The notes under the pieces: model-generated
What the model was told of the DNA's origin: nothing
The model's input: the letters and a program-made list of their open reading frames with translations, nothing else
Database searches by the model: none
Sequence record: MN642089.1
Strand: one strand, 5' to 3'
Source: Klebsiella phage N1M2
DNA length: 64,000 nt
Shown here: in pieces, positions 1 to 64,000 of the stretch
Position numbering within the stretch: the stretch's first letter is position 1
Layout of the letters: each line of letters begins with the position of its first letter
Translations under genes and position numbers: made by a program

Positions 1-50
1 CCAACACTCCTAGGGCTCAGGCTCTAGGAGTGTTTATGTGAGGTAAGCTT

Positions 51-425
51 ATGTCGGAATTAATCAAACTAGAACAAATGGCCAAAGTAGTTCGTGGAGT
101 TTTATTATCATACAACTCTCGTGAATTGACGGGAATCAAGTATGGTGATCAAATTGCTGAAGCCAAGTTTGGTGTGTACGTTATGCGTTGTTACTTCTCA
201 GGTAAGAATGACAATAAGTACGCTACCGCCGTTCTTTACAAAGAAGATCCAGCTGGCGAATATCCTCCGGAAGAGATATTCCGTTTCTTCCCGACTGGTA
301 TTCAAAGTGAAATCGAATTTGCCATGCCTTTCTATTCCCGGATTATCCGTGGTAATGAAAAGGGTATTGTTTTACGTATGTTACAAGTAGCAGGAATTGA
401 AGATGCGATTAACGATGATCTCTAA
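51..425 (+). CDS. hypothetical protein
   Basis: 124-aa ORF starting ATG at 51; stop overlaps the next start (ATGA-type coupling). Confidence 0.5.
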   Translation: MSELIKLEQMAKVVRGVLLSYNSRELTGIKYGDQIAEAKFGVYVMRCYFSGKNDNKYATAVLYKEDPAGEYPPEEIFRFFPTGIQSEIEFAMPFYSRIIRGNEKGIVLRMLQVAGIEDAINDDL

Positions 426-819
426 AGCTCGACTGAAAGATATTTGTGAACATGTCTGCCGTCGTAAACGTTGTATTGGTAAGAACGTTCAAATCGGTAT
501 TCCTCATGGTGATGCAGTTGCCATCGCTTTAAAGGAAATTACCCACGACCTGTTCCAGGTTAATATGCGAGTGGACAATGGTGATAAGCCAGGCTTTGTC
601 GACTGCAAATGGGAAGGTATGGGTAATGATCGCCATATCTGCGTTAAAGCTGTCTTTATAGATTCTCGTGAGCCTAACAAAGTCCTGTTATCCACTTGGG
701 TGGATGAAGATGGAGCTGCTCATATTGAAGTCTATGAAGGGCGTTATACAGCCATTCTCAAAGTAGTAGTTCCTTCTGAACTAGAAGAATGGATTTCTAA
801 TTTCTTACGTGTTATCTAA
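415..819 (+). CDS. hypothetical protein (Cys-rich N-terminus)
   Basis: ATG at 415 overlapping the upstream stop; the 397 start in the track is an upstream extension. Confidence 0.5.
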   Translation: MISKARLKDICEHVCRRKRCIGKNVQIGIPHGDAVAIALKEITHDLFQVNMRVDNGDKPGFVDCKWEGMGNDRHICVKAVFIDSREPNKVLLSTWVDEDGAAHIEVYEGRYTAILKVVVPSELEEWISNFLRVI

Positions 820-832
820 TTTATTTTCTACT

Positions 833-892
833 ATCTCTCTTATATATTGTCAGGGGGTAGGGGGTCTATCCGGAAGGATAATTTATATAAAT
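833..892. repeat. conserved intergenic element TTATATATTG-GGGGGTAGGGGGT-n5-CCGGAAGGA-n-TTATATAAA (copy 1)
   Basis: near-identical ~55-bp element also at 45571-45627, both directly upstream of a gene. Confidence 0.6.
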
Positions 893-928
893 TAGAGATT
901 ACGTAGTAATCATCATGCAGGATTAGTT

Positions 929-1561
929 ATGAATACCTTTTACATTGTAACGTTTATTATCATTATCCTTCTTGGTTGTCTTTATCTTTATGGGGCAAGA
1001 CAAGATAAATTAAAAGCAATTGAAAAACTGAATAAAGTTAAAGAAAGATTGGATTATAACTTTGTACAGTTAATGAAGTATCAACGAGATACTAATAAGT
1101 TTAAAACCTATATTGATATTGTTGAGGAATGTATATCAATAATACAGTTAAGTGATTGCACCATTGGGGTTGAATTAGATATACTTGATCGTTCTGGTTT
1201 CGTAGAGATCATGATGAAGTATAAAGACATCAAAGCTTGTTACTATTTCATCCCACCTTACTCAGGAGAACTCAAAGATGAGATCACTGAACATCGTAAA
1301 AGTCTGTGGCGTAATGAAGTTGATTTGATTCTTCGTTATGCTCAGGAAGATCTAGTCCAGACAGTTAGTCAGGCACAGATTACTAAAGGCACCCATCTGT
1401 GTCGGGATGATTTGAGAGATATCCTGAAGACTCTTACTGAGAAACAACGTCATGTTTTATTTGTAGATTTCAAAATCTCTTATGACTGCGTGATGATTCG
1501 GACTCATCTTAAATCTGATTATTCTAAAACTGTGGAGCAAGTTATCCCAGTTCGTAACTAG
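929..1561 (+). CDS. hypothetical membrane-anchored protein
   Basis: 210 aa; N-terminal hydrophobic helix FYIVTFIIIILLGCLYLY. Confidence 0.5.
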   Translation: MNTFYIVTFIIIILLGCLYLYGARQDKLKAIEKLNKVKERLDYNFVQLMKYQRDTNKFKTYIDIVEECISIIQLSDCTIGVELDILDRSGFVEIMMKYKDIKACYYFIPPYSGELKDEITEHRKSLWRNEVDLILRYAQEDLVQTVSQAQITKGTHLCRDDLRDILKTLTEKQRHVLFVDFKISYDCVMIRTHLKSDYSKTVEQVIPVRN

Positions 1562-1569
1562 GAGTTACT

Positions 1570-1821
1570 ATGAGCTTTATGGACATATTACCTTATTGCA
1601 TCATCATCTTACTTGCCGTACTAGTAAGCATTTGGTACAGGCTTCGTAAGCTAAAGCAAGGTGTTGAAACTAGCTATAAGTATACACAGCTAGGTCATTG
1701 CCGTGCTATGATGGTAATGCTTTTGAATCGTTATCTGCACGATGATGGTGAGATAACCAATGAGCACTTAGAGAGCTGTGTCTCAACGGTTAAACACTAC
1801 TTCCCCCGATGTGGATATTAA
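1570..1821 (+). CDS. small membrane protein
   Basis: 83 aa; N-terminal transmembrane segment ILPYCIIILLAVLVSIWY. Confidence 0.45.
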   Translation: MSFMDILPYCIIILLAVLVSIWYRLRKLKQGVETSYKYTQLGHCRAMMVMLLNRYLHDDGEITNEHLESCVSTVKHYFPRCGY

Positions 1822-2028
1822 ATACGAAAGTATCGCAGGGTCATTCCAATACAAAATTAGTATTGGGAAATACTTCGTTACTATCGATGGGTACACGTAC
1901 CCACCTGAAGCCAATAAACCTTACTTTATTAAATGAGTAAGGATTCTCTGAATTCATTATGATCACTTTTGTGATCTAGTACCTGGACAATACTGTCCTC
2001 CATTACCTTAACTTAGGAAATCTTTAAA

Positions 2029-2724
2029 ATGATCTTTTCAGTAATGAATATCCGTGCCGTAGTTGTTCGTGTACTTCTGACTTTCATTGGTATGAACGCA
2101 GCAGTCATCAACTCTCGGTATAGTGCCATCCTGGCGAGTACTGAGAAACAACTCATTACTATCTGGGACCGCATGGGTGTCATCATGCTCCTGACCAAGG
2201 ATGAAAAGGGTCACTGGCATTTGAGCGTTTCCACAGGTACTGGTAACTCACCTTTCTTTGAGATTAAAGTAGGTAGTACCAACAATGTGTTTAACCGCCG
2301 TACTCTGAATGCACTGGAAGTTTGGTACCATTCAAACTTGCGTACTTACAAAGTGACATTTGATAATGCTGCCACCAATGCAGTAAAACAACTCGATATC
2401 CGTGGTTATATTACCGACATCGGTTTCATGGATCGTTTGTTTAACCGTAGTAAAGAAGTTGATATCAAGCTTCCAACTCCGCTGAATGAAATGATCAGTA
2501 TCCACCTGGATATCAAACGTTCTATCTTTAACAAGCTGATGGTATCGGTAAGTGTTAGTTCCCCAGCTATCACTAGCGACGGTAAATGTGGTAGTGCGCT
2601 AGAGACTCTGTTCCCTATCCACTTCGGCAACCTCCGTCAGTTCAATGCGAATATTGAACAGGAGCCGGTTAATGCTTATGTCCAACAAGCGATTATGGAT
2701 CACATCGAACATAATCTGAAATAA
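2029..2724 (+). CDS. hypothetical protein
   Basis: 231-aa ORF; RBS-like TAGGAAAT upstream; ends just before the terminator hairpin. Confidence 0.55.
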   Translation: MIFSVMNIRAVVVRVLLTFIGMNAAVINSRYSAILASTEKQLITIWDRMGVIMLLTKDEKGHWHLSVSTGTGNSPFFEIKVGSTNNVFNRRTLNALEVWYHSNLRTYKVTFDNAATNAVKQLDIRGYITDIGFMDRLFNRSKEVDIKLPTPLNEMISIHLDIKRSIFNKLMVSVSVSSPAITSDGKCGSALETLFPIHFGNLRQFNANIEQEPVNAYVQQAIMDHIEHNLK

Positions 2725-2730
2725 TCTCTT

Positions 2731-2764
2731 CGGGGTGGTGGGTAAAACCGTCACCCCGTTTTGA
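2731..2764 (+). terminator. rho-independent terminator
   Basis: CGGGGTG...CACCCCG hairpin then TTTTG. Confidence 0.6.
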
Positions 2765-2802
2765 TACCACTTATTTTTATTTTTGTTAATGGAGTATCAA
2801 TC

Positions 2803-3195
2803 ATGATTGATTATGATATAAAAATTTTAGGTGGTGTAATACTGGCGATTGTTATTCTCTTGTTAATTGCTGCTATCTGGCTGGGATCTATTCTGCTTAA
2901 AGAAGCGGAGGAAATCAAAGCTGCATCAAAGAACGTTCAATCAGCTTTTAATGTGGTTAACGTTGAAGTAACAAGGAAACTCAAAAACAATCGAGCTATT
3001 CACTTTGCAGATCTTCTTTTGATCGTTGAGAAGGTAAGTAAGGTGATACCAGGGATAAAGGTTGAACTGGAGAAAAACTTCGAACTCAAACAAGTCAGTA
3101 TCGTGATTGAGAAAGATGGAATCAAAGCAACCTACACCTTACTGGCTACCATTGTTGAAATACCTTATCGTTCAGCACTGGCTAAAAACATTTAA
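2803..3195 (+). CDS. membrane protein
   Basis: ATG at 2803 with GGAG RBS (track start 2761 is a TTG inside the terminator); TM helix ILGGVILAIVILLLIAAIWLGSILL. Confidence 0.5.
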   Translation: MIDYDIKILGGVILAIVILLLIAAIWLGSILLKEAEEIKAASKNVQSAFNVVNVEVTRKLKNNRAIHFADLLLIVEKVSKVIPGIKVELEKNFELKQVSIVIEKDGIKATYTLLATIVEIPYRSALAKNI

Positions 3196-3534
3196 AAATG
3201 AATCATGCAATGGAGATCTTTTATTTGAAAAAGTATTAGATTTCCATTGTATGTAGTCTTGCATTCTCATCTTACCTGTTTCTCCCCTTGGGGTAGGAAT
3301 GGGGATACAAGATTTTCTCTTCTTTTATCTTACTTTAAGGGGTTTGGGGTCAGATTTCATTCTCTTCTTCTTCTCTTACCTTTTAAGGTAATTATACTTA
3401 TTATATATTAAGTATATATAGAGTAAGTATGAGAACGAAGAGAAAACCCTTTTGAGAAAATTAAATTAATTATCCTAGTTATCCGTAAAGGGTAACTGGG
3501 GTGATAAACCTATGTTTAATTCAGGAGTATAGAA

Positions 3535-3798
3535 ATGAAGACTAAGAAAAAGAATAAAGGTATCTCACTTAAAGAACGTTCTGTAGATGTTCGTCTTGAG
3601 ATTCCCGATTTACAGAATCTGATAGAAAAACGTTTCAATGACAACTTACCAGTAACAGAAGTTAAAACGTGGATGCCTCCTTCTCAGGAAAGCGTTAATG
3701 AAGTTAACAAAATCTTGAAAGATGTTATCGAAGGTAAATCAGAAGGCAACCCTTTCGATCTCTATTCCGTCACACAACGCACCAAACCTCTAAAGTAA
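3535..3798 (+). CDS. hypothetical protein (basic N-terminus)
   Basis: 87 aa; AGGAG RBS upstream. Confidence 0.5.
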   Translation: MKTKKKNKGISLKERSVDVRLEIPDLQNLIEKRFNDNLPVTEVKTWMPPSQESVNEVNKILKDVIEGKSEGNPFDLYSVTQRTKPLK

Positions 3799-3802
3799 GG
3801 AA

Positions 3803-4168
3803 ATGAAAATGAACAAAGTTATCGTTAAAAACTTCTATGATTCAATTAAAGCAGTTGCAGCAGAATTAATGGAAGAAAACGCCGTAGCTAAGTTAACTGA
3901 ACTTTTGCAACAACTTGAAAATGCCAATTATCACGGCGGTCATTTCGAGGTCAATGAAATAGTCTACAGCATCCGACCACGTGGGAATACAGATTACTGT
4001 GTCTGTATCTCTAATTTTAAAGATGGTGTTGAGACGGTATACGGGACAATCGATTTTGAAGATGGTTGCTTTGTTTACCGTAATCGAACCACCAGTGCTG
4101 AAACCATTTACAAAGATCTCATCAATAATCAAATCGAGATCTTGAAAATCTTTATCAATACACTTTAA
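3803..4168 (+). CDS. hypothetical protein
   Basis: 121-aa ORF tightly packed after the previous gene. Confidence 0.5.
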   Translation: MKMNKVIVKNFYDSIKAVAAELMEENAVAKLTELLQQLENANYHGGHFEVNEIVYSIRPRGNTDYCVCISNFKDGVETVYGTIDFEDGCFVYRNRTTSAETIYKDLINNQIEILKIFINTL

Positions 4169-4177
4169 GGTAACATA

Positions 4178-4432
4178 ATGACTGATAAAATTTTAATAGA
4201 TCGTGATCTACTACAGCGTTTAGTAGATGCAGCATATGACTTCCACCCAGCTAATAAAGCTGCTGATGAAGGTCAGGAAATTTTGGACAGGCTGGAAGCT
4301 AAACCAGAGTTAACCTTTAACGATCAATTCCTTCGCGACGTTATTGAAGGAGAGCGTAGTCGTAACATCCACGTTATTCAAAAGTGGTGTGAAGATAATG
4401 GTTATGAACTCGTAGCTAAAAAGGATCTGTAA
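4178..4432 (+). CDS. hypothetical protein
   Basis: 84 aa; stop overlaps the next start. Confidence 0.5.
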   Translation: MTDKILIDRDLLQRLVDAAYDFHPANKAADEGQEILDRLEAKPELTFNDQFLRDVIEGERSRNIHVIQKWCEDNGYELVAKKDL

Positions 4433-4812
4433 TGGATATCGTGATCATAGCACTAGATGTCTTTATTGGGTTTGCTCTTGGTTACTTAACCAGAGAGCTT
4501 TTGACTAAACGCAAACAACGTAAAGAGAAAGCTAAAGAAGCGACAGCATTGATCAAGGAAATGGAACTTCCTCCTAAGGCTGTACTGAATGCAATAGCGA
4601 TTCATCTTACTTCAGTATTCTCAATCAAATATCTCACCAGTGTGGATGAGTGTGAAGAGTTTATTGAATCTGAACTCAATCGTTATCTTGGTCTAGCTAA
4701 AGAACTGACATGGCGATATCGTTGGACAGCTCCAGATGCAATGGAGCTGAGAATTAGCTATAAAGGCCAGACCATGAAACTGGGTCTTGCAATAACCGTA
4801 ACTAAAAGGTAA
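4432..4812 (+). CDS. hypothetical membrane protein
   Basis: 126 aa; N-terminal TM IVIIALDVFIGFALGYL. Confidence 0.5.
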   Translation: MDIVIIALDVFIGFALGYLTRELLTKRKQRKEKAKEATALIKEMELPPKAVLNAIAIHLTSVFSIKYLTSVDECEEFIESELNRYLGLAKELTWRYRWTAPDAMELRISYKGQTMKLGLAITVTKR

Positions 4813-4818
4813 ATGTAA

Positions 4819-5175
4819 ATGGCGCATTACTTAGAAATCGATTTAGTCCCTAAAGAACTGGTGGGTGAGAAGAAAAGCATCGGGTATTGTGATATCGAAT
4901 CTAAAGATATCCGTGGAGTATTTTCAGAACCTCGCACTACCGATCATAACGATGTTCTTCGTGGGATCTTCAAAGCCGATTGGGATGATTGTGATTATTA
5001 TGTACTCACACCAGAATTGGTAGATGAGATCATTGCTAAATTCAGCAAAATGGATCTTGAAGATTTATTCATTGAACCTGATCAACACAACCGCATTATG
5101 AAAGCCATGCGTGCAGTTCAGGACAATATGGATCCTAACTCGGAAGTTTGTTACGTTATTAGTTGGAGTAAATAG
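4819..5175 (+). CDS. hypothetical protein
   Basis: 118 aa. Confidence 0.5.
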   Translation: MAHYLEIDLVPKELVGEKKSIGYCDIESKDIRGVFSEPRTTDHNDVLRGIFKADWDDCDYYVLTPELVDEIIAKFSKMDLEDLFIEPDQHNRIMKAMRAVQDNMDPNSEVCYVISWSK

Positions 5176-5531
5176 TGAGAACTTTAGAATCATTCCGTAA
5201 TGAGTTATGTGAACTTACTGCACATGCTCTTGATAACCTGGTTATTCAAAATAAGCCAGAATTCCAAACCGTGCAAAAACATAATGGCGGTGGTCCTGAA
5301 AACCATGCACCAACTGAAGTAACTTTTACTCGTGAAGGCCCTTTGGAAATCATCACCATTCCTTTCTACGGTAAGGAAGTGAAGCTGCGCTTTAAGTTTG
5401 GATATCCTCGTGATACCATTCCACAAGGTGTGCTGGATCGCTTCAAAGACAATCGTGACAATAACGTGAAGAATATTGCTATAATGTTTAACCACGTTAT
5501 CCATGAAGTGTTTGAAACACAACCTAAGTGA
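5175..5531 (+). CDS. hypothetical protein
   Basis: 118 aa; start overlaps the upstream stop. Confidence 0.5.
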   Translation: MRTLESFRNELCELTAHALDNLVIQNKPEFQTVQKHNGGGPENHAPTEVTFTREGPLEIITIPFYGKEVKLRFKFGYPRDTIPQGVLDRFKDNRDNNVKNIAIMFNHVIHEVFETQPK

Positions 5532-5535
5532 TACC

Positions 5536-5991
5536 ATGAAAGAAAACGATGATGGTCTCATTGAACTGGATTCACGCAACCTTGATGAGTTTCTCTATAA
5601 ACTCGGATCGGATGTTGGTCGAAGTGTTTGGTGGAAACTATGGATTAAAACCAAGTGGAAACTTGAAGCCATCAGGGAAAAGTTAGAAGGTTCCAATGAG
5701 GAGATTAATTTCTTACATTATGACCTTCGCCACTTAGGATACGCCAAACGTAAAAACCAACCACTCAGACTACGTTACTTTAATAAGCATGGTGAACTTA
5801 AAAGCGCCCGCTTTATTGTGACCTGGTCTTATGGTTCCTATCTTATCAAGGAAAGTAAATTCCCTTTAGTCAAACCAGGTAAACCTCTTAAAGGTCCAAT
5901 GACTATTAAGAAGGGAAGATGTTATAAGAGGAAGATATCCTTTACTGGATTCGTTCGCTCTTGGGAAGTATCATTCAACTCAACTCTATAA
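5536..5991 (+). CDS. hypothetical protein
   Basis: first ATG after the upstream stop (track 5503 start overlaps the previous gene). Confidence 0.45.
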   Translation: MKENDDGLIELDSRNLDEFLYKLGSDVGRSVWWKLWIKTKWKLEAIREKLEGSNEEINFLHYDLRHLGYAKRKNQPLRLRYFNKHGELKSARFIVTWSYGSYLIKESKFPLVKPGKPLKGPMTIKKGRCYKRKISFTGFVRSWEVSFNSTL

Positions 5992-6004
5992 GGAAACGTA
6001 ATAA

Positions 6005-6340
6005 GTGGAAACTAAAGCTGGAAACCGTTCTGTATCTAAAGCTGCACTGAAAGCCACAATCCGTGATGGGATGTTGGAAGCATTTAAATCTAACCAACCT
6101 GTAGTGGAAGAGTTAGAAGTAGAAACCATCCTAGGGAAAATGCGTTTTAAAACCCGCCCAACTTCCCCGGACCATGTGACTATCATTTATCTGAACGGAC
6201 ACCGCCTTTATAAAGTTATGGTCGATTGCCGTCAGTCTCGTGATCGCATTGAGTTCGCACAGTACATCGAAGAGAAACTCTCTCGTGAATCATTCGATCG
6301 TCAGTGTGACAAAGTCCTGAGCTACCCTATTACTAAATAA
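6005..6340 (+). CDS. hypothetical protein
   Basis: 111 aa; followed by a terminator. Confidence 0.5.
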   Translation: METKAGNRSVSKAALKATIRDGMLEAFKSNQPVVEELEVETILGKMRFKTRPTSPDHVTIIYLNGHRLYKVMVDCRQSRDRIEFAQYIEEKLSRESFDRQCDKVLSYPITK

Positions 6341-6345
6341 CCTTT

Positions 6346-6380
6346 AACTATCACCTCCAAAAGGGGTGATAGTTTTTAGT
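6346..6380 (+). terminator. rho-independent terminator
   Basis: ACTATCACC-tccaaaag-GGTGATAGT hairpin then TTTTT. Confidence 0.65.
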
Positions 6381-6393
6381 TCTTATTTGTTTT

Positions 6394-6425
6394 GAAATAG
6401 ATATTATTAGATTGAATAACCCAAC
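6394..6425 (+). promoter_or_regulatory. conserved AT-rich promoter-like motif (ATATTATTAG..TGAATAAC)
   Basis: member of an 8-copy motif family; about 25 bp upstream of the 6447 gene. Confidence 0.4.
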
Positions 6426-6446
6426 ATTATTTTAAAGGAGTTTAGA

Positions 6447-7058
6447 ATGACCTTGATCAATAAAGCATTTGCTCAACAAGCCAAAGAAGAAATCATTAAA
6501 CACCTCCGTACTCAGCTGGAAGGTAAGGCAAATAGCAATACCTTTAACCTGAAAGATTCGGGTATTACAGTCACTATCCGAACCACCGCTAACCCTCACA
6601 CCAAGTTGACCAAGTTCGAAGTTTATGTCTTTGATCGAATGGTGGGAAGCGGGGAAGTTAAGTTTGACAAAAAGATCCAGTTAGAAAAGTCTTTTGTTGA
6701 AACTTTACCTGATTTCATCATGACTCATTTGCTTGGGTACATTATCGATGATTCTGGAACTGCCGAAGCTATTGACAATATGCTTCGTGGAATTACTTCT
6801 GGTACTGAAGTGGAACATCCATTTGGAATGAGTATTAAGTTCCATAGCGATGATGATCACCAGGTATTAATGATCACTAAAGGTAAAGATGTCCTCTATG
6901 CCTTAGAAGAGGCAGTTAATCTCAATGAGGGTATCGGGACCGATCTGTTTACTCCAGTCGAGCAACTTAAATATCGGATTAACAAAGTTCTCGCCCATTA
7001 CACCATTCGTGAAGACTTTGGTGTCGAGTATGACTTTGGTACTGGTGCACAATTTTAA
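6447..7058 (+). CDS. hypothetical protein
   Basis: 203 aa; AAGGAG RBS. Confidence 0.55.
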   Translation: MTLINKAFAQQAKEEIIKHLRTQLEGKANSNTFNLKDSGITVTIRTTANPHTKLTKFEVYVFDRMVGSGEVKFDKKIQLEKSFVETLPDFIMTHLLGYIIDDSGTAEAIDNMLRGITSGTEVEHPFGMSIKFHSDDDHQVLMITKGKDVLYALEEAVNLNEGIGTDLFTPVEQLKYRINKVLAHYTIREDFGVEYDFGTGAQF

Positions 7059-7073
7059 TTTAAGGAAATAAAA

Positions 7074-7706
7074 ATGATCGTTAGTAAAGAGTGCCTGCGT
7101 AAGCTGGCAGAGTTAACTATCTCCCGTTTAGTTATTGATGGAACTCAAATCGCTTGGTCTGGTGGTTATCAGATCAATTTACTTTCTGGTAACATTGACA
7201 TTCTCATTGATGTGAAGTTATCAGAAATTGATGATTATGGTGTCCGATTGGCACTTCATCATCAAGGAACTACATTGGGTATGGTAATCATTAAAGATTG
7301 CCGGATGTTCACCCGTGACGCACTCAAAGAAGAATTGGGTAAATGGGTGGAACAAACAAAGACTTACCTTATTAATAACTACGCTAAATGGTTAGTAGGT
7401 AAGTACATCAAAAATGATTTACAGGTCAAGCATTGGACTTGTGCCGCATCAACCAATGACAAAATTGGCTCCATGGTAATTTGTGACGTTCGCTTTAAAG
7501 CAAAAGTCCAAACCAATACGGCATGGTTACAAGTCGAAGATAAAGACGTTGTAATCTACAAAGTGGAGCGATCCAATTTCCTGAACATGACAACCAAACA
7601 AGGTTGGCAGGGAATGAACATCAATACTGTTACTGCTGAATTAGGCCGTGTTATTTCTACACTGCTTTTCCAGCGTGATAATTTTGTTATACCGGTAACG
7701 TTGTAA
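7074..7706 (+). CDS. hypothetical protein
   Basis: 210 aa; AAGGAAA RBS. Confidence 0.55.
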   Translation: MIVSKECLRKLAELTISRLVIDGTQIAWSGGYQINLLSGNIDILIDVKLSEIDDYGVRLALHHQGTTLGMVIIKDCRMFTRDALKEELGKWVEQTKTYLINNYAKWLVGKYIKNDLQVKHWTCAASTNDKIGSMVICDVRFKAKVQTNTAWLQVEDKDVVIYKVERSNFLNMTTKQGWQGMNINTVTAELGRVISTLLFQRDNFVIPVTL

Positions 7707-8026
7707 TGGCACTACCCAAGAAACATTTACCACGAGTAACTAAATTCGTGGAGATCGTTTTGGGGATGGTGGTAAGAGAAGAATTATCCAGGAACTTCTA
7801 TAAACGAGGTGTTCTGGATAGTAACTATGTACTGACGTTGGAAAACAACATTCTTCTCCCTCCATATAACGATGACCGCATTGAGTTCATTGCTGAAGTG
7901 AATGACAAGAAAGCTGGACCATTCACTATTACCGGTAAGGACTTAGCCGAACATCACCTTGATCCTAAACTTGTTAAAGAAGTGGTTCAGGGAATTATGA
8001 AAATCCGCATTAAGGAAATAAAATGA
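7706..8026 (+). CDS. hypothetical protein
   Basis: 106 aa; overlapping start and stop. Confidence 0.5.
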   Translation: MALPKKHLPRVTKFVEIVLGMVVREELSRNFYKRGVLDSNYVLTLENNILLPPYNDDRIEFIAEVNDKKAGPFTITGKDLAEHHLDPKLVKEVVQGIMKIRIKEIK

Positions 8027-8727
8027 AGTTTACTGTTAAAGAGCTAATGGCTGCTGAACCACAAATGGTGGAAGTCATCAAAGTCTTAGTTCGCAAGATG
8101 ATGATCTTAAATGATCTGCAACAGGAATCCATGGAAACAGTAATCGAGTTCCCAATCATTCCAGACGCACCGGAGCATCCTAAGCTTGTCTTCAAGATCA
8201 AGAAAAATTCATTGCGAACTCTCGGTATTGATGTCAAGGAGCAGATCACTGCTACAGTAAATATCCTTGCTCGCTTACCATGTGTTTTCAAAATGGAAAA
8301 GGAAGACATTGAACGCGGGTATTGTAAAGAAGAAGATATCGAAAGGATCTCCAAAGCCTATCTTCGTGAAATTGCCATGGGAATGTCAACCCATTGGTTA
8401 AATGACTCCGGTTATTTAGAACAGGCAATGAAATACTTGGATAATGACGAGATCCAAGAACTTCGTGATCAGTTTGATGGAATGATCGATGTTCATTATA
8501 ATGACACCGGAGCATCCATTGCTTTACTAAGCAGTCGTGGTGAACCTATTGCCACTGAAGCTAAATTTGCCAAGGTGGATATTGATGGATTCAATTTCTG
8601 TACCAAAGATAGATTCAAAGAGTTCGTCAAGCAAAAGCTTCCGAACTATATTCGTTATGGCTGGGCATTTAGCGGTCATTACGAAATCTGGAAATCTCCA
8701 ATCACTAAACCTGTAGAGGAAATCTGA
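8023..8727 (+). CDS. hypothetical protein
   Basis: 234 aa; overlaps the upstream stop by 4 nt. Confidence 0.55.
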   Translation: MKFTVKELMAAEPQMVEVIKVLVRKMMILNDLQQESMETVIEFPIIPDAPEHPKLVFKIKKNSLRTLGIDVKEQITATVNILARLPCVFKMEKEDIERGYCKEEDIERISKAYLREIAMGMSTHWLNDSGYLEQAMKYLDNDEIQELRDQFDGMIDVHYNDTGASIALLSSRGEPIATEAKFAKVDIDGFNFCTKDRFKEFVKQKLPNYIRYGWAFSGHYEIWKSPITKPVEEI

Positions 8728-8728
8728 A

Positions 8729-9190
8729 ATGCTGACTCTGAAAAATAAATTAGCTATCCTGTTTGATAACGAACAAGATCGTGAAGAACTGGAAACCCTG
8801 GTTCATACTGCTCGTACCACCATCATCCGCCGTACACTTCGTGATATCATCAATAATTCTTCTGCAATGGGTATTGGTGATCTGGAAGAAGGTTCCGCAC
8901 TGATCACTGAAGAAGAACTGGCTTCCGGCGTACCCGTAACGTTTGATCTGCTTCAGGTAGATACTCCAATCATCGTTCGTGCAACTATTCAGCGTTATGG
9001 TGATGTGGGTAGTAACTACGTCACACTTCAAATCGATGTTAAATTGAGTGAGCGCAAGCCAAGCTACCTGATGCAACATAACGTCACTACTCTGTTTGTA
9101 GAGTCGGTATCAGTACCTCGTCTGTGGAAACGTATCGATCGCATTCTGAAAGATGTTCCATCCCTGGCCGCACCACTGTTGGCTAACTAA
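8729..9190 (+). CDS. hypothetical protein
   Basis: 153 aa; host-preferred codons by eye (CTG, CGT, GGT). Confidence 0.55.
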   Translation: MLTLKNKLAILFDNEQDREELETLVHTARTTIIRRTLRDIINNSSAMGIGDLEEGSALITEEELASGVPVTFDLLQVDTPIIVRATIQRYGDVGSNYVTLQIDVKLSERKPSYLMQHNVTTLFVESVSVPRLWKRIDRILKDVPSLAAPLLAN

Positions 9191-9195
9191 ATAAC

Positions 9196-9224
9196 TGGGG
9201 AGGTCAACCCTCCCTAATTTTAAT
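9196..9224 (+). terminator. rho-independent terminator
   Basis: GGGGAGG-tcaa-CCCTCCC hairpin then TAATTTT. Confidence 0.6.
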
Positions 9225-9241
9225 AGATCAAGGAAATAGAA

Positions 9242-9568
9242 ATGAAAATCGCATCTGAGAAAATCGCCCGCACCGTAGCTAAACACGCAAATGCCTTTGC
9301 TAAATTCGATTCCAAGTTGGGATCCACTGTCTCCATCATGCTGGCAGATGGCGAAACTAACCGCACCCTGCAATCTAAACTCTACGGCTACAACTCTAAT
9401 CGTACCGGCATCATTATCGAAGTCCGTATCGATGGGTTACTGTTGGATCGCGTTACTCTGACTCGCCCTCAACCGCAGGGTGATTTCCAACATAAGTTTA
9501 AAGTTGATTACACCAAGCTGTACCACATTGCCGCCAAAGAAGGCAACAAAGCTCCCGTAGACGAATAA
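9242..9568 (+). CDS. hypothetical protein
   Basis: 108 aa; AAGGAAATAGAA RBS; host-like codon bias. Confidence 0.55.
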   Translation: MKIASEKIARTVAKHANAFAKFDSKLGSTVSIMLADGETNRTLQSKLYGYNSNRTGIIIEVRIDGLLLDRVTLTRPQPQGDFQHKFKVDYTKLYHIAAKEGNKAPVDE

Positions 9569-9577
9569 GGTGGAATT

Positions 9578-10033
9578 ATGCAACGATACGAGTTTACTAT
9601 TGAGAAGGGTACGCTGGTAGTCCACGATCAAGTAACTAACGGGTCGTTGCGTATTATTTTCAAACCTTTAGGTAAACCGACGATCTCCCCAGCTTTAGAA
9701 GCTTGGAACGATCTAGAAACATCACTCAACTCAGGGAAACTTGAGTTGGGTTTGTTCGGTGTAAATACGATCACTGAACGTAAAGGCTTTAAGTTAGAAG
9801 GTAAGGTCGTGCTGTCATCATCTCACCTTTATGACTGTGAAGTACGCAACGGCAATCTTCATATGGTGTCATTCAAACAGAAGACACTTATCTCTGAATC
9901 CACATTACGATATATGGGTTCTAACAAATTCGGTTTAGTTGCTTTTAAAGACTGTTTCTTTAAAAGTAATCCAGAAGGTGGTTTTAAAAGTAGAACCACT
10001 TCTTACTTCAAAAACAAACTAGTAGAGGTTTAA
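9578..10033 (+). CDS. hypothetical protein
   Basis: 151 aa. Confidence 0.5.
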   Translation: MQRYEFTIEKGTLVVHDQVTNGSLRIIFKPLGKPTISPALEAWNDLETSLNSGKLELGLFGVNTITERKGFKLEGKVVLSSSHLYDCEVRNGNLHMVSFKQKTLISESTLRYMGSNKFGLVAFKDCFFKSNPEGGFKSRTTSYFKNKLVEV

Positions 10034-10034
10034 A

Positions 10035-10538
10035 ATGAACAATTCTCAAGTAGGTCGTTGGAATGTAATCCTTGATGGTAAACTGATCAAAGTGGTTGAT
10101 CGTCAAACTGGCGGTGAGTTGAACATTCACACTACCCACCATCCAGATCCAGGTGAAAATGATCTTAACCCAACCATCGAGATCATTAACGATCTGATTG
10201 AACAGCTGGCTGAACATCGCCTTATTCTTCAGCTGATCGGTAAAGAAAACAACATCTATGTGACCGGAACTAATGTGGTACTGGATGGTAGTGTTTCACT
10301 GCATCGTTGCGATCTTCGTAACCCGCATCTGACTGATGTTGAATTGCGTATCGTCGACACACGCGAAGCCGATCAAGTTCGCATTAACAAATCTACGGTA
10401 TATGAATTCACTTCACCTAAACTTGAAAGTGAACTTCATATTTCCCACTGTCATTTCACTGGTGAACTCAAACCACGTGTCACTAGTGCTCGTACTGAGT
10501 TCTACCTGAATGAATGTCGTAATGGAGATATGTGGTGA
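10035..10538 (+). CDS. hypothetical protein
   Basis: 167 aa. Confidence 0.5.
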   Translation: MNNSQVGRWNVILDGKLIKVVDRQTGGELNIHTTHHPDPGENDLNPTIEIINDLIEQLAEHRLILQLIGKENNIYVTGTNVVLDGSVSLHRCDLRNPHLTDVELRIVDTREADQVRINKSTVYEFTSPKLESELHISHCHFTGELKPRVTSARTEFYLNECRNGDMW

Positions 10539-10879
10539 TAGAAATCAAAGATGGTCTGGTTGACATCTCTGTCTTTGTTACCTTTACCAGACCGATAATC
10601 GAAGGGGTGACAAAGGTACCTGGCGAATTAGGTTATGTTGTTCTAATGGACAAATTACCTAACCGCTTCCCAAATGGCATTGAGTCATTTAAGATGCACT
10701 TCTTGAATTACTTAGATAACCATAATTTACAGCAGGGATATCCATACAACTTAGTTGAGGATTTCCCTATCCGTGTTCTAAACTCTCTCCGCATCTTAAA
10801 ACTTGCAGGTTGTATCAAAGGGTACGACATTGACGATCGGGGAATTATTTCTTATTGCGAGGAAGATGAAGATGACTAA
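10532..10879 (+). CDS. hypothetical protein (acidic C-terminus)
   Basis: 115 aa ending EEDEDD. Confidence 0.5.
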   Translation: MVIEIKDGLVDISVFVTFTRPIIEGVTKVPGELGYVVLMDKLPNRFPNGIESFKMHFLNYLDNHNLQQGYPYNLVEDFPIRVLNSLRILKLAGCIKGYDIDDRGIISYCEEDEDD

Positions 10880-12623
10880 TACTGCTAAAGACATTATCGG
10901 CGCACTTATTTACAACACTAGTGTTCAGTTAGATTTCCCTGATCACAAAAATAAAGAAGGTAAAGTCGACCCTGACAATATCGTAGCCAACTTTGATATG
11001 GTAGAAAGTGGGTACTTGCAGTTTCAGGGTAAAATTTATAGCAAAGATGAACTTACGTCTCTCGTTAACCAAGCGATCTCTCATCGCAATGGTAGTATTC
11101 TTATTGACATCCTTAAGGAATCTGGTAAGATTAAAGACTTCCCTCCGGCGTTTATGGAGAAACTTTATATCACTGCATTTGAGCAAGCTGGTTTTAGTTT
11201 ATACCCTGTTTCCAACCGTAAAGAAATCGATGGTAAGTTATTCGACGTTCCCGAAAAATACCGTACCGGTGTTGGGTATCCTTCAGATAAAGAAGTGGTC
11301 GCTCTTTGCCATTTCTACCTGAAAGGTATCAAGGGTTACGAAGACCCAGAGTCTAAGAAAACCTATCGCAACAAACTGTTTAACCTGTTGCATGTTTATG
11401 CGCACTTGCAGGAAAGTGTTTTGACAGAATCGCTGGGTGTTGAATGGGTTGCCAACTTTAAAGAAGGCAATAAAACATTTGAAGATTTCAAACAGGCTAT
11501 CGATATGGCTACTCAAGGGGAATCCCTTAAATACACTCGTGAAGAACAACCGTATATTTATTTCCAAGGGCGTGTTCATTTGAATGGCCCAGTAGCGATA
11601 CATTCTCCAAATGACCCTGATGAAGAAATCAAGTTCTTGACTAACATCATGGAAAACACTGAAGATCAAGAAAGCGTGGTATTTACCAAGGCCATCGCTT
11701 TTATTCATCGCAGTGCATTCCAACAGGAAATCTATCATTTCCTAACCAGCCTGTATGATGAAAATGAACAGTACTGGCTTGCGGATAATCGCCAACGCGC
11801 TGACTTTGTTTTCAACCTAGTTGGGCGCTATATGGAAGAGTGTCGTGCTAAAACTAAAATCGCATCCACTCGTTATTCTGAACAACCACGTGACCCACAA
11901 CCTACACAAGGAAAAGAACAAATGTTTAATAGCAATCTGACACAAGCGATCCAATTCCTGGCTCATGCCCGTGGCGTGTCGGTAGAAACTTTAGTTGGGG
12001 AACTGAAACAGCAACTTGGTAACAAACAAGTTACTGAGCAACCTAAAGTTCAAATCTCTGGTCCTGATGGTGAAATGCTCGATCAGCTGAAACAAATCTT
12101 CGGTGATGATTGTGTCATCGTTCCTATCTCACAGGGCGATGATATTTCAGAAGCTATTGCCAAAGCTATCGGTAATAAGAAACCTAGCAAAGAACAAGAG
12201 CTGGAGAAAGGTCTGGATGACCTTACCAGTCGTTGGGCTGAAATCCTGGGTGTCACTGATCCAGAAGCTATCGCGCATCTTCGTGCTGCTGCAGCCAAAA
12301 GTGTTCAGCCAAAGGACGAAGTTAAACGTCCTATTACTACTGAAGTCAGACATGCCAGAACTATGGAGTTTGAAGTTCTTGGCGAACATAACGAAGTAGA
12401 AGAACGTTATCGTGGCCTCTGGAATGAAACCACCAAACTGCTGACTATTAATTATAAATCAGTTGGGATGGACTCATATAGTCAGTTAGTTTGTATTCAG
12501 TTTATGGACTACTCTGATGCTGTCTCTACATTTATCGGAATGTGTCATAACTACGGCATCAAGTCAGTTCGCGAAATCATCCAGGATTTTGTTGAAGCTT
12601 ATAACGGTCACTTCATCGAATAA
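10866..12623 (+). CDS. hypothetical protein (~585 aa)
   Basis: ATG at 10866/10872 overlapping the upstream stop (track start 10803 runs deep into the previous gene); ends at a perfect palindromic terminator. Confidence 0.5.
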   Translation: MKMTNTAKDIIGALIYNTSVQLDFPDHKNKEGKVDPDNIVANFDMVESGYLQFQGKIYSKDELTSLVNQAISHRNGSILIDILKESGKIKDFPPAFMEKLYITAFEQAGFSLYPVSNRKEIDGKLFDVPEKYRTGVGYPSDKEVVALCHFYLKGIKGYEDPESKKTYRNKLFNLLHVYAHLQESVLTESLGVEWVANFKEGNKTFEDFKQAIDMATQGESLKYTREEQPYIYFQGRVHLNGPVAIHSPNDPDEEIKFLTNIMENTEDQESVVFTKAIAFIHRSAFQQEIYHFLTSLYDENEQYWLADNRQRADFVFNLVGRYMEECRAKTKIASTRYSEQPRDPQPTQGKEQMFNSNLTQAIQFLAHARGVSVETLVGELKQQLGNKQVTEQPKVQISGPDGEMLDQLKQIFGDDCVIVPISQGDDISEAIAKAIGNKKPSKEQELEKGLDDLTSRWAEILGVTDPEAIAHLRAAAAKSVQPKDEVKRPITTEVRHARTMEFEVLGEHNEVEERYRGLWNETTKLLTINYKSVGMDSYSQLVCIQFMDYSDAVSTFIGMCHNYGIKSVREIIQDFVEAYNGHFIE

Positions 12624-12632
12624 CAAAATTAA

Positions 12633-12696
12633 GTAATAATGCTCTAGGTACCCAATTGGGTACCTAGAGGTTATTCTTTTCTATTTTCTTTTTTGG
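12633..12696 (+). terminator. rho-independent terminator (perfect 28-bp palindrome)
   Basis: CTCTAGGTACCCAATTGGGTACCTAGAG then T-rich run. Confidence 0.7.
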
Positions 12697-12712
12697 TAAA
12701 GTTATAAAATTT

Positions 12713-12742
12713 CAAACAAATATTATCCTCATGTATAACGTG
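12713..12742 (+). promoter_or_regulatory. conserved AT-rich promoter-like motif (AATATTATCC..ATGTATAACG)
   Basis: variant of the ATATTATTA-TGTATAA family; precedes the 12756 ORF. Confidence 0.35.
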
Positions 12743-12755
12743 GAGATATCAATTC

Positions 12756-13196
12756 ATGAGTTTAAATAAAACGAGTGTAGAGAATCAGATCATGGGCGGC
12801 ATAGCAATTATTATGCAATCCATAAGGGATAAAACATCTGATCTATATAAAGAAGCGTGTGCTTATTCTAATATGGAAATACCCAACCTATATATGGTAA
12901 TATCTAAGTACACCATTCATGAACCTGGGTTGATTGGTTATTTCTCTATTGGATTTCAAACACCTAACCACAAACATGTCACAGATGTAATGGAGGTAGC
13001 GTATACCACATCGGGAACTTTCTATAGATTCCAAGGTGTCAGCATAAGAATAGCTTGTACCGAAACTATGGAAGTTATGAGCACTCAAGAGCAAATGAAC
13101 TGGATGAAAATAATAGTTCAATCTAATACTGAATTATTAGCAGTTCTAGAAGCTAATGAGGAATTTAATAATGGGAATAAGAAAAACAGTAAATGA
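12756..13196 (+). CDS. hypothetical protein (atypical codon usage)
   Basis: 146 aa; AT-rich with ATA/AGA codons unlike its neighbours. Confidence 0.4.
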   Translation: MSLNKTSVENQIMGGIAIIMQSIRDKTSDLYKEACAYSNMEIPNLYMVISKYTIHEPGLIGYFSIGFQTPNHKHVTDVMEVAYTTSGTFYRFQGVSIRIACTETMEVMSTQEQMNWMKIIVQSNTELLAVLEANEEFNNGNKKNSK

Positions 13197-13545
13197 GATC
13201 TTAGAGGATGCCGTATTCCAAAGAGATCCCAAACCTTATAAAGATGTTTACTTTATCAAGGTACTGAACCCAGGCGATCGTAAAAGTATCTTTGTCAGTT
13301 TTAGATACAAGATCGCTTCTGATATATGTTTGATTTGCCGTATGGAAATCAATCTGGAATATCCAGAGAAAAACACAAGTACCGCAATCAGCATATTGAA
13401 AATAAGAGAACGTGAATCTTTCACCTTCTTCAGAAAACGCCAAGCGATTGCTGGAAGGACCATAATAGATATTGTCCAGAAAACCATCGCACCTATGTTA
13501 ATCGATAAAATCACCAAAGCTAAGGAAATGAACAATGTCAATTGA
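13156..13545 (+). CDS. hypothetical protein (atypical codon usage)
   Basis: 129 aa; overlaps the previous ORF by 41 nt in another frame; same AT-rich composition. Confidence 0.4.
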   Translation: MRNLIMGIRKTVNEILEDAVFQRDPKPYKDVYFIKVLNPGDRKSIFVSFRYKIASDICLICRMEINLEYPEKNTSTAISILKIRERESFTFFRKRQAIAGRTIIDIVQKTIAPMLIDKITKAKEMNNVN

Positions 13546-13939
13546 AAAAGCTACCTCAGCAGTAAAAATCTTCGCTACTCGTAAACTGGTAGAAATCATG
13601 GAAGAATGCAAAGGTAAGCAAATTCCGAATATGTGGAAGTTTGAAGACACTGTCGGGTTCACTGTCAACATCACCGAAGGCGATCTGAACTTTACTATCC
13701 AAGCGGCAGCGGCTCCGGTAGCCGAAGCAGGCCCTGGTAATTTCCTTATTCGGATTCAATCTACCTTTGTTGGGAAAACTGTATTCAAACAAGGTTACAA
13801 CTTCCCAGCCACGCCTGTTGGTCAAATGGTTGTTATGGACTTCCCTCTGTATGCTGAAGATGAACAGGAACTCACAGATGGTATTGCTCAGATCATCCAA
13901 GATGAAGCTGATAACATTCTGTGTCAGATACTGCAATAA
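13535..13939 (+). CDS. hypothetical protein
   Basis: 134 aa; host-like codon bias returns. Confidence 0.55.
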   Translation: MSIEKATSAVKIFATRKLVEIMEECKGKQIPNMWKFEDTVGFTVNITEGDLNFTIQAAAAPVAEAGPGNFLIRIQSTFVGKTVFKQGYNFPATPVGQMVVMDFPLYAEDEQELTDGIAQIIQDEADNILCQILQ

Positions 13940-14081
13940 GTTCGTAGAACACGTTGTAATCAATTGTTTTAAGTAATACTACTGTTTGTATCATGTAGGT
14001 AGAAAAGTCCCTTAGATTTCGATCTGTGTGACTTTATCTCCATCCGACAAAAACCCAATCTCATTTAAAGGAAATGAAATT

Positions 14082-15032
14082 ATGTCTAAAGACTTTAACC
14101 TGTATCACTTTGGCGGCACTGGTATCAACATTCTTAACCGTTACCTGGAGCAAGGTAAGAACTCCCGCTTTATTGATCAGGTGGTGGCGATGGATACTTC
14201 TGAAGCTAACCCGATTACTGATGGTATTTATCCATTGGAACGTCTGGAAGGTGTAGAAGGTTCTGGCGGTAACCGTAAAGCACATGCTGATAAGTATGCT
14301 GACTTTGTTAAACAGGTATTCGCCAAGTACAAACCAAACAAAGTAAACATTCTGGTTTACTCACTGTCTGGTGGTACCGGTGCATCAATGGGTCCTTATG
14401 CATTGCGTTATCTGCTGCAGAAGAAAATCCCTACACTGGTAATTTGTATCGGTGACAAGTCAACCTTTAATGAAGAGAAGAACACCGTAGAAGCACTGGG
14501 TTCAATGTATAACCAGATCAAGACTGGCTCTCCAGTTCTGTTCAACTACATTGAAAACGGTCAGACCATTTCTCAGGGTCAGGTTAACCAACGTGCTGTT
14601 GGTGAAATTGATAATGCAATCATGATGTTCAACATGGAAAACGAACGCATCGATTACGCAGACATCAAAAACTTCTTCTTCTTTACCGATGTGACTCAGG
14701 CAGATCCAATCATGACTCAGGTGACTTTCCTGGCAGAAGGTGATCTGGGTCGCTATGATCGTAAGCCGGTTGCAGCAATCAGCCTGTATAACAACATCGA
14801 CGAAATCCGCGCACCGTTTGAAAATATGCTTTATCGTAAATCTGGTTTGTTCGGTGAAAGTTTCTCCGGTATGACTGTTCCGGTCCACGCAGTCCTGGAC
14901 CACGGTGATACTATTCAGTCACTGAAAACTCTGATCGAAGATAAAGAAACTAAGAACAATGAACTGGCTGGTCAATTCCGTAACAAGGAAACTGATCTGT
15001 TCGCTGATTCTGATGACGACGGTATGATGTAA
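14082..15032 (+). CDS. phuZ: PhuZ-like phage tubulin (tubulin/FtsZ family GTPase)
   Basis: ATG at 14082 with AAGGAAA RBS (track start 14028 is a GTG extension); GGTGINIL N-terminal motif; tubulin signature SGGTGASMGP; acidic C-terminal tail DSDDDGMM as in PhuZ; ~316 aa. Confidence 0.8.
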   Translation: MSKDFNLYHFGGTGINILNRYLEQGKNSRFIDQVVAMDTSEANPITDGIYPLERLEGVEGSGGNRKAHADKYADFVKQVFAKYKPNKVNILVYSLSGGTGASMGPYALRYLLQKKIPTLVICIGDKSTFNEEKNTVEALGSMYNQIKTGSPVLFNYIENGQTISQGQVNQRAVGEIDNAIMMFNMENERIDYADIKNFFFFTDVTQADPIMTQVTFLAEGDLGRYDRKPVAAISLYNNIDEIRAPFENMLYRKSGLFGESFSGMTVPVHAVLDHGDTIQSLKTLIEDKETKNNELAGQFRNKETDLFADSDDDGMM

Positions 15033-15041
15033 TAACTGGAG

Positions 15042-15068
15042 GCCCTGGCTAGTCCAGGGCTTTTTATA
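15042..15068 (+). terminator. rho-independent terminator
   Basis: GCCCTGG-ctagt-CCAGGGC then TTTTTAT. Confidence 0.7.
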
Positions 15069-15362
15069 TTGCCTATGAAGATCTTATTTAATTTAGCAAA
15101 TCAACGCGGAGCATTGTCCGAAATATCTAAGAACGATATTGGGACAGCACATGCTATTTTATCCAGAGTCTGTCTAGACCAAGGAATCCCAGTAGAACAT
15201 CATCACTTTGATGCCAACATCTCTTTAGAACATGCCATCGTGTATGAAAGCGTAAAGGCATATGCTGAAGAGAAGTTAATGTTTATCCCTACCCCTGACG
15301 TTGCGGTCTTATCTGATCTCGGCAATCTTCAATTCCAACTCACTTTACATAATCGGGAATAA
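15069..15362 (+). CDS. hypothetical protein
   Basis: 97 aa. Confidence 0.45.
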   Translation: MPMKILFNLANQRGALSEISKNDIGTAHAILSRVCLDQGIPVEHHHFDANISLEHAIVYESVKAYAEEKLMFIPTPDVAVLSDLGNLQFQLTLHNRE

Positions 15363-15365
15363 GTC

Positions 15366-15842
15366 ATGTTTAATATCGATAAGCCTACATTGTTTACGGC
15401 TATCGCCATCTCTCTCGAACCCAATCTACGCGATGTAGAAGATAAGAAGCCAGAATACGTTAAGTATTTCCATGTTGTACTTGACATGGTTCTTGGTGTT
15501 ATGAATAGCAAAATCAGAAACATCGATGATGCTATTGATGAGCAATATGGACTTTATCCTGAAGATAAAAATCTTCCCTGGCTTGCTGATACAGTTCGTC
15601 AGTTAGTTGTCGATATCAAATGTCAGTTTATTCAAGCTGGGTTTGATAGTCGCCTGAAATATAAAGTTGTAACCCGTCAGATCGGCATCCACACTAAACT
15701 GTATGGTATCGCAATGGACCTGGATGCAACTTTAGCTGCAATGGCGGATACTCTTCTTGATCCTAAAGAAGATGTCGATCAAACTCTGATAGTGTCTGAG
15801 AACCCAACTTATGAGCAGCTCGAAGCAGCATACAACTGGTGA
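15366..15842 (+). CDS. hypothetical protein
   Basis: 158 aa. Confidence 0.5.
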   Translation: MFNIDKPTLFTAIAISLEPNLRDVEDKKPEYVKYFHVVLDMVLGVMNSKIRNIDDAIDEQYGLYPEDKNLPWLADTVRQLVVDIKCQFIQAGFDSRLKYKVVTRQIGIHTKLYGIAMDLDATLAAMADTLLDPKEDVDQTLIVSENPTYEQLEAAYNW

Positions 15843-16380
15843 GTTTATTCACCTAGGTAAGTTCGATAAGGAGATTGAAGCTTATCTGGAAACAAAAGAA
15901 CATTTAGCATCTACTACCATTATGGAAGATGATAAACCAAGTATCGTAGAAGCTTTGCGTATTTGGTTGGTTAAGAATGTTGGATGTTTTAATATCATCG
16001 GCGATTATTATCAAACAGTCAATCTGAAACTTTGGTATGATCACGATGGACTCACGGAAGAGTTTGATGAATTACTTTTAATGTTCCGAGATTGGTTGAA
16101 TATGACACAAGCTCTGGATACCAAGAAAGTTTATAACTTGTTACGTTATATTAGACCTGACACGTTTATTCTTTTCGAAGGTGAAGTTCCAGTAGAGTTG
16201 ATCCCTCCTCCTATCGAAGAACCGGTTGATCACGAAGTACAAGAAGTCATTAGTTGTATCCAGGAATTTGAACTACTCTTGAAAAAGAGATGTAGCGATA
16301 ACTTTGCTGTTGAGCATTTTATTAGCGATCTATTCCCAACTACTACTACCCATGACTTGATCAAAAAGTATATGGTTTAA
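15811..16380 (+). CDS. hypothetical acidic protein
   Basis: 189 aa; start uncertain (ATG 15811 overlaps the upstream gene by 32 nt; alternative ATG at 15922). Confidence 0.4.
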   Translation: MSSSKQHTTGEFIHLGKFDKEIEAYLETKEHLASTTIMEDDKPSIVEALRIWLVKNVGCFNIIGDYYQTVNLKLWYDHDGLTEEFDELLLMFRDWLNMTQALDTKKVYNLLRYIRPDTFILFEGEVPVELIPPPIEEPVDHEVQEVISCIQEFELLLKKRCSDNFAVEHFISDLFPTTTTHDLIKKYMV

Positions 16381-16388
16381 GGAGTCCT

Positions 16389-16691
16389 ATGGCTAGGATG
16401 TTATCAGTTAACATCTACCCATTACTTCGAATAGTAAAACGGTACGACCTAGACCAGGACCTCTTCTTTAGAATCATTCTGAATTTCCTCTCGCATCGTC
16501 GGGAGGAAATTCTTAATATTCAACTGTCCAAATGGTTTAGCTCATTTGATGTCTCATTAAAAAGTGAGATGAAACCTATTATATACGAACTCCTAAGTGA
16601 GTTAGACTATTCGGATAATGTGGAAGATTATTTCATCTTAAATGGTCGTTTCTATATTAAGGAAAACACTAATGTTACAGAATCAGAATGA
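16389..16691 (+). CDS. hypothetical protein
   Basis: 100 aa; GGAG RBS. Confidence 0.5.
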   Translation: MARMLSVNIYPLLRIVKRYDLDQDLFFRIILNFLSHRREEILNIQLSKWFSSFDVSLKSEMKPIIYELLSELDYSDNVEDYFILNGRFYIKENTNVTESE

Positions 16692-16989
16692 GCAGCCAAT
16701 CGCCCTGTTCTCGCACACCATGACTTTCCCTGGAGTGCCATTAGAAAATTTAGTATCATCCATATCGCTTTTATTATCTGCGTATGGTGTCTCTCACCAA
16801 CTACCAGTTTCACCCACCTTCACATCGGAAGGATTGACCAGTGGTGACAATAATCGTGACCAACGTTTCGTAACTGAATACATGCAGTTCAAGTTAATGT
16901 TGGAAGATCTATCCCGTCAATATACAACTGTACAGTGTACCGCACAATCTAACGGAGCATCGGTATACCTAAGGTTCAGTTGTTACTAG
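16672..16989 (+). CDS. hypothetical protein
   Basis: ATG at 16672 with AAGGAAAAC RBS (track start 16642 lies further inside the upstream gene). Confidence 0.45.
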   Translation: MLQNQNEQPIALFSHTMTFPGVPLENLVSSISLLLSAYGVSHQLPVSPTFTSEGLTSGDNNRDQRFVTEYMQFKLMLEDLSRQYTTVQCTAQSNGASVYLRFSCY

Positions 16990-16998
16990 GAGAGCGTA

Positions 16999-17613
16999 AT
17001 GTACGTTCATATAAACAACTTTGATTATGATGAGTTGCTGAATAACTTAGTTCAGCACTATCATCTAAGTGATGCCCCAATAACTAATGAGATCATTAGC
17101 AAGATCTTTGAAGAATTGGCAGAGCACTATAAATTGAACCAGCGTGAAACTATGACTGAAGATGAAATTGCTTTGGTTGAAGAGTTTATGCGAATTCATG
17201 GTCAGTGGTCTGACTTCCAACCTGGTGATGAAGCTGATATGTTCCTGGAAACTAAAGGAATGGATATTAGTGAATCTCTGGCGGTAATGGAAGGGTTGTT
17301 CTTAGAAGGTGTTACTGAAGATGATGAACTTGATCCGCTTTATGATATAGCAATTAAGTTTACTCAATTCGATTTCACTGATGAAGACTCTATTGGTGAA
17401 TTCAGTGCCTACCTATCTGATCTGATTAGTAAGTATAACAACATTCAGTTTAATGATGCTGAACTGTGTGTGTTAGGACACATCGAACGCTCTTTGGATA
17501 GTTCTGAAATATTAACTGGTATTGAAGTTCTTCCAGTTGCAGGTAAGGTTGTTAAGTATGGGGATACTTTGATAACCTTCCCGATTATCCTGATAAAGGT
17601 TTCTAAACCATGA
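16999..17613 (+). CDS. hypothetical highly acidic protein
   Basis: 204 aa, very rich in D/E (e.g. DDELDPLYDIA, FDFTDEDSIGEF); GGAG RBS. Confidence 0.5.
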   Translation: MYVHINNFDYDELLNNLVQHYHLSDAPITNEIISKIFEELAEHYKLNQRETMTEDEIALVEEFMRIHGQWSDFQPGDEADMFLETKGMDISESLAVMEGLFLEGVTEDDELDPLYDIAIKFTQFDFTDEDSIGEFSAYLSDLISKYNNIQFNDAELCVLGHIERSLDSSEILTGIEVLPVAGKVVKYGDTLITFPIILIKVSKP

Positions 17614-18041
17614 GCGATTTGAACTTACTCCAGAAGAATGACATCATCAACTTCGATATGATCCGTCCTGGTATCTTTGGCGCTCAATACAAGAGCGCTT
17701 TGATTACCGGTATTGTTGATTATAACACTGCCCGGATTATCGATCCAGATGTATATGCCAAACACCAGGCTTTCTATCCTTTCTTTAAAGATTCGGTAGA
17801 TAACGTTAATAACCCAGAAATCTATAACTATCTGATTCTGCAATTGGACCCAACCAAAGCTGATCGTATTGTTATTGGGTTCCCGTGGATTGATAAGGAT
17901 TCACTGAAAACAATCCAGTCTCGTTACGCAACAGTTATTATTCAGAACTTCCAGGAATATCAACGTGCGCCATTAGTTGATTTCTTAGAAGGTATGAACG
18001 TAACCTATACATTAGTAATCGAAGATACAAACAAGAAATAA
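17610..18041 (+). CDS. hypothetical protein
   Basis: 143 aa; overlaps the upstream stop by 4 nt. Confidence 0.5.
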   Translation: MSDLNLLQKNDIINFDMIRPGIFGAQYKSALITGIVDYNTARIIDPDVYAKHQAFYPFFKDSVDNVNNPEIYNYLILQLDPTKADRIVIGFPWIDKDSLKTIQSRYATVIIQNFQEYQRAPLVDFLEGMNVTYTLVIEDTNKK

Positions 18042-18049
18042 TTATCAGA

Positions 18050-18106
18050 TTACTGAGCCTACCATAAGGTAGGCTCGGTAATCTATTTACCCAATTATTT
18101 TTTTTT
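18050..18106 (+). terminator. rho-independent terminator
   Basis: GAGCCTACC-ataa-GGTAGGCTC hairpin then a long T run. Confidence 0.65.
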
Positions 18107-18128
18107 TCTCTTAATGAGGGAATCGATT

Positions 18129-20207
18129 ATGTCATCTGCTGGACCATTCCTCTCAGAAGAATATACCAGTGATCGCAACATCTTAAAACATGCGATTAAT
18201 CAATACTCTTTAGTTGTCAGTCGTGTACGCGGTGAAGATGAAGATACAGTTCGTCAAAACTTGATGAAGTATTTTAAATCTCAACAGGAAAAGTTCCGCT
18301 CTCGTCGTGCTAAAGTTATTATTAAGAATAAGAACGAAGACCGTGAATTAAAAGTCATTCCTTTGTCTTCGGTATTTAAACATGTTCAGTCGAATAACTA
18401 CCACTTTAGTCCATCAATGGTTGCATACACTAACTCAGATAAAGAAGAATGTGTAAACTCCATTGGCACTCGTCTGTTCATCGATAACCGTAAACACTAT
18501 AAAGATCTTCGTCAGGTAGCTAAAGCAAACAACGATCCAGATCTTTACGGTAAATATCACGAATTACAGAACGCCTTTAAGATCTTTAACAACGCCCAGT
18601 CTGGTGCTATGAGTTCTGAAGGTACACCAATTAACAACAAGACTGGTCACACTTCACTGACTTCTACTTGTCGTTGCTTGACTTCTACAGCTAACCTTAT
18701 TAACGAACAGTTCATCGCAGGTAACCGTTTCTATAACACACCTGAGAATACATTACAAGCTATCGTTGCACGTCTTAAAGTGACTGACTATAAAGCACTT
18801 GAAGATGTAATGGAGAAATATAAACTTCATTATGCAACTGTTGATGATGTAATGAAACAAGTTGAATACTGTTCACGTCGTTATTGGGAATCTGAACGTC
18901 ACACTAACATCATTCGTGGTTTCGTTGAGAAACTGTCTGGTTTAGAACGTTCTTCTATTCTTTACACTATGGACCTGGTTCAGTTGTTCAACCATAACAA
19001 AGAAGTTGTTTCTAAGTTCTTTGACCGTTGGGTTGAAATGAATGATCCAGAAGAAGGTAAGACTGCTGACGATTATCTTGCTCCGGATAATGGAGATAAG
19101 TGGACACTGTGTATTTCTAAACTGCCTAACAAGCCACCTAAGGTTGCTGTTAACGCATTGAACGAATCACACATGAAAGTGGAAACTGAATATGGTGACT
19201 TTATGCGTCAATTCTTCCACTCACCTATTCCACCGTCTGGTCTGTTCGATGTTGTTTCCGCAGTTCGTGATTGCGTATTGACTTCTGATACTGACTCCTC
19301 CATTTATACAGTGGATGAAATGATCGAAGCTTATACTCATGACCGTGATAAAGGTGTTAAACTTAACGCAGTTCTGACTTACTTCATTCGTATGATCTCT
19401 GTTGACCAACACCAACAGCTTTCAGCTAACCTCAACGTAACTAAGAAAAACTTACGCATGTTGGGTATGAAGAATGAATACTACTTCGGTGCTTATGTTA
19501 CTACTCTGATGTCTAAACACTATTATGCTAGCCAGCTTATGGTGGAAGGTGTGATGAACCATGAACCAGAAATGGAAATCAAGGGCGTTCACCTTAAGTC
19601 ATCTAAGATTGCATCTAACATCAAAGACTTTGCTCAGAAGTTAATGAATGATACATTGATTGCGATTGAGAAGAAACAGAAACTGAATGCAGCAGAAACG
19701 CTGAAAGAAATTGGTGATCTAGAACGTACGATCATTGATGATATTCATGCGGGTGATTGGAAGTGGTTATCTCGTCAAGGTGTTAAGTCAGCGGCAGCTT
19801 ACTCTAAACCAATGGCTTCGGTTTACTTCTATCATGAACTGTGGGAAAATGTATTTGCTGATAAATATGGTCCTGCTCCAGAGCTTCCATATATCGGTGT
19901 TAAAATGTCAGTTGACTTAGGTAGTAAAACTAAAGTCAAAGAGTTTATTGAAAAGATCGAAGATCGTGAACTAGCTGAGAAGCTTGAGAAGTTCATGGAA
20001 AAAGCAGGTCGTACTGATTTAGGTAACTTGGTGGTTCCTATGGAACGTCTTCAGTTTATGGCAGACATTCCTAAAGAAATCAAGCAGTGTATTGATTATC
20101 GGACAATCATCAAACAGAACCTTAAGTGTGTTTATGAGGTTTTAAACTCGACCGGTTTGTACTTTATGAACGACTCGATCACTCGACTGGTATCTGACGA
20201 ACATTAA
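18129..20207 (+). CDS. family B DNA polymerase, C-terminal fragment (palm motif C plus thumb), split gene
   Basis: VLTSDTDSSIYTV matches motif C (YGDTDS-IY); downstream KNEYYFGA resembles the KKRY/KxY motif; GAGGGAA RBS before the ATG at 18129. Confidence 0.45.
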   Translation: MSSAGPFLSEEYTSDRNILKHAINQYSLVVSRVRGEDEDTVRQNLMKYFKSQQEKFRSRRAKVIIKNKNEDRELKVIPLSSVFKHVQSNNYHFSPSMVAYTNSDKEECVNSIGTRLFIDNRKHYKDLRQVAKANNDPDLYGKYHELQNAFKIFNNAQSGAMSSEGTPINNKTGHTSLTSTCRCLTSTANLINEQFIAGNRFYNTPENTLQAIVARLKVTDYKALEDVMEKYKLHYATVDDVMKQVEYCSRRYWESERHTNIIRGFVEKLSGLERSSILYTMDLVQLFNHNKEVVSKFFDRWVEMNDPEEGKTADDYLAPDNGDKWTLCISKLPNKPPKVAVNALNESHMKVETEYGDFMRQFFHSPIPPSGLFDVVSAVRDCVLTSDTDSSIYTVDEMIEAYTHDRDKGVKLNAVLTYFIRMISVDQHQQLSANLNVTKKNLRMLGMKNEYYFGAYVTTLMSKHYYASQLMVEGVMNHEPEMEIKGVHLKSSKIASNIKDFAQKLMNDTLIAIEKKQKLNAAETLKEIGDLERTIIDDIHAGDWKWLSRQGVKSAAAYSKPMASVYFYHELWENVFADKYGPAPELPYIGVKMSVDLGSKTKVKEFIEKIEDRELAEKLEKFMEKAGRTDLGNLVVPMERLQFMADIPKEIKQCIDYRTIIKQNLKCVYEVLNSTGLYFMNDSITRLVSDEH

Positions 20208-20229
20208 TCAATTCTATGTAAACTTATTG

Positions 20230-20261
20230 AACCCCACCTCGCACAAAGCGGGTGGGGTTCG
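20230..20261. terminator. bidirectional terminator between convergent genes
   Basis: GAACCCCACC-11 nt loop-GGGTGGGGTTC. Confidence 0.65.
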
Positions 20262-20275
20262 TGACAGATATATGT

Positions 20276-21367
20276 TTATTTCAAACGACTAACTTCTTCA
20301 TGCAACATGGAGAAATGCTTCCTCCATATAGGGTCTTTGATTTGGTTTTCCTGAGATGTGACAGACAGTTGATAATAGAGTTTCAAGTCACTACGCAACT
20401 TACCATCTACAGCACCAATAAAGTTACTATACTCTAAATAAGGTTTAACCATCCCAAGAGAAGCAATAGTCCAAACCCAACTCATTTGAACAAAGAACAA
20501 TGACTTACCTGCTTGAGGGAATATCATCTTAGATTGATCAACTGAGATATTGGTAACAGCATTGACTTCGACAAAGTTAGTAAATGATTTCATCGGCTGG
20601 GATAACAGATAGCGATTCTTGAAATCAGTATAGTCAATTAAGTTTTGGAAATAAGGTTCCAAGTTAAATGGACCTTTCCTTACTTCTATTTTCCCAGCAT
20701 TACCATTCAGGTAATTATAGTTGGTCAGCTCATTGTGATACAAATAGAAGTTCATCAATGGCAAACCAGCTAAATAACCATGTGGACTATTACCCCATTC
20801 AACACCACGTTTGAGGTGTCTCCAATATCCTATTACAAGAGCGTACACATCAATCTGAGCGATCGTATAAGCTGGGTTAGCTAACTCATAGACTTTAGTA
20901 TTGATTAGGTCTATGGTGTTCCAGCGCTGTTTTGTGTCAGTTGTGTAAATAGGAAAGATTGGAACTAAGGTATTTATTTCGTTATTGAAGTAACCATTTA
21001 TTTGCGAAGCAGAAGGTTTATCAAATGGAACAACCAAAAGAGTATTGTGATTCTTTTCAGGATACAAACTCAACGGATGGTTCTTTCCTCTATTATAGAG
21101 GGATGTAAAATTGACTGCACTTGCGTATTGTTGAATGTGAGTATCAATTACATTAATTAAGTAGTTGGGTTCCCATTCTACGTTCACGGAAAACATTAGC
21201 AGAAATTGAACTAATGGATTTTCATTGGGAAGAACTCTATTGCCAAGTTTGATCCAGTCTTCATACCGGTCATCATTCCTGGCCATAATACGTCTCAGGT
21301 TTCCGAGTGTACCCCATTCCCTGACTGCGTAGTTTAACCCATTAGGCGAAAGCTTAAAGTAAGACAT
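20276..21367 (-). CDS. hypothetical protein
   Basis: ATG (revcomp) at 21367 with GAGG RBS, MSYFKLSPNG...; the track start 21412 is an upstream extension. Confidence 0.5.
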   Translation of the reverse strand: MSYFKLSPNGLNYAVREWGTLGNLRRIMARNDDRYEDWIKLGNRVLPNENPLVQFLLMFSVNVEWEPNYLINVIDTHIQQYASAVNFTSLYNRGKNHPLSLYPEKNHNTLLVVPFDKPSASQINGYFNNEINTLVPIFPIYTTDTKQRWNTIDLINTKVYELANPAYTIAQIDVYALVIGYWRHLKRGVEWGNSPHGYLAGLPLMNFYLYHNELTNYNYLNGNAGKIEVRKGPFNLEPYFQNLIDYTDFKNRYLLSQPMKSFTNFVEVNAVTNISVDQSKMIFPQAGKSLFFVQMSWVWTIASLGMVKPYLEYSNFIGAVDGKLRSDLKLYYQLSVTSQENQIKDPIWRKHFSMLHEEVSRLK

Positions 21368-21533
21368 TAATAGAAGCCTCTGGAATATCTTCATTAAAAA
21401 ATTAATGAACATATCTATTATATGTAAAAATAAACTTTCAAGGTTAATCCTTGAAAGCTAGACGTGAGTCGCATGTCCATTTGAATGTATTCATACGATT
21501 TAACGTTGCAATTTTATCATCTCTAAAATATTT

Positions 21534-21568
21534 GAAGTCTATATTATTAGAGTGTATAAGGAAACAGA
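21534..21568 (+). promoter_or_regulatory. conserved AT-rich promoter-like motif (CTATATTATTAGAGTGTATAAGG)
   Basis: family member about 60 bp upstream of the chimallin-like gene; 19/19 identity to the core of the 31351 copy. Confidence 0.5.
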
Positions 21569-21624
21569 TGTTTCTATTATCCCTCACCAATCGTTAACGT
21601 TAACTATATATTAAGGAATTCCAC

Positions 21625-23541
21625 ATGTCTCTCGATAACAACATGAACGCAAATAACGCTCAATCTTCTTCTAACAACAACGCTGGTAAAAACACTATGT
21701 CTAATGCAAATCCACTGTTCGGCCTGCTGGGTGAAGCGAACCTGTTCTCTTCTACTCACTCCATCACTGAAGTAAAAGACATCCAGAAATCTCTGGAAGA
21801 AACCATTAAGTATCTGCAGAAGAACACTGCTTCTCAATCTCAGAAGCTGTCCCTCCCGACTCTGGTTCAGTCTATCACTTCCGACATCAGTTCTCAGCTG
21901 CCTGGCCTGACCATCTCCACTGTGATCAATGGCGTCCGTTATGTCATGCCGGTTCTGTTCTACAAAACTGGTGTAACCGAAGCTACAGAAGTGATCATGC
22001 TGGCTAACGAAAACATGCCGCGCGGTATTGCCAAAGTTCCTGCTTCCTTCATGAACAGCGAGCTGATGGAAAAGATCAAGTCTACTTCTGCATTCCACGA
22101 AGGTCAGCAGATGAAGAACGTTGTGATCGTAGCACCGTCTGTAGTTAACCTGGAAACCTTCATCAAGAACGCTGTCAAAGTTGAAGACGTTGTTCCTGAA
22201 GTTCGTACCAACCTGCTGAAAGAGTGGAACACTGCTCTGTACAACCTGGTTGTTCTGGAAGTAACTAAACAGGGTGTTGAATTCCCAACTCCGTTCAAAG
22301 ACGGTAAACTGTTCGGTAAAGACGATGCAGCTGTTGCGCGTATCGAGCCGGTAAACCGTGCTACCATCGACGGCAAACCAACTCCGTTCAACCTGGCGGT
22401 GAAACTGCACACCACCAATAAGAACAACACGCAGAACATGAACAGCAACAACACTCGTTCTATCTGCACCACTTATCTGAACGTATCTCTGGAAGCAATG
22501 TCTCAGCCTCAGTTCTTCCAGGCTCGTCAGCAGCGTCCAGGTCACAACGTCGGTCCTCTGGTTCCGGTAATCTCTACTGGTATCACTATCCCAGGCGAAA
22601 CCCTGAACAACAACAACTCCATGCTGACTGCTCTGCTGGGTCTGTACGCTTCTATCGGTGCAAACCAGATGCAGTTCTTCTCTGAAGCATTCCGTGGTAA
22701 AGAAGTTGGTCACCGTGGTAACATCGGTAACTTCAACAACTATCTGACTCAGATGCTGGGTAGCGCTTACGGCACCGCTCAGATGATCACTGATAAGAAC
22801 ATCACCAATGCAGCAGTTGTTAACCAGTGGCTGAACACCTACGTTGCTCCGAACGCAGTATACGTTCTGGATCTGGCATCCTTCACCGAAGACGTTTCTA
22901 ACTCCGACTTCTGGTGGAACATCATCGGTCAGCCGAATGGTTCTACTTACCATAAAGCTCTGATCAACCTGATGGACGTTCTGTCTAACAAAGCTTTCAG
23001 CCGCATCATCGCTGAGAACGCTGCAAAAGGTCAGAACCGTGATCCTCGTAAAGACTGGACTGCAGGTGATGCAATCCTGAAACCTACTCCGATCATGATG
23101 CCTGCTGGTATCGCTCGTGGTAAAGATGGGAAATGGTTCGACCTGGCAGAAGTTGACGGCATGTTCCTGCGTCAGGAAAACTACTACGGTCAAAACGAAC
23201 CAGCTGTTAATCAGTACCTGGGTCTTATCTGTGGCGCAACCGGTACCGATCCGAAAGCACGTCAGTATGCAATCTACAACCTGCTGAACCAACTGTTCGA
23301 TACCAACGTAATCATCGAAGGTTGGAAACGTCGCTTCGTATGGGAAGATGCATTCTTCAACACTGCAGCACGCGCAATGGCAACTGCTGGTGCAATGACC
23401 ATGTCCGCAAGCAACAACGTATCTGCTTGGACTGTTCAGCACAGCAACGACTACCTGAACTACACCATGTCTGCAGTTCTGCAGCAAGGTATGCAGGTTG
23501 GCGCAATGGGTGGCTTCTCTGGCGCCTACACCCACTACTAA
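21625..23541 (+). CDS. chmA: chimallin-like phage nucleus shell protein (candidate ChmA); major capsid protein not excluded
   Basis: 638 aa (~70 kDa); by eye the strongest host-preferred codon bias in the window (CTG, CGT, GGT, AAC); Asn-rich N-terminal extension; own promoter-like motif and strong terminator; about 7 kb from phuZ as in E. coli nucleus-forming phages. Confidence 0.5.
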   Translation: MSLDNNMNANNAQSSSNNNAGKNTMSNANPLFGLLGEANLFSSTHSITEVKDIQKSLEETIKYLQKNTASQSQKLSLPTLVQSITSDISSQLPGLTISTVINGVRYVMPVLFYKTGVTEATEVIMLANENMPRGIAKVPASFMNSELMEKIKSTSAFHEGQQMKNVVIVAPSVVNLETFIKNAVKVEDVVPEVRTNLLKEWNTALYNLVVLEVTKQGVEFPTPFKDGKLFGKDDAAVARIEPVNRATIDGKPTPFNLAVKLHTTNKNNTQNMNSNNTRSICTTYLNVSLEAMSQPQFFQARQQRPGHNVGPLVPVISTGITIPGETLNNNNSMLTALLGLYASIGANQMQFFSEAFRGKEVGHRGNIGNFNNYLTQMLGSAYGTAQMITDKNITNAAVVNQWLNTYVAPNAVYVLDLASFTEDVSNSDFWWNIIGQPNGSTYHKALINLMDVLSNKAFSRIIAENAAKGQNRDPRKDWTAGDAILKPTPIMMPAGIARGKDGKWFDLAEVDGMFLRQENYYGQNEPAVNQYLGLICGATGTDPKARQYAIYNLLNQLFDTNVIIEGWKRRFVWEDAFFNTAARAMATAGAMTMSASNNVSAWTVQHSNDYLNYTMSAVLQQGMQVGAMGGFSGAYTHY

Positions 23542-23579
23542 TAAATAGTAGTAAAAGCTAAAGTGTGATTAACTAAATT

Positions 23580-23622
23580 AACAGAGAGGGTGGGTGAAAG
23601 CCCTCCTCTCTGTTGTTTTTAT
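23580..23622 (+). terminator. rho-independent terminator
   Basis: ACAGAGAGG-loop-CCTCTCTGT then TGTTTTTAT. Confidence 0.7.
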
Positions 23623-23637
23623 AGGGGTTTTATTTTT

Positions 23638-25227
23638 ATGTCAAGTATGGCAGATGTACTTAACAAATTCGCAGATGAACATATGGTTCCAAGTAAGCTT
23701 TTTGATGCAATGATAAAAGCTACAGGAATAGTACCACAGCAGGATGACCAGTCGTTCTATACCCCAATTTATCCAGACTTCATTGACTTCGATGAGAAAC
23801 ATGATCAGTCTATCACACCACCAATCTATCTGAATGACTTCGACTTTAATATCGAAGAAGATCGTCAGGCAATCATTGAACTACTACGTACAGAGTTCGA
23901 AGGGAACAACTTTGACACTGTAGCTTCTTGTAGTTGTAAGAAGTATCGTAGTAATGCGTATTTAGGTTCCGGCTTTGTTTGTGAAGTTTGTGGTCACGAA
24001 GTGGTTAAACCACTCACCAGTCGTATCGAAACAAAAGTATGGCTTAAACGTCCAGCTAAAGTAGCAGGGTTTATTAGTCCAGCTATTTATGCTGTGTTCT
24101 TCAGCAAACTGAATACCAAATCTCCTAAAGTTAACTTGGTTGACTATTGGGTCAATCCAGATATCCGAAATGAGAAACGGTTTAAAGACGGCAACAATAA
24201 CGCATTTAAAATCGCATGTAAAATCGAAGCATTCCGCGAAACTCTGAATATCCCATATGGGTATAATAGTTTCATCGAAAACATCGATCTTATCATCCGT
24301 AGCGCTATTGAAGCTGATGTTAGTAAAGTGCTGGATCTGACAGAACAAGATCGTCAGTATTATTCTGAGTTCTGGGACAAGTATCGTACTAAAGCAGTAT
24401 TCAAATATTTACCACTTCCAAACAAGATCACCACAGTAGTTGAGTCGGATCAACGAGATCGCTATGTTAATAAAGAACAAACCGATCTGGATAAAATCTA
24501 TTTCACTCTTGCCGACACATATCCTGAATATGATATCCGCGTAGATGAAAACGAAGATCTGATGGGTCGTAATCTGAAAGGTCTGGTAGATGCCCTGGCT
24601 GAAGTACAGAAGAACATTCTGTTCGGTAAGAAAGGGATGATCCGATATCACGCAGGTGCTGGTAAACTTCCATTTACTGGTCGTTCTATTATTACCGGTG
24701 AATCAGGTGTATGTCGTTCAGATACCATTATCCTTCCATGGATGTATGGATTAACTTGTCTGGATAAACACTTAACTTCCTGGTTGTATCGTAAAGGTTA
24801 TACACCGAAGAAAATCAAAGAGATAATCCGAACTGCGGCTCATGCTAAACTTCCGATTATTGAAGAATTCTATACCTGGATTGAAACCAATCGTTATGCA
24901 ATGGTAACGGCCGGTCGAAATCCATCAATCCAATATCTGTCTGCACGTGGGTTCTTTGTTAAGTTTAACCGGGACCTTGATGATAAGTCCATCCGTATTC
25001 CAATTACTACCGTAAAAGAATTCGGTGCTGACTTTGATGGCGATCAGATGTATGTGATCTTTATCCCAGATATGATGTCTAAAATTGAAGCATATTCTAG
25101 CTGGGGTCACCATCAGATGTTGGATCCTAATAAACCATTTAGAACTAGTCGTTTTGCAACGCACACCAAGACTAACCTGCTGAATATTAATTCGCTGTTT
25201 CTTGATGTTCCTATTGAGGAGGATTAA
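23638..25227 (+). CDS. RNA polymerase beta-prime subunit, N-terminal fragment
   Basis: zinc finger CSC-x13-CEVC; catalytic loop GADFDGDQMYV (NADFDGDQM); ATG at 23638 (track GTG start 23590 lies inside the terminator). Confidence 0.8.
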   Translation: MSSMADVLNKFADEHMVPSKLFDAMIKATGIVPQQDDQSFYTPIYPDFIDFDEKHDQSITPPIYLNDFDFNIEEDRQAIIELLRTEFEGNNFDTVASCSCKKYRSNAYLGSGFVCEVCGHEVVKPLTSRIETKVWLKRPAKVAGFISPAIYAVFFSKLNTKSPKVNLVDYWVNPDIRNEKRFKDGNNNAFKIACKIEAFRETLNIPYGYNSFIENIDLIIRSAIEADVSKVLDLTEQDRQYYSEFWDKYRTKAVFKYLPLPNKITTVVESDQRDRYVNKEQTDLDKIYFTLADTYPEYDIRVDENEDLMGRNLKGLVDALAEVQKNILFGKKGMIRYHAGAGKLPFTGRSIITGESGVCRSDTIILPWMYGLTCLDKHLTSWLYRKGYTPKKIKEIIRTAAHAKLPIIEEFYTWIETNRYAMVTAGRNPSIQYLSARGFFVKFNRDLDDKSIRIPITTVKEFGADFDGDQMYVIFIPDMMSKIEAYSSWGHHQMLDPNKPFRTSRFATHTKTNLLNINSLFLDVPIEED

Positions 25228-25895
25228 TGCTAAATGCAACTAGCGCATTTACTCGTGCATGTAGCGGGTCTATGACAGATGCAAGTGCAGGTGCTTTTAA
25301 CACATTCATGAATGGGTTCTATGACAGATATCAGAACTTGAGTGGATGGTTGGGTGAAACTTTAAATACGGTAAAGGAAGCTCATAAGAACTTTATGGAT
25401 TCTCGTATGTGGGAATTCTCTAATCGTATCAATGGCAAAGACGGTCAGTATGTAGGTCGTTTTGAAATAGGTTATCTGTCCGAAGTTCAATATCAAAGAC
25501 AGGCAACTGGGTTCATGCGAGATTACATTATGGCTAACCCACTCTTGATGGATCTCTATCAGGAAGGGCGAGTTGATGGTTATGGTGGAGACTTTAGTGA
25601 CCTGTGTTCTGGAGTAGGTCGCGATAACTTCTATTATAACAAAGCCATCGACGGTAAGGTCATGTTTAATGAAGAAGAGAATACACTGAACCGAACTGTG
25701 TATACATCTTCTCGTGATTCCCTGACACACCTGACATTCTCCGAACGTGTTGATATCCATCGCACCTGGCAAGCTACTAACCTTCATATCGCAGCAAATC
25801 TGTTCGATCCGACTTCCATTATCGGTGACAACATTCTGAGTGTTGAAGAAGTAGAAGAACGTCGTCGTAAGTTAGAAGAAGAAAGTTCTGAATAA
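25227..25895 (+). CDS. hypothetical protein (possible RNAP-associated)
   Basis: 222 aa; start overlaps the stop of the beta-prime N fragment. Confidence 0.45.
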   Translation: MLNATSAFTRACSGSMTDASAGAFNTFMNGFYDRYQNLSGWLGETLNTVKEAHKNFMDSRMWEFSNRINGKDGQYVGRFEIGYLSEVQYQRQATGFMRDYIMANPLLMDLYQEGRVDGYGGDFSDLCSGVGRDNFYYNKAIDGKVMFNEEENTLNRTVYTSSRDSLTHLTFSERVDIHRTWQATNLHIAANLFDPTSIIGDNILSVEEVEERRRKLEEESSE

Positions 25896-25927
25896 CTGAA
25901 ACAGCAATGGGGTGGAAACACCCTGTT
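25890..25927 (+). terminator. rho-independent terminator
   Basis: AGCAATGGGGTG-gaaa-CACCCTGTTGCT then TTTTAT. Confidence 0.55.
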
Positions 25928-25970
25928 GCTTTTATCAGGTTCTTATTTTTTTGTCTTCAAGAGTGCGTAA

Positions 25971-26396
25971 ATGGATATTGTAACTAAAGTTCATATCAAA
26001 GTTCCCATGATGTCTCGTTCTGAGGTAGAGTATCTCGTACTTAACAATCTAATCGATGATGAGGGTAATATGCAAGTATTTACTGACAACCTGGTCGTGG
26101 TCAAACGTAAAGCAGATGAAGTTAATAACTTTAAGATCTATAACCATTTCGGCCAGCGTATCGGTCGTGTCAATTTCCAGGATGGATTTGTAAATGAAGA
26201 AACTGGTGCCAATGGTTTGACTAACGAAGCATTGATTGCTATTACTTTGAATCGTCTCGAAAGTCAGAATAAAGGTAAGTTCAAGTCAATCCATAACGAT
26301 AAAGCCATCGAATGTTTACGTGGTGCTTTGGTAGCATTAAAGGATCGCGTAGATGACAGAATGGCTCGTGGTGTTTCTAACACTGATGCGGAGTAA
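25971..26396 (+). CDS. hypothetical protein
   Basis: 141 aa. Confidence 0.5.
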
Positions 26397-26864
26397 ATGA
26401 TGTCTAATTTTGGTTACTGTGAATTGCAGGTAGACCTTAACACCGGGATGAAGATTCAAAAGGCCATCGACTCTGCTGAAGTTGAACAACCTTTAGATCT
26501 CATCCCTGCTAACAAGCTTCACGCTACAATAATGTACGATGAGCGGAATCCTGATATCTTCCCTTCTAAATCTAATAAGGTTTACAAGGCTAAGGTTAAA
26601 GGCGTAAAGACATTAGGTGATCCTAATTCCAGATGGTACGCGGCAGCTTTGGTTCTGGAGTGCCCAGCAATACAAAGCCGTCATAAGCAACTACTGGATG
26701 AAGGTTTCAAACATTCTTATGACGACCTTCTGCTACACGTTTCATTATGCTACGGTAAAGACACAGATATTGTTGCACCACTATTGGAGAAATTGATGTC
26801 GGAAGGTAAGTTCCCTGACACCATTACTCTGTGCAATGAAACCTGGGAACACTGCGGCGACTAA
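26397..26864 (+). CDS. hypothetical protein
   Basis: 155 aa. Confidence 0.5.
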   Translation: MMSNFGYCELQVDLNTGMKIQKAIDSAEVEQPLDLIPANKLHATIMYDERNPDIFPSKSNKVYKAKVKGVKTLGDPNSRWYAAALVLECPAIQSRHKQLLDEGFKHSYDDLLLHVSLCYGKDTDIVAPLLEKLMSEGKFPDTITLCNETWEHCGD

Positions 26865-26940
26865 GCGTGGAGCTGTAAAAGGATATTTTAGTAGAGGGAT
26901 CTGGTAGGAGAGTGGATCAAGATTCACTTGTATTTCATTT

Positions 26941-26970
26941 CAGACCTATATTACTTAAGTGATAAACCTA
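26941..26970 (+). promoter_or_regulatory. conserved AT-rich promoter-like motif (CAGACCTATATTACTTAAGTGATAAACC)
   Basis: same CAGACCTATATTA prefix as the 46208 copy. Confidence 0.45.
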
Positions 26971-27009
26971 AACAGTTTTAACTTAATTAACTATAGAGAG
27001 AAACTAACT

Positions 27010-27177
27010 ATGTTCTTCAACAGCCCACATGACTCAGTAGTAATCGGTTCTGCATTCTTCAGCGGTGTTGGTGTACTGGTATTCGGTACTGCTGCATACT
27101 ACGGTATCAAGGCAGCTATCATTCAGTTCATCAATAGCCGTGAAGCAAACCGCCCAATGGCTACTCGCAATAAATAA
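27010..27177 (+). CDS. small hydrophobic membrane protein (56 aa)
   Basis: ATG at 27010 with GAGAGA RBS; FFSGVGVLVFGTAAYYGIKAAII TM segment; host-like codons; own promoter motif and strong terminator. Confidence 0.5.
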   Translation: MFFNSPHDSVVIGSAFFSGVGVLVFGTAAYYGIKAAIIQFINSREANRPMATRNK

Positions 27178-27185
27178 GTCATAAC

Positions 27186-27240
27186 CAGGATCTCCCCTAA
27201 CCGGGAGATCCTGTTATTCTATACTTGTTTATTTTTTTTT
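27186..27240 (+). terminator. rho-independent terminator
   Basis: CAGGATCTCCC-ctaacc-GGGAGATCCTG then a long T run. Confidence 0.75.
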
Positions 27241-27280
27241 GTTTTCATATTTTGATTAGCTTTATATAGAGGAAAGCAAA

Positions 27281-27688
27281 ATGTCTAAAGGTGTAGTAGG
27301 AACTATGGATACGGTAGGATTTATTACCGAACCCACTATCAAGATAGATAGACTCATTGCATATTGGTTTGCTAACCGAATTGACCAATGTTTGATCTTA
27401 AGAAATATTCACTCTTATCAGTATGTCATCGCTAAACACCAGGATGATAAAAAGAGTGAAGAACGGTTACTGGCGGATATAGAAAATAACCTGCGTGAGT
27501 ATCTACTGGAATGTTTCGAAGGTTGCTCTGTTAGTGCTTGGGCGAAACGTGAAAATCCTGGTGACAAGATGTTTACCTTGGTTCTGTCTGGAACAGTCTT
27601 CCAAGACGGCAAGGAATACGATCTTGCAAAATCTGTACTGATTAACGGCAGTACATACGAACTCATTGATAAAGGACGTGGTGGTTGA
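27281..27688 (+). CDS. hypothetical protein
   Basis: 135 aa; GAGGAAAG RBS. Confidence 0.5.
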   Translation: MSKGVVGTMDTVGFITEPTIKIDRLIAYWFANRIDQCLILRNIHSYQYVIAKHQDDKKSEERLLADIENNLREYLLECFEGCSVSAWAKRENPGDKMFTLVLSGTVFQDGKEYDLAKSVLINGSTYELIDKGRGG

Positions 27689-27689
27689 T

Positions 27690-28493
27690 ATGGTAGACAA
27701 AACTCAATTTGAAGGCATTGACAGATCTAAGCATGGTAAATTGATTGAATTCATGACTGATGCTTTCCGTTCGGTAGAGATTGCTGGTAAGAACGTTATC
27801 CAAACTCCAGATGGTGAATTCATCGAATATGTTCTTATGGAAGAACAGTACTTCGTTGATAACTGGTTGGTGCAGTTTGCTATTGGGCATGTGGGAGAGA
27901 AGAACTATTTCAACCACTCTGAATGGTCTCGCTTAACTAATGCATTCACCAAAGGTGTTATCGTACTTAATGAAGATAAACAGCCTGTGGTACTGATCCG
28001 TAAGTTTATTGATATGGATCTTAACTACATGCAGCAACACTATCTTCAGGATGTTGCAGGACAAGCTTCAGATGCTAAATTCATTCCTAATAAGGAAGAA
28101 GCTGATGAGCTGGTTAACCGCTTTGCTGAGGCAGTTAAAGTGATCACTAGTCAGAACCCTGACTACGACACACTGACAAGCATGATTCCAATGGAATACT
28201 ACCTTAGCAAAGGTGTTGATCCAACAGTCGTTAAACAAGTCATCTATATTCGTGATAACTATCAGATTGATAACAAACCTATCGAGCCTGATTGTGAAGT
28301 AATGAAGGAAGTAGAAGCCATCCTTTATAAATATGCACGTAATGAAACTGTTACTGCAAAAGAAAAAGCTTTGGTTCAAGAAGTCACTAATGGCGATTTT
28401 ATTTTCGACGAGACCAGTAATAAGGTAGAAGATAAAGTTAACCAAGCTGGTGAAGATACTCCAGCAGCAGATTTCGATCCATTAGCTGATTAA
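27690..28493 (+). CDS. hypothetical protein
   Basis: ATG at 27690 just after the upstream stop (track 27666 overlaps it); acidic C-terminus. Confidence 0.5.
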   Translation: MVDKTQFEGIDRSKHGKLIEFMTDAFRSVEIAGKNVIQTPDGEFIEYVLMEEQYFVDNWLVQFAIGHVGEKNYFNHSEWSRLTNAFTKGVIVLNEDKQPVVLIRKFIDMDLNYMQQHYLQDVAGQASDAKFIPNKEEADELVNRFAEAVKVITSQNPDYDTLTSMIPMEYYLSKGVDPTVVKQVIYIRDNYQIDNKPIEPDCEVMKEVEAILYKYARNETVTAKEKALVQEVTNGDFIFDETSNKVEDKVNQAGEDTPAADFDPLAD

Positions 28494-28519
28494 TGAGCTT
28501 GTGGGTGTAGAGGAAAAAT

Positions 28520-29656
28520 ATGAAAAAGAAATTCTTCGGTGTACAGACCACGGACCAACATTGTCTGCACCCACATACTCCAACCAGACATATTCTAGCC
28601 AACCTTGATAACTTCTACTATAAAGAGTTGAATTTAGAAGAGGTTGACTTTAACATATTAACAGGTGACTTCTTCCATGACTTAGCACCTGCTAACGATC
28701 CAAATATGATGCTCTGTCAACGCTGGATTAAAAAGCACTTGCAGATATGTCATGATAAGAAAGTTCATGTTCGTATTCTTGAAGGTACGTCTTCACACGA
28801 CTGGGGACAACCAGAAGTATTTGATATCCTTAAACCTAAGGATACGCCGTACATTAAGTACATTAACACTTTGTCCATTGAGTATATTCCAGAGTTAGAT
28901 ATCAACGTCATGTACGTTCCTGATAACTTTGGTCATAAGTCTACAGAACTTATTTATGAGGATGCTTTAAAACTTCTAGCAGGAGCTGGACTTAAGCAAG
29001 TTGACTTCATTTTGTTGCATGGTGGATTTGATTATCAGTTACCACCTATCGCCAACAAGAACGGATCACTTTATGATTCTGTTAAATGGTCGGCTTTAGC
29101 TAAGAAAGCAATTTTCAGTGGACACATTCATAAACCAAGTCATAAACTGAATATCTATTGTGGTGGTAGTTTTGACCGTACTGCTTTTGGTGAAATGCAT
29201 CCAAAGGGCGGGTATAAATTCTGGTGGAATGATGATGAGTTTAAAGCTGAGTTCTGGGAGAACCGTAGTGCTTTAATCTATGATAAGATTCTCATTAACC
29301 GTGAGATGACTTCTAAGGAGATTCAAAAGGAATTGAATAACTACTTAGCTAAGAACCCACCTAAGAACACCCACATTCGTTTAGTTGGTGGTTTGGCTTC
29401 TATTACTGGTTCTTTGATCAATGATTATAAAGAACAATACCCTAACTATCATTTTGATCTGGATAATGTAAAAGAAGATAACATCGAAGTAGATGATACT
29501 CTTTATACACCAGAAATGTACACGGGTGTTTCTCTGACTAAGTTAAACCTTCAGGATAGTTTGTTTAACTTCATGGAGTCTACTCTTCAACAGAATGATG
29601 AAATTGATCGTGAGTTGTTGAAGCAGCTCCTCTCAGAGGTAATGGAAGATGACTGA
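28520..29656 (+). CDS. calcineurin-like metallophosphoesterase, SbcD/Mre11-like nuclease
   Basis: phosphoesterase motifs TTDQHC (D-x-H), TGDFFHD (GD-x-x-D), HGGFDYQ, GHIHKP (GH-x-H). Confidence 0.55.
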   Translation: MKKKFFGVQTTDQHCLHPHTPTRHILANLDNFYYKELNLEEVDFNILTGDFFHDLAPANDPNMMLCQRWIKKHLQICHDKKVHVRILEGTSSHDWGQPEVFDILKPKDTPYIKYINTLSIEYIPELDINVMYVPDNFGHKSTELIYEDALKLLAGAGLKQVDFILLHGGFDYQLPPIANKNGSLYDSVKWSALAKKAIFSGHIHKPSHKLNIYCGGSFDRTAFGEMHPKGGYKFWWNDDEFKAEFWENRSALIYDKILINREMTSKEIQKELNNYLAKNPPKNTHIRLVGGLASITGSLINDYKEQYPNYHFDLDNVKEDNIEVDDTLYTPEMYTGVSLTKLNLQDSLFNFMESTLQQNDEIDRELLKQLLSEVMEDD

Positions 29657-30443
29657 AAGAACTAAAGGTACACTTCCCATAAGCGTCGGTACGGCGCTTG
29701 CTATTGAAGTGTTGCCTGGGACAGCCATGCATAAGTATGGCGCCCTCCTGATTAACCTCAGGACGATTATCCGTAATGCTAGACAAGCATATGACGATTA
29801 TGTTCCAACGGTTAAGGAATTGACTCAAGCTGTCAAGGAAGACATTGTTGGGATAGCTGAAGCAATAGTCGCGATGAAAATAAAGACAGTCTTGGAATTA
29901 AAGTTTTACTACCCAAGCTATCTATCGTTACCAAGATTATTCCCTTTAGCAAAATTGAAAGATGTTGAAAAGGACGGTAATGAAAATCAGAAGAAACTGG
30001 CTAGACTGGATAAAGATGTTGCAACTAACATCCTAAGAGAGTTTGGAGATAACATCCTTAAAACGGATTCCAAGATTCCTCAGTTTACTCACGACGCACT
30101 GATAATCACTCACCATCCTGTCGATCTGGTTACAACCGAATCTTACGCTCGATTGAACTTATTAGAATCACATACTGGAGCAATAAAGAACTACACATTG
30201 TTCTATACTAAGCTAACAGGTTCTGATAAGTTTACAAACATACCTTTTAATAAACTGACGATACAGATATTTGGAGACAAATCTACAAACTTCTATTCTC
30301 AGTCTTTAGGTGTGAAAAACGAGGTTAAGCAATTGGCTGATACCGCTCGCTGGAGTACAGCTTCAACACCTTCACTAGTTGCACGATCCATTCGATCTTT
30401 GGGCAATACCCCAGAGAAACAAATTCTATTGAAAATGATTTAA
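29649..30443 (+). CDS. hypothetical protein
   Basis: 264 aa; overlaps the phosphoesterase gene by 8 nt (likely translationally coupled). Confidence 0.5.
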   Translation: MTERTKGTLPISVGTALAIEVLPGTAMHKYGALLINLRTIIRNARQAYDDYVPTVKELTQAVKEDIVGIAEAIVAMKIKTVLELKFYYPSYLSLPRLFPLAKLKDVEKDGNENQKKLARLDKDVATNILREFGDNILKTDSKIPQFTHDALIITHHPVDLVTTESYARLNLLESHTGAIKNYTLFYTKLTGSDKFTNIPFNKLTIQIFGDKSTNFYSQSLGVKNEVKQLADTARWSTASTPSLVARSIRSLGNTPEKQILLKMI

Positions 30444-30457
30444 ATAAGGAAACTACT

Positions 30458-31225
30458 ATGAGCCAGCAACAAAACTTCGTACGTCGCCCGCAGACCATGT
30501 TCAACGATTTCCGTTATCCGATGCCTACTTCTGATAAACCAGTTGAAGGTGCCAAATACCCAGCACGCTGGGTTTGGGACTTCGGTCTGAATGGTAACAT
30601 CTACTTCAAAGTTAACGATGGTGTTTGGGGTAAAGATGACCGCAACGCTAAATCTAAAGAAGTAGAACTGTCAGTATTCGACCGTGGTGCTCTGCTGAAT
30701 CTGATGGAGAATGCGATCAATGATCCTAACTTCACCAAAGCTCAGTATCATGTTAAGAAAATTACCTTTGGTTCTGGTGGTCGTCTGAATGATCATCCGT
30801 CTACTCTGGGTACCTTCACTGTAATCCGTGATCAACATGGTCGCATCCTGGTTGGTTACACCAAAGGAACTTACAAAGTAATGTTCCCGTTCACTTCTCC
30901 ATTTGAATCAACTATCCTGGTTTCTTCTAATGGTGGTGAACCAACTGAAGATCGTGGCCTGATGTCTCGCGTTTACTGCAAAGCCTTCATCGACTTCTCT
31001 CGTAAATTCATGGATCAATATGAATGGGATAACTACAAACCTAAAGAGAAGAAAGGTGGCGACAACGGCGGTAACAACCGTGGTAACGGCGGTGGAAACT
31101 CTTGGGGTAACAATAACAACCAAGGTGGCGGAAACAGCTGGGGTGGCAATGGCGGAAATAATAACCAGTCTTCTGGTCAAACTCGCCAGGCTCCTACCGA
31201 CTTCGATGATGACATCGACTTCTAA
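30458..31225 (+). CDS. putative ssDNA-binding protein with bacterial SSB-like C-terminal tail
   Basis: C-terminal Gly/Asn/Gln-rich disordered linker ending TDFDDDIDF, near-identical to the E. coli SSB tip MDFDDDIPF; host-like codon bias; AAGGAAAC RBS. Confidence 0.5.
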   Translation: MSQQQNFVRRPQTMFNDFRYPMPTSDKPVEGAKYPARWVWDFGLNGNIYFKVNDGVWGKDDRNAKSKEVELSVFDRGALLNLMENAINDPNFTKAQYHVKKITFGSGGRLNDHPSTLGTFTVIRDQHGRILVGYTKGTYKVMFPFTSPFESTILVSSNGGEPTEDRGLMSRVYCKAFIDFSRKFMDQYEWDNYKPKEKKGGDNGGNNRGNGGGNSWGNNNNQGGGNSWGGNGGNNNQSSGQTRQAPTDFDDDIDF

Positions 31226-31242
31226 TTCATAATACCATAACT

Positions 31243-31290
31243 GAGAGTATCCCTTCGGGGATACTCTCTCTATGTTTGTTTGTTATTTTA
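31243..31290 (+). terminator. rho-independent terminator
   Basis: GAGAGTATCCC-ttcg-GGGATACTCTC then TCTATGTTTGTTTGTTATTTT. Confidence 0.75.
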
Positions 31291-31348
31291 ATTAATAACT
31301 CTATGATCCATATCCTGTCAATTCATTTTATAATCTCTAAAAATGTTT

Positions 31349-31380
31349 AGGCAGATATTATTAGAGTGTATAAACATAAA
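31349..31380 (+). promoter_or_regulatory. conserved AT-rich promoter-like motif (GCAGATATTATTAGAGTGTATAAAC)
   Basis: family member; lies inside the track's 31343 ORF extension but upstream of the AGGAGG RBS and ATG at 31406. Confidence 0.5.
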
Positions 31381-31405
31381 TGAATTTAGTTTAGGAGGAT
31401 GTGCA

Positions 31406-33046
31406 ATGCTACGTTATGATATCCGAATGAGCGGCAAGAAGAACATTGACGCCATTGTTGTTTCTTATAAAGGTGAGGAGATTATCTTCCGAGGCGTTCA
31501 GAAAGTAAATGGTGGGGATGCCGACCAGGAACTGTTCGAATATCTGAATGAATTCTTCCAGGGTTGTATGCCCAAGAAAATCGATAAACTGTGGGATCTT
31601 CTAAAGCGGGGCAAGAAGATTTTGGAACCAGGTTATTTCGATGAGGTTGATTCTGCTGACCTTGCTGAACTCAGAAAGAATAATGGTGATTATCGATATC
31701 TCCAAGAAAAGCTGGAACCGATCATTCGTGAGATCTATGAAACCATCCCTCCTAATGAAGTAGGTTACGGTGCGATGGTAACTGGTCGTTGTGAAGCTCC
31801 TAGAGATCTGATGGCGATGTCTCAACTGGGTGATTATCCAGAAGAAACTACCATCGACAACATTAAGTATGGTGAGTTGGTTAAGTTGGCTTTTGCAGCT
31901 CAGCTGTCATTCCCAATTATCAACCAGTTCCTTGATCATGTTGTTGATCTGACCGGTAAAGACTATAAAGATGCAACTGCCGGCTCCATTATGGCAAACA
32001 TCTCTCAGTTAACTGCAATGGATGGATGGAAGATTCTCGATACCTACGTTCGAGCATCCTGCCTCCGTCAGGAAGCAAGACGCAACAGTATCGGTGTAGT
32101 TAGTGATGTGAAGTATATTGACTATATCGTATATAAAGGTTTGTTTAACAAATTGTGTCTGACCTTCTTGCCAAGTAAAATCAATGGCAAAAATCTTTCT
32201 AAAGAACTGAACAGTTTAGTAGAAGGTGAGATTCGTGGCGGAGCTGATATTAAGTTCAAAACTTATAAAGATCCAAAGCCAGGTTCTGATGATCAATCGA
32301 TTCCAGAATCCTATCGAATTACTCAAGCAGTAAACGGTACCGATGAAATTGCTCAGGCTGAGTATTTCACATTCGATTTATATATCGAAGAACACACCCA
32401 AGATCAATGGGGTAATCCGGTAGTTAACTATCGTAAGAAGAATAAAGATTTCTTCTCCCATCAGTGTCGCGGGCTCGGTATCAAAAACCAGTTCTTGGCT
32501 GAACGTCTATTTAACACATTACCACGTGTCTGGGAATTCCGACTGACTTCTATCCATATGAAGTTACTCCAACTGGCATTCATCGAAGACATTAACTATA
32601 ACCTGATCCCGGTCCTGAACTATGACCAATTGATGTCAGCTATTTGTCTGGCACAAGTTAAACTGTTTGAAATGGGATTCGAACATTTGGCATGTCTGTG
32701 CTCTATCGTTCGTAATCCAACTTATCCTGTAACGTTCCTGGATGATGACTTTAAGTTGTCCACCAAAGATCGCGAAATGCTAACCGAAATGTGTGATGTA
32801 TATGTGGGTCAATCTGTATCCACCACTGAAAACATTCTGGTTAAATCTGTATCTGATTTCCTGGATGAACTCAGTACCTCTGGTTGGGATTCTACTATTG
32901 AACCTGGTCTATTAGGTAATGAGAAATTTGTGAACGCAATGGCTTCCGGTCAAATGTATCAGGTAGACCTGGTCCCCGAAGTTAAACGTGAACTCCTGGA
33001 ATTAGTTAAATTAACAAACACTGTAGAAGAGAAGGAAGCTGAATAA
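31406..33046 (+). CDS. abundant hypothetical protein (~546 aa)
   Basis: ATG at 31406 with perfect AGGAGG RBS; host-like codon bias. Confidence 0.55.
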   Translation: MLRYDIRMSGKKNIDAIVVSYKGEEIIFRGVQKVNGGDADQELFEYLNEFFQGCMPKKIDKLWDLLKRGKKILEPGYFDEVDSADLAELRKNNGDYRYLQEKLEPIIREIYETIPPNEVGYGAMVTGRCEAPRDLMAMSQLGDYPEETTIDNIKYGELVKLAFAAQLSFPIINQFLDHVVDLTGKDYKDATAGSIMANISQLTAMDGWKILDTYVRASCLRQEARRNSIGVVSDVKYIDYIVYKGLFNKLCLTFLPSKINGKNLSKELNSLVEGEIRGGADIKFKTYKDPKPGSDDQSIPESYRITQAVNGTDEIAQAEYFTFDLYIEEHTQDQWGNPVVNYRKKNKDFFSHQCRGLGIKNQFLAERLFNTLPRVWEFRLTSIHMKLLQLAFIEDINYNLIPVLNYDQLMSAICLAQVKLFEMGFEHLACLCSIVRNPTYPVTFLDDDFKLSTKDREMLTEMCDVYVGQSVSTTENILVKSVSDFLDELSTSGWDSTIEPGLLGNEKFVNAMASGQMYQVDLVPEVKRELLELVKLTNTVEEKEAE

Positions 33047-34590
33047 TGAACATGACTCTGGTAAAAGCGCGCGCTGGTCTGACTAACTACTATCATCAGC
33101 AGGTTATCCGAAATGCAGCAATGGACATCGATTCCACTTTGATCGATCAGCTGACTGAAGAAAACCTGATGGGTGGTGTTAAAGCATCGACTCTGCAGAT
33201 GGCCGCGGTTTATTCCGGCGGTCTTAATGCTCAGGCATCTGACTTTGCAAATATCATGGGTGGTTGGAACGAATCCAAAGGTTTGATGATGCTGGACTTC
33301 ATCACTCAGGATTCTCCAGTAGCCGTTGAATATATGCACGTCATTGGTTATGTTACCAACAATGGTTCTGATCAAGGTTTAACAACCGATGCGATCTTCA
33401 CTCCAGTAATGAGTTGGAAATCTCATGAAACCATCACAGCTAACCTGATGGGTGGGGATAATCCAACAACAACTCGTCGCATGATCGGTGGTCGTACTGA
33501 CTATCTGTTGAACGATGGTTCTCAGGCTCAGGGCATGGTATCCATGCGACCTAATGATGTCATTGACTTCTCCATCGAACGTGCATCTGCTCAAGATGTT
33601 ATCGAACGTATGGAAGATGAAGGTCTGACCGGTCAGGTTCCACAGATCGGTGTGGCTGGTACTGATATTGGTCGTGTTGGTGTGATTGCATCTAAGCGTA
33701 ATAACTTGAACCCAAGTTCTTATGCAAAAGACATCCTGGCTGCAGGTACAGGTTATCAACGTAACCAACAACTCAGCAGCAACATGATGGATAACATGGG
33801 TGAAAACCTGACAGCCTTTGATGGAATGTTTAACGAACTGGCTAACATCTCCTATCAGGCAAGTAACAAAGAACCGCAGCTTCTGCGTGATGACTTCTTC
33901 CGTTCTATGATGGATGTAATGGGTCAAGCGCAAATGCGTGGCTTTACTGGTTATCCTATCAGCGATCTGCTGTGTGCATTCGAAAACCTGAACGATGTTC
34001 TTGATCTGACATTCATGGATAAAGGTCAGTTTGCAGTAAATGACTTTACTCAGAACACTGAGAGCATGGGTACTTCTCAAATTGAAGAATTCGTATCTCA
34101 GGAAATCACCATGAACATCATGGACCTGATGATCAAATATGGTCTGTCTGCAATCAACTTCCGTGGTTCTAACTGTGACCACTTTGGTGGCGACGGTAAT
34201 CTGAGCAACGTAGTTATTCTTCCTTATTCTCCGGCATCTCTGTCTGAAGACGATTTCGATATCGGTAATAAGGTACAGGCATTCGTTGACGATCTGACCA
34301 ACCAGATCTTTGCTAAACTCAATGGTCTGCGTAGCTCTGACCTGACGCCAATTCGTTTTGATGTCAATGCTGAACTGTTTGGTACTTGTATCATCAATAT
34401 GGTACGTGTAACTGATACCAACATGAGCAGCGGTTTCAACCTGCAGGAAACTGGAGTTCCTACTGGTATGTGTTCTCGTGTATATCCAACTTATGCACTC
34501 AATAACTATTCTCCAGTTATTGGTAATAAAGAACAGGCACAGATTGCAGGTTCTAACTTCTTCACCAATATCAACAACTACTTCTCTTAA
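33046..34590 (+). CDS. abundant hypothetical protein (514 aa)
   Basis: start overlaps the upstream stop (TAATG); host-like codon bias; long antisense shadow ORFs. Confidence 0.55.
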   Translation: MNMTLVKARAGLTNYYHQQVIRNAAMDIDSTLIDQLTEENLMGGVKASTLQMAAVYSGGLNAQASDFANIMGGWNESKGLMMLDFITQDSPVAVEYMHVIGYVTNNGSDQGLTTDAIFTPVMSWKSHETITANLMGGDNPTTTRRMIGGRTDYLLNDGSQAQGMVSMRPNDVIDFSIERASAQDVIERMEDEGLTGQVPQIGVAGTDIGRVGVIASKRNNLNPSSYAKDILAAGTGYQRNQQLSSNMMDNMGENLTAFDGMFNELANISYQASNKEPQLLRDDFFRSMMDVMGQAQMRGFTGYPISDLLCAFENLNDVLDLTFMDKGQFAVNDFTQNTESMGTSQIEEFVSQEITMNIMDLMIKYGLSAINFRGSNCDHFGGDGNLSNVVILPYSPASLSEDDFDIGNKVQAFVDDLTNQIFAKLNGLRSSDLTPIRFDVNAELFGTCIINMVRVTDTNMSSGFNLQETGVPTGMCSRVYPTYALNNYSPVIGNKEQAQIAGSNFFTNINNYFS

Positions 34591-34612
34591 TAACTAATTC
34601 GGAATATAGAAA

Positions 34613-36085
34613 ATGAACAAGCTGAACAAACTGTATGAAGCAATGCTGAAATCCTGGGGCTGTGTGTTTAGTGACGACGCAGCAATCATGCTGAACTTCG
34701 CAGGTAACGAAGTACCAGTTAAAGTAGATGATAAACAAACTTATCTGCCTACTTCTGAAAACCTGAACGGTGTGACTATCGGTAAAGTGTTCTTCCATCC
34801 GGCATGTGAATCTATCATGTCTAAAGAAACCGAAATCTTCAAAGTTATCCGTAAATTGACTGCAGCAAAAATCTATGCGGTGTTCCAACCAATCGCTGAA
34901 GTTCTGTTTGCAGCTTCTAGCAAGAAGTCTGGTAAAACTCTGACTGGTAAAATGCTGGAACAGCTGGAACCATTCAAAGCGGCAACCAAAGCGATCAAAC
35001 AGGAAGTGATTGATATCATCAAAACGATCTCTATCACTATTGAAGACAATGGTCTGGATACTCGACTGATTAACTTCAGTCTGATCAAAGGCGGTAAAAC
35101 TGAAGATGATGAATCTATCTATTATACCGCAACTCCAAGCTTCCCGTTCTATACTGAACTGTGTCGCACCATCGGTCAGAACGAACATCTGAAAGCTGCT
35201 GATCGTGTTAGCTTTAATAACATGAATGTATCTATGCAAGCTCTGCGTACAGTTCAGGCTCTGTTTGAATTTGCGCTGCCGGCATGTCTGGATCCATCTC
35301 GTAAGAAGTATTCTACTACTTCTCCTGATGCGGCGCGTCTGGTTGCTTATCTGCATTCTTATGGTCTGATCGCATCTGACCTGAATAGTCTGATCGGTAA
35401 GTTCCGTAAAGAGTTTGACTCCATCGGCATTTATGGTATTGATCTGGAATGGTTATCTGATCTGGATGAAATCGGTGAAATTAAGAAACTGATTCCTTCC
35501 CTGGATTATAATAACTACAACATGACTTCTGCTCCAGAAGCTCCTGCTGCTAACAGTGGTGCTCGTATCTCTAGCTATAACCCAATGGCTGGTGTTATGA
35601 ATACTCCAAGCAGTGGTAATGTTCCAGCTCCTACTGGCGCAAATACTCCGGCGTCTGCACCTAAGACTCCAGATGCGCTGCCTGGTGAAAACTATATCGG
35701 TTGTGACTATAACCAGACTAGTGGTATTTATGAATTTAAATTCCAACAGTCTAATGGTTATATTCGTGTTCGCTGTGTGGCTGAAGATGGTCGTTTCATT
35801 TCTGAAAACTTCCAGAACCCAATGCAGCAACCGAATATGGGGATGGCAATTCCAAATACCGGTCTGAACCCATATGGTATGCCTAACGGTATGATGGTTC
35901 CAAATACCGGTCTTCCAATTGGTATGGGTATGCCTGGTATGATGCGTGACCCGTACACCGGTCAGTATATCCAGGTTCCTCAAAACCAAATGCAGAACAA
36001 CTTCCAACAACCAATGACCACTGGTTTCCAGAACCCAATCGGTGGAATGGAATTCGGTGGTACTGTTGGGATTAACAACTACTAA
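34613..36085 (+). CDS. abundant hypothetical protein with Pro/Gly/Met/Asn-rich disordered C-terminal third
   Basis: 490 aa; residues ~330-490 low complexity (PNTGLNPYGMPNGMMVPNTGLPIGMGMPGMM...). Confidence 0.55.
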   Translation: MNKLNKLYEAMLKSWGCVFSDDAAIMLNFAGNEVPVKVDDKQTYLPTSENLNGVTIGKVFFHPACESIMSKETEIFKVIRKLTAAKIYAVFQPIAEVLFAASSKKSGKTLTGKMLEQLEPFKAATKAIKQEVIDIIKTISITIEDNGLDTRLINFSLIKGGKTEDDESIYYTATPSFPFYTELCRTIGQNEHLKAADRVSFNNMNVSMQALRTVQALFEFALPACLDPSRKKYSTTSPDAARLVAYLHSYGLIASDLNSLIGKFRKEFDSIGIYGIDLEWLSDLDEIGEIKKLIPSLDYNNYNMTSAPEAPAANSGARISSYNPMAGVMNTPSSGNVPAPTGANTPASAPKTPDALPGENYIGCDYNQTSGIYEFKFQQSNGYIRVRCVAEDGRFISENFQNPMQQPNMGMAIPNTGLNPYGMPNGMMVPNTGLPIGMGMPGMMRDPYTGQYIQVPQNQMQNNFQQPMTTGFQNPIGGMEFGGTVGINNY

Positions 36086-36107
36086 TCAGAAAACATTTAT
36101 GTAAATA

Positions 36108-36150
36108 ACTACCACCTACTCTATAGTAGGTGGTAGCTTTATATGTTTGT
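36108..36150. terminator. bidirectional terminator
   Basis: CTACCACCTACT-ctat-AGTAGGTGGTAG then CTTTATATGTTTGTTTTC. Confidence 0.7.
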
Positions 36151-36157
36151 TTTCTTT

Positions 36158-36505
36158 TTATTCTCGTCTTACACGAGTTACCTGTATAACGGAATCAATC
36201 TGTTCCGGAGTAACCGTATAAAGACCTGTAAGATGCATAAAGTCTTGATTGGGATCTTCAATACCATTAAGGTAACTGATAGTCCAAATCAGTTCCTCAG
36301 GAATGGTCGGATTCTCACCGCCTAATTGTCTAAGGAATTTGTGGAAGTTATAACGATAAGCAAACTTTATACTATCCCCGATGAATGGAGAGAAAGAAGC
36401 TTGTGCTAATAGGATCTCCTTACAAGAACGAATTATCGTTTTGTATTCTGGAGTGAAGTAATAAGCATTACTATAAGGAACAATTAAAGGCATAAAAGCA
36501 TCCAA
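36158..36505 (-). CDS. hypothetical protein
   Basis: 115-aa minus-strand ORF convergent with the upstream block. Confidence 0.45.
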   Translation of the reverse strand: MDAFMPLIVPYSNAYYFTPEYKTIIRSCKEILLAQASFSPFIGDSIKFAYRYNFHKFLRQLGGENPTIPEELIWTISYLNGIEDPNQDFMHLTGLYTVTPEQIDSVIQVTRVRRE

Positions 36506-36527
36506 TTAATTTTGAGCCAAAGATAAT

Positions 36528-36558
36528 CAGACAGATATTATCTATATGTAATCAACAT
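36528..36558 (+). promoter_or_regulatory. conserved AT-rich promoter-like motif (CAGACAGATATTATCTATATGTAATCAAC)
   Basis: family member immediately upstream of the RNAP beta C fragment gene. Confidence 0.45.
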
Positions 36559-36572
36559 AGAGGTATTAGTGA

Positions 36573-38681
36573 ATGAGCAATAAACATAACCAAATAAAAT
36601 CGAATACTGCTGGCCTAGCCATCGGTATGAACCCAAACCGTGCAACTAACTCCTCTGCACGTTTATATATGCTTGGTAAGAACCAAGGTAAAGCTGCCGT
36701 TATCTGGGGTTCTACTAACCGCAAATATTCCTCTGGTGATGAACAAGAATATGCACGAACTGCTCGTAAGGTACAAACTCTCTCTGATGTGGAAGTCGAA
36801 GAGGTTCTGTTTGTACGCGACATCATCAATGACAAAGAACCTAGTATGTGGGGAACGTACTATGTAATCGTGAAGGATCTGGAAACTGGTTTCTATGATC
36901 TCATTGAGATGCCTAAGTTCAATGCTCAAAATATGGACCTTGGGTTCGAGTATCATTATGATAATGACCTGATGCGTCAATTGACCAAAGGTGCACGATT
37001 CCGTAAAGGTACGGTATTCGCAACCAGTGCTCGTATTACTGAGTCCAATGAATGGTGTCCTGGTGTTGAGACTAAAGTAGCTGCAATGTCTCACCCATAT
37101 ACCGAAGAGGATGCGGTATTCATCTTTGAGCATTATGCCAAGAAGATCGGTGTTACATTTAAACGTGGTCTTGAGTTCCAATGGAACGAAGAAGAATATG
37201 TGATGCTGAATCTCTATGGTACTGTTGATAACCATCAAGGTTTCCCACTGTCTGGTGAGAAAGTTCGTAGTGATGGTATTGTAATGGGTTTCCGTCGTAA
37301 AGATCCCGATGCAGCAATGGCTGGTTTAACCAAAGCGGCGTTAATGAATCCGGATCCGATTTATGACCACCTGTTCTATGCATCTCCGAACTGTGTTGTT
37401 GCGGATATCAAAGTTGAGACAGAACGTTATAAGAATCTGTCCAACAACAAGCGTGCTGAAAAACGTAGTCAACCCCATACCAGACTGCTGGAGAAACTGG
37501 AAGAAGAACAAAACAGTTTTGCAAATAGTATCGTTAGCTGGTATCGTTCTAAGCAGAAACAGTATATCGATAAGAAACCACCTCTTACTCGTGAACTGTG
37601 GAACTTCATTACCTTCATGGGTGCCGGTCAGATTACTCGTGACTTCACCACTCCAACATCCAACGGTAAGTTTACTAAGATCAAACGTAAGCTGGGTAAC
37701 ATCCAGTTGAAAGATTGGCGTATCCAGATTAACCTACGTGAAGATGTAGAAGGTCAGGTCCGATTTAAGAATACCGGTATGGATGGTAACAAATCTGTTA
37801 TCATGAAGATTCTACCATCTGAATGCGCTCCGGTAGATGATCATGGTATCATGGCAGATATGGTAGTTGGTAACACTCCTGGCTATCGTCGTCAGATTTT
37901 CAACTCCTTCATGGAATTGGATATCAACTTTGTCAACATTCATCTCTATCCAGAAATCGTTAAGGCATATAAAGCTAAAGACTTCAAAAAGGCTTGGCAG
38001 ATTGCTCGTGATTTCTATGAAACGGTTTCCCCAGACCAAGGTGCAATGGCTGATCTATTCACACCAGAAGAACGAATGGCTCATCTCGACTGGATCATGA
38101 AAGATGAGAATGAGTTCTCTGCTCTAGGTAATAACACCGATGATGTACAGGGTGTTAAAATCATTGAGCGTCTGGCTGATAAGTATCCGTATATTCAACC
38201 TACACCGGTTACCTGGATTAATGAATGGGGCGAGAAGAAACGTAGTCGACATCCTATCGTGATTAGTAGTGTCTATTATATCATGTTGGATAAGTTCGGT
38301 GACGATATCTCTTGTCAGTCTACTCCGAAGCTGAATATCTTTGGGTTGCCGACATCGTTATCTAAACATGAACGTGCTCGCGATTTCTATCGTGCAACAC
38401 TTAACCGAAATGTGGGTGAAACTGAAGGACGACTTTATATTAACCAGAAAGGCGGTGCTGCTGCAGTACGAGTACTTGCACTTGCCAATAGCGCTGAATT
38501 GCTTGAAGAGGCCGTGCGCCGTTTAATCCGTGCACCTAACCCATTCACAATTGAACGCTTAGTTCTGCCTGGTGAAGAGAAGAAGAACCATTCTCTCCAG
38601 GTAATTGATAACATGCTCTCTGACTTTGGTTTAGGATTTAGGAAAGAAAATGAAAACGATAAAGCTGCGCGAGTTCGCTAA
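36573..38681 (+). CDS. RNA polymerase beta subunit, C-terminal fragment
   Basis: DGNKSVIMKILPSECAPVDDHGIMADMVVGNTPGYRRQIFNSFME aligns with the bacterial beta motif [41 protein letters not shown]; GAGGT RBS. Confidence 0.7.
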   Translation: MSNKHNQIKSNTAGLAIGMNPNRATNSSARLYMLGKNQGKAAVIWGSTNRKYSSGDEQEYARTARKVQTLSDVEVEEVLFVRDIINDKEPSMWGTYYVIVKDLETGFYDLIEMPKFNAQNMDLGFEYHYDNDLMRQLTKGARFRKGTVFATSARITESNEWCPGVETKVAAMSHPYTEEDAVFIFEHYAKKIGVTFKRGLEFQWNEEEYVMLNLYGTVDNHQGFPLSGEKVRSDGIVMGFRRKDPDAAMAGLTKAALMNPDPIYDHLFYASPNCVVADIKVETERYKNLSNNKRAEKRSQPHTRLLEKLEEEQNSFANSIVSWYRSKQKQYIDKKPPLTRELWNFITFMGAGQITRDFTTPTSNGKFTKIKRKLGNIQLKDWRIQINLREDVEGQVRFKNTGMDGNKSVIMKILPSECAPVDDHGIMADMVVGNTPGYRRQIFNSFMELDINFVNIHLYPEIVKAYKAKDFKKAWQIARDFYETVSPDQGAMADLFTPEERMAHLDWIMKDENEFSALGNNTDDVQGVKIIERLADKYPYIQPTPVTWINEWGEKKRSRHPIVISSVYYIMLDKFGDDISCQSTPKLNIFGLPTSLSKHERARDFYRATLNRNVGETEGRLYINQKGGAAAVRVLALANSAELLEEAVRRLIRAPNPFTIERLVLPGEEKKNHSLQVIDNMLSDFGLGFRKENENDKAARVR

Positions 38682-40671
38682 TCTGTCTCTAATCTCCATG
38701 CTTCAATTTACTGAACGTCGTTTCAAGGTTGAAGTTCTGGATGATGTAGGCGAAAAGATCGTGACTGATAGTTGGATGTTAGGTCTTTCCTGGTTTAGTT
38801 TGATTGTTCATCGACACTTCAATGACGAACCTTATCATGTTGATGAATTAGCGGTACTGGTGGCTCCTAAGGGCCGCCAAGCATTTATCGATGATGATAC
38901 GCTTAAGGAACCCATTGATGCGTTCCTGGGTCGTTTGATGCCCAAGTATGATGATCCAGTGTTCTATGATTTCATCAAGCAATTGGTATTCACCTGGCAT
39001 AACCAAGTTCACAACTATATGGCTGTGATCTCTGAAACAGGTGTGGTATCTGCACGTGCGATGGACGTAGTACATTGTTATCGTCACCCTCCGGTAGCCG
39101 ATTTGAAGAAACGAGTTCGGGAAGGTAAGACTAATCTGGCAGATGCTGCTAAAGAGTTCGAAAAGATCATGATGGAAGATCCGGCTTTCGATAAGTCCGT
39201 CTTCGGTCTGTTGTATCGTACTCGTGCGGTTAACCCGACTCAGTCTTTCCAACTGGTAATTGCTCGTGGTGACGTATTCGACTTGAACAACGTAATCTTG
39301 CCGAATACCGTAATGACTTCTTATGCAGATGGCATTACAAACCTGGCTGACTCCTTAGGTGACTCCAAAGGTGCTGGCTTCTCTCTGATCAGTAATGGCT
39401 CTGCGCTACAGGACTCTGAATGGTTCCATAAAAAGATCCATAACGTGTCTCAGGTAGTGCAAGGTATTCGTTATCAATCTGATTGTGGTTCTACAACAGG
39501 TCCGGTACTGAAGATCATCTCCAGAGATTTCAAAATGTCTTTGGCTGGTCGTTATCGTATTAATGACGATGGGACTACAACTCTCTTAACTTATGATGAG
39601 TTGAAGAAGATCGAAACTGGTGACATCATCCGTATTCGTGATGTTGCCTGGTGTAAAGATTCGGGGCATGATGGTAAGCCTTGTTCTGTATGTTTCGGTA
39701 AAATGGAATCTGCACTTCCGTATAATCCATATACTAAGAAGTCTGCAGTCCCTGGTCTGTTCTATGGTTCTACCTTTGCGGAACCTATCGGTCAGTCCAT
39801 TCTGAAAACTAAACACCGTATCGGTTCCGCAACTGCAAAAGGCTTTGTGGTTCAACGTCAGGATGTTGACTATATCACTACAGATGAATCTGGAGACTTC
39901 ATCTATTTCAACAAAGGAATCCTCAACGAAGAAGCTGATCCGTATATCATCCTGGATAAAGAAACCCAGCAGGACTTCTCTGACTTCCAGTTCATGGATA
40001 ACATTGAAGATCTTGATGTGTCTCGTCTGCGTACTTATGAATCCATCAAACTTCGTGTTAACATTGTAAACCCGATGTTCGATAATCGTAAAGCAGTTCA
40101 TTATCCAATCGTGATCACTACGGTGGCTTCCCGTGATGCTCGTATGACAAAGCCGTTCATTGAGTATCTGTTAAGCAAACCAATGGAAGAAGAAGGTCGT
40201 ACATTTAAGATCAGTCTTAAAGACTTCAACTTCAAAGAACCAGCATTCGAACTACCACTGGTAAACGAAGACCTCGATGCTTATCGTAAACGTGTTGAAA
40301 CATTCCTGAAGTTCCCGAATATCAATCGTCGTTGGGATGTCAAAGTAACTCCTGAGTTGCATGGCGAAACCATGATTGCATTCTGGAAGGTAGTGGATGA
40401 GAAGTATAAAGGTGCGAATAGTATTATGCACTCTATCTTCTTGTGGGCATGTATGGCACGAGATCCTGAACATCTGGATTTTGGTATTCCAATTGGCGAC
40501 GAACCACGTAACTTCATTAGTCTGCATGATGCGGTACTGAGTCGTGGTTTGGGTAATACCTTGCTGTATGGTTGGCAGGGTAGTGCGTTGCTGGGTAGTC
40601 CGATCAACTTCTTGATCAAGAATCGACAGGGTGGGGCTCTAGAAGCATTCTGTCATCCAATCACACGTTAA
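38650..40671 (+). CDS. RNA polymerase beta-prime subunit, C-terminal fragment
   Basis: NLADSLGDSKGAGFSL resembles the bridge-helix motif GLADTALKTANSGYLTRRL; AEPIGQSILKTKHRIGSA resembles the trigger-loop motif EPGTQLTMRTFHIGGA; overlaps the beta fragment by 32 nt. Confidence 0.6.
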   Translation: MKTIKLREFANLSLISMLQFTERRFKVEVLDDVGEKIVTDSWMLGLSWFSLIVHRHFNDEPYHVDELAVLVAPKGRQAFIDDDTLKEPIDAFLGRLMPKYDDPVFYDFIKQLVFTWHNQVHNYMAVISETGVVSARAMDVVHCYRHPPVADLKKRVREGKTNLADAAKEFEKIMMEDPAFDKSVFGLLYRTRAVNPTQSFQLVIARGDVFDLNNVILPNTVMTSYADGITNLADSLGDSKGAGFSLISNGSALQDSEWFHKKIHNVSQVVQGIRYQSDCGSTTGPVLKIISRDFKMSLAGRYRINDDGTTTLLTYDELKKIETGDIIRIRDVAWCKDSGHDGKPCSVCFGKMESALPYNPYTKKSAVPGLFYGSTFAEPIGQSILKTKHRIGSATAKGFVVQRQDVDYITTDESGDFIYFNKGILNEEADPYIILDKETQQDFSDFQFMDNIEDLDVSRLRTYESIKLRVNIVNPMFDNRKAVHYPIVITTVASRDARMTKPFIEYLLSKPMEEEGRTFKISLKDFNFKEPAFELPLVNEDLDAYRKRVETFLKFPNINRRWDVKVTPELHGETMIAFWKVVDEKYKGANSIMHSIFLWACMARDPEHLDFGIPIGDEPRNFISLHDAVLSRGLGNTLLYGWQGSALLGSPINFLIKNRQGGALEAFCHPITR

Positions 40672-40708
40672 CGAAAAGGACAAGGATGTCCTTATAAAGG
40701 AATTAAAC

Positions 40709-41008
40709 ATGCAAACTTTATCTTTGGATTACATGGCTGAAACCGCGGTACCTGAAAATATCGATCACCTTTCCATTACTGTGATCCGCTATACCAATAA
40801 GATCCTGGGTGTAGAGGAAACGTTTGAACCAATCCCTGATAACAAGTTTGCATGGGAGAAACCTTTACCTGGATCAGAATACTATTTGGGATTCCTGAAT
40901 ACAGGACGTGGCGGGATCATCGAGATCCGTTATCATAAAGCACAAAACTTTATGATGGTCCGTGGTCCTATTCGTACTGATATTACTTTTGAATTAGTGG
41001 GTGAATAA
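40709..41008 (+). CDS. hypothetical protein
   Basis: 99 aa. Confidence 0.5.
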   Translation: MQTLSLDYMAETAVPENIDHLSITVIRYTNKILGVEETFEPIPDNKFAWEKPLPGSEYYLGFLNTGRGGIIEIRYHKAQNFMMVRGPIRTDITFELVGE

Positions 41009-41310
41009 TGACAACTGAAGTTCATACGCTTACACTGAAAGTAGGTGAAGAAGTCAAAGTGCCTGATCGTGGTCCTTTCGCAAGCTTCCCTAAATTGCGG
41101 GTAACCGGCGTGACCAAAGATGGTGTAACTCACGCAACCGAATACTGGCCAACTAACAACAGTATTCCAAGTAACCTCCATACTAAAACCATTCGTCTGT
41201 TGAACCTTCAGTGGAACGGCATCGTAGTTCAGGGTGAATATGACGACAGTTCCAAATTGGTTAAAATTACCAAAGGGAACGTTGATTCGGTAACGATCGA
41301 AATCCGGTAA
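41008..41310 (+). CDS. hypothetical protein
   Basis: 100 aa; start overlaps the upstream stop. Confidence 0.5.
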   Translation: MTTEVHTLTLKVGEEVKVPDRGPFASFPKLRVTGVTKDGVTHATEYWPTNNSIPSNLHTKTIRLLNLQWNGIVVQGEYDDSSKLVKITKGNVDSVTIEIR

Positions 41311-41357
41311 CCTTTATAGTATGATAACTAACTATCATACTTTATTAAGGCACTACT

Positions 41358-41588
41358 ATGATTACCAAGATCCAGGACATGAAACCAGGGGAATACTTTA
41401 AAGTAGACTCTAATGAAGGCGGGTGTAAGAAAGCACCATGTACTCGTCGCATTTTAGCTATCGGTGAAACATCAGTAGCTTCCGATCTTAAAGAAGATCA
41501 AGGTTTCTATTTCCGTTTGAAAATGGAAAACTATTTAGGGACGATTAAAACACCTAACGGTATGGTTGTACATCAGTTCAGTAAATAA
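41358..41588 (+). CDS. hypothetical protein
   Basis: 76 aa. Confidence 0.45.
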   Translation: MITKIQDMKPGEYFKVDSNEGGCKKAPCTRRILAIGETSVASDLKEDQGFYFRLKMENYLGTIKTPNGMVVHQFSK

Positions 41589-41592
41589 GCTA

Positions 41593-41634
41593 TTACTCAC
41601 CTTCCTTAATTGGAGGGTGGGTAATAAATTTTTA
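41593..41634 (+). terminator. rho-independent terminator
   Basis: TTACTCACCTTCC-ttaatt-GGAGGGTGGGTAA then AATTTTT. Confidence 0.6.
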
Positions 41635-41661
41635 AGTAGATATTATTTATAGGAGTTAGAC

Positions 41662-41931
41662 ATGCAGGTTATTAAAATTGTAAACGGTGAAACTACTGTC
41701 GTTGGAGATTCAAAGTTCACTCACGGCTATTTGGCCAGTGTCACGTTAGAAGATGGTGAACGTCGCACTTATCATAAGCCAACCTACCCTGGTGAGTATG
41801 ATTGGAAAACCGCAGCAAACATCAATTACAATTATGATGGCATGTTGTTGAATCTCAAATTCATTATTGAAGAGAAATCCATCAAAGGTGGTGGATACGG
41901 CTGGAAAGAATGTGAGTTCGTCGTATTCTAA
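41662..41931 (+). CDS. hypothetical protein
   Basis: 89 aa; GGAG RBS. Confidence 0.5.
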   Translation: MQVIKIVNGETTVVGDSKFTHGYLASVTLEDGERRTYHKPTYPGEYDWKTAANINYNYDGMLLNLKFIIEEKSIKGGGYGWKECEFVVF

Positions 41932-41941
41932 TATCTGGGTG

Positions 41942-41965
41942 GGAGACTTCGGTCTCCCTTTATGT
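41942..41965 (+). terminator. rho-independent terminator
   Basis: GGGAGAC-ttcg-GTCTCCC then TTTATG. Confidence 0.65.
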
Positions 41966-42088
41966 GTACCAAAAGGAGGAGGTATTTATAAATACTACGA
42001 GGTCAATATATTAGAGAAAACCATATTTTGTGCTATAACCCTCACGGGTAAAGGGTTGGTGCTCTAATAGTTGAAGAAGGGTTAAGTT

Positions 42089-43633
42089 ATGCGTAGAACA
42101 TTAGTTGTTCATAAAGCGAGCACATATGTTCGTTTGACTGACTTTAAACCTGAACTCGTGCAGCAAATATTACGTCCTTTTTGTGCTCGTAACTTTTATA
42201 GGGTTCAGAAGGTCCCCATACCCGGCGGTGGACCTAATGCATTCAAAAAGGAAGTGAGTCATGTATTTGCTCGGTTTAATGAAGATAAGAGCGAGTTAAG
42301 GTTTAATGCTGAAAAGCTACCTGATCTTATTAAGTTCATGGAAGAACACGGGTATAGTAAATCTCGTATCCAGGTTTTAGAAGAAGCAGTTATCGATGCA
42401 GCTCCGGCTAACTTGAAACTGAAAGATCCTAAAATCAAACCAAGGAATGAGATTCAGGAAGAATACACTGCATTTATGGGTGGGCCAAAACCTTTAGTTG
42501 TTAACAATATGGGTACTGGTCAAGGTAAAACTTTCTGTGCTATCTGGACAGCGGTACAACTTGGTAAGCGTGTATTGATTACTGTGTTACCTCGTTATGT
42601 CGATATCTGGATTAAAGCATTTGGTGAGTTCCTAGATATCCATCCAACTGACATTTTGGTGGCTGATACATTTGGTGTTGAGAAATTACACCAGACCATG
42701 AAAGATGGATTAATTAACCCGTCAATCATTATTCTGCCGTTAACCAAAATAGATGTGTATATAAAACGTATGAAGGAAGATCCGTCTCTTCCTGGATTGG
42801 ATGAAGTATTCCATGACATGCGTTGTGGTGTGAGAATCATTGATGAAGCACATGAATCGATTTACTCGGTTTATATGTCATTGATGTTTGGGAACCACCA
42901 GAAGACAATGGCATTGTCAGCAACCTTGAAAGGTGATGATGATTTCATTAACTCTATCTATGGACAGATATTCCCAGCTCATTGTTATTTGCGACCACCT
43001 GAGTACACTAAGTATATTCATGTTATCGCTTATAGTCACCGGATGGATGTAAACAAATACCGAATCAATGCTAAAGGGTTTGGTGGTTATTCTCATGTGA
43101 AGTTTGAACAGGGGATAATGAAAAGGAGCTTCGTCTTTGAAGAGTATTACAAAATGCTCAAAGAGGCGTTCGTCACATATTACATGGATACGTATCGAGA
43201 AGGGCAAAAGGCTATGTGGTTCTTTGCAACTATCGAAATGTGTGACTTGTTCCTTAGACGACTTAAACAGGATTATCCTGATTTGGATGCAATCGTATTC
43301 ACAGGTGAGCAGAGTAGTAAGAAGGAAACTAAAACGGCCTATCGTGAGCACCAGGTGGTTATTACAACTCCAGGGTCTTGTGGTACTGGTAAGGACATTC
43401 CTCAGCTCTACATTGTGTTTAGCCCCATTTCTGTGAGTTCTTCACAGCGTAATGATCAGATGGTTGGACGTACTCGACCTATCGATAAATGGTGGCCGGA
43501 TTTGGACCCGATCTTCCTGTACTTCGTTTGTCCAGATATACCTAAGCAAGTAGACTATCACCGTAAACGTAGAACCATCTTTGATAAGAAGATGAAGAAG
43601 TTCACGCTGATTGACTCTGGTTCACGTATTTAA
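42089..43633 (+). CDS. SF2 helicase (DEAH-box type ATPase)
   Basis: Walker A GTGQGKT; Walker B IIDEAHE; motif VI QMVGRTRP. Confidence 0.75.
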   Translation: MRRTLVVHKASTYVRLTDFKPELVQQILRPFCARNFYRVQKVPIPGGGPNAFKKEVSHVFARFNEDKSELRFNAEKLPDLIKFMEEHGYSKSRIQVLEEAVIDAAPANLKLKDPKIKPRNEIQEEYTAFMGGPKPLVVNNMGTGQGKTFCAIWTAVQLGKRVLITVLPRYVDIWIKAFGEFLDIHPTDILVADTFGVEKLHQTMKDGLINPSIIILPLTKIDVYIKRMKEDPSLPGLDEVFHDMRCGVRIIDEAHESIYSVYMSLMFGNHQKTMALSATLKGDDDFINSIYGQIFPAHCYLRPPEYTKYIHVIAYSHRMDVNKYRINAKGFGGYSHVKFEQGIMKRSFVFEEYYKMLKEAFVTYYMDTYREGQKAMWFFATIEMCDLFLRRLKQDYPDLDAIVFTGEQSSKKETKTAYREHQVVITTPGSCGTGKDIPQLYIVFSPISVSSSQRNDQMVGRTRPIDKWWPDLDPIFLYFVCPDIPKQVDYHRKRRTIFDKKMKKFTLIDSGSRI

Positions 43634-43640
43634 TAACTAG

Positions 43641-43668
43641 GCTCTGGGGACTTTGAGTCCCTGGAGTC
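43641..43668 (+). terminator. weak terminator-like hairpin
   Basis: CTCTGGGGACT-ttg-AGTCCCTGGAG imperfect palindrome then TCTATG. Confidence 0.35.
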
Positions 43669-43669
43669 T

Positions 43670-44095
43670 ATGTATTTAGTAATGGCGGTGATTATGGAAT
43701 TATTAAGTATCAATATCAGATTACCTGGTATTAATGACACTACTGTTTTAGAAGTAGTGGGTGCGGGTATTATGGTTATGTTTGATAGCCATAAAAAGTT
43801 AGGAACGGAGTTTGAAGATTTCTTAGTCATGGAAGAAGCCAAGTTGACGATGGGTGACCATTGTAGTGACCTGGTGATAGACGATGTTCAATTTGAACGT
43901 GTATTTCAAGCAGCAGACAGTGCGCTTAAAACTGTCCTAGCAGGACAGAGCGAAGATTTAAAATCTCTGGCTCTCCAAGTTAATGGTGTTGAAGATATCA
44001 TGACTATGGAGTATCCAGGAGTTATTAAGATGTACGTAAGGGAGAATCCGGAAGGTGAACAACTTCTTAGATATCGTCTCTTTAACGTTTGTTAA
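43670..44095 (+). CDS. hypothetical protein
   Basis: 141-aa ORF; true start uncertain (ATGs at 43670, 43682, 43694). Confidence 0.4.
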   Translation: MYLVMAVIMELLSINIRLPGINDTTVLEVVGAGIMVMFDSHKKLGTEFEDFLVMEEAKLTMGDHCSDLVIDDVQFERVFQAADSALKTVLAGQSEDLKSLALQVNGVEDIMTMEYPGVIKMYVRENPEGEQLLRYRLFNVC

Positions 44096-44174
44096 TAATA
44101 AAGTCAATAGTGCTATTTATACCGATCAAACATTCCTGCAGGAAATCATCGTCTTTATATTAGGCGAGCAACTT

Positions 44175-44450
44175 ATGTTGGGACCTACTGATCCTTTTGA
44201 AATTAAAGGACGTATGTTTGACTACCTCTTGCAGGTATTAGATCCGTTAGATAAGCCTGTTGCGGAAACCATCATTACTGAAATTGAGAAACGAGTAGCT
44301 GACTTATCTTCTGAGTTAACTTATCGTTCTTTGTATCTCAGTGGGGAGTGTTTCCTTAAGTATGAATATGAACTTAGACATCGGTTTAGCAAGTTATATG
44401 TCTACACCGATGCCCATGCCTTTAATGATCCCTTCGATCAACCAATTTAA
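44175..44450 (+). CDS. hypothetical protein
   Basis: first ATG after the upstream stop within the 44055-44450 ORF; weak RBS. Confidence 0.35.
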   Translation: MLGPTDPFEIKGRMFDYLLQVLDPLDKPVAETIITEIEKRVADLSSELTYRSLYLSGECFLKYEYELRHRFSKLYVYTDAHAFNDPFDQPI

Positions 44451-44469
44451 CTTATCTGGAGATTTACAA

Positions 44470-45030
44470 ATGTTACAATCAACTAACGCAGCTGGCATCA
44501 CTGAGAACATGGTTACTTACAAATTCAAAGTACCTGACCTGGCTGACTTGTTTGAAACATTCACCCCTGATCAATCCCATATCGCACTGGAAGGTGCGCT
44601 GAACATTATCTTTGGTCGTGCTCCAGCTCAACTGGCTGCGGTTAAACTGGAAGGCGAAGAAGCTGAGCCAGAACAGACTGAAGAAGAACTGCAACAAGAT
44701 CATGAGACTCAGATCGTGGGTGAAGTTGCATATGCTCTGTATTGCCACCAGATGGGTGCTGAAGCGGCTGCTCTGGTACCGGAAGGTTGTGCTACTGCTT
44801 GGACCATTCCGGATGACTACGAGAACTCTGAGCAGTATCAGCGCATGGAAGAAATGTTCCGTGGTATCGTTAGTCATATTAGTAATCACATTGCTGCAGA
44901 TAAGTTTAACCAGGACGTTATTACTCTCCATGGTGAAATGGAATTCTTCAGCCGTATTGAGTTGTACACCTATAACTACAATACTGATTGCGAAGTTCTG
45001 TCTGTAACTATTGCTGCTATGCTTTCCTAA
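44470..45030 (+). CDS. hypothetical acidic protein
   Basis: ATG at 44470 with GGAG RBS (track start 44341 overlaps the upstream gene); host-like codon bias. Confidence 0.5.
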   Translation: MLQSTNAAGITENMVTYKFKVPDLADLFETFTPDQSHIALEGALNIIFGRAPAQLAAVKLEGEEAEPEQTEEELQQDHETQIVGEVAYALYCHQMGAEAAALVPEGCATAWTIPDDYENSEQYQRMEEMFRGIVSHISNHIAADKFNQDVITLHGEMEFFSRIELYTYNYNTDCEVLSVTIAAMLS

Positions 45031-45037
45031 TCAACTC

Positions 45038-45082
45038 CTTACCCTTCCTAGTGGAGGGTAAGGGTTATATGTTTATCTTTCT
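45038..45082 (+). terminator. rho-independent terminator (CCTTACCCTTCC stem family)
   Basis: CCTTACCCTTCC-tagt-GGAGGGTAAGG then GTTATATGTTTATCTTTC. Confidence 0.7.
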
Positions 45083-45097
45083 ATAGGTCCTTTTCTA

Positions 45098-45553
45098 ATG
45101 TTCAAATATAATAACCCAGCCCATAACGAAGCCGAACTATCTTTCCGCCAGTTAGTGACTCAGCCATTCTTTAAAGATCTTAAACATGACTTTATTCACA
45201 ATTTCAAAAATATGTGTTACCACTCATCTATAGGTAACCTATTTGCCAACCAATACATCAAACCAGATGCCAAAGTACGACTGGTAAGAGAGATTGTTGG
45301 GTGTGACCCTATTTGTAAGATCTCCATGTCCTGGGATCAGGAAGATGAAGTACTTACCCTCATGAACGGTGTTATTATTGAATTGAAAACGGAACGTTTA
45401 AATGCGTCTAAGGCGTTCCTGGCAATGTCTGCCGATAAAGAGCAAATAGGATTTGATATCGAGATCCATGTTCACTTTAAGACCGGGATTAAATCAGTAT
45501 ATAAAGTACCTAATAATAAACTTAAAGAAGCTTTGATTATTGCTTTAGGTTAA
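45098..45553 (+). CDS. hypothetical protein, tandem paralog A
   Basis: 151 aa; shares SFRQL, FIHNFKNMCYHSS.GNLF, EIHVH with the 45697 ORF. Confidence 0.55.
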   Translation: MFKYNNPAHNEAELSFRQLVTQPFFKDLKHDFIHNFKNMCYHSSIGNLFANQYIKPDAKVRLVREIVGCDPICKISMSWDQEDEVLTLMNGVIIELKTERLNASKAFLAMSADKEQIGFDIEIHVHFKTGIKSVYKVPNNKLKEALIIALG

Positions 45554-45570
45554 TATTTTTATTATACTCT

Positions 45571-45627
45571 ATTTCTTATATATTGGGGGTAGGGGGTTAA
45601 TTCCGAAGGAAAGTTATATAAACTTAA
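45571..45627. repeat. conserved intergenic element TTATATATTG-GGGGGTAGGGGGT-n5-CCGAAGGA-n-TTATATAAA (copy 2)
   Basis: matches the element at 833-892. Confidence 0.6.
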
Positions 45628-45696
45628 AGGAACGATAGTGACTTCCTTTTATGTTATTCTCTTTTAAGTAAACTAATTAAACAAGGAAATATAGAA

Positions 45697-46146
45697 ATGA
45701 ATAAGTTCAATAAAGCAGCTATTAACCGTGCAGAGCAATCTTTCCGTGATCTGTTGAAACTAGATATCATGAAAGATGTTAAGAAACAATTCATTCATGA
45801 CTTCAAGAACCTGTGTCATCATTCTGATGTAGGCAACTTGTTTGATCATTACCTGGTAAGTAAAGTGGGCGATGTTAATCTGGTTTATGCCGCAATCAAT
45901 CAGATTGTTGAATGTGGGGACACTCCATTCATTTCAGAGATCGTAGAGGGTCTGAACGCAGTAGCTATTGAACTGAATCCTGAACGAGCTGGCGTCCGAC
46001 GAGCTTATTTGATGATCTCTGCAGATACTGCACAAATTAAACCAGTTGCTGAAATCCACGTTCATTACTATAGCGTTGGTAAAGTAATTTACCCAGTTAA
46101 AACTGATAACCTGCACAACACTCTGCTACTAGCAATCGGTAAATAA
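45697..46146 (+). CDS. hypothetical protein, tandem paralog B
   Basis: 149 aa; paralog of 45098-45553; AAGGAAATATAGAA RBS. Confidence 0.55.
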   Translation: MNKFNKAAINRAEQSFRDLLKLDIMKDVKKQFIHDFKNLCHHSDVGNLFDHYLVSKVGDVNLVYAAINQIVECGDTPFISEIVEGLNAVAIELNPERAGVRRAYLMISADTAQIKPVAEIHVHYYSVGKVIYPVKTDNLHNTLLLAIGK

Positions 46147-46152
46147 CACATA

Positions 46153-46207
46153 CCTACTCACCCAATTAAGGGTGAGTAGGATTTATATGCTTTCTTTTAT
46201 TTTGTTT
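46153..46207 (+). terminator. rho-independent terminator
   Basis: CCTACTCACCC-aattaa-GGGTGAGTAGG then ATTTATATGCTTTCTTTTATTTT. Confidence 0.75.
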
Positions 46208-46240
46208 CAGACCTATATTATTAATATGTGCTTACACATA
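46208..46240 (+). promoter_or_regulatory. conserved AT-rich promoter-like motif (CAGACCTATATTATTAATATGTGCTTAC)
   Basis: family member upstream of the HNH endonuclease gene. Confidence 0.45.
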
Positions 46241-46347
46241 TTAAGTTAGTATGAAGGCTATGCATATCTTTTTACTACGAAGAGTATTTTAATACTATGT
46301 GTTAGATAAAATGACTAATAATGAAATATTAACAAATAGGAAGCATA

Positions 46348-47412
46348 ATGACCATACTGATTTATAAAGATACAAATTTCGATATGTTCACTCCAATTCA
46401 ATCTGTATTGGGAGTAGATGATTTAAGTGAAGAAGAAAAAGTAAGAGCCAGAGAAGAACATATCAAAGAACAACTATTGAAAAACCCTCGCTATTACTGC
46501 TGGGATTATTTAAATTACTATAGAACGACTAGAGATAGTGATCTAAAAGAAGGGGAACTCTATCAACCATATATCATGGTTTCATCTAGAGGTGAGATAG
46601 CCTGGTGGATGCCAGAAGAAAATGAAGTTCATGTTACCACCGGAACTCATTCTGCTAATTACCTGATGACGCATATATATGACGATGAAAAGGAAGCATT
46701 TAAAAATATCTACATTCATCGTGCCGTTGCTTCTACCTTTATAAGTAAAAAGGAATCGCATAAAGATATACCTTACTCTAAACTTCAGGTTAACCATAAA
46801 GATGGTAATAAATTATGCCCTCATTTCGGTAATCTAGAATGGAGTACCCAATCTGAAAATAGACAACATGCAATAGACACTGGATTAGTTAAGTCTGGAA
46901 TTGATGATCCAAATACTAAACCAGTACTTGGAACAGTCGTAGTAGATAGCATGTGGAAGGGAACACAGTTTGTTATTTATGGTAGAACCGCTATAAAGAA
47001 TCTTGGTTTAGATCCAGCATCCATTCAACAGACAGTGTCAGGTAAAGCTAAAACTACATATGGATGTTCATGGTCATATATAACCAGGGAAGAAGCTGCC
47101 ACGTATACAAACACAATACCACCTCAATTACTTGATAGAATGGTTAATGATGGTGTAACTTTACTATCTACGACCAAACCAGTTATGGGGACTATAGTAA
47201 TTCCTGGAAAACACCAAGGTGATAAGTTCGTATGCTACGGTGGTAAAGAACTAACTAAGTATGGTTTCCAGCAAGCCCATGTGAGCAGGGCCACCAAAGA
47301 TCCATCAATAGTTAGAAGCGGATGTGTTTGGGAGTATGTTGATTTAAGAAAGGCAGAGACATTACCTAGAGGAATAACTGAAGAACAAAGAGTTACACTA
47401 TTTGGTAAGTAA
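46348..47412 (+). CDS. HNH homing endonuclease (free-standing)
   Basis: HNH_3-type motif HRAVASTF...VNHKDGNKLCPHFGNLEWSTQSENRQHA; AT-rich with ATA/AGA codons unlike its neighbours; AGGAAG RBS. Confidence 0.75.
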   Translation: MTILIYKDTNFDMFTPIQSVLGVDDLSEEEKVRAREEHIKEQLLKNPRYYCWDYLNYYRTTRDSDLKEGELYQPYIMVSSRGEIAWWMPEENEVHVTTGTHSANYLMTHIYDDEKEAFKNIYIHRAVASTFISKKESHKDIPYSKLQVNHKDGNKLCPHFGNLEWSTQSENRQHAIDTGLVKSGIDDPNTKPVLGTVVVDSMWKGTQFVIYGRTAIKNLGLDPASIQQTVSGKAKTTYGCSWSYITREEAATYTNTIPPQLLDRMVNDGVTLLSTTKPVMGTIVIPGKHQGDKFVCYGGKELTKYGFQQAHVSRATKDPSIVRSGCVWEYVDLRKAETLPRGITEEQRVTLFGK

Positions 47413-47418
47413 ACATAA

Positions 47419-47445
47419 CCTCTACTCCCATCACGGGAGTAGAGG
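47419..47445. terminator. bidirectional terminator between convergent genes
   Basis: CCTCTACTCCC-atcac-GGGAGTAGAGG. Confidence 0.65.
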
Positions 47446-47454
47446 TCTGTTATG

Positions 47455-48762
47455 CTATCTTAAAATTTGATCCATTGTCATAGATATTGTACGTAGTTGA
47501 GAAACATGCATTGCCTTCATACGAGTTAACATGAACTGTGTAAAGATGTAAACAGCTTCAGCGGAAACACGGTTTTCAATCTTACCCAGTTTCTGACCAC
47601 AGCAAATATGGCAGAGGTTATCTTCAGGTTGAGTGCAGTATTGCGGCACACGCATTTCAACTGTCTTACCAATCAGATCGGTATCTACCTTAGACAATAT
47701 CTTAGGTTGACCACCTACCATATGGAAACCACCAATCCAACCTTTAAAGTTATGTTTATTCAACTTAACAGTTTCAGTTCTTGGTGAACCACAATCATGA
47801 CCAGCTACTCTGATACGGTTAGTTAATAGAATAGCTACCTTAACTTCCGCACCACCTTCACCAGTTGCGTTACCACGGTCGAATGATGCAGAGATTGCGG
47901 TGTTGATATATTCAGGATAGTGGTCTGGATCCCAACCTTCATCCAGTGACTTACGTAACAGGTTATATTTACCAGTGTTAAAGTCAGGAACCATATCAAA
48001 GATAATGAACATCTTCTTACGGGCGTTATCAATAAACTTACCGTTAATGAAGAAGTCTTTAGAAGGACCGGAATATTGGATCTTAGCATCCAGGGCAATT
48101 ACTTTATCAATGGCAACAGCGACAGCCGTAGGATCGTCTAGCTTGCCTTCATCCTCTAACTGCTTGAGTAGTTCATCCCTGAGTTTAATAACCTCTGGGT
48201 GGACTGTGAGGACGTCTATAGATGATGCTTTAACAAAGACCTGGTTCATACCTTCCAGATAGTCTAACTGTTTAGTAACTTTCAAACAGTCATCTACAGA
48301 AGCTTTACCTTCAGGAACTTCTTGACCTGGTTCTGGGTTATCAACCATTAGACCATCGATGATCCCTTGAATGGTACCGCCAGCAATCTTACCATTAAAG
48401 TAATTGGTACGGTTCTGGAATGATTCAAAGAGAACAACGATATTGGTTAAAAAGATCCCTACAGTTGTTTCCATCTTTTCAGTGATGAAATCATGGGATT
48501 CAACGTCAACCGTAATCTTTTCATTCTTATTGAAAAGTGGCAGTGAATAATCGCCGCCTTCGATTGTAACCCTCTGACGGTTTTCATCAAGGAAGTATAT
48601 AGTTTTAGTTTCGTCATCTCGTATAGCAGCATATGGAACATCCTCCAACATCTTCCGGTTAGCCGGATTGTCGTGAACCAAACTAAAGATTGACATTAAA
48701 AACGATTTACGAATGTAAGCTCGTTTCTTGAAGGTGAGAAAGAGATAATCTAACTTATGCAT
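47455..48762 (-). CDS. candidate RNA polymerase beta subunit N-terminal region (distal piece)
   Basis: ISASFDRGNATGEGGAEVKVA loosely matches the beta motif [21 protein letters not shown]; otherwise unassigned. Confidence 0.35.
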   Translation of the reverse strand: MHKLDYLFLTFKKRAYIRKSFLMSIFSLVHDNPANRKMLEDVPYAAIRDDETKTIYFLDENRQRVTIEGGDYSLPLFNKNEKITVDVESHDFITEKMETTVGIFLTNIVVLFESFQNRTNYFNGKIAGGTIQGIIDGLMVDNPEPGQEVPEGKASVDDCLKVTKQLDYLEGMNQVFVKASSIDVLTVHPEVIKLRDELLKQLEDEGKLDDPTAVAVAIDKVIALDAKIQYSGPSKDFFINGKFIDNARKKMFIIFDMVPDFNTGKYNLLRKSLDEGWDPDHYPEYINTAISASFDRGNATGEGGAEVKVAILLTNRIRVAGHDCGSPRTETVKLNKHNFKGWIGGFHMVGGQPKILSKVDTDLIGKTVEMRVPQYCTQPEDNLCHICCGQKLGKIENRVSAEAVYIFTQFMLTRMKAMHVSQLRTISMTMDQILR

Positions 48763-49651
48763 TAAGTTTAACCTTATTCAAAATACTAGTTCCTTTATAA
48801 GCTTCTTCAATGGAATTACAATGTTCTTCCACCAAAGCTGTAAATTGGCCAACAATATCTGTATCGGTCATATAGGAGATTAGCATGAGGCTTAGTACAT
48901 TGGTCAGATAAACTGTGTTATCTTCATCAACTAAAGCTTTAGCCAGTTGGTTGGTGAACAGTTTATGATAACCATCGAAATCTTGACCAACACCGCCGCC
49001 ATTGACGATATGCTCTCCAGCAACAGTTCCTTTTAGGAATTCGCCATTGGCTTTGATTCGTTTTTGTAACCATGGATCTACCCAGGTCTCGTCATCTTGA
49101 TCGATCACATTAATACCGATCATGATACCACGAATAACGTTGGTAGAAACATCCTTGATGTAGTATTCCATGTTCTCCATATCAAACTGTGGTTGAACCA
49201 TTCTTACTACACGAATGAATCTTTCTTTAGGATCAGCTTGGTCATCATTAAGAGTATCATACAGACCAATAAGATCAGTCATACCGTCTACCATAAAAAT
49301 GGTATCCAATACTACGATTAATTCAGGTAATGAGTTTGGATCAATCCAGTCTTTATCAATGATGATTCCCATTATCTGCAAGGCATCAATGATTGTGTCG
49401 ATAAACAACATTCTCATATGTGCCATCATATCTGCAGTACCCAGCGCTTCATCCACTAGGATGTGGGTAATCGTATTGTCGATAAAGCTATCAGGAAAAC
49501 TGATTGCAATTAAATTATACGCCTGGTTGTATTGTGTAGCGTGTTCAGGTGTGCAGCGAGCAATAAAGTCCTGCCACATCTCACCAAGGTTTTCCACACC
49601 TAAATCTACGTTGGTAAGATCGATCATTTCTGACATAGGTTTACCTATCAC
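48755..49651 (-). CDS. candidate RNA polymerase beta subunit N-terminal region (proximal piece)
   Basis: LQKRIKANGEFLK resembles the beta motif GNRRIRSVGEML; overlaps the downstream ORF by 8 nt. Confidence 0.3.
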   Translation of the reverse strand: MIGKPMSEMIDLTNVDLGVENLGEMWQDFIARCTPEHATQYNQAYNLIAISFPDSFIDNTITHILVDEALGTADMMAHMRMLFIDTIIDALQIMGIIIDKDWIDPNSLPELIVVLDTIFMVDGMTDLIGLYDTLNDDQADPKERFIRVVRMVQPQFDMENMEYYIKDVSTNVIRGIMIGINVIDQDDETWVDPWLQKRIKANGEFLKGTVAGEHIVNGGGVGQDFDGYHKLFTNQLAKALVDEDNTVYLTNVLSLMLISYMTDTDIVGQFTALVEEHCNSIEEAYKGTSILNKVKLNA

Positions 49652-49674
49652 TTATATTAAAAGGGTTCATAACA

Positions 49675-50429
49675 TGTCCAAGAAAAACACCGCTCAAGTT
49701 AAAGCTGCTAAGCGTAATGCTCGTGCAAAAGCTAAAGCAAAATCAGTAGCAAAAGCTAAAGCTTGTCCTCAAGCTATCCAGCAACGCAAGCTGCGTGGTG
49801 CATTGGGTGCAGATGGACGTATCGCTGATTTCGATACTGTTCTGGAGAAAGCAGTTCTCGATATCAACAAAGGTAAGAAAGTTACCTCTGAGTTCAAGAC
49901 CACAACTGATATGATCGCTGGTATTAAAGAAGCAATCGGTCAGGTGTTTAAACTGTATTGCTACGTTACTCTCGGTAAAACTCTGGCAGATGCTGGAGCA
50001 ATGGAACATCAGGTAACCATTCCGATTGATGATATCTCCCGTGTACTGATGAACTTCGATAGCCGTATTGGTCGTCTGGAATTCATGGATAAAACTCCAG
50101 TTGAAGAACGTGACAATGTTGCTATTGAAACCGAAGCTCTGGATATCGGTACTAACCTGGCAAGCATCTCTGAAGATCTGTACGGTGAAGTTGCTCGTAT
50201 GGAAACCCATAGCTTGATCATGGAAGAAGCTATTTCCCGTATGGCTCTGGAAATCACTGAAGGTGAACCAGAACAACGTCGCATGGCTGCACTGCAAGCT
50301 GTGGCTTACAAATACCTGGCTGAGCTTAAGCTGCATGATGCCCGTGTTGAGAAAGAACAACGTGAAGCAGCTGACCCAAGTGAACACCTGACAGGTGTTG
50401 ATGAAGCACCATTTGTTCCACAAGTTTAA
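49675..50429 (+). CDS. hypothetical protein with Lys/Ala-rich basic N-terminus
   Basis: ATG at 49675 (track start 49215 is a long antisense extension across the minus-strand gene); MSKKNTAQVKAAKRNARAKAKAKSVAKAKA; host-like codon bias. Confidence 0.5.
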
Positions 50430-50461
50430 TTCATCCATTTATCCTTATATAAGGTATTAAC

Positions 50462-52075
50462 ATGTCTGAGAATATTCCTCAAACTGAAATGCAGGAGAAC
50501 GTGAACAAGGAAGCTGCAATCATTGCACTTACCAATGCTCTCGTTGGTCCAGCAGATGACTACGATCCATCACTGCCTATGTTCCTCGGTACCATGAAAG
50601 AAGAACATGAGGCGATCTACAAAACAGCAGTTGCTTTCCTGGGTTGGCGTGATGCAGCTTCTTCCGGTAAAGAACGTGAGGCTAATGTCCTCAAAGATCG
50701 TTTCGAAGAATTACGCGATACTCACTTTGAAGGCGTAGAAGAAGAATTACTTGGTAACATGCTTACCAACTACTTCCGATTCTATTTCAATGGCTTTGAT
50801 CGCGGGATGGTTCGTAATGCTACAGTTGATGTTACTCGTCAACGTAAAGTTATCAATACGGTACCAATGAAGAACGGCCAACGGTTGGGATTGATTTCTG
50901 CGATTACCCCTACCGTTAAGAGCGAAATGGGTGTGCGTGAACGTATGCGTCGTACATTCCTCAAAGCTTCAGGTTCTCCAGATAGCTTCAACGTTATCCT
51001 GGCTAACTCTCTGATCTTCTTACGTGTTAAGATTCCTACTCCATTGGATCTGGTTCGTCTTATTAACGACATCGTTACCAAGCTTCATATGTACGGTGAA
51101 CGTTATAACCAAACCTCTATCCATTTGGAACGTGCGGGTATCAGTCAGATCCTGGTAGACTTCATTCTGGATCGTGTCAGCTACCACAGCGTCAAAGGTA
51201 TCGATGATCCTATCGAACTGAAGAACTATATCCTCAGTAATGACATCAACCACTTAGCCCAAGCTCTGCTGAAAATCACTTCCCCTAAAGGTGTGACTTA
51301 CCGCATGAACTGCCTGGCTAATAAATGTGGCTGGTCTTCCAATATGGTAATCGATCCAGCTAACATGCTTCTGTATGTTGAAGAAGATCAGCCTGAAGAA
51401 CGTCGGACTCTTCTGTTCAAATTAGTTAACGAAGGTCTTAAACTTTCTCCTGAAGATCTAGCGAATAACCCTCCTGTCTATAAAGACAAAGATGGTAACG
51501 TTCTGGATACCACGGTTGAACTGACAGAAGGTAATGGTCGTCTGGTCATTGATGTTCCTTATCTGTCAGAATACTTCCAGGCTTATGATGAAATGGCTGC
51601 TCGCATTAACCCTGAGTTACGTGAGTTGGCTGTTAAGTTTGCTAACCCTCAGGTGTTTGATGAGAAACGTCGTGAGTATCTGGCCCAGATGCGTGGTCAC
51701 GAATATATCCAATGGTTCCGTTCAATGGAGTTTGATCCACCGGCTGACTCTGAAGGAACTAAGGACGTTATCTATCGTGAAGAGAACCCGAAAGAGTTTG
51801 ATGAAGGTTTGATGGATATCTTCAACAAAGACGATCAGATGTATTATCGTGCTCTGGAAAAGGTTATTACAATCGCACCTCGCATGACCTATACCTATGT
51901 GGGTATTTGTGAAGACGAGTGTCCGAACTGTAAAGAAAAATCAGAAGGGAAAGATCAGGACCAGTTACATAACTTTACTCCTATCGATCCTATCCTGAAT
52001 TTTTTCGACCATACCCGAATGATGATCTCAATCAGAACCGGTCAGCAGAGTTTACAAGAGGACGGTCTTTCCTAA
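50462..52075 (+). CDS. hypothetical protein (537 aa)
   Basis: long ORF with host-like codon bias; C-terminal CPNC pair. Confidence 0.55.
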   Translation: MSENIPQTEMQENVNKEAAIIALTNALVGPADDYDPSLPMFLGTMKEEHEAIYKTAVAFLGWRDAASSGKEREANVLKDRFEELRDTHFEGVEEELLGNMLTNYFRFYFNGFDRGMVRNATVDVTRQRKVINTVPMKNGQRLGLISAITPTVKSEMGVRERMRRTFLKASGSPDSFNVILANSLIFLRVKIPTPLDLVRLINDIVTKLHMYGERYNQTSIHLERAGISQILVDFILDRVSYHSVKGIDDPIELKNYILSNDINHLAQALLKITSPKGVTYRMNCLANKCGWSSNMVIDPANMLLYVEEDQPEERRTLLFKLVNEGLKLSPEDLANNPPVYKDKDGNVLDTTVELTEGNGRLVIDVPYLSEYFQAYDEMAARINPELRELAVKFANPQVFDEKRREYLAQMRGHEYIQWFRSMEFDPPADSEGTKDVIYREENPKEFDEGLMDIFNKDDQMYYRALEKVITIAPRMTYTYVGICEDECPNCKEKSEGKDQDQLHNFTPIDPILNFFDHTRMMISIRTGQQSLQEDGLS

Positions 52076-52185
52076 ACGACTCTAACTTTGATCCCCGTGT
52101 TCTGACACGCTGTAGTGAACTCTTCATCGCAGCGGCCAGGGAAACTGACCATGTGAAATTAGCCGTCTTAGAAAGGCGGCTTTTC

Positions 52186-52518
52186 ATGATCAAGTATGGT
52201 TATATCGCAGAGCAAGAATCGATGAGTTCCCATCTGCGGTATAATACTAATACTAGAGATTACTTCCACCCGTGGGCAGCTAAGGTCATAGGCCACACAT
52301 TCGGGGCTAGAGAGTATAGTAAATTCATTCCTTTCAAAGACTATCTTGAAATGCCAGTGGATTTTATAGAGGACTTCATTGAAGGTTTAGCAGAAGGTGA
52401 ACAAGCTGTCGTCAAAGCTAAACTGGAAGCCGCCAAACGTGAAGCTTCTAAACAAGGTGGTGTTGGTGATCCTCACCAAGCCGCTATCGCTTTAGCTCAA
52501 AAGAGCAATAAAGGATAA
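52186..52518 (+). CDS. hypothetical protein
   Basis: ATG at 52186 (track start 52153 is a GTG). Confidence 0.4.
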   Translation: MIKYGYIAEQESMSSHLRYNTNTRDYFHPWAAKVIGHTFGAREYSKFIPFKDYLEMPVDFIEDFIEGLAEGEQAVVKAKLEAAKREASKQGGVGDPHQAAIALAQKSNKG

Positions 52519-52523
52519 CTATT

Positions 52524-53066
52524 ATGGGTAACGCATACCAACCTCCTAAGTTGGAGAAACGTGAGAATACTGTTGTTAAACAGGTTAAAGATGAAGCCCA
52601 AGGTGATCGTGTACTGGGTGTGAGTTCTGTTAACATGCAAATGTCTGCTGATGATATCTATAAAAAGAACATCACTGACTTTGCTGAATTCCTGAAAGGT
52701 AACATTGCCGCTGGTACTTTGGAAGAACGTCAGAAGTTCCAACGTACTTTCTTTAACTCTATCCCGGCTATGCTTCGTCTGAGCGATGCTCAGGTTAAAG
52801 CGGTCCTGGATCACTTCCTGGTGACCATTGCTGAAAACCGTCAGGTATTCGATTACAGCGTAGTTCTGTCCCCACTGTACACTATCGAATCTCAACTGAA
52901 TAAAGTTGAAGTAGAACGTTACAAGCGCTTCATGCTGTTCATTATCCTGCTGTCTGATAATGCTCGTGATCGTCAACGTTTCCTGGCTAACTTTGACATG
53001 ACTAAGTTTACTAGCATGTTTGATCCGGTCACCAAACAACGTCTGACCAACTACGTATACCGTTAA
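52524..53066 (+). CDS. hypothetical protein
   Basis: 180 aa; host-like codon bias. Confidence 0.55.
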   Translation: MGNAYQPPKLEKRENTVVKQVKDEAQGDRVLGVSSVNMQMSADDIYKKNITDFAEFLKGNIAAGTLEERQKFQRTFFNSIPAMLRLSDAQVKAVLDHFLVTIAENRQVFDYSVVLSPLYTIESQLNKVEVERYKRFMLFIILLSDNARDRQRFLANFDMTKFTSMFDPVTKQRLTNYVYR

Positions 53067-53071
53067 TAAGC

Positions 53072-53110
53072 TCCCTACTCCCTCCGAAAGGAAGGGGTAG
53101 GGGTTTTATG
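53072..53110 (+). terminator. rho-independent terminator (CCCTAC-CCTCC stem family)
   Basis: CCCTACTCCCTCC-gaaag-GAAGGGGTAGGGG then TTTTATG. Confidence 0.7.
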
Positions 53111-53125
53111 TTGTCTATTGATTTT

Positions 53126-53157
53126 CAAGCAGATATTATTAACATGTATAGGTAATG
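53126..53157 (+). promoter_or_regulatory. conserved AT-rich promoter-like motif (CAAGCAGATATTATTAACATGTATAGGTAATG)
   Basis: family member immediately upstream of the 53170 gene. Confidence 0.45.
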
Positions 53158-53169
53158 AAGGAAACTGAA

Positions 53170-53685
53170 ATGAAAGATACATTTAAGAATATAGGTGAGT
53201 CAGAAGTTAAACATCCAGTCCAAGCTGGCAAAGATCTGATTAACCTGCTGACTAAGAAACGTCGCCATGCGTTCAACTACGTCAACCCAATCCCAGCGGA
53301 ACAATCTTTCCGTGACTGTATTCATTATGACGCTCTGTGGATCGGTAGTAACACAGTTAATACGGTAAAGGAAATCGCTGCTCTGAGCTTCCGCACCAAA
53401 AACCTATTTGAAACTTCTATCATACACCCGTCATATAAGTGCAGGGTGGTTTATGGACAACCGTGTATTGATAGTGAGAGCGATGGTATTATTATCCCAC
53501 TTAAGGCTCATGGTGAAGACTGTCATGCACGTCTGTTCGTTTCTGAGTATCGTGATATCGTTCTCCAGGTTAAACTGGGTCGTGAGTTTGAGTGGTTGAG
53601 TCTACCAGTTAAATCCCACCAAGTTAAAGCAGCTTACGATAAGCTGTTTCCTACCATCCAAGTTCCTAACTGTCCCGTGGAGTAA
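53170..53685 (+). CDS. hypothetical protein (possible distant paralog of the 45098/45697 pair)
   Basis: ATG at 53170 with GAAGGAAA RBS; shares AEQSFRD with the 45697 protein. Confidence 0.45.
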   Translation: MKDTFKNIGESEVKHPVQAGKDLINLLTKKRRHAFNYVNPIPAEQSFRDCIHYDALWIGSNTVNTVKEIAALSFRTKNLFETSIIHPSYKCRVVYGQPCIDSESDGIIIPLKAHGEDCHARLFVSEYRDIVLQVKLGREFEWLSLPVKSHQVKAAYDKLFPTIQVPNCPVE

Positions 53686-53687
53686 TA

Positions 53688-53966
53688 ATGACTACTTCTA
53701 CAGTACGCCCAGGTGAACTCACTAATGAGAAATGGGTGGTATCATCCAAAGGTCGTCCATCTAGTTGTGTCGAGATCTCTGCTGTCCAGAATGGCGCACA
53801 TGGTCAGATATCTTGGGGATGGCCAGGGCCAGATAAGATAATCGTACTTGATGATAAAACTGGTTATCATCCAGACTTACCAAATGCTGCAGAGTTAATC
53901 AAAGATGCTGAAGAACTCGCACAAGTGATCTGTGATCACAAAAACAAGAAGTTAGGTTTACTGTAA
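53688..53966 (+). CDS. hypothetical protein
   Basis: 92 aa. Confidence 0.5.
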   Translation: MTTSTVRPGELTNEKWVVSSKGRPSSCVEISAVQNGAHGQISWGWPGPDKIIVLDDKTGYHPDLPNAAELIKDAEELAQVICDHKNKKLGLL

Positions 53967-53999
53967 TAATAACCCTCACCAATAAAAAGGAAATACAAT

Positions 54000-54539
54000 A
54001 TGTTACTCAATCAAGAAAATATCACCACCCTGGCTCAGAAACTGTTCGATGCTATCAAAGGTGCTGAACCAAAAGCAACTTCCATTGAAGTTGATAATCT
54101 GGCACTCATCAAAATCATTGATACCGAATGTGACCACGGGATGGGTACCGATGTATTCGGCGTCTACGTTAATGGTAAACGTCAGGGCGTGATACGTCTT
54201 CCATCGGAACTGGGAACAGCCGACCCTGTTCGCGCCACACTATCTCGCCTTATTGGTGAAACGATCAAGAGCAAAGTGGAAGCTATTACTTCCCACATCC
54301 TCTGTGGTGAAGAAGGTATGCCGAACCCAACCTATGTGACTCGCACTCTTAGCATCATTAAGAAGTGTGAAACCACGCAGGGTATCATGGTATACCAGAT
54401 TATCGTTAATGGTGAAATGGTTGCTAACATTCCTCATGAAGGTAAGATCACCGAACATGACTGGATCTACATCACCGTTCGTGGTATTATCCACAACGCA
54501 GCAATGGATGGCGATTATCATCTGACCGTACTCGAATAA
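54000..54539 (+). CDS. hypothetical protein
   Basis: 179 aa; AAGGAAATACAA RBS. Confidence 0.55.
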   Translation: MLLNQENITTLAQKLFDAIKGAEPKATSIEVDNLALIKIIDTECDHGMGTDVFGVYVNGKRQGVIRLPSELGTADPVRATLSRLIGETIKSKVEAITSHILCGEEGMPNPTYVTRTLSIIKKCETTQGIMVYQIIVNGEMVANIPHEGKITEHDWIYITVRGIIHNAAMDGDYHLTVLE

Positions 54540-54548
54540 CAAACATAA

Positions 54549-54602
54549 CCCCTACCCCTCCTTTCGGAGTGGGTAGGGATCTATGATTACTTATTTTTTT
54601 TT
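54549..54602. terminator. bidirectional terminator (CCCTACCCCTCC stem family)
   Basis: CCCCTACCCCTCC-tttcg-GAGTGGGTAGGG then ATCTATG and a T9 run. Confidence 0.75.
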
Positions 54603-56340
54603 ATGCTGCTTTCTTAGCTTCATTAATGAATGGGATTACAGACTCTTCATAGAAAGAGTTAATCTCAGTCAGTTGAGGCATACCGTAAATGGTATTACAC
54701 AAAGTCACCGCATTAGCAATTGGGGACGAAGCGTAGTTAACACCGACACGACGGAACTCGAAACGATCCAGACCTTCAATTTCACATACTTCCAACTTAG
54801 TTGTTTTGTTGGATACGTTAAGTGAAACTGTAATGTGAGGATATGCGCCCGTTACGTCGATATCATCCGTGTCGCCACGACCACGTGAACGCCATGAAGG
54901 AAGACCAGCATAGATTGGTTTACCTTTATCTTCATTAAGCTCAGCATGGAGCAGAGCGATCCAGTCACGAAGATCTGGCTTGATATCTTTCCAAATATCT
55001 TCTTTCTTACGGCCAACTGTTCCCCAAACATAACCATGTTCCAAAGCAATGAAAGATAACTTATCAGAAATCATTGATGGTTGTGATTGGTATGAACGAA
55101 GTTCAGAAGAAGTAATCAGAGAAGGCAATGACAGAGAGTAGTCATTAGTTACTCGGTTAAGATCTTCAATTACCCAGTTATCTCGAATGTTATACATTGC
55201 GTAGATATAAGGGAATTTCTTCTGCATGAATTTGTGCCATTCGGTAGAACCAGCTTGCAAGTGATCTGCTTCAGGAGTATATAACTTACCTTCTACCCCT
55301 TCAGCTTTAGCCGTGTTCTGTAACGAGTAAGATTCCTTCTTACCACCTGGAGCACGTTTAATCGCATAGAAAGACATCCCATCAAACCACTGCCACTTAG
55401 CAGGTGCCTGAAGAACAGGGAAACGTTCTTGAGGTTCTAGTGGCGATTTGGAACCATCAACCTTAGTTTTAAACTCACGACCTTTAAAATAGAAATAATC
55501 GCGATAAGGTTTAGGAACTTCTGGATCACTATATACGTCGGCTAAATCATAACCTTCATTAGTTAATGAATCTTCATTAGCTTGCATATCAAAGTTTGCG
55601 TTCCAGCTAACGACATAGTCTGGACCGATACGGTGAAATGCTTGAATGTTGTTATAAACAACTTGACCTGGAGTATCATAAAGTTCAAATACAATTTTGA
55701 CCTTATGTTTTTCCATGTACTCTTTCAAGTGTACTTCAGCTGCTTCATTCAGTTTACGCAGAATAGTCGCATCATCTTCCCCAGGGAAGAAGCTACGTAG
55801 GCCAGCCCAATATACTGTATCTCCACAGGTAATGGAAGCCATGTTGACACAACCGGTTGAACCATCATTATTGATATACGTTTCAACGTCGTATGCTGCT
55901 ACTTTATAAGCTTCCTGTGGTTGGTAATCAGGATACTTTTTATAGAAGCGTTCTTTAAAGATAACCGGAACACTTTCCTGACAACCAAATACATAAGGGC
56001 TGTTCTTTAATTCGCCCAGTTGAGCTTTACGATCTGGACGACCATAAAGACATTTACTAATTTGAACTGCCAAACGTGATTCATTAGAGCTATGCTTATC
56101 GCATTTAGCGATTTCAATGTAATCTCGTTTATCCTGGAATGTTTGATATTTCTTTTTGACGATATAGAAGTCTCGTTTAAAGTTTTCAATCTTAACTAAT
56201 CGATCTTCACGAGTACCGTCTTTACGAATGTTGGTTATCTTGGCAGTAAGTAAATCGTTACCGTCCATAAATTTGTTGAACGATAAGTATGCATGTTTAC
56301 AAACACGCCCAACAATTGGATTGTCAGTTTGATCTGTCAT
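54601..56340 (-). CDS. family B DNA polymerase, N-terminal fragment (3'-5' exonuclease plus palm motifs A and B), split gene
   Basis: Exo I AAYDVETY (DxE); Exo II VVSWNANFDMQA; Exo III YAMYNIRDN (Y-x3-D); motif A DIDVTGAYPH (DxxSLYPS); motif B CNTIYGM (NSxYG); no motif C in this ORF. Confidence 0.65.
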   Translation of the reverse strand: MTDQTDNPIVGRVCKHAYLSFNKFMDGNDLLTAKITNIRKDGTREDRLVKIENFKRDFYIVKKKYQTFQDKRDYIEIAKCDKHSSNESRLAVQISKCLYGRPDRKAQLGELKNSPYVFGCQESVPVIFKERFYKKYPDYQPQEAYKVAAYDVETYINNDGSTGCVNMASITCGDTVYWAGLRSFFPGEDDATILRKLNEAAEVHLKEYMEKHKVKIVFELYDTPGQVVYNNIQAFHRIGPDYVVSWNANFDMQANEDSLTNEGYDLADVYSDPEVPKPYRDYFYFKGREFKTKVDGSKSPLEPQERFPVLQAPAKWQWFDGMSFYAIKRAPGGKKESYSLQNTAKAEGVEGKLYTPEADHLQAGSTEWHKFMQKKFPYIYAMYNIRDNWVIEDLNRVTNDYSLSLPSLITSSELRSYQSQPSMISDKLSFIALEHGYVWGTVGRKKEDIWKDIKPDLRDWIALLHAELNEDKGKPIYAGLPSWRSRGRGDTDDIDVTGAYPHITVSLNVSNKTTKLEVCEIEGLDRFEFRRVGVNYASSPIANAVTLCNTIYGMPQLTEINSFYEESVIPFINEAKKAA

Positions 56341-56428
56341 TTTAATTACCCGAATGTTATGACGTCTTGAGTTGAATTTTCTACATTATTCATCTCGCCC
56401 TTTTAAATTACTCCGGAGTTTTACTCAT

Positions 56429-57772
56429 ATGTTAGGAATCGACTTCCTCCAACCGCCACGGCCGATCACCGTAGCAGGCGTGGAGTTTATGGATTATCAG
56501 GATCCTAAGTGCTACCTTGAATTGGTAGACATCTTTAACAAAACACTTGTCGATGAAGTTGTTGATGAAGCAACTCACGTAACCTTTCAGGGCGGTATTG
56601 AAGCACTGAGAAGTATTGAAGATATTATCTTTAATCAATTCGGCATTAAAGTAAGTTTACACGCACCTTCAGACAGAACGGGTAACGTTGCTGTTGAATC
56701 TGGTTGGTTCTCTCCTAACCATGTATTCAACAATAAAGGTCTGGATGGTGTACTGAAATCTTCAGATAGTAATATTGGTCGTGCATTCCGTCGTCTTAAA
56801 ACCGACGTACTTCGTGGATGGGTCGATACCTCTAAAGGTAAAGTCGGTGGGGACTATAGTAAAATAGAATTCCCGATGTACATTGGTCGCTATATCGATT
56901 CCTTCTTAAAAGCTGGTATGCTTGCTCGATACAATATTACCATGAGTGAAGCACTTGCCTCTTTCATTCTGCATGAAGTAGGTCATATCTTCACTTCCTT
57001 CCTGTTCATTACCCGGAACATTATCGACACCATCATGCCGACAATTGCTGCCCGCATGATCACCGAAGGTAATATCTACGGTAAAGAGCGTTCTGCTATT
57101 GTTCATCAAACACTGACCGAACTTGAATGTTCTACCAGACCTACTGTTGAAGAACTCGACAGAATGGGTGGCCAGGAAATTATCGTGATGTTTGATAAAG
57201 CTATCAATACACGCGATCAACGCCGTACTCTTTCTTTAGGTGCCACTGACCGTGGTGCAGAGATTTATGCTGACCTCTTTGCTGTGCGTTGCGGTGTTCC
57301 AAAAGCATTGGTTGCTGCATTGATTAGTTCTGATGCAGGTGACTTCCTGAAAAGACTGAGTACCACAGCTGTTGGGGTTACTGTTCTTACTGCTATGGCG
57401 GCTATGCCAATTCTGGCTGGTATGTCTGCAGCTATCGGTGTATTCTCAGGTTTGCTGAACGTCCATATGTTACTTAACCCTAACGATCTGTATGATTCCC
57501 CATACCGTCGTGTTAAGAACCTGTTACGCGATCAGATCATCAGACTTAATACTGATAAGTCTTTAGACAATCGTACTAAAGCCCAAATGCTCAAAGATAC
57601 AAAAGAACTTGAGCAAATGGTCTCTGAAGCAAAACCTTTCTTTGAAGGTACTGCTGTTCAACGTCTGATCGGTTGGATTTTCTCCGGTAGTGATTTCAAA
57701 GCTTCTGAGTTTGAGCATTACACTGATGAATTAGTTGCCCATTCTCTGTCTGTTTATAAAGATGCCTTTTAA
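56429..57772 (+). CDS. putative zinc metallopeptidase (HExxH) with C-terminal membrane helices
   Basis: ATG at 56429 (track 56372 is a TTG); HEVGH motif within SFILHEVGHIFTS; hydrophobic stretch TAVGVTVLTAMAAMPILAGMSAAIGVFSGLL. Confidence 0.45.
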   Translation: MLGIDFLQPPRPITVAGVEFMDYQDPKCYLELVDIFNKTLVDEVVDEATHVTFQGGIEALRSIEDIIFNQFGIKVSLHAPSDRTGNVAVESGWFSPNHVFNNKGLDGVLKSSDSNIGRAFRRLKTDVLRGWVDTSKGKVGGDYSKIEFPMYIGRYIDSFLKAGMLARYNITMSEALASFILHEVGHIFTSFLFITRNIIDTIMPTIAARMITEGNIYGKERSAIVHQTLTELECSTRPTVEELDRMGGQEIIVMFDKAINTRDQRRTLSLGATDRGAEIYADLFAVRCGVPKALVAALISSDAGDFLKRLSTTAVGVTVLTAMAAMPILAGMSAAIGVFSGLLNVHMLLNPNDLYDSPYRRVKNLLRDQIIRLNTDKSLDNRTKAQMLKDTKELEQMVSEAKPFFEGTAVQRLIGWIFSGSDFKASEFEHYTDELVAHSLSVYKDAF

Positions 57773-57781
57773 GGATTTAAC

Positions 57782-58216
57782 ATGAGCCATTTAGCCCATA
57801 TCGTAAAACTGAAACAAAACCTGATTGCAGAAGGTGTGACCAATCCAGAAATTCAGATTGCCATTGCACGTACTGCTTACGTTAAAGCTCTGATCACTGT
57901 CAATACTGCTAATAAACTGGATGAAGAAAAATGCATCGAGTTTAACCGCTATGTATTGAGCTACTGGAATGAGACAACTCCGGTAAACGGTCTCCTGGTT
58001 ATGAAAACTATTGGTGACTTCTTCCGTAACCTGGAAAACTTCCTGGAACACACTTTCACTGATTGTGTGTTGAACATTCAGATCGTTCCTTATGTAGAGA
58101 ACCCAGCTGACCTGGAGTATACCAAACTGGAAACTTATCAGTCTCTGGTACAGCAGTTGGTTGATGAAGCTAACTACAAGCTTCCTCAGTTCATGGAAAC
58201 CGAGCAGATCGTCTAA
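57782..58216 (+). CDS. hypothetical protein
   Basis: 144 aa; host-like codon bias. Confidence 0.5.
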   Translation: MSHLAHIVKLKQNLIAEGVTNPEIQIAIARTAYVKALITVNTANKLDEEKCIEFNRYVLSYWNETTPVNGLLVMKTIGDFFRNLENFLEHTFTDCVLNIQIVPYVENPADLEYTKLETYQSLVQQLVDEANYKLPQFMETEQIV

Positions 58217-58230
58217 TATAAGGAATCATC

Positions 58231-59811
58231 ATGTCTGAAGTTAAACAAGTTAAAGATGATGATTCTGTTGAGCTGGGGACTGTTCTCCAGCTTGCTCCAC
58301 ATACTCCGACTAATAAAGTAGACTCTATTACTCGTGGTAAAGATGGTGAAGAATACATCTCTCTGGATGACGTTTATTCTACTACTGGTCAGGAGTCTTT
58401 CCAGCAAGTAGTTGATAACTGCCGTGCATACATCAAAAACAAACGACTGCACCGTTCAGGGTTTGAAGCTCTCCGTATTTCTGGTGTTGAAGGCTTAGTC
58501 CCAGGTTACGATCGCCTTAATGCCATTCGTGGTGGTGAATCATTTATTGATAGTCTGAAGAAAGGTTTTGTCACTATCATTAAAGCGGTTAAGCGTTTCT
58601 GTCTTGCTGTTATCGATTGGATCATTCTCCGTATCCGTACTCTTCTTGGGTTTGAGAAGACCGAGAAAGAATTAGCTATCGTAGCTGAGTACTCTGATTC
58701 AGTGAAAGCTAAGATCGGTAAACTGTTGGCACTGATGGCCAATGAAGATGGTGTCTCTCTTGACGTTAATGAACTGTTCTCTGGGTTACCTGATAACGTA
58801 AGTAACCAAGATGCTTTCACCATCATTCAGCACAAGAACCGTAATGCCTTAGAACAATCTCAAGCTTTAGTTGGTCTAACTAAAGATCTGGATAAAGCAG
58901 AAGAGATTATTCTGGCAGCTGGCCAGCGTGCTCGTAGTTCTGCTAGCCGTTATCAAATGGCTACTCGTAAACTCGAACAAGCCTTCAAGAACAAAGACAG
59001 CTTTAACGAGTCTGACATTCTTGAATATCGCCATGCCCTGGATCGTGAGATTCTGGAAGAGTTGGATGCGAAACCTCTGACTGACATGGTTAGTGATATT
59101 GTCAGTAAAGCATGGGGTATTGACCTCGGTGATATCGGTATTGAAAGTAACTTTAAGGCAAGCATGGAGAAAAACCGTGAAGCCATCCAAGCTACTGTCA
59201 AAGTCCGACTGAATGAAGAGTTCTACGAAGAGTATCGGAAGATCTCTAGTCAGCTCTCTAGAGTTCTGATGAGTGCTTCTAAACGTCGTTATGATGCTAA
59301 TCAGTTAGCTAATCTGAAATCTCTCATTGAAGTTAAAGATGCTGAACTGATTCAGGCTATTGATGCGTTTGCACCAGGGTCAGGTATTCTTACTGCTACC
59401 TATTCCACTTATTCTGGTTTGATCACTCGTTACATCAGTCAGCTTGAATATCTGGTTACACTAGTTTCTCAGATTCGTCGTTCTATTGCAGGTATCGTCA
59501 ACTGGTCTAATAAAGTTGATAAACTGATGTTGGCTTATATTAGTCGCGATATCAAAAATATCCTGGAAACTGAATCAGAGGTTCTCCCTCCAGCAGGTAT
59601 TGATGCTGTTCGTGCTGAAGATAGTGGTGAACGTAAACGTTCAACTCTGGATATCGATTATGATGCTTTGTTCATTAACAAGCATCCTAAACTCTCAGGT
59701 ATTCTGGAAGCATGGCGTGGTCAGACAATGAACTTCCGTAAGAAGAACATTGGGATCATCAATACCATCAACGAAGAACTGAAAAAGATCGGTATCACAA
59801 GAGGCATTTAA
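58231..59811 (+). CDS. hypothetical protein (526 aa)
   Basis: long ORF with GGAATCATC ATG context; helical, charged composition. Confidence 0.55.
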   Translation: MSEVKQVKDDDSVELGTVLQLAPHTPTNKVDSITRGKDGEEYISLDDVYSTTGQESFQQVVDNCRAYIKNKRLHRSGFEALRISGVEGLVPGYDRLNAIRGGESFIDSLKKGFVTIIKAVKRFCLAVIDWIILRIRTLLGFEKTEKELAIVAEYSDSVKAKIGKLLALMANEDGVSLDVNELFSGLPDNVSNQDAFTIIQHKNRNALEQSQALVGLTKDLDKAEEIILAAGQRARSSASRYQMATRKLEQAFKNKDSFNESDILEYRHALDREILEELDAKPLTDMVSDIVSKAWGIDLGDIGIESNFKASMEKNREAIQATVKVRLNEEFYEEYRKISSQLSRVLMSASKRRYDANQLANLKSLIEVKDAELIQAIDAFAPGSGILTATYSTYSGLITRYISQLEYLVTLVSQIRRSIAGIVNWSNKVDKLMLAYISRDIKNILETESEVLPPAGIDAVRAEDSGERKRSTLDIDYDALFINKHPKLSGILEAWRGQTMNFRKKNIGIINTINEELKKIGITRGI

Positions 59812-59812
59812 A

Positions 59813-60466
59813 ATGCAGAAAGAAGAAATTATTGCGCTTCTTGACCAACTGTATCTCGACCAAGAGAAATATAATAAATTCACTGATTATGTAAGTGACT
59901 TTGTTTCTCAACCACGTTGTAAGAAAGGGATCATCTCCTTCATTGAAGATATCTTTAACTTACCTGAGATCGCTGGCAAGAACCAACTCGCTATTCAATT
60001 GTTGTCTTCCAAGACTACTGGTAACTCCTTAAAAGCAGCTGACTTTATTTTCAGTCATCCTGTTACTAAGGGATATAATAAAGCATTGGTTGATGCTCGT
60101 TTAATGATCATGACCAAGATCGCTGAATATATCCTGGAGATGTCGAAACGTATTCAGGAGACGACTCTCGAAGATCGCCCAGAGCGTCAGGTGTATCTAC
60201 GCCGTGCAGTTGCACGTCTGATCACTGCTACCAGTTATAGTCTGCAGACTTCGATTACTGCTGAACAGTGGGCTGAAGTTGAACCATACAAATGGACCAA
60301 CTACCTTACCACCACACTGGAAGAATTAACCGACGCTATTAAAAATGAAAAGCGTATTGTTGAATGGTCCGACACCACCTATGCTGGTATGGAACTTGAC
60401 AACCTTCACGTTATTCGTTCACTTAGCTCGTATCTGGATTACCTGGAAACCTTCTTAGTGTTCTAA
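59813..60466 (+). CDS. hypothetical protein
   Basis: 217 aa; start 2 nt after the upstream stop. Confidence 0.5.
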   Translation: MQKEEIIALLDQLYLDQEKYNKFTDYVSDFVSQPRCKKGIISFIEDIFNLPEIAGKNQLAIQLLSSKTTGNSLKAADFIFSHPVTKGYNKALVDARLMIMTKIAEYILEMSKRIQETTLEDRPERQVYLRRAVARLITATSYSLQTSITAEQWAEVEPYKWTNYLTTTLEELTDAIKNEKRIVEWSDTTYAGMELDNLHVIRSLSSYLDYLETFLVF

Positions 60467-60477
60467 ACAAACATACT

Positions 60478-60509
60478 CCCTACCCTTCCTTACGGAGGGG
60501 TAGGGGGAT
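60478..60509. terminator. bidirectional terminator (CCCTACCC-TCC stem family)
   Basis: CTCCCTACCCTTCC-ttac-GGAGGGGTAGGGGG then ATATG. Confidence 0.7.
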
Positions 60510-60513
60510 ATGA

Positions 60514-63501
60514 TTAGTTCATGTTTTCAGGCATGTGACGTTTGAACTGAATATCGATATCTTCTTTAATAGAGAGATAACGGTCAGCAGTTTGGTCAAT
60601 AACTTTACGTACAGAGAAACCGTTAGTGGTATCAACGTTAGTGATAATATCAATTGGGGAAGTACCCGCAGAAGAAGTTACTTTAACATCAATAACATCA
60701 CTACCACCTGCAGTCTTAAGTTCAGTAATAGCTTCACTGACACTAACTGTATCATTACGCAGTATAGTGTTAAGAATGCGATGAGTTGCAATAACCAGGT
60801 TATCTTTAAGGTTCTGGTTACGCAGACCTTCTCTGGTAAGCGAGTATACAACAGTAAATGACAGATCCGTTTTGAGCATACGTTCGATTGCTTCGTTGAT
60901 AACGCAACGAGTATAACCCATAGTAGAACGTGGTTTGAATACTAGACGAGTTTCATCCAAGGTAATCTTGTTGAATTCATCCAACTGAGAGATGACTTCA
61001 TCAACAAAGAAGTCATCAATACGGTCCATGTAGTCAGTATCGTATTCATCCTGAGAAACCATGTAGTTAAAGTCGAAACCGATGAAGTCGAAGTAATACA
61101 ACATCTTGCGTGGTTCCAACATGACAGGGTTACCCAAGTCATCATAAACTGTTTGACCCTTAGTAAACTTCCATACCGGTTTGCCATCAGGAGTGAAGCG
61201 TTGTTCACCTTTCTTATGGAGAATGATTGGAAGATTAGTTTTAGGATCAATAACCAATTGCTGCATTGGTTTGCCGTTCACAATCACAGTTTCATACTTG
61301 TATTCTGTTTCTTCATATACAGAAGGAACGTTGGTAGTATATTTCTTATACTGAGCCAAACCAGTGATTGGACGAATACGAGTATAAAGAGATTTCAACT
61401 GACGTCCAAATTCAAGCACGTAATCAGTTTCAATCATGGAGATCGTTGTTGACTTAAACAGAGACTGATCGATCTTCATATCAGAAGCTGATTTCAGCTC
61501 TAAGTTTTTACCGCTATAAGTAAAGATAAAGTTAGCAGTAGTTCCCAGATCAACATAGGTCTTTTCTTGTTCACGACCAAACTGGTTAAATCCACCCAGA
61601 TCAATCTGATCGTTGGAGTCGACATCAAACCGAGTAGGCAATGTGAATTTAAAGATACGTTCACCGTCTTTTGTTTTGCCCATGTATTGCGCACGGGTAG
61701 TTGCTGGTGACGTTGTACCGGTTGGTGTCAAGCTAAGCTGAATACCCAATTGGTTATCTGGGATATTCTTATACGCATCACTAGACTGGGTTCTGATTTC
61801 AATCTCGTAAGCCGTATCAGTGGCTTTAACATTAATAGCACCCACCCCTACCTGAACACCCAAATTAACGTTTTCAAAACGGAAGGTCTGATAACGAATG
61901 TTAGGTTTAGACAGTCGATAGATGCGACAAGCCACTCGATCCTGAGTTGTGTCGATAACATATGCAAATGGGTTATAACACATTGTCTTATTTGCCAAGG
62001 CGTCGATCTTACCTTGGTTAGACATATTCATTAATGTATTATAATCATTCTTAACAACCAGGAATGGTGTTTGGTTAGTGATATCAAAAACAGAACGCGC
62101 TAACAAAGTCACACGTTTACCGTTATCAATACCCCAGCCAGTACCAATCATATTTTCAAGAGAGGTAGTTAAAGAACCCACATGTGTGCCGATAGAACTG
62201 TTAAAGCGAGCTACTGTATCATCCTGGTACAGTTTATCATCTTGCAGAGGTAAGTTCTTGGTAACGCGATACAGACGACTAGTGACCTGGTCAATTGACT
62301 TAACAGACGAATAACCATTTTCCAGCAAGAACTGGGAAACGTCAGAGTTACTCACTGGAATCAAACGACGACGGTGACCATAGATCTGTTGTTCCTTCAA
62401 TTGCGCAAATGGCATTGAGTTACGACCACCGGTAATAGGTTCAAGCGAATCAATCAACACATCGTTAATAGAACGGAATGGAGCTTCATACTGATTCAGC
62501 TTACCTTTATCGTTATTGTAGTTGTAATACTCGGCACTATGGTACTGAGCTTTCAACGTAGTCAAGTCACGATAGTATTGACCTTTGGTGGTATAAACCA
62601 AAATGGTAATACGACCAATACCGGTCCCATTCTGAACATACACGGATGGAAGAGAAGCAACAAAGCTACCCGTACCCAAATCAGTGGTACCGTTAGTATC
62701 CTGCAGATCAATGGTCAGTGTTGGTTGAATAGGATCATAAATATCGTTATTGAATACGACAGCCATTTCATTGCGAATGTTAGTTCCTTCAGGTGTTATA
62801 AAGGCACGTACCGCATAAAGGCTATCTGAGAACTGAACTTGTTCACGGAAACCAGAAGACTGGTTGACCGGGCGGTTAGGTAGTTCAGTAATTTCCAATT
62901 GACGGAGAGGCAGATGAATAGAGAGATATTGACGACGATCAATATTCAAGTAATCAACATCTGGTGTATTGGAGCTTAAAGGGTTCAAAGGAGATTGGCG
63001 AGCAACGTCATAAACAACCTGATATCCACCATGATCCATTACTCGAATCTCAACCGGGTTTTCCAGCAAGAAAGGAATGTCTGCAATAGTGAAGCGAGTA
63101 TCACCTGGGATAACTAATTTACGATAAGAGTTATCAAGATTACCACTTGGTTCATTAAAGCGAACTGAATAACGATCCAGTGATTCTTCACTAATAATGA
63201 AACGAATTGCCGTTTGAGATGGATCAGCAAATACACCATACCAATCTTCATCCGACATTACCTGAGCAAGGTCAGAAATGTTTCTGGCATGTACTGCATA
63301 ACTTCTTGCTTCAGAATCACCCAGTCTCGAAATGAAACCAAAGTTAGTTCCAACTACCAGATCGACCATATAGCTAAATGGATGACCTGAACCATTAAGA
63401 GTACCAAAACCCTGATCGAACGATGCTTCAATATCGTTAAAGATAGTTGAGATTGCACGAGCAGGGTTATTGGCTGTACGATTTAACTCATCGAAATCCA
63501 T
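60514..63501 (-). CDS. large hypothetical protein (995 aa), possibly virion structural
   Basis: long minus-strand ORF; Thr/Ser/Asn/Gly-rich beta-like composition; no enzymatic motif seen. Confidence 0.5.
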   Translation of the reverse strand: MDFDELNRTANNPARAISTIFNDIEASFDQGFGTLNGSGHPFSYMVDLVVGTNFGFISRLGDSEARSYAVHARNISDLAQVMSDEDWYGVFADPSQTAIRFIISEESLDRYSVRFNEPSGNLDNSYRKLVIPGDTRFTIADIPFLLENPVEIRVMDHGGYQVVYDVARQSPLNPLSSNTPDVDYLNIDRRQYLSIHLPLRQLEITELPNRPVNQSSGFREQVQFSDSLYAVRAFITPEGTNIRNEMAVVFNNDIYDPIQPTLTIDLQDTNGTTDLGTGSFVASLPSVYVQNGTGIGRITILVYTTKGQYYRDLTTLKAQYHSAEYYNYNNDKGKLNQYEAPFRSINDVLIDSLEPITGGRNSMPFAQLKEQQIYGHRRRLIPVSNSDVSQFLLENGYSSVKSIDQVTSRLYRVTKNLPLQDDKLYQDDTVARFNSSIGTHVGSLTTSLENMIGTGWGIDNGKRVTLLARSVFDITNQTPFLVVKNDYNTLMNMSNQGKIDALANKTMCYNPFAYVIDTTQDRVACRIYRLSKPNIRYQTFRFENVNLGVQVGVGAINVKATDTAYEIEIRTQSSDAYKNIPDNQLGIQLSLTPTGTTSPATTRAQYMGKTKDGERIFKFTLPTRFDVDSNDQIDLGGFNQFGREQEKTYVDLGTTANFIFTYSGKNLELKSASDMKIDQSLFKSTTISMIETDYVLEFGRQLKSLYTRIRPITGLAQYKKYTTNVPSVYEETEYKYETVIVNGKPMQQLVIDPKTNLPIILHKKGEQRFTPDGKPVWKFTKGQTVYDDLGNPVMLEPRKMLYYFDFIGFDFNYMVSQDEYDTDYMDRIDDFFVDEVISQLDEFNKITLDETRLVFKPRSTMGYTRCVINEAIERMLKTDLSFTVVYSLTREGLRNQNLKDNLVIATHRILNTILRNDTVSVSEAITELKTAGGSDVIDVKVTSSAGTSPIDIITNVDTTNGFSVRKVIDQTADRYLSIKEDIDIQFKRHMPENMN

Positions 63502-63509
63502 AATTTACC

Positions 63510-63959
63510 TTACGCTGTTTTAGGGACCCACCAGGTCAGCTTGATACCAGTACGTAGTGCAGTCCTACCACCTTCACCCTTTACTTCACCTTGGCGTGGG
63601 AGTAATAAAGGATAAGCTCCATAGTTGTAGGGGATGTACTCCTTGGCATTCAGCTCACGGAAATACGTATTTCGCATTTCTGGTCTGAGTCTTGGGTTAT
63701 ACATAAATGAATGTTCATTGAAGGACTGGATTAGTCCCCACTCATCAAATCTCATACCCACTGAAGCGAACTGGATGGTAAAGTCATCCTGACCTTCACC
63801 ACGCAAAGTGTTGGAGGTATTATCGATATCAGCAATGGAACCTGCTGGATAAGTAACAGGTATGGATTGAACGGTGGCAAAGATATGTTCCAGATACTCA
63901 GTATCTTTGTTCATTATCAAGTGATAGATACGACAGTCATAATCTATACGGTTAGACAT
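63510..63959 (-). CDS. hypothetical protein (149 aa)
   Basis: minus-strand ORF immediately upstream of the 995-aa gene; ATG (revcomp) at 63959. Confidence 0.5.
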   Translation of the reverse strand: MSNRIDYDCRIYHLIMNKDTEYLEHIFATVQSIPVTYPAGSIADIDNTSNTLRGEGQDDFTIQFASVGMRFDEWGLIQSFNEHSFMYNPRLRPEMRNTYFRELNAKEYIPYNYGAYPLLLPRQGEVKGEGGRTALRTGIKLTWWVPKTA

Positions 63960-64000
63960 TAAGTACCAATCTCTAGGTGTTACTTGCCGGTCACCAGAAA

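Follow-up and report, generated by a model that had tools for sequence, protein, structure and literature searches.

An AT-rich element recurs between the genes of a 64,000-nt stretch of phage DNA (the window), raising the question of whether it is a promoter and, if so, which RNA polymerase (RNAP) reads it. The window belongs to a nucleus-forming jumbo phage of the OBP type. Closest to it are the Serratia phages Yubaba and Sureiya, which are filed in the genus Petsuvirus and are ~88% identical to it; nucleotide identity to OBP is ~75% over the aligned parts, with gene order conserved. A previous sequence-only reading listed eight copies of the element and left the choice between a phiKZ-type virion RNAP and the host polymerase open.

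Nine copies of one motif precede plus-strand genes

The eight listed copies were all found at their positions and align on ATATTA. A 36-nt weight matrix trained on them scores them at 28.4–38.8 in the window, where the best unrelated match reaches 6.8 (a match scoring 10.3 is a true copy in reverse complement), leaving a wide gap between copies and background. The total, on the other hand, has to be raised to nine: a further site on the + strand (41621–41657, anchor 41640) scores 23.6. Independently of the matrix, the published 24-nt OBP consensus TTTYARRYAKATATTATYWWADTG, with up to three mismatches allowed, picks exactly these nine sites, each with 1–3 mismatches, against 0.05 expected by chance in 64 kb; at this threshold no further match occurs on either strand of the window. 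ATATTATNNNNNTG has seven matches in the window against 1.12 expected, a count reached in none of 100 shuffles.

Every copy lies on the + strand ahead of + strand genes, with 22–133 bp between its anchor and the following start codon, which has a Shine-Dalgarno sequence, in line with the position originally claimed. The location just after a terminator, described as usual, applies to six of the nine, which have an intrinsic-terminator hairpin within ~90 bp upstream. Five of these hairpins were found by a terminator scan, at 6346–6374 (directly upstream of copy 1), 12642–12669 (preceding copy 2), 31243–31268 (upstream of copy 5), 41591–41626 (ending 14 bp before the core of copy 7), and 46153–46180 (copy 8). 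The sixth, a hairpin at 53073–53102 followed by GTTTTATG, was found with RNAfold upstream of copy 9.

A random distribution relative to gene starts, which had been named as the outcome that would speak against a promoter, is not seen in the complete Yubaba genome. Its 27 motif sites (scores of at least 15.3; next best 10.5) all lie on the + strand, in annotated intergenic gaps 22–91 bp before a + strand CDS, in a genome with only ~7% noncoding DNA. Orthologous copies, including their site-specific variants, are kept in phages of five host genera, among them phages of Pseudomonas, Edwardsiella, Shewanella, and Erwinia.

The conserved TG contains the predicted start site

Per-position conservation was counted over 28 non-orthologous sites. 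Five of the seven positions of the ATATTAT core are invariant (28/28) and the remaining two are T in 23/28 and 27/28. The most informative position is a G at core+7, present in 27/28 sites overall and in all nine of the window, and the T preceding it is found in 26/28. In the mapped promoters of AR9, phiKZ, and phiR1-37 the core is followed by 6 nt and G(+1). By homology, ATATTAT would occupy –13 to –7. This makes TG the predicted –1/+1, with its G as the transcription start, rather than part of an extended –10 element. The TGTATAA half of the motif, as first described, has to be divided accordingly: TG is nearly invariant, whereas TATAA, which would be transcribed, is weakly conserved (15–21/28 per position).

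The motif also extends further than its first description. The core was recognized correctly, but conservation continues upstream to an A 16 nt before ATATTAT (–29), invariant in 28/28 sites, and a T/T-rich block lies upstream as well. T is found at –32 in 19/28 sites and positions –28 to –24 are nearly all A or T, so that the stretch ahead of TTT has the form known from the OBP type, T-B-Y-A plus five A/T bases. Conservation spans 30 nt upstream, in promoter-like –30, –20, and –10 blocks. Numbered from the predicted start, the element would comprise T(–32)-B-Y-A(–29), an A/T stretch, TTTCARRYAK at –23 to –14, the core, five loosely conserved bases, T(–1)G(+1), and a weakly conserved W-A-T-A.

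The motif matches early promoters of other jumbo phages

Predicted early promoters have been published for OBP, BSHAWWWWWTTTYARRYAKATATTATYWWADTG, and for N1M2, TBYAWWWWWTTTCARRYAKATATTATYWAAGTGWA (31 sites); this motif was proposed to be early and phage-specific and was aligned to the motifs of 201phi2-1, EL, and phiKZ (PMC7058600). From –32 to +3 it is, position for position, the same string as the window motif. Placement at the heads of operons is likewise shared, as are the downstream genes for an RNAP β subunit and unknown proteins. Nothing of substance differs; the window sites were taken as new instances from another species, one whose closest kin infect Serratia, and in OBP, N1M2, and the window alike the promoter is a bioinformatic prediction.

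The early, virion-RNAP promoters of phiKZ, with the core TATATTAC, have been mapped at 28–32 sites by primer extension, dRNA-seq, and ONT-cappable-seq. Upstream of phiKZ gp54, gp58.1, and gp68 stands TTT(G/C)AGAT(T/C)-TATATTAC-N5-T-G, with the spacing found in the window, and the two families have in common the skeleton TTT(G/C)A..-TATATTA(C/T)-N5-T-G and a syntenic site that precedes the genes for chimallin and the gp55 homolog. The kinship to phiKZ early promoters suspected from the outset is thus supported twice, by the identity with the OBP/N1M2 motif and by the chimallin copy, which aligns without gaps to the site upstream of phiKZ gp54 at 18 of 24 bases. The families differ in the last core base, which is T in the window (C in only one of nine copies), and at –18 to –14, where the window has RRYAK and phiKZ has GATT/C. 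The invariant A(–29) and the upstream element around it are specific to the clade of the window. The phiKZ sites, moreover, are experimentally mapped, whereas those of the window are predicted.

A more distant parallel comes from AR9, where the early consensus is AAATATATATTAT-(6N)-G(+1) and early transcripts accumulate despite chloramphenicol; starts in phiKZ and phiR1-37 also lie 6 nt after the core (PMC5312081). The arrangement ATATTAT-(6N)-G is identical in AR9 and the window, G is the most conserved single position, and the AR9 promoters are read by the virion RNAP. AR9 differs from the window phage in its uracil-containing genome, Gram-positive host, and lack of a phage nucleus, and its promoters have a longer upstream AT run in place of TTTCARRYAK. 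An early motif centred near –10 is found in every profiled jumbo phage that encodes RNAP (PMC7598289).

We conclude that the motif copies are very probably early promoters of an OBP-like (Petsuvirus-type) jumbo phage, read by the injected multisubunit virion RNAP. It is homology that points to early timing and to the virion polymerase, as it does to the start at G(+1). Counting against this reading, virion RNAP genes are absent from the 64-kb window; Yubaba has further RNAP β genes at 149382–155338.

Proposed early transcription units of the window

In the proposed scheme each copy would start a + strand unit, usually right behind the terminator of the previous one, and the units would encode what is needed first: the chimallin nuclear shell, PhuZ tubulin, and three non-virion RNAP (nvRNAP) subunits, besides small unknown proteins and an HNH endonuclease. 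All copies and genes described below are on the + strand.

Copy 1 (6382–6418, corresponding to –32 to +5) has its predicted start at G 6414, giving a 33-nt leader to ATG 6447, and an ortholog at 196230 in Yubaba. For copy 2 (12701–12737; ortholog at 202653 in Yubaba), the predicted start, G 12733, lies 23 nt from ATG 12756; PhuZ (14028–15032) and a DNA polymerase gene (18114–20207) are located downstream. Copy 3 (21522–21558) would start transcription at G 21554, leaving 71 nt of leader before the ATG of chimallin (21625), and its block is invariant across Yubaba, OBP, pEt-SU, SXP01, and AH04. The gene after chimallin (23590–25227) encodes a homolog of the nvRNAP β' subunit phiKZ gp55 (E = 1e-33 against the corresponding nvRNAP chain, 7ogp).

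The core of copy 4 (26929–26965; predicted start G 26961) is TATATTAC itself, the phiKZ octamer. This variant, with C at core position 7 and GATAAACCT downstream, also occurs in OBP and AH04, and the unit behind it consists of a 55-aa ORF (27010–27177) ended by a terminator at 27186–27213. Copy 5 (31336–31372) has its predicted start at G 31368, a 38-nt leader to ATG 31406, and orthologs in OBP, pEt-SU, SXP01, and AH04; its operon runs from 31406 to 36085, with a terminator at the end (36109–36136). Copy 6 (36516–36552; ortholog at 226532 in Yubaba) lacks the TTT at –23 to –21. From its predicted start, G 36548, a 25-nt leader would lead to ATG 36573 and to two more nvRNAP genes, the homologs of phiKZ gp71 (36573–38681, E = 3e-35) and gp74 (38650–40671, E = 3e-22; both against 7ogp chains).

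Copy 7, the added site, has GG in place of TG, and its ortholog is at 231644 in Yubaba. Its unit contains an 89-aa ORF followed by a terminator (41941–41958). The predicted start, G 41653, leaves a leader of 9 nt to ATG 41662, cutting into the Shine-Dalgarno sequence, which counts against the predicted start scheme. Copy 8 (46196–46232) is part of an HNH cassette, with a 120-nt leader from the predicted start, G 46228, to the HNH ATG at 46348. Chimallin and HNH genes, both named before as lying downstream of the motif, are found behind copies 3 and 8. Copy 9 (53114–53150) is the best match to the OBP consensus, with one mismatch; its predicted start, G 53146, lies 24 nt from ATG 53170. The Yubaba ortholog is at 241868, and the genes downstream differ between the two phages. 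The genes for chimallin, PhuZ, and three nvRNAP subunits would thus share with phiKZ the class of promoter that precedes them.

Alternative readers of the motif

Host σ70 has two conceivable registers: TATAA(n) behind the TG could serve as an (extended) –10, or TATTAT could be the –10, paired with a TTG-type –35 upstream; we regard either as quite unlikely, although the early motif of phiKZ has been described as containing an 'extended –10 box' (Wicke et al., PMC8244752). In the first register, the host extended –10 suggested as TG-n-TATAA is not supported: no base separates TG from the hexamer, and T occupies the would-be –7 position in only 1/28 sites. In favour of the second register, TATTAT agrees with TATAAT at 5/6 positions, among them the A and the last T, and occupies –12 to –7 if the conserved G, a purine 6 nt further on, is the start. 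In this register, however, TG is missing at –15/–14 (A at –15 in 22/28 sites) and the nearest TTG-like block is 15 bp away. A σ70 –35/–10 promoter with a TTGACA-like hexamer 16–18 bp upstream is not supported either: a lax 9-of-12 filter is passed, in the TATTAT register, by only three of the nine sites (26948, 36535, and 53133) and failed by six. σ70-like sites are not enriched in the window compared with shuffles (29 observed and 59 expected in the first 20 kb, a depletion; 43 and 49; 44 and 51). σ70 leaves unexplained the strong conservation at –29, –22 to –14, and +1, positions outside its contacts. The motif string is shared by phages that infect Pseudomonas, Klebsiella, Serratia, Edwardsiella, Shewanella, and Erwinia, and phiKZ infection is insensitive to rifampicin (PMC13282480). 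Some use by the host polymerase may nevertheless occur, given TATTAT at the correct distance from G.

A role as middle or late promoters, read by the nvRNAP or by a polymerase redirected by a new phage factor, is very unlikely. The location of the gp55, gp71, and gp74 homologs directly behind the motif makes the nvRNAP reading circular and argues for another polymerase as reader, since a polymerase that has yet to be made cannot be the one that transcribes the genes for it. The identity of the genes is not in itself proof of early timing: early promoters do not precede every nvRNAP gene of 201phi2-1, and some of these genes stand behind middle or late ones (PMC11512511). The middle and late motifs of phiKZ are, however, quite different, with a weak AT-rich element near –24 and T(–3)ATG(+1) (PMC7598289), and the homologous motif belongs to the early class in every phage profiled. 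Neither the weight matrix nor the OBP consensus finds a copy on the – strand of the window, home of a virion structural gene (20276–21412) and, according to the Yubaba annotation of the aligned region, of a DNA polymerase and further structural genes; the – strand of Yubaba carries mostly structural and replication genes.

That the motif is no promoter and serves instead as a protein operator, or as an RNA processing site cleaved at the conserved G in read-through transcripts, is most improbable: AR9 early 5' ends are poorly enriched by terminator exonuclease treatment (PMC5312081) and the motif is AU-rich as RNA, but most copies follow strong terminators, so that little read-through RNA would reach them, the corresponding 5' ends of phiKZ and 201phi2-1 are captured by triphosphate-selecting methods, and the upstream conservation falls into three promoter-like blocks.

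Early promoters for the virion RNAP, our preferred reading, are of a known kind and ordinary for OBP-like giant phages, and this one has already been published. The window adds no new biology of promoter recognition, and it is no better than OBP, N1M2, or phiKZ for testing which component of the virion polymerase reads the –32 to +1 element.

One copy rides on a mobile HNH cassette

Copy 8 belongs to a segment (46147–47403, + strand) made up of the terminator hairpin, the promoter motif, the leader, and a free-standing HNH endonuclease gene (46348–47412), assigned by PHROGs and Pfam. The segment is absent from Yubaba and 97.5–100% identical in Sureiya. Its flanks are only 80–93% identical, with identity raised next to the insertion, which looks like co-conversion during homing. 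Copy 8 is carried by a recently mobile, self-contained cassette. Whether carriage on mobile genes accounts for part of the spread of the promoter family is a more tentative matter; we consider it a possibility somewhat short of an even chance. In Yubaba, too, an 'endonuclease' gene is preceded by a motif copy (62756), and one early promoter of AR9 is located within an intron.

If the arrangement is general, free-standing endonuclease genes of nucleus-forming phages carry their own virion-polymerase promoter. The endonucleases could then be produced within minutes of the onset of a co-infection, at a stage when the genomes are not yet enclosed.

A published family of predicted early promoters in a nucleus-forming jumbo phage

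The closest relatives of the window, at ~88% identity, are Serratia phages vB_SmaM-Yubaba and Sureiya, both assigned to the genus Petsuvirus; over the aligned parts the window shares 72–77% identity with Pseudomonas phage OBP, Edwardsiella phage pEt-SU, Shewanella phage SXP01, Pantoea phage Survivor, Kosakonia phage Kc263, and Erwinia phage AH04. Genes for chimallin, the nuclear shell protein (21625–23541), the PhuZ tubulin (14028–15032), and split RNA polymerase subunits identify it as part of an OBP-group jumbo phage that forms a nucleus. The AT-rich motif with an ATATTAT core is an element of a published kind, here from a new species within a known genus. The motif family is not new: a MEME-derived promoter of Klebsiella phage N1M2, TBYAWWWWWTTTCARRYAKATATTATYWAAGTGWA, has been reported at 31 sites (PMC7058600). 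That paper tabulates beside it the OBP promoter BSHAWWWWWTTTYARRYAKATATTATYWWADTG, the 201phi2-1 and EL motifs, and phiKZ TATATTAC, and states that the OBP promoter had been judged early and phage-specific.

Nine copies in the window, all on one strand

All eight copies listed by the sequence-only reading were found in the window and aligned on ATATTA. A weight matrix built from these same eight separates motif copies cleanly from the rest of the window, with scores of 28.4–38.8 for the eight and 23.6 for a ninth (copy 7, + strand, anchor 41640); the next score, 10.3, comes from a real copy read in reverse complement, and no unrelated match exceeds 6.8. ATATTATNNNNNTG occurs 7 times versus 1.12 expected, a count reached in 0/100 shuffles, and the 24-nt OBP core consensus matches exactly these nine copies with ≤3 mismatches when both strands are searched (0.05 expected). 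The copies are on the + strand in 9/9 cases; scanning both strands found none on the – strand of the window.

The proposed location upstream of genes and after terminators was borne out. The core lies 22–133 bp before a start codon bearing a Shine-Dalgarno sequence in 9/9 cases, and an intrinsic-terminator hairpin precedes six of the nine copies, at 6346–6374, 12642–12669, 31243–31268, 41591–41626, and 46153–46180 (flagged by the scan) and at 53073–53102 (RNAfold). TATAWAAGG, sought near ribosome-binding sites as a possible second motif of the middle or late class, was not enriched (2 versus 1.2 expected), and an Rfam search of the window returned no matches.

To test for random placement, we scanned the complete Yubaba genome with the weight matrix. 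Its 27 sites score ≥15.3 (next best, 10.5), all lie on the + strand with cores 22–91 bp before a + strand CDS, and all fall in annotated intergenic gaps, in a genome that is ~7% noncoding. A greedy ORF caller had put two window and six Yubaba sites within ORFs, an artefact of choosing the longest possible start; these placements were discarded because the deposited Yubaba annotation has every site in a gap.

Yubaba orthologs exist for 8/9 window sites. The sites upstream of chimallin and of the 31406 ortholog are kept in OBP, pEt-SU, SXP01, and AH04, and the small-ORF site (copy 4) is kept in OBP and AH04 with a private variant, ATATTAC...GATAAACCT. In OBP, CDS OBP_062 (8488–8730; locus L127) begins 20 bp 5′ of a conserved copy at 8508 and thus includes it; the start as annotated probably lies too far 5′.

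Core architecture and predicted start site

For the anatomy, 28 non-orthologous sites were analysed together: the 9 of the window plus 19 of Yubaba. Five positions of ATATTAT are invariant, with T at the fifth in 23/28 and at the last in 27/28. TTTCARRYAK lies immediately 5′ of the core, and an A 16 nt upstream of the core is invariant (28/28). A T-G pair follows 6–7 nt past the core (T in 26/28, G in 27/28), its G being the single most informative position. Of the TGTATAA half described from the sequence, the TG is nearly invariant; the TATAA is only weakly conserved (15–21/28 per position).

The mapped AR9 early consensus is AAATATATATTAT-(6N)-G(+1), transcription in phiKZ and phiR1-37 begins 6 nt past the core elements (PMC5312081), and the core lies near –10 in all profiled RNAP-encoding jumbo phages (PMC7598289; also PMC11512511, PMC8244752). 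Starts were predicted by the rule "6 nt after the core" (PMC5312081). Since ATATTAT-(6N)-G is exact in 9/9 window copies and matches the mapped spacing in AR9, phiKZ, and phiR1-37, we infer that ATATTAT spans –13 to –7 and that transcription starts at the G. By this comparison, the TG-TATAA half makes a better start site followed by the first transcribed bases than an extended –10 element.

The likely reader of the motif

Three genes match subunits of the phiKZ non-virion RNA polymerase (nvRNAP), solved as 7ogp: 23590–25227 matches the gp55 chain (E = 1e-33), 36573–38681 gp71 (E = 3e-35), and 38650–40671 gp74 (E = 3e-22). All three lie directly behind motif copies, and because the nvRNAP cannot make itself, the reader must already be present at injection. 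The early reader in phiKZ and AR9 is the virion polymerase, as shown by rifampicin/chloramphenicol resistance (PMC7598289, PMC5312081, PMC13282480); by analogy, the injected virion polymerase is the most likely reader here.

Reading by host sigma-70 fares poorly. The suggested TG-n-TATAA extended –10 is not supported: the spacer base between TG and TATAA is absent, and only 1/28 sites has a T where T(–7) would fall. In the TATTAT register the hexamer is correctly spaced from the G, which leaves a small chance that host polymerase has some activity at the copies, yet this register has neither TG at –15/–14 nor a –35 element at 16–18 bp, and even a lax sigma-70 filter passes only 3/9 copies. Overall, sigma-70-like sites are no more frequent than in shuffled sequence (29 versus 59, 43 versus 49, and 44 versus 51), with depletion in window 1–20000 (29 versus 59 ± 8.6). 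Nor does sigma-70 explain conservation at –29, –22 to –14, and +1, or why one string persists in phages that infect six host genera.

Predicted transcription units

Copy 1 (predicted start 6414, leader 33 nt) would drive 6447 to ~12623, ending at terminator 12642–12669, and copy 2 (12733, 23 nt) the + strand genes from 12756 onward, among them PhuZ and a DNA polymerase gene. Copy 3 (21554, 71 nt) precedes chimallin and the gp55 homolog, copy 5 (31368, 38 nt) 31406–36085 with terminator 36109–36136, copy 6 (36548, 25 nt) the gp71 and gp74 homologs, copy 8 (46228, 120 nt) an HNH gene, and copy 9 (53146, 24 nt) 53170–54539. Copies 4 and 7 head two tiny self-contained units of promoter, one small ORF, and terminator: 26929–27213 (predicted start 26961, leader 49 nt, 55-aa ORF, terminator 27186–27213) and 41621–41958 (predicted start 41653, leader 9 nt, 89-aa ORF, terminator 41941–41958).

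On the – strand, gene 20276–21412 matches a virion structural protein family, and in the aligned region the Yubaba genes annotated on that strand include a DNA polymerase and additional structural genes. A palindrome, CCTTATATAAGG (50443–50454), lies exactly between – strand ORF 49743–50438 and the + gene starting at 50462, overlapping the ribosome-binding regions of both. Between window 53141–54587 and Yubaba 241876–242844, copy 9 is conserved and the genes behind it are unrelated, a pattern suggestive of a fixed early promoter with variable cargo; Yubaba has an additional copy at 242564.

The chimallin upstream region

The syntenic phiKZ region comprises a – strand structural gene, gp53, chimallin gp54, and nvRNAP gp55. 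In this region TTT(G/C)AGAT(T/C)-TATATTAC-N5-T-G stands upstream of each of gp54, gp58.1, and gp68, and a primary start of gp54 is reported to be associated with the early motif (Wicke et al., PMC8244752). The window chimallin promoter, TTTGAAGTCTATATTATTAGAGTG, is identical to the phiKZ gp54 site, TTTGAGATTTATATTACTAAATTG, at 18/24 positions without gaps. This match and the published OBP/N1M2 consensus show that the sequence-only reading was correct in its main point, a phage promoter family akin to the phiKZ early promoter.

Across six phages aligned upstream of chimallin, the promoter forms the longest invariant stretch; further conserved blocks lie in 21413–21627 (alignment A1). A hairpin, CTTTCAAGG..CCTTGAAAG (21433–21459), has compensatory changes in OBP and AH04 and a T-run 3′ of it on the – strand, just ahead of the divergent virion gene. 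ACGnGAGTCG and CATACGAT are also conserved, and a perfect palindrome, TTAACGTTAA, lies within the predicted chimallin leader. These extra elements could constitute a second (middle/late) promoter or an operator.

Related motifs in uncultivated phages

A scan of IMG/VR for the exact pattern TTTCARNYNKATATTATNNNNNTG matched at least 120 stretches. About half of the matches listed are on short or unrelated contigs and could have arisen by chance, as could single matches on short contigs; only the enrichment of >200 kb contigs and the shared flanks are informative. Among the matches listed, 34/80 are from contigs ≥200 kb, several contigs carry 2–3 matches, and many share TGTAAAA ~9 nt upstream and TTTCAATTAT ahead of the core. 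The large-contig matches and shared flanks argue that the motif skeleton is common in uncultivated jumbo phages. Many uncultivated 210–330 kb contigs among the matches listed (loci L008, L022, L028, L039, L058, L091, L094, L102, and others) carry a sister motif, TGTAAAA-N9-TTTCAATT(A/G)T-ATATTAT-N5-TG, which probably serves as early promoter in a different jumbo-phage clade.

A probably mobile HNH cassette with its own predicted early promoter

Window 46147–47403 contains a free-standing HNH endonuclease gene together with a terminator and an early-promoter copy that belong to it. This cassette is absent from Yubaba and 97.5–100% identical to Sureiya (200-bp bins), versus 80–93% in the flanks; identity to Sureiya is raised to 93–96% over ~600 bp to its left and ~200 bp to its right. 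On this pattern, the cassette looks like a recently mobile homing endonuclease gene with co-conversion of its flanks. The HNH gene closes with codons, GGTAAGTAA, that mimic the upstream gene's own end, GGTAAATAA, making the cassette junction ambiguous by 9 bp. Predicted folding of the 120-nt HNH leader is no more stable than that of shuffled sequence (z = –0.2). The HNH cassette is the sole item that goes beyond the textbook picture.

What the first reader, a model, noticed from the sequence alone, without database searches (positions are those of the whole stretch)
14082..23541. Phage nucleus/spindle module: PhuZ tubulin and a chimallin-like abundant protein 7 kb apart
The 14082-15032 ORF carries the tubulin signature SGGTGASMGP and the PhuZ-type acidic C-terminal tail (DSDDDGMM). 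The 638-aa gene at 21625-23541 shows the strongest expression-type codon bias in the window and has its own promoter motif and terminator. Its size (~70 kDa) fits chimallin, the phage nucleus shell protein. Together these indicate a nucleus-forming jumbo phage. The chimallin call is inference; major capsid protein is the main alternative.
Basis: partly seen in the sequence, partly recalled or inferred. Interest (0 to 1): 0.55.

Follow-up and report, generated by a model that had tools for sequence, protein, structure and literature searches.

The report
Phage nucleus shell and spindle genes
This stretch of a giant bacterial virus encodes the tubulin (PhuZ) and the shell protein (chimallin) used to build a nucleus-like compartment inside the host; both calls hold up, but this is an ordinary new relative of already described phages.

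Summary
Both parts of the finding are confirmed.

- **PhuZ.** ORF 14082-15032 (316 aa) matches the PHROG 'tubulin PhuZ' family at E 3e-83. Its AlphaFold model superposes on solved PhuZ structures at TM 0.86-0.87. It has the G-box, both catalytic aspartates and the acidic C-terminal tail.
- **Chimallin.** ORF 21625-23541 (638 aa) matches the PHROG 'nuclear shell protein' family at E 1.9e-127. Its model matches only solved chimallin/PhuN structures (E about 1e-21, target TM 0.68-0.76). The next hit is at E 0.15, and no capsid or sheath protein appears among the listed hits.
- **Expression signals.** The chimallin gene has the strongest codon bias in the window, a conserved AT-rich phage promoter motif and a strong terminator.
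- **Source.** The window comes from a jumbo phage about 87% identical in DNA to Serratia phages Yubaba and Sureiya, which their records place in Petsuvirus, the genus of phage OBP.
- **Gene order.** The order PhuZ, small ORFs, DNA polymerase, virion protein on the minus strand, chimallin, RNA polymerase subunit is the same in OBP and EL. The 6-8 kb spacing holds in 13 phage records.
- **Limits.** The two genes are not an operon. Nucleus formation is inferred, not shown, for this clade.

Verdict: new member of a known kind; low interest.

The parts
14082..15032 (+). PhuZ, phage tubulin (316 aa, 35.4 kDa, pI 4.95)
   Evidence: PHROG 4733 'tubulin PhuZ' E 3.1e-83 over residues 3-316. Pfam Tubulin E 9.1e-8, at its cut-off; TubZ_C_2 weak and below its cut-off. 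Solved PhuZ chains 9pm9, 3r4v, 3j5v and 3zbp at E 1e-16 to 2e-19. Model pLDDT 89.9, pTM 0.88. The top 5 PDB fold hits are all PhuZ, TM 0.78-0.87, against 0.65 for c-st TubZ and about 0.6 for FtsZ. G-box at 96-105; D191 and D194 invariant.
21625..23541 (+). Chimallin (ChmA/PhuN), major phage-nucleus shell protein (638 aa, 70.1 kDa)
   Evidence: PHROG 4795 'nuclear shell protein' E 1.9e-127. A profile of 35 homologues hits phiPA3 PhuN 8fne at E 3.6e-6 and chimallin 7sqq at 0.049. Model pLDDT 75.5, pTM 0.78. The 9 best PDB hits are all chimallin/PhuN, E 1.5e-21 to 7.8e-20, target TM 0.68-0.76; the next hit is at E 0.15. Relatives in RefSeq records are annotated 'nuclear shell protein' or 'chimallin'.
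21527..21573 (+). Conserved promoter island upstream of chimallin, containing the AT-rich motif TTGAAGTCTATATTATT (21532-21548)
   Evidence: The motif is 8-fold repeated against 0.42 expected. In the island, 44 of 47 positions are identical in the window, Yubaba and OBP, within an otherwise variable spacer. The motif is also present upstream of EL chimallin. A related sequence is annotated 'putative phage promoter' in the EL record.
23579..23623 (+). Intrinsic terminator after chimallin (16-bp interrupted stem, then GUUUUUAU)
   Evidence: The fold gives -25.4 kcal/mol, z -4.41, and 0 of 200 shuffles fold as well.
18114..20207 (+). Divergent family B DNA polymerase, conserved between PhuZ and chimallin (context)
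   Evidence: Pfam divDNApol E 5.7e-263. PHROG 2927. Same position in OBP and EL.
20276..21412 (-). Virion structural protein on the opposite strand, conserved neighbour of chimallin (context)
   Evidence: PHROG 14481 E 1.1e-92. Same position and strand in OBP and EL.
23638..25227 (+). Phage multisubunit RNA polymerase beta'-like subunit directly downstream of chimallin (context)
   Evidence: PHROG 2987 E 6.1e-146. Pfam RNA_pol_Rpb1_2. Same position in OBP and EL.

Best explanation
The window is part of a chimallivirus, a nucleus-forming jumbo phage close to Serratia phages Yubaba and Sureiya and in the same genus as Pseudomonas phage OBP.

The 638-aa gene encodes chimallin. By analogy with 201phi2-1, Goslar and phiPA3 chimallins, it is made early and in large amounts. 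It would self-assemble into a single-layer square lattice through its N- and C-terminal tail segments docking on neighbouring protomers. That lattice would enclose the replicating phage DNA and keep host nucleases out.

The 316-aa gene encodes PhuZ. By analogy, PhuZ is a GTP-hydrolysing tubulin whose filaments are held together by the acidic C-terminal tail. It forms a spindle that centres and rotates the nucleus and carries capsids to it.

Shown here: family membership, predicted folds, conserved catalytic and tail residues, conserved gene order, codon bias, and the promoter and terminator signals.

Inferred: shell assembly, spindle dynamics, timing of expression, and which polymerase reads the promoter.
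For: Family profiles for both proteins. Sequence matches to solved PhuZ and a profile match to solved chimallin/PhuN.

Fold matches that are exclusive to chimallin and best to PhuZ.

PhuZ D191 and D194 are invariant in 40 homologues. They align with D187 and D190 of PhuZ-201 in the printed alignment. The C-terminal DSDDDGM aligns with its DEDGM.

The chimallin model has disordered ends (residues 1-44 and 598-638). Conserved islands sit at 29-47 and 602-611. This matches the N-tail/NTS/core/CTS1/CTS2 layout described for 201phi2-1 chimallin (PMC9365700).

Only one chimallin homologue is found per phage record.

The neighbourhood holds four split RNA polymerase beta/beta' genes and two polymerase genes.

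The gene order is the same in OBP and EL. The PhuZ-to-chimallin gap is 6.2-8.4 kb in 13 records.

The codon usage is that of a highly expressed enterobacterial gene.

The AT-rich conserved motif fits the description of jumbo-phage early promoters read by the virion RNA polymerase (PMC7598289).
Against: Identity to the solved chimallins is only 14-17%. A single-sequence search of PDB sequences found nothing. The local Pfam copy gave no chimallin hit for the protein itself, although all its homologues carry a precomputed PF25677.

The tail segments are not modelled, so their docking is untested.

In the papers I read I found no microscopy of nucleus formation for OBP or the Serratia Petsuvirus phages.

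PhuZ is reported as non-essential and absent from a third of the family (PMC12908238), so its exact role here may differ.
Confidence: 0.93

Rival explanations
1. The 638-aa protein is the major capsid protein (HK97 fold) or a tail sheath protein. Its codon bias would then reflect late structural expression.
For: Size about 70 kDa and the strongest codon bias in the window. A virion structural protein gene lies next to it.
Against: No HK97 capsid or sheath structure appears among the listed hits in the PDB or BFVD fold searches. Every significant hit in the PDB search is chimallin/PhuN, and every significant BFVD hit that carries a name is from a jumbo phage, followed by a gap to E 0.15 and above. 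The PHROG family is the 'nuclear shell protein' family at E 1.9e-127.
Confidence: 0.01
2. The 638-aa protein is a chimallin homologue that has taken on another role, with the shell built by a different protein in this clade.
For: It shares only 14-17% identity with experimentally studied chimallins. I found no direct experiment for this clade.
Against: It is the only homologue in each phage record (one place per record). Its position is conserved across clades. It has the expected tail layout with conserved islands. It also carries the highest-expression signals in the window.
Confidence: 0.04
3. The 316-aa protein is a TubZ-type DNA-partition tubulin or an FtsZ mimic rather than a spindle-forming PhuZ.
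For: It has a generic tubulin/FtsZ GTPase domain. The Pfam Tubulin score sits exactly at its cut-off, and the match to Pfam's phage-tubulin C-terminal domain (TubZ_C_2) is weak and below cut-off.
Against: The fold is much closer to PhuZ (TM 0.86-0.87) than to c-st TubZ (0.65) or FtsZ (about 0.6). The PHROG PhuZ profile matches at full length. The PhuZ-type acidic tail is present. I saw no TubR/tubC-like partner next to it; the PHROG scan of its neighbours found only families of unknown function.
Confidence: 0.02

Closest known systems
Chimallin (ChmA/PhuN): 201phi2-1 gp105, Goslar chimallin, phiPA3 PhuN (PDB 7sqq-7sqv, 8igg, 8fne)
   Same: Same length class (638 aa against 631 aa). Same two-domain core by predicted fold (target TM 0.68-0.76). 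Disordered N-tail and C-terminal tail with conserved islands, as in the NTS/CTS1/CTS2 scheme. One copy per genome.
   Different: Only 14-17% identical. Detectable by profile but not by a single-sequence search. The N-tail is an Asn/Ser-rich low-complexity stretch. Tail docking and lattice geometry are untested.
OBP_057 and EL gp023 'nuclear shell protein', and the Yubaba/Sureiya orthologues annotated 'hypothetical protein'
   Same: 95.3% (Yubaba, Sureiya), 71.8% (OBP) and 29.2% (EL) amino-acid identity. Identical gene neighbourhood. Shared promoter island.
   Different: The DNA is about 87% identical to Yubaba. This is below the 95% species threshold as I recall it, so it is a distinct species-level relative. 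None of these orthologues has been studied experimentally in the papers I read.
PhuZ of 201phi2-1 (3r4v, 3rb8, 3j5v), phiKZ gp39 (3zbp, 3zbq) and Goslar (9pm9)
   Same: Fold TM 0.86-0.87 for four of the five PhuZ entries and 0.78 for the monomeric phiKZ form 3zbp. G-box, both T7-loop aspartates and the acidic C-terminal tail ending in DDDGM.
   Different: 21-22% identity. Filament architecture is unknown; the review reports that relatives vary, for example five-stranded tubes in phage RAY (PMC12908238).

Membership tests
Chimallin (ChmA) | Significant match to the family sequence profile over nearly the full length | tested here: met
   PHROG 4795 E 1.9e-127, residues 13-628. All 58 homologues carry PF25677. 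A profile of homologues hits solved PhuN at E 3.6e-6.
Chimallin (ChmA) | Two-domain core fold (novel alpha/beta N-domain plus acetyltransferase-like C-domain) as in solved chimallins | tested here: met
   Model pTM 0.78. The nine best PDB hits are all chimallin/PhuN at E about 1e-21, target TM 0.68-0.76, then a gap to E 0.15.
Chimallin (ChmA) | Flexible N- and C-terminal segments (NTS, CTS1, CTS2) that dock on neighbouring protomers | tested here: inconclusive
   Residues 1-44 and 598-638 have pLDDT below 50. Conserved islands sit at 29-47 and 602-611, and W602 is invariant. The layout agrees with PMC9365700, but docking was not modelled.
Chimallin (ChmA) | Self-assembly into a lattice that encloses phage DNA in infected cells | not testable with these tools
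   Needs microscopy or cryo-tomography of infected cells.
Chimallin (ChmA) | Encoded in a genome with the chimallivirus core set (two split multisubunit RNA polymerases and others) | tested here: met
   RNA polymerase beta/beta' pieces at 23638-25227, 36573-38681, 38650-40671 and 47455-48762(-). Polymerase genes at 18114-20207 and 54601-56340(-). Only the 64-kb window was checked, not the full 68-gene core.
PhuZ (phage tubulin) | Tubulin/FtsZ GTPase domain with the G-box signature | tested here: met
   Pfam PF00091 E 9.1e-8, 33 bits, at the cut-off. SGGTGASMGP at 96-105. G97, G98 and G100 are invariant.
PhuZ (phage tubulin) | Fold closest to solved PhuZ rather than TubZ or FtsZ | tested here: met
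   The top five hits are PhuZ, TM 0.78-0.87; TubZ is at 0.65 and FtsZ at about 0.6.
PhuZ (phage tubulin) | Catalytic T7-loop aspartates (D187 and D190 in PhuZ-201; numbering counted from the alignment, role from my own knowledge) | tested here: met
   RIDYAD at 189-194 aligns with RLDVHD of 3r4v. D191 and D194 are invariant in 40 homologues.
PhuZ (phage tubulin) | Acidic C-terminal tail used for filament contacts | tested here: met
   DSDDDGMM at 309-316 aligns with the DEDGM end of PhuZ-201. G314 is nearly invariant. The contact itself was not tested.
PhuZ (phage tubulin) | GTP-dependent dynamic filaments forming a spindle in infected cells | not testable with these tools
   Needs biochemistry and live-cell imaging.
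   No such structure appears among the listed hits in the PDB or BFVD searches.

The most novel reading that the evidence does not exclude
The OBP/EL/Aeromonas/Vibrio branch of chimalliviruses keeps a fixed early-region block: PhuZ, polymerase, chimallin, RNA polymerase subunit. Its chimallin promoter is almost unchanged between phages whose proteins have diverged to about 72% identity. Its chimallin is only about 15% identical to the solved ones. The shell lattice, or its regulation, in this branch might therefore differ in some meaningful way, such as other tail-docking geometry or a dedicated regulator binding the 47-nt island.
Probability: 0.15. Interest if true: 0.4.

Novelty: new member of a known kind. 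Interest (0 to 1): 0.18.

Why it matters
The result identifies the source of the window as a chimallivirus and gives names to two proteins. In the closest deposited genomes, Yubaba and Sureiya, one of them is still annotated 'hypothetical protein' and the other only 'tubulin-like protein'.

It adds a Serratia-type member to a branch of the family for which I found no cell-biology data.

The conserved promoter island and the fixed PhuZ-to-chimallin neighbourhood could serve as markers when annotating such phages in metagenomes.

None of this changes current understanding of the phage nucleus.

Tried and rejected
- **Single-sequence search against PDB.** The 638-aa protein found nothing at E <= 0.01. 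A profile and a predicted structure were needed.
- **Local Pfam copy.** It returned only a spurious CD34 match for the 638-aa protein.
- **Host-type promoters.** The sigma-70 scan is not enriched, with 19 sites against 24.3 expected. I do not propose host-type promoters.
- **Short motif core.** ATATTAYY alone is not enriched (19 against 15.4), and my first pattern WATATTATY was too strict (3 against 5). Only the extended motif is significant.
- **Second conserved island.** There is one upstream of PhuZ, TTAAGTAATACTA...TGTATCATGTAGGTA. My search for other copies used a spacer one base too short and gave chance-level results. Whether it recurs is unresolved.
- **Terminator tail motif.** TTATATGTWT is not enriched as a bare pattern (11 against 18.6).
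- **Horizontal transfer.** I considered it as the cause of the higher G+C of the chimallin gene (0.487 against about 0.40). I rejected it because the gene and its position are conserved across genera and the bias is the classic high-expression codon set.
Full report
**Observation**

- ORF 14082-15032 (+) encodes 316 aa from its ATG. A GTG 54 nt upstream is possible, but homologues and Yubaba's annotation support the ATG.
- ORF 21625-23541 (+) encodes 638 aa, 70.1 kDa.
- The quoted peptides are present in the 316-aa protein: SGGTGASMGP at residues 96-105 and DSDDDGMM at 309-316.

The codon-bias claim is correct.
- Among 76 ORFs the 638-aa gene has the lowest effective number of codons (31.9). 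Its GC3 (0.552) is matched only by a 118-aa minus-strand ORF at 5205-5561 (0.551) that I take to be spurious.
- C-ending codons account for 0.85 of its two-fold pyrimidine-ending sets, against 0.24-0.63 in 32 other genes.
- CTG is 94% of its Leu codons, and CGT/CGC and GGT/GGC are about 100% of its Arg and Gly codons.
- PhuZ shows a milder form of the same bias.

**Source of the window**

[quoted passage not shown] It is 72-76% identical in parts to Shewanella SXP01, Pseudomonas OBP, Kosakonia Kc263 and Erwinia AH04.
- The GenBank taxonomy line for Yubaba and for OBP reads Petsuvirus.
- Over the whole window, identity to Yubaba is 83-87% from 12.6 kb onward and 70-80%, with indels, before that.
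- Yubaba and Sureiya were isolated from sewage on S. marcescens LVF3. The paper describes them only at genome level (PMC10070969).

**The 316-aa protein is PhuZ**

- It matches PHROG 4733 'tubulin PhuZ' at E 3.1e-83 over its whole length.
- It matches Pfam Tubulin at that family's cut-off, and the phage-tubulin C-terminal domain weakly.
- It matches the sequences of solved PhuZ proteins from Goslar, 201phi2-1 and phiKZ at E 1e-16 to 2e-19.
- A model built on 40 homologues has pLDDT 89.9 and pTM 0.88.
- Its five best PDB matches are all PhuZ. Four have TM 0.86-0.87 and the monomeric phiKZ form has 0.78. They are followed by c-st TubZ at 0.65 and FtsZ at about 0.6.
- RIDYAD (189-194) aligns with RLDVHD of PhuZ-201. 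Counting along the printed alignment puts that at D187/D190. D191 and D194 are invariant in the family alignment. That these are the catalytic T7-loop residues is from my own knowledge.
- The C-terminal DSDDDGM aligns with the DEDGM end of PhuZ-201.

**The 638-aa protein is chimallin**

- It matches PHROG 4795 'nuclear shell protein' at E 1.9e-127 over residues 13-628.
- tblastn finds one homologue per record in 68 jumbo-phage records. Many of them are annotated 'nuclear shell protein' or 'chimallin' in RefSeq. Identities are 95.3% to Yubaba and Sureiya, 71.8% to OBP, 29.2% to EL and about 25% to Vibrio phages.
- A single-sequence search against PDB sequences found nothing.
- A profile of 35 homologues reached phiPA3 PhuN (8fne) at E 3.6e-6 and 201phi2-1 chimallin at E 0.05.
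- The decisive test was structural. The AlphaFold model (pLDDT 75.5, pTM 0.78) matches nine PDB chains at E 1.5e-21 to 7.8e-20. All nine are Goslar, 201phi2-1 or phiPA3 chimallin, with target-normalised TM 0.68-0.76. The next hit is at E 0.15.
- No HK97 capsid or sheath protein appears among the listed hits below the chimallin group.

The model also reproduces the published layout (PMC9365700). In 201phi2-1 that layout is a dispensable N-tail (1-47), NTS (48-61), N-domain (62-228), acetyltransferase-like C-domain (229-581), then CTS1 (590-611) and CTS2 (622-631) on flexible linkers.
- Here residues 1-44 and 598-638 are disordered.
- Residues 1-28 are a poorly conserved Asn/Ser-rich stretch.
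- Conserved islands sit at about 29-47 and 602-611, and W602 is invariant.
- That these islands dock on neighbouring protomers is inference.

**Expression signals**

- *Repeated motif.* The intergenic regions share TTNWRNNNNATATTAYY. It occurs 8 times against 0.42 expected, and 0 of 100 shuffles reach that count. All copies are on the + strand and upstream of + strand genes.
- *Chimallin copy.* It lies at 21532-21548, inside a 47-nt island (21527-21573). In that island 44 positions are identical in the window, Yubaba and OBP, while the surrounding spacer varies.
- *Phage EL.* The motif is also upstream of EL chimallin. The EL record annotates a closely similar sequence upstream of its PhuZ as 'putative phage promoter'.
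- *Likely promoter class.* A review states that jumbo phages with their own RNA polymerases have roughly 10-nt AT-rich conserved elements near -10 of early genes, read by the virion RNA polymerase (PMC7598289). The motif fits that description. Its assignment to the early class is inference.
- *Host-type promoters.* Sigma-70-like sites are not enriched.
- *Terminator.* Downstream of chimallin, the hairpin at 23579-23615 folds at -25.4 kcal/mol (z -4.4) and is followed by GUUUUUAU, a strong intrinsic terminator.

**Neighbourhood and the word 'module'**

- Between the two genes lie eight small ORFs. Three belong to PHROG families of unknown function and five have no match.
- Next come a divergent family B DNA polymerase (18114-20207; Pfam divDNApol E 5.7e-263) and a virion structural protein on the opposite strand (20276-21412).
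- Directly after chimallin comes an RNA polymerase beta'-like subunit.
- Exactly this order is annotated in OBP and in EL.
- From the coordinates, the gap from the end of PhuZ to the start of chimallin is 6.2-8.4 kb. This holds in 13 records: OBP, EL, AH04, pAEv1810, PS1, D3, LAh10, Miami, phiKp_32, Joad, FishSpeaker, Vibrio phage 5 TSL-2019 and HHBS8_1.
- The pairing is therefore a conserved neighbourhood.
- It is not an operon. Hairpin terminators follow 17610-18041 and 18114-20207, one gene is on the opposite strand, and chimallin has its own promoter and terminator.
- Further along, the window holds three more split RNA polymerase subunit genes, a second polymerase gene, an SbcD-like nuclease and a helicase. 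This is consistent with the family's replication and transcription set.

**Mechanism (from the literature, by homology)**

- Chimallin tetramers link through NTS, CTS1 and CTS2 into a flexible square lattice around the phage DNA (PMC9365700).
- PhuZ filaments centre and rotate the nucleus and deliver capsids by treadmilling. PhuZ is non-essential and missing from a third of the family (PMC12908238).
- I found no microscopy for OBP or the Serratia Petsuvirus phages in the papers I read. Nucleus formation by this phage is therefore a strong inference, not an observation.

**Verdict**

This is a new, species-level relative of known chimalliviruses carrying the expected chimallin and PhuZ genes. 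It is ordinary for the family and of low interest. The useful by-products are the annotation of these two genes, the conserved promoter island and the fixed gene order.

Noticed in passing
window 46147-47403: About 1.26 kb that is absent from Yubaba, where the flanks are contiguous. It carries an HNH endonuclease gene (46348-47412; PHROG 59) with atypical codon usage (GC3 0.257). It has its own copy of the promoter motif at 46206-46222 and lies next to an RNA polymerase beta-like gene (47455-48762, minus strand). It looks like a homing-endonuclease insertion.
   Followed up: partly
window 21604-23535 (- strand): A 643-aa open frame runs antisense to the whole chimallin gene. The chimallin gene has no in-frame TTA, CTA or TCA codons, so the antisense frame has no stops. 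This is a shadow ORF produced by codon bias, not a gene.
   Followed up: yes
window 6392, 12711, 21532, 26939, 31346, 41631, 46206, 53124 (+ strand): Eight copies of the AT-rich motif TTNWRNNNNATATTAYY, often just after a terminator hairpin. They are probably the early promoter set of this phage. The copy at 31346 falls at the start of the mechanically called ORF 31343-33046. The true start of that gene is probably about 50 nt downstream, because the PHROG match begins at residue 24 and Yubaba's CDS starts later.
   Followed up: partly
window, many intergenic regions, e.g. 36086-36157, 45031-45097, 46147-46200, 53067-53110: Terminator hairpins are followed by a TTAT(A)TG-type tail. This resembles the hairpin-plus-TTAT terminator motif reported for phiKZ (PMC10914365). 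The bare tail pattern is not enriched on its own.
   Followed up: partly
window about 27010-27180 (+), inside the gap 26865-27280: An uncalled small ORF (MFFNSPHDSVVIGSAFFSGVGVLVFGTAAYYGIKAAIIQF...) with a hydrophobic stretch. It lies just downstream of a promoter-motif copy and before a terminator, and may encode a small membrane peptide.
   Followed up: no
window 13970-14003: A second conserved non-coding island upstream of PhuZ (TTAAGTAATACTA...TGTATCATGTAGGTA). It is identical in the window, Yubaba and OBP but differs from the early-promoter motif. It may be a different promoter class. My search for other copies was mis-specified.
   Followed up: partly
window 1-12600 and 53150-54405: The left 12.6 kb, made up of small ORFs that are mostly without family matches, is much more diverged from Yubaba (70-80% identity, with indels) than the rest (83-87%). 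A second replaced segment lies at 53150-54405.
   Followed up: no
window 30458-31225, 33046-34590, 34613-36085: Three genes of unknown function (PHROGs 3284, 3141 and 3520) show the next-strongest codon bias after chimallin (Nc 32.5-35.4; CTG 68-100% of Leu). They are likely abundant proteins of unknown role.
   Followed up: no
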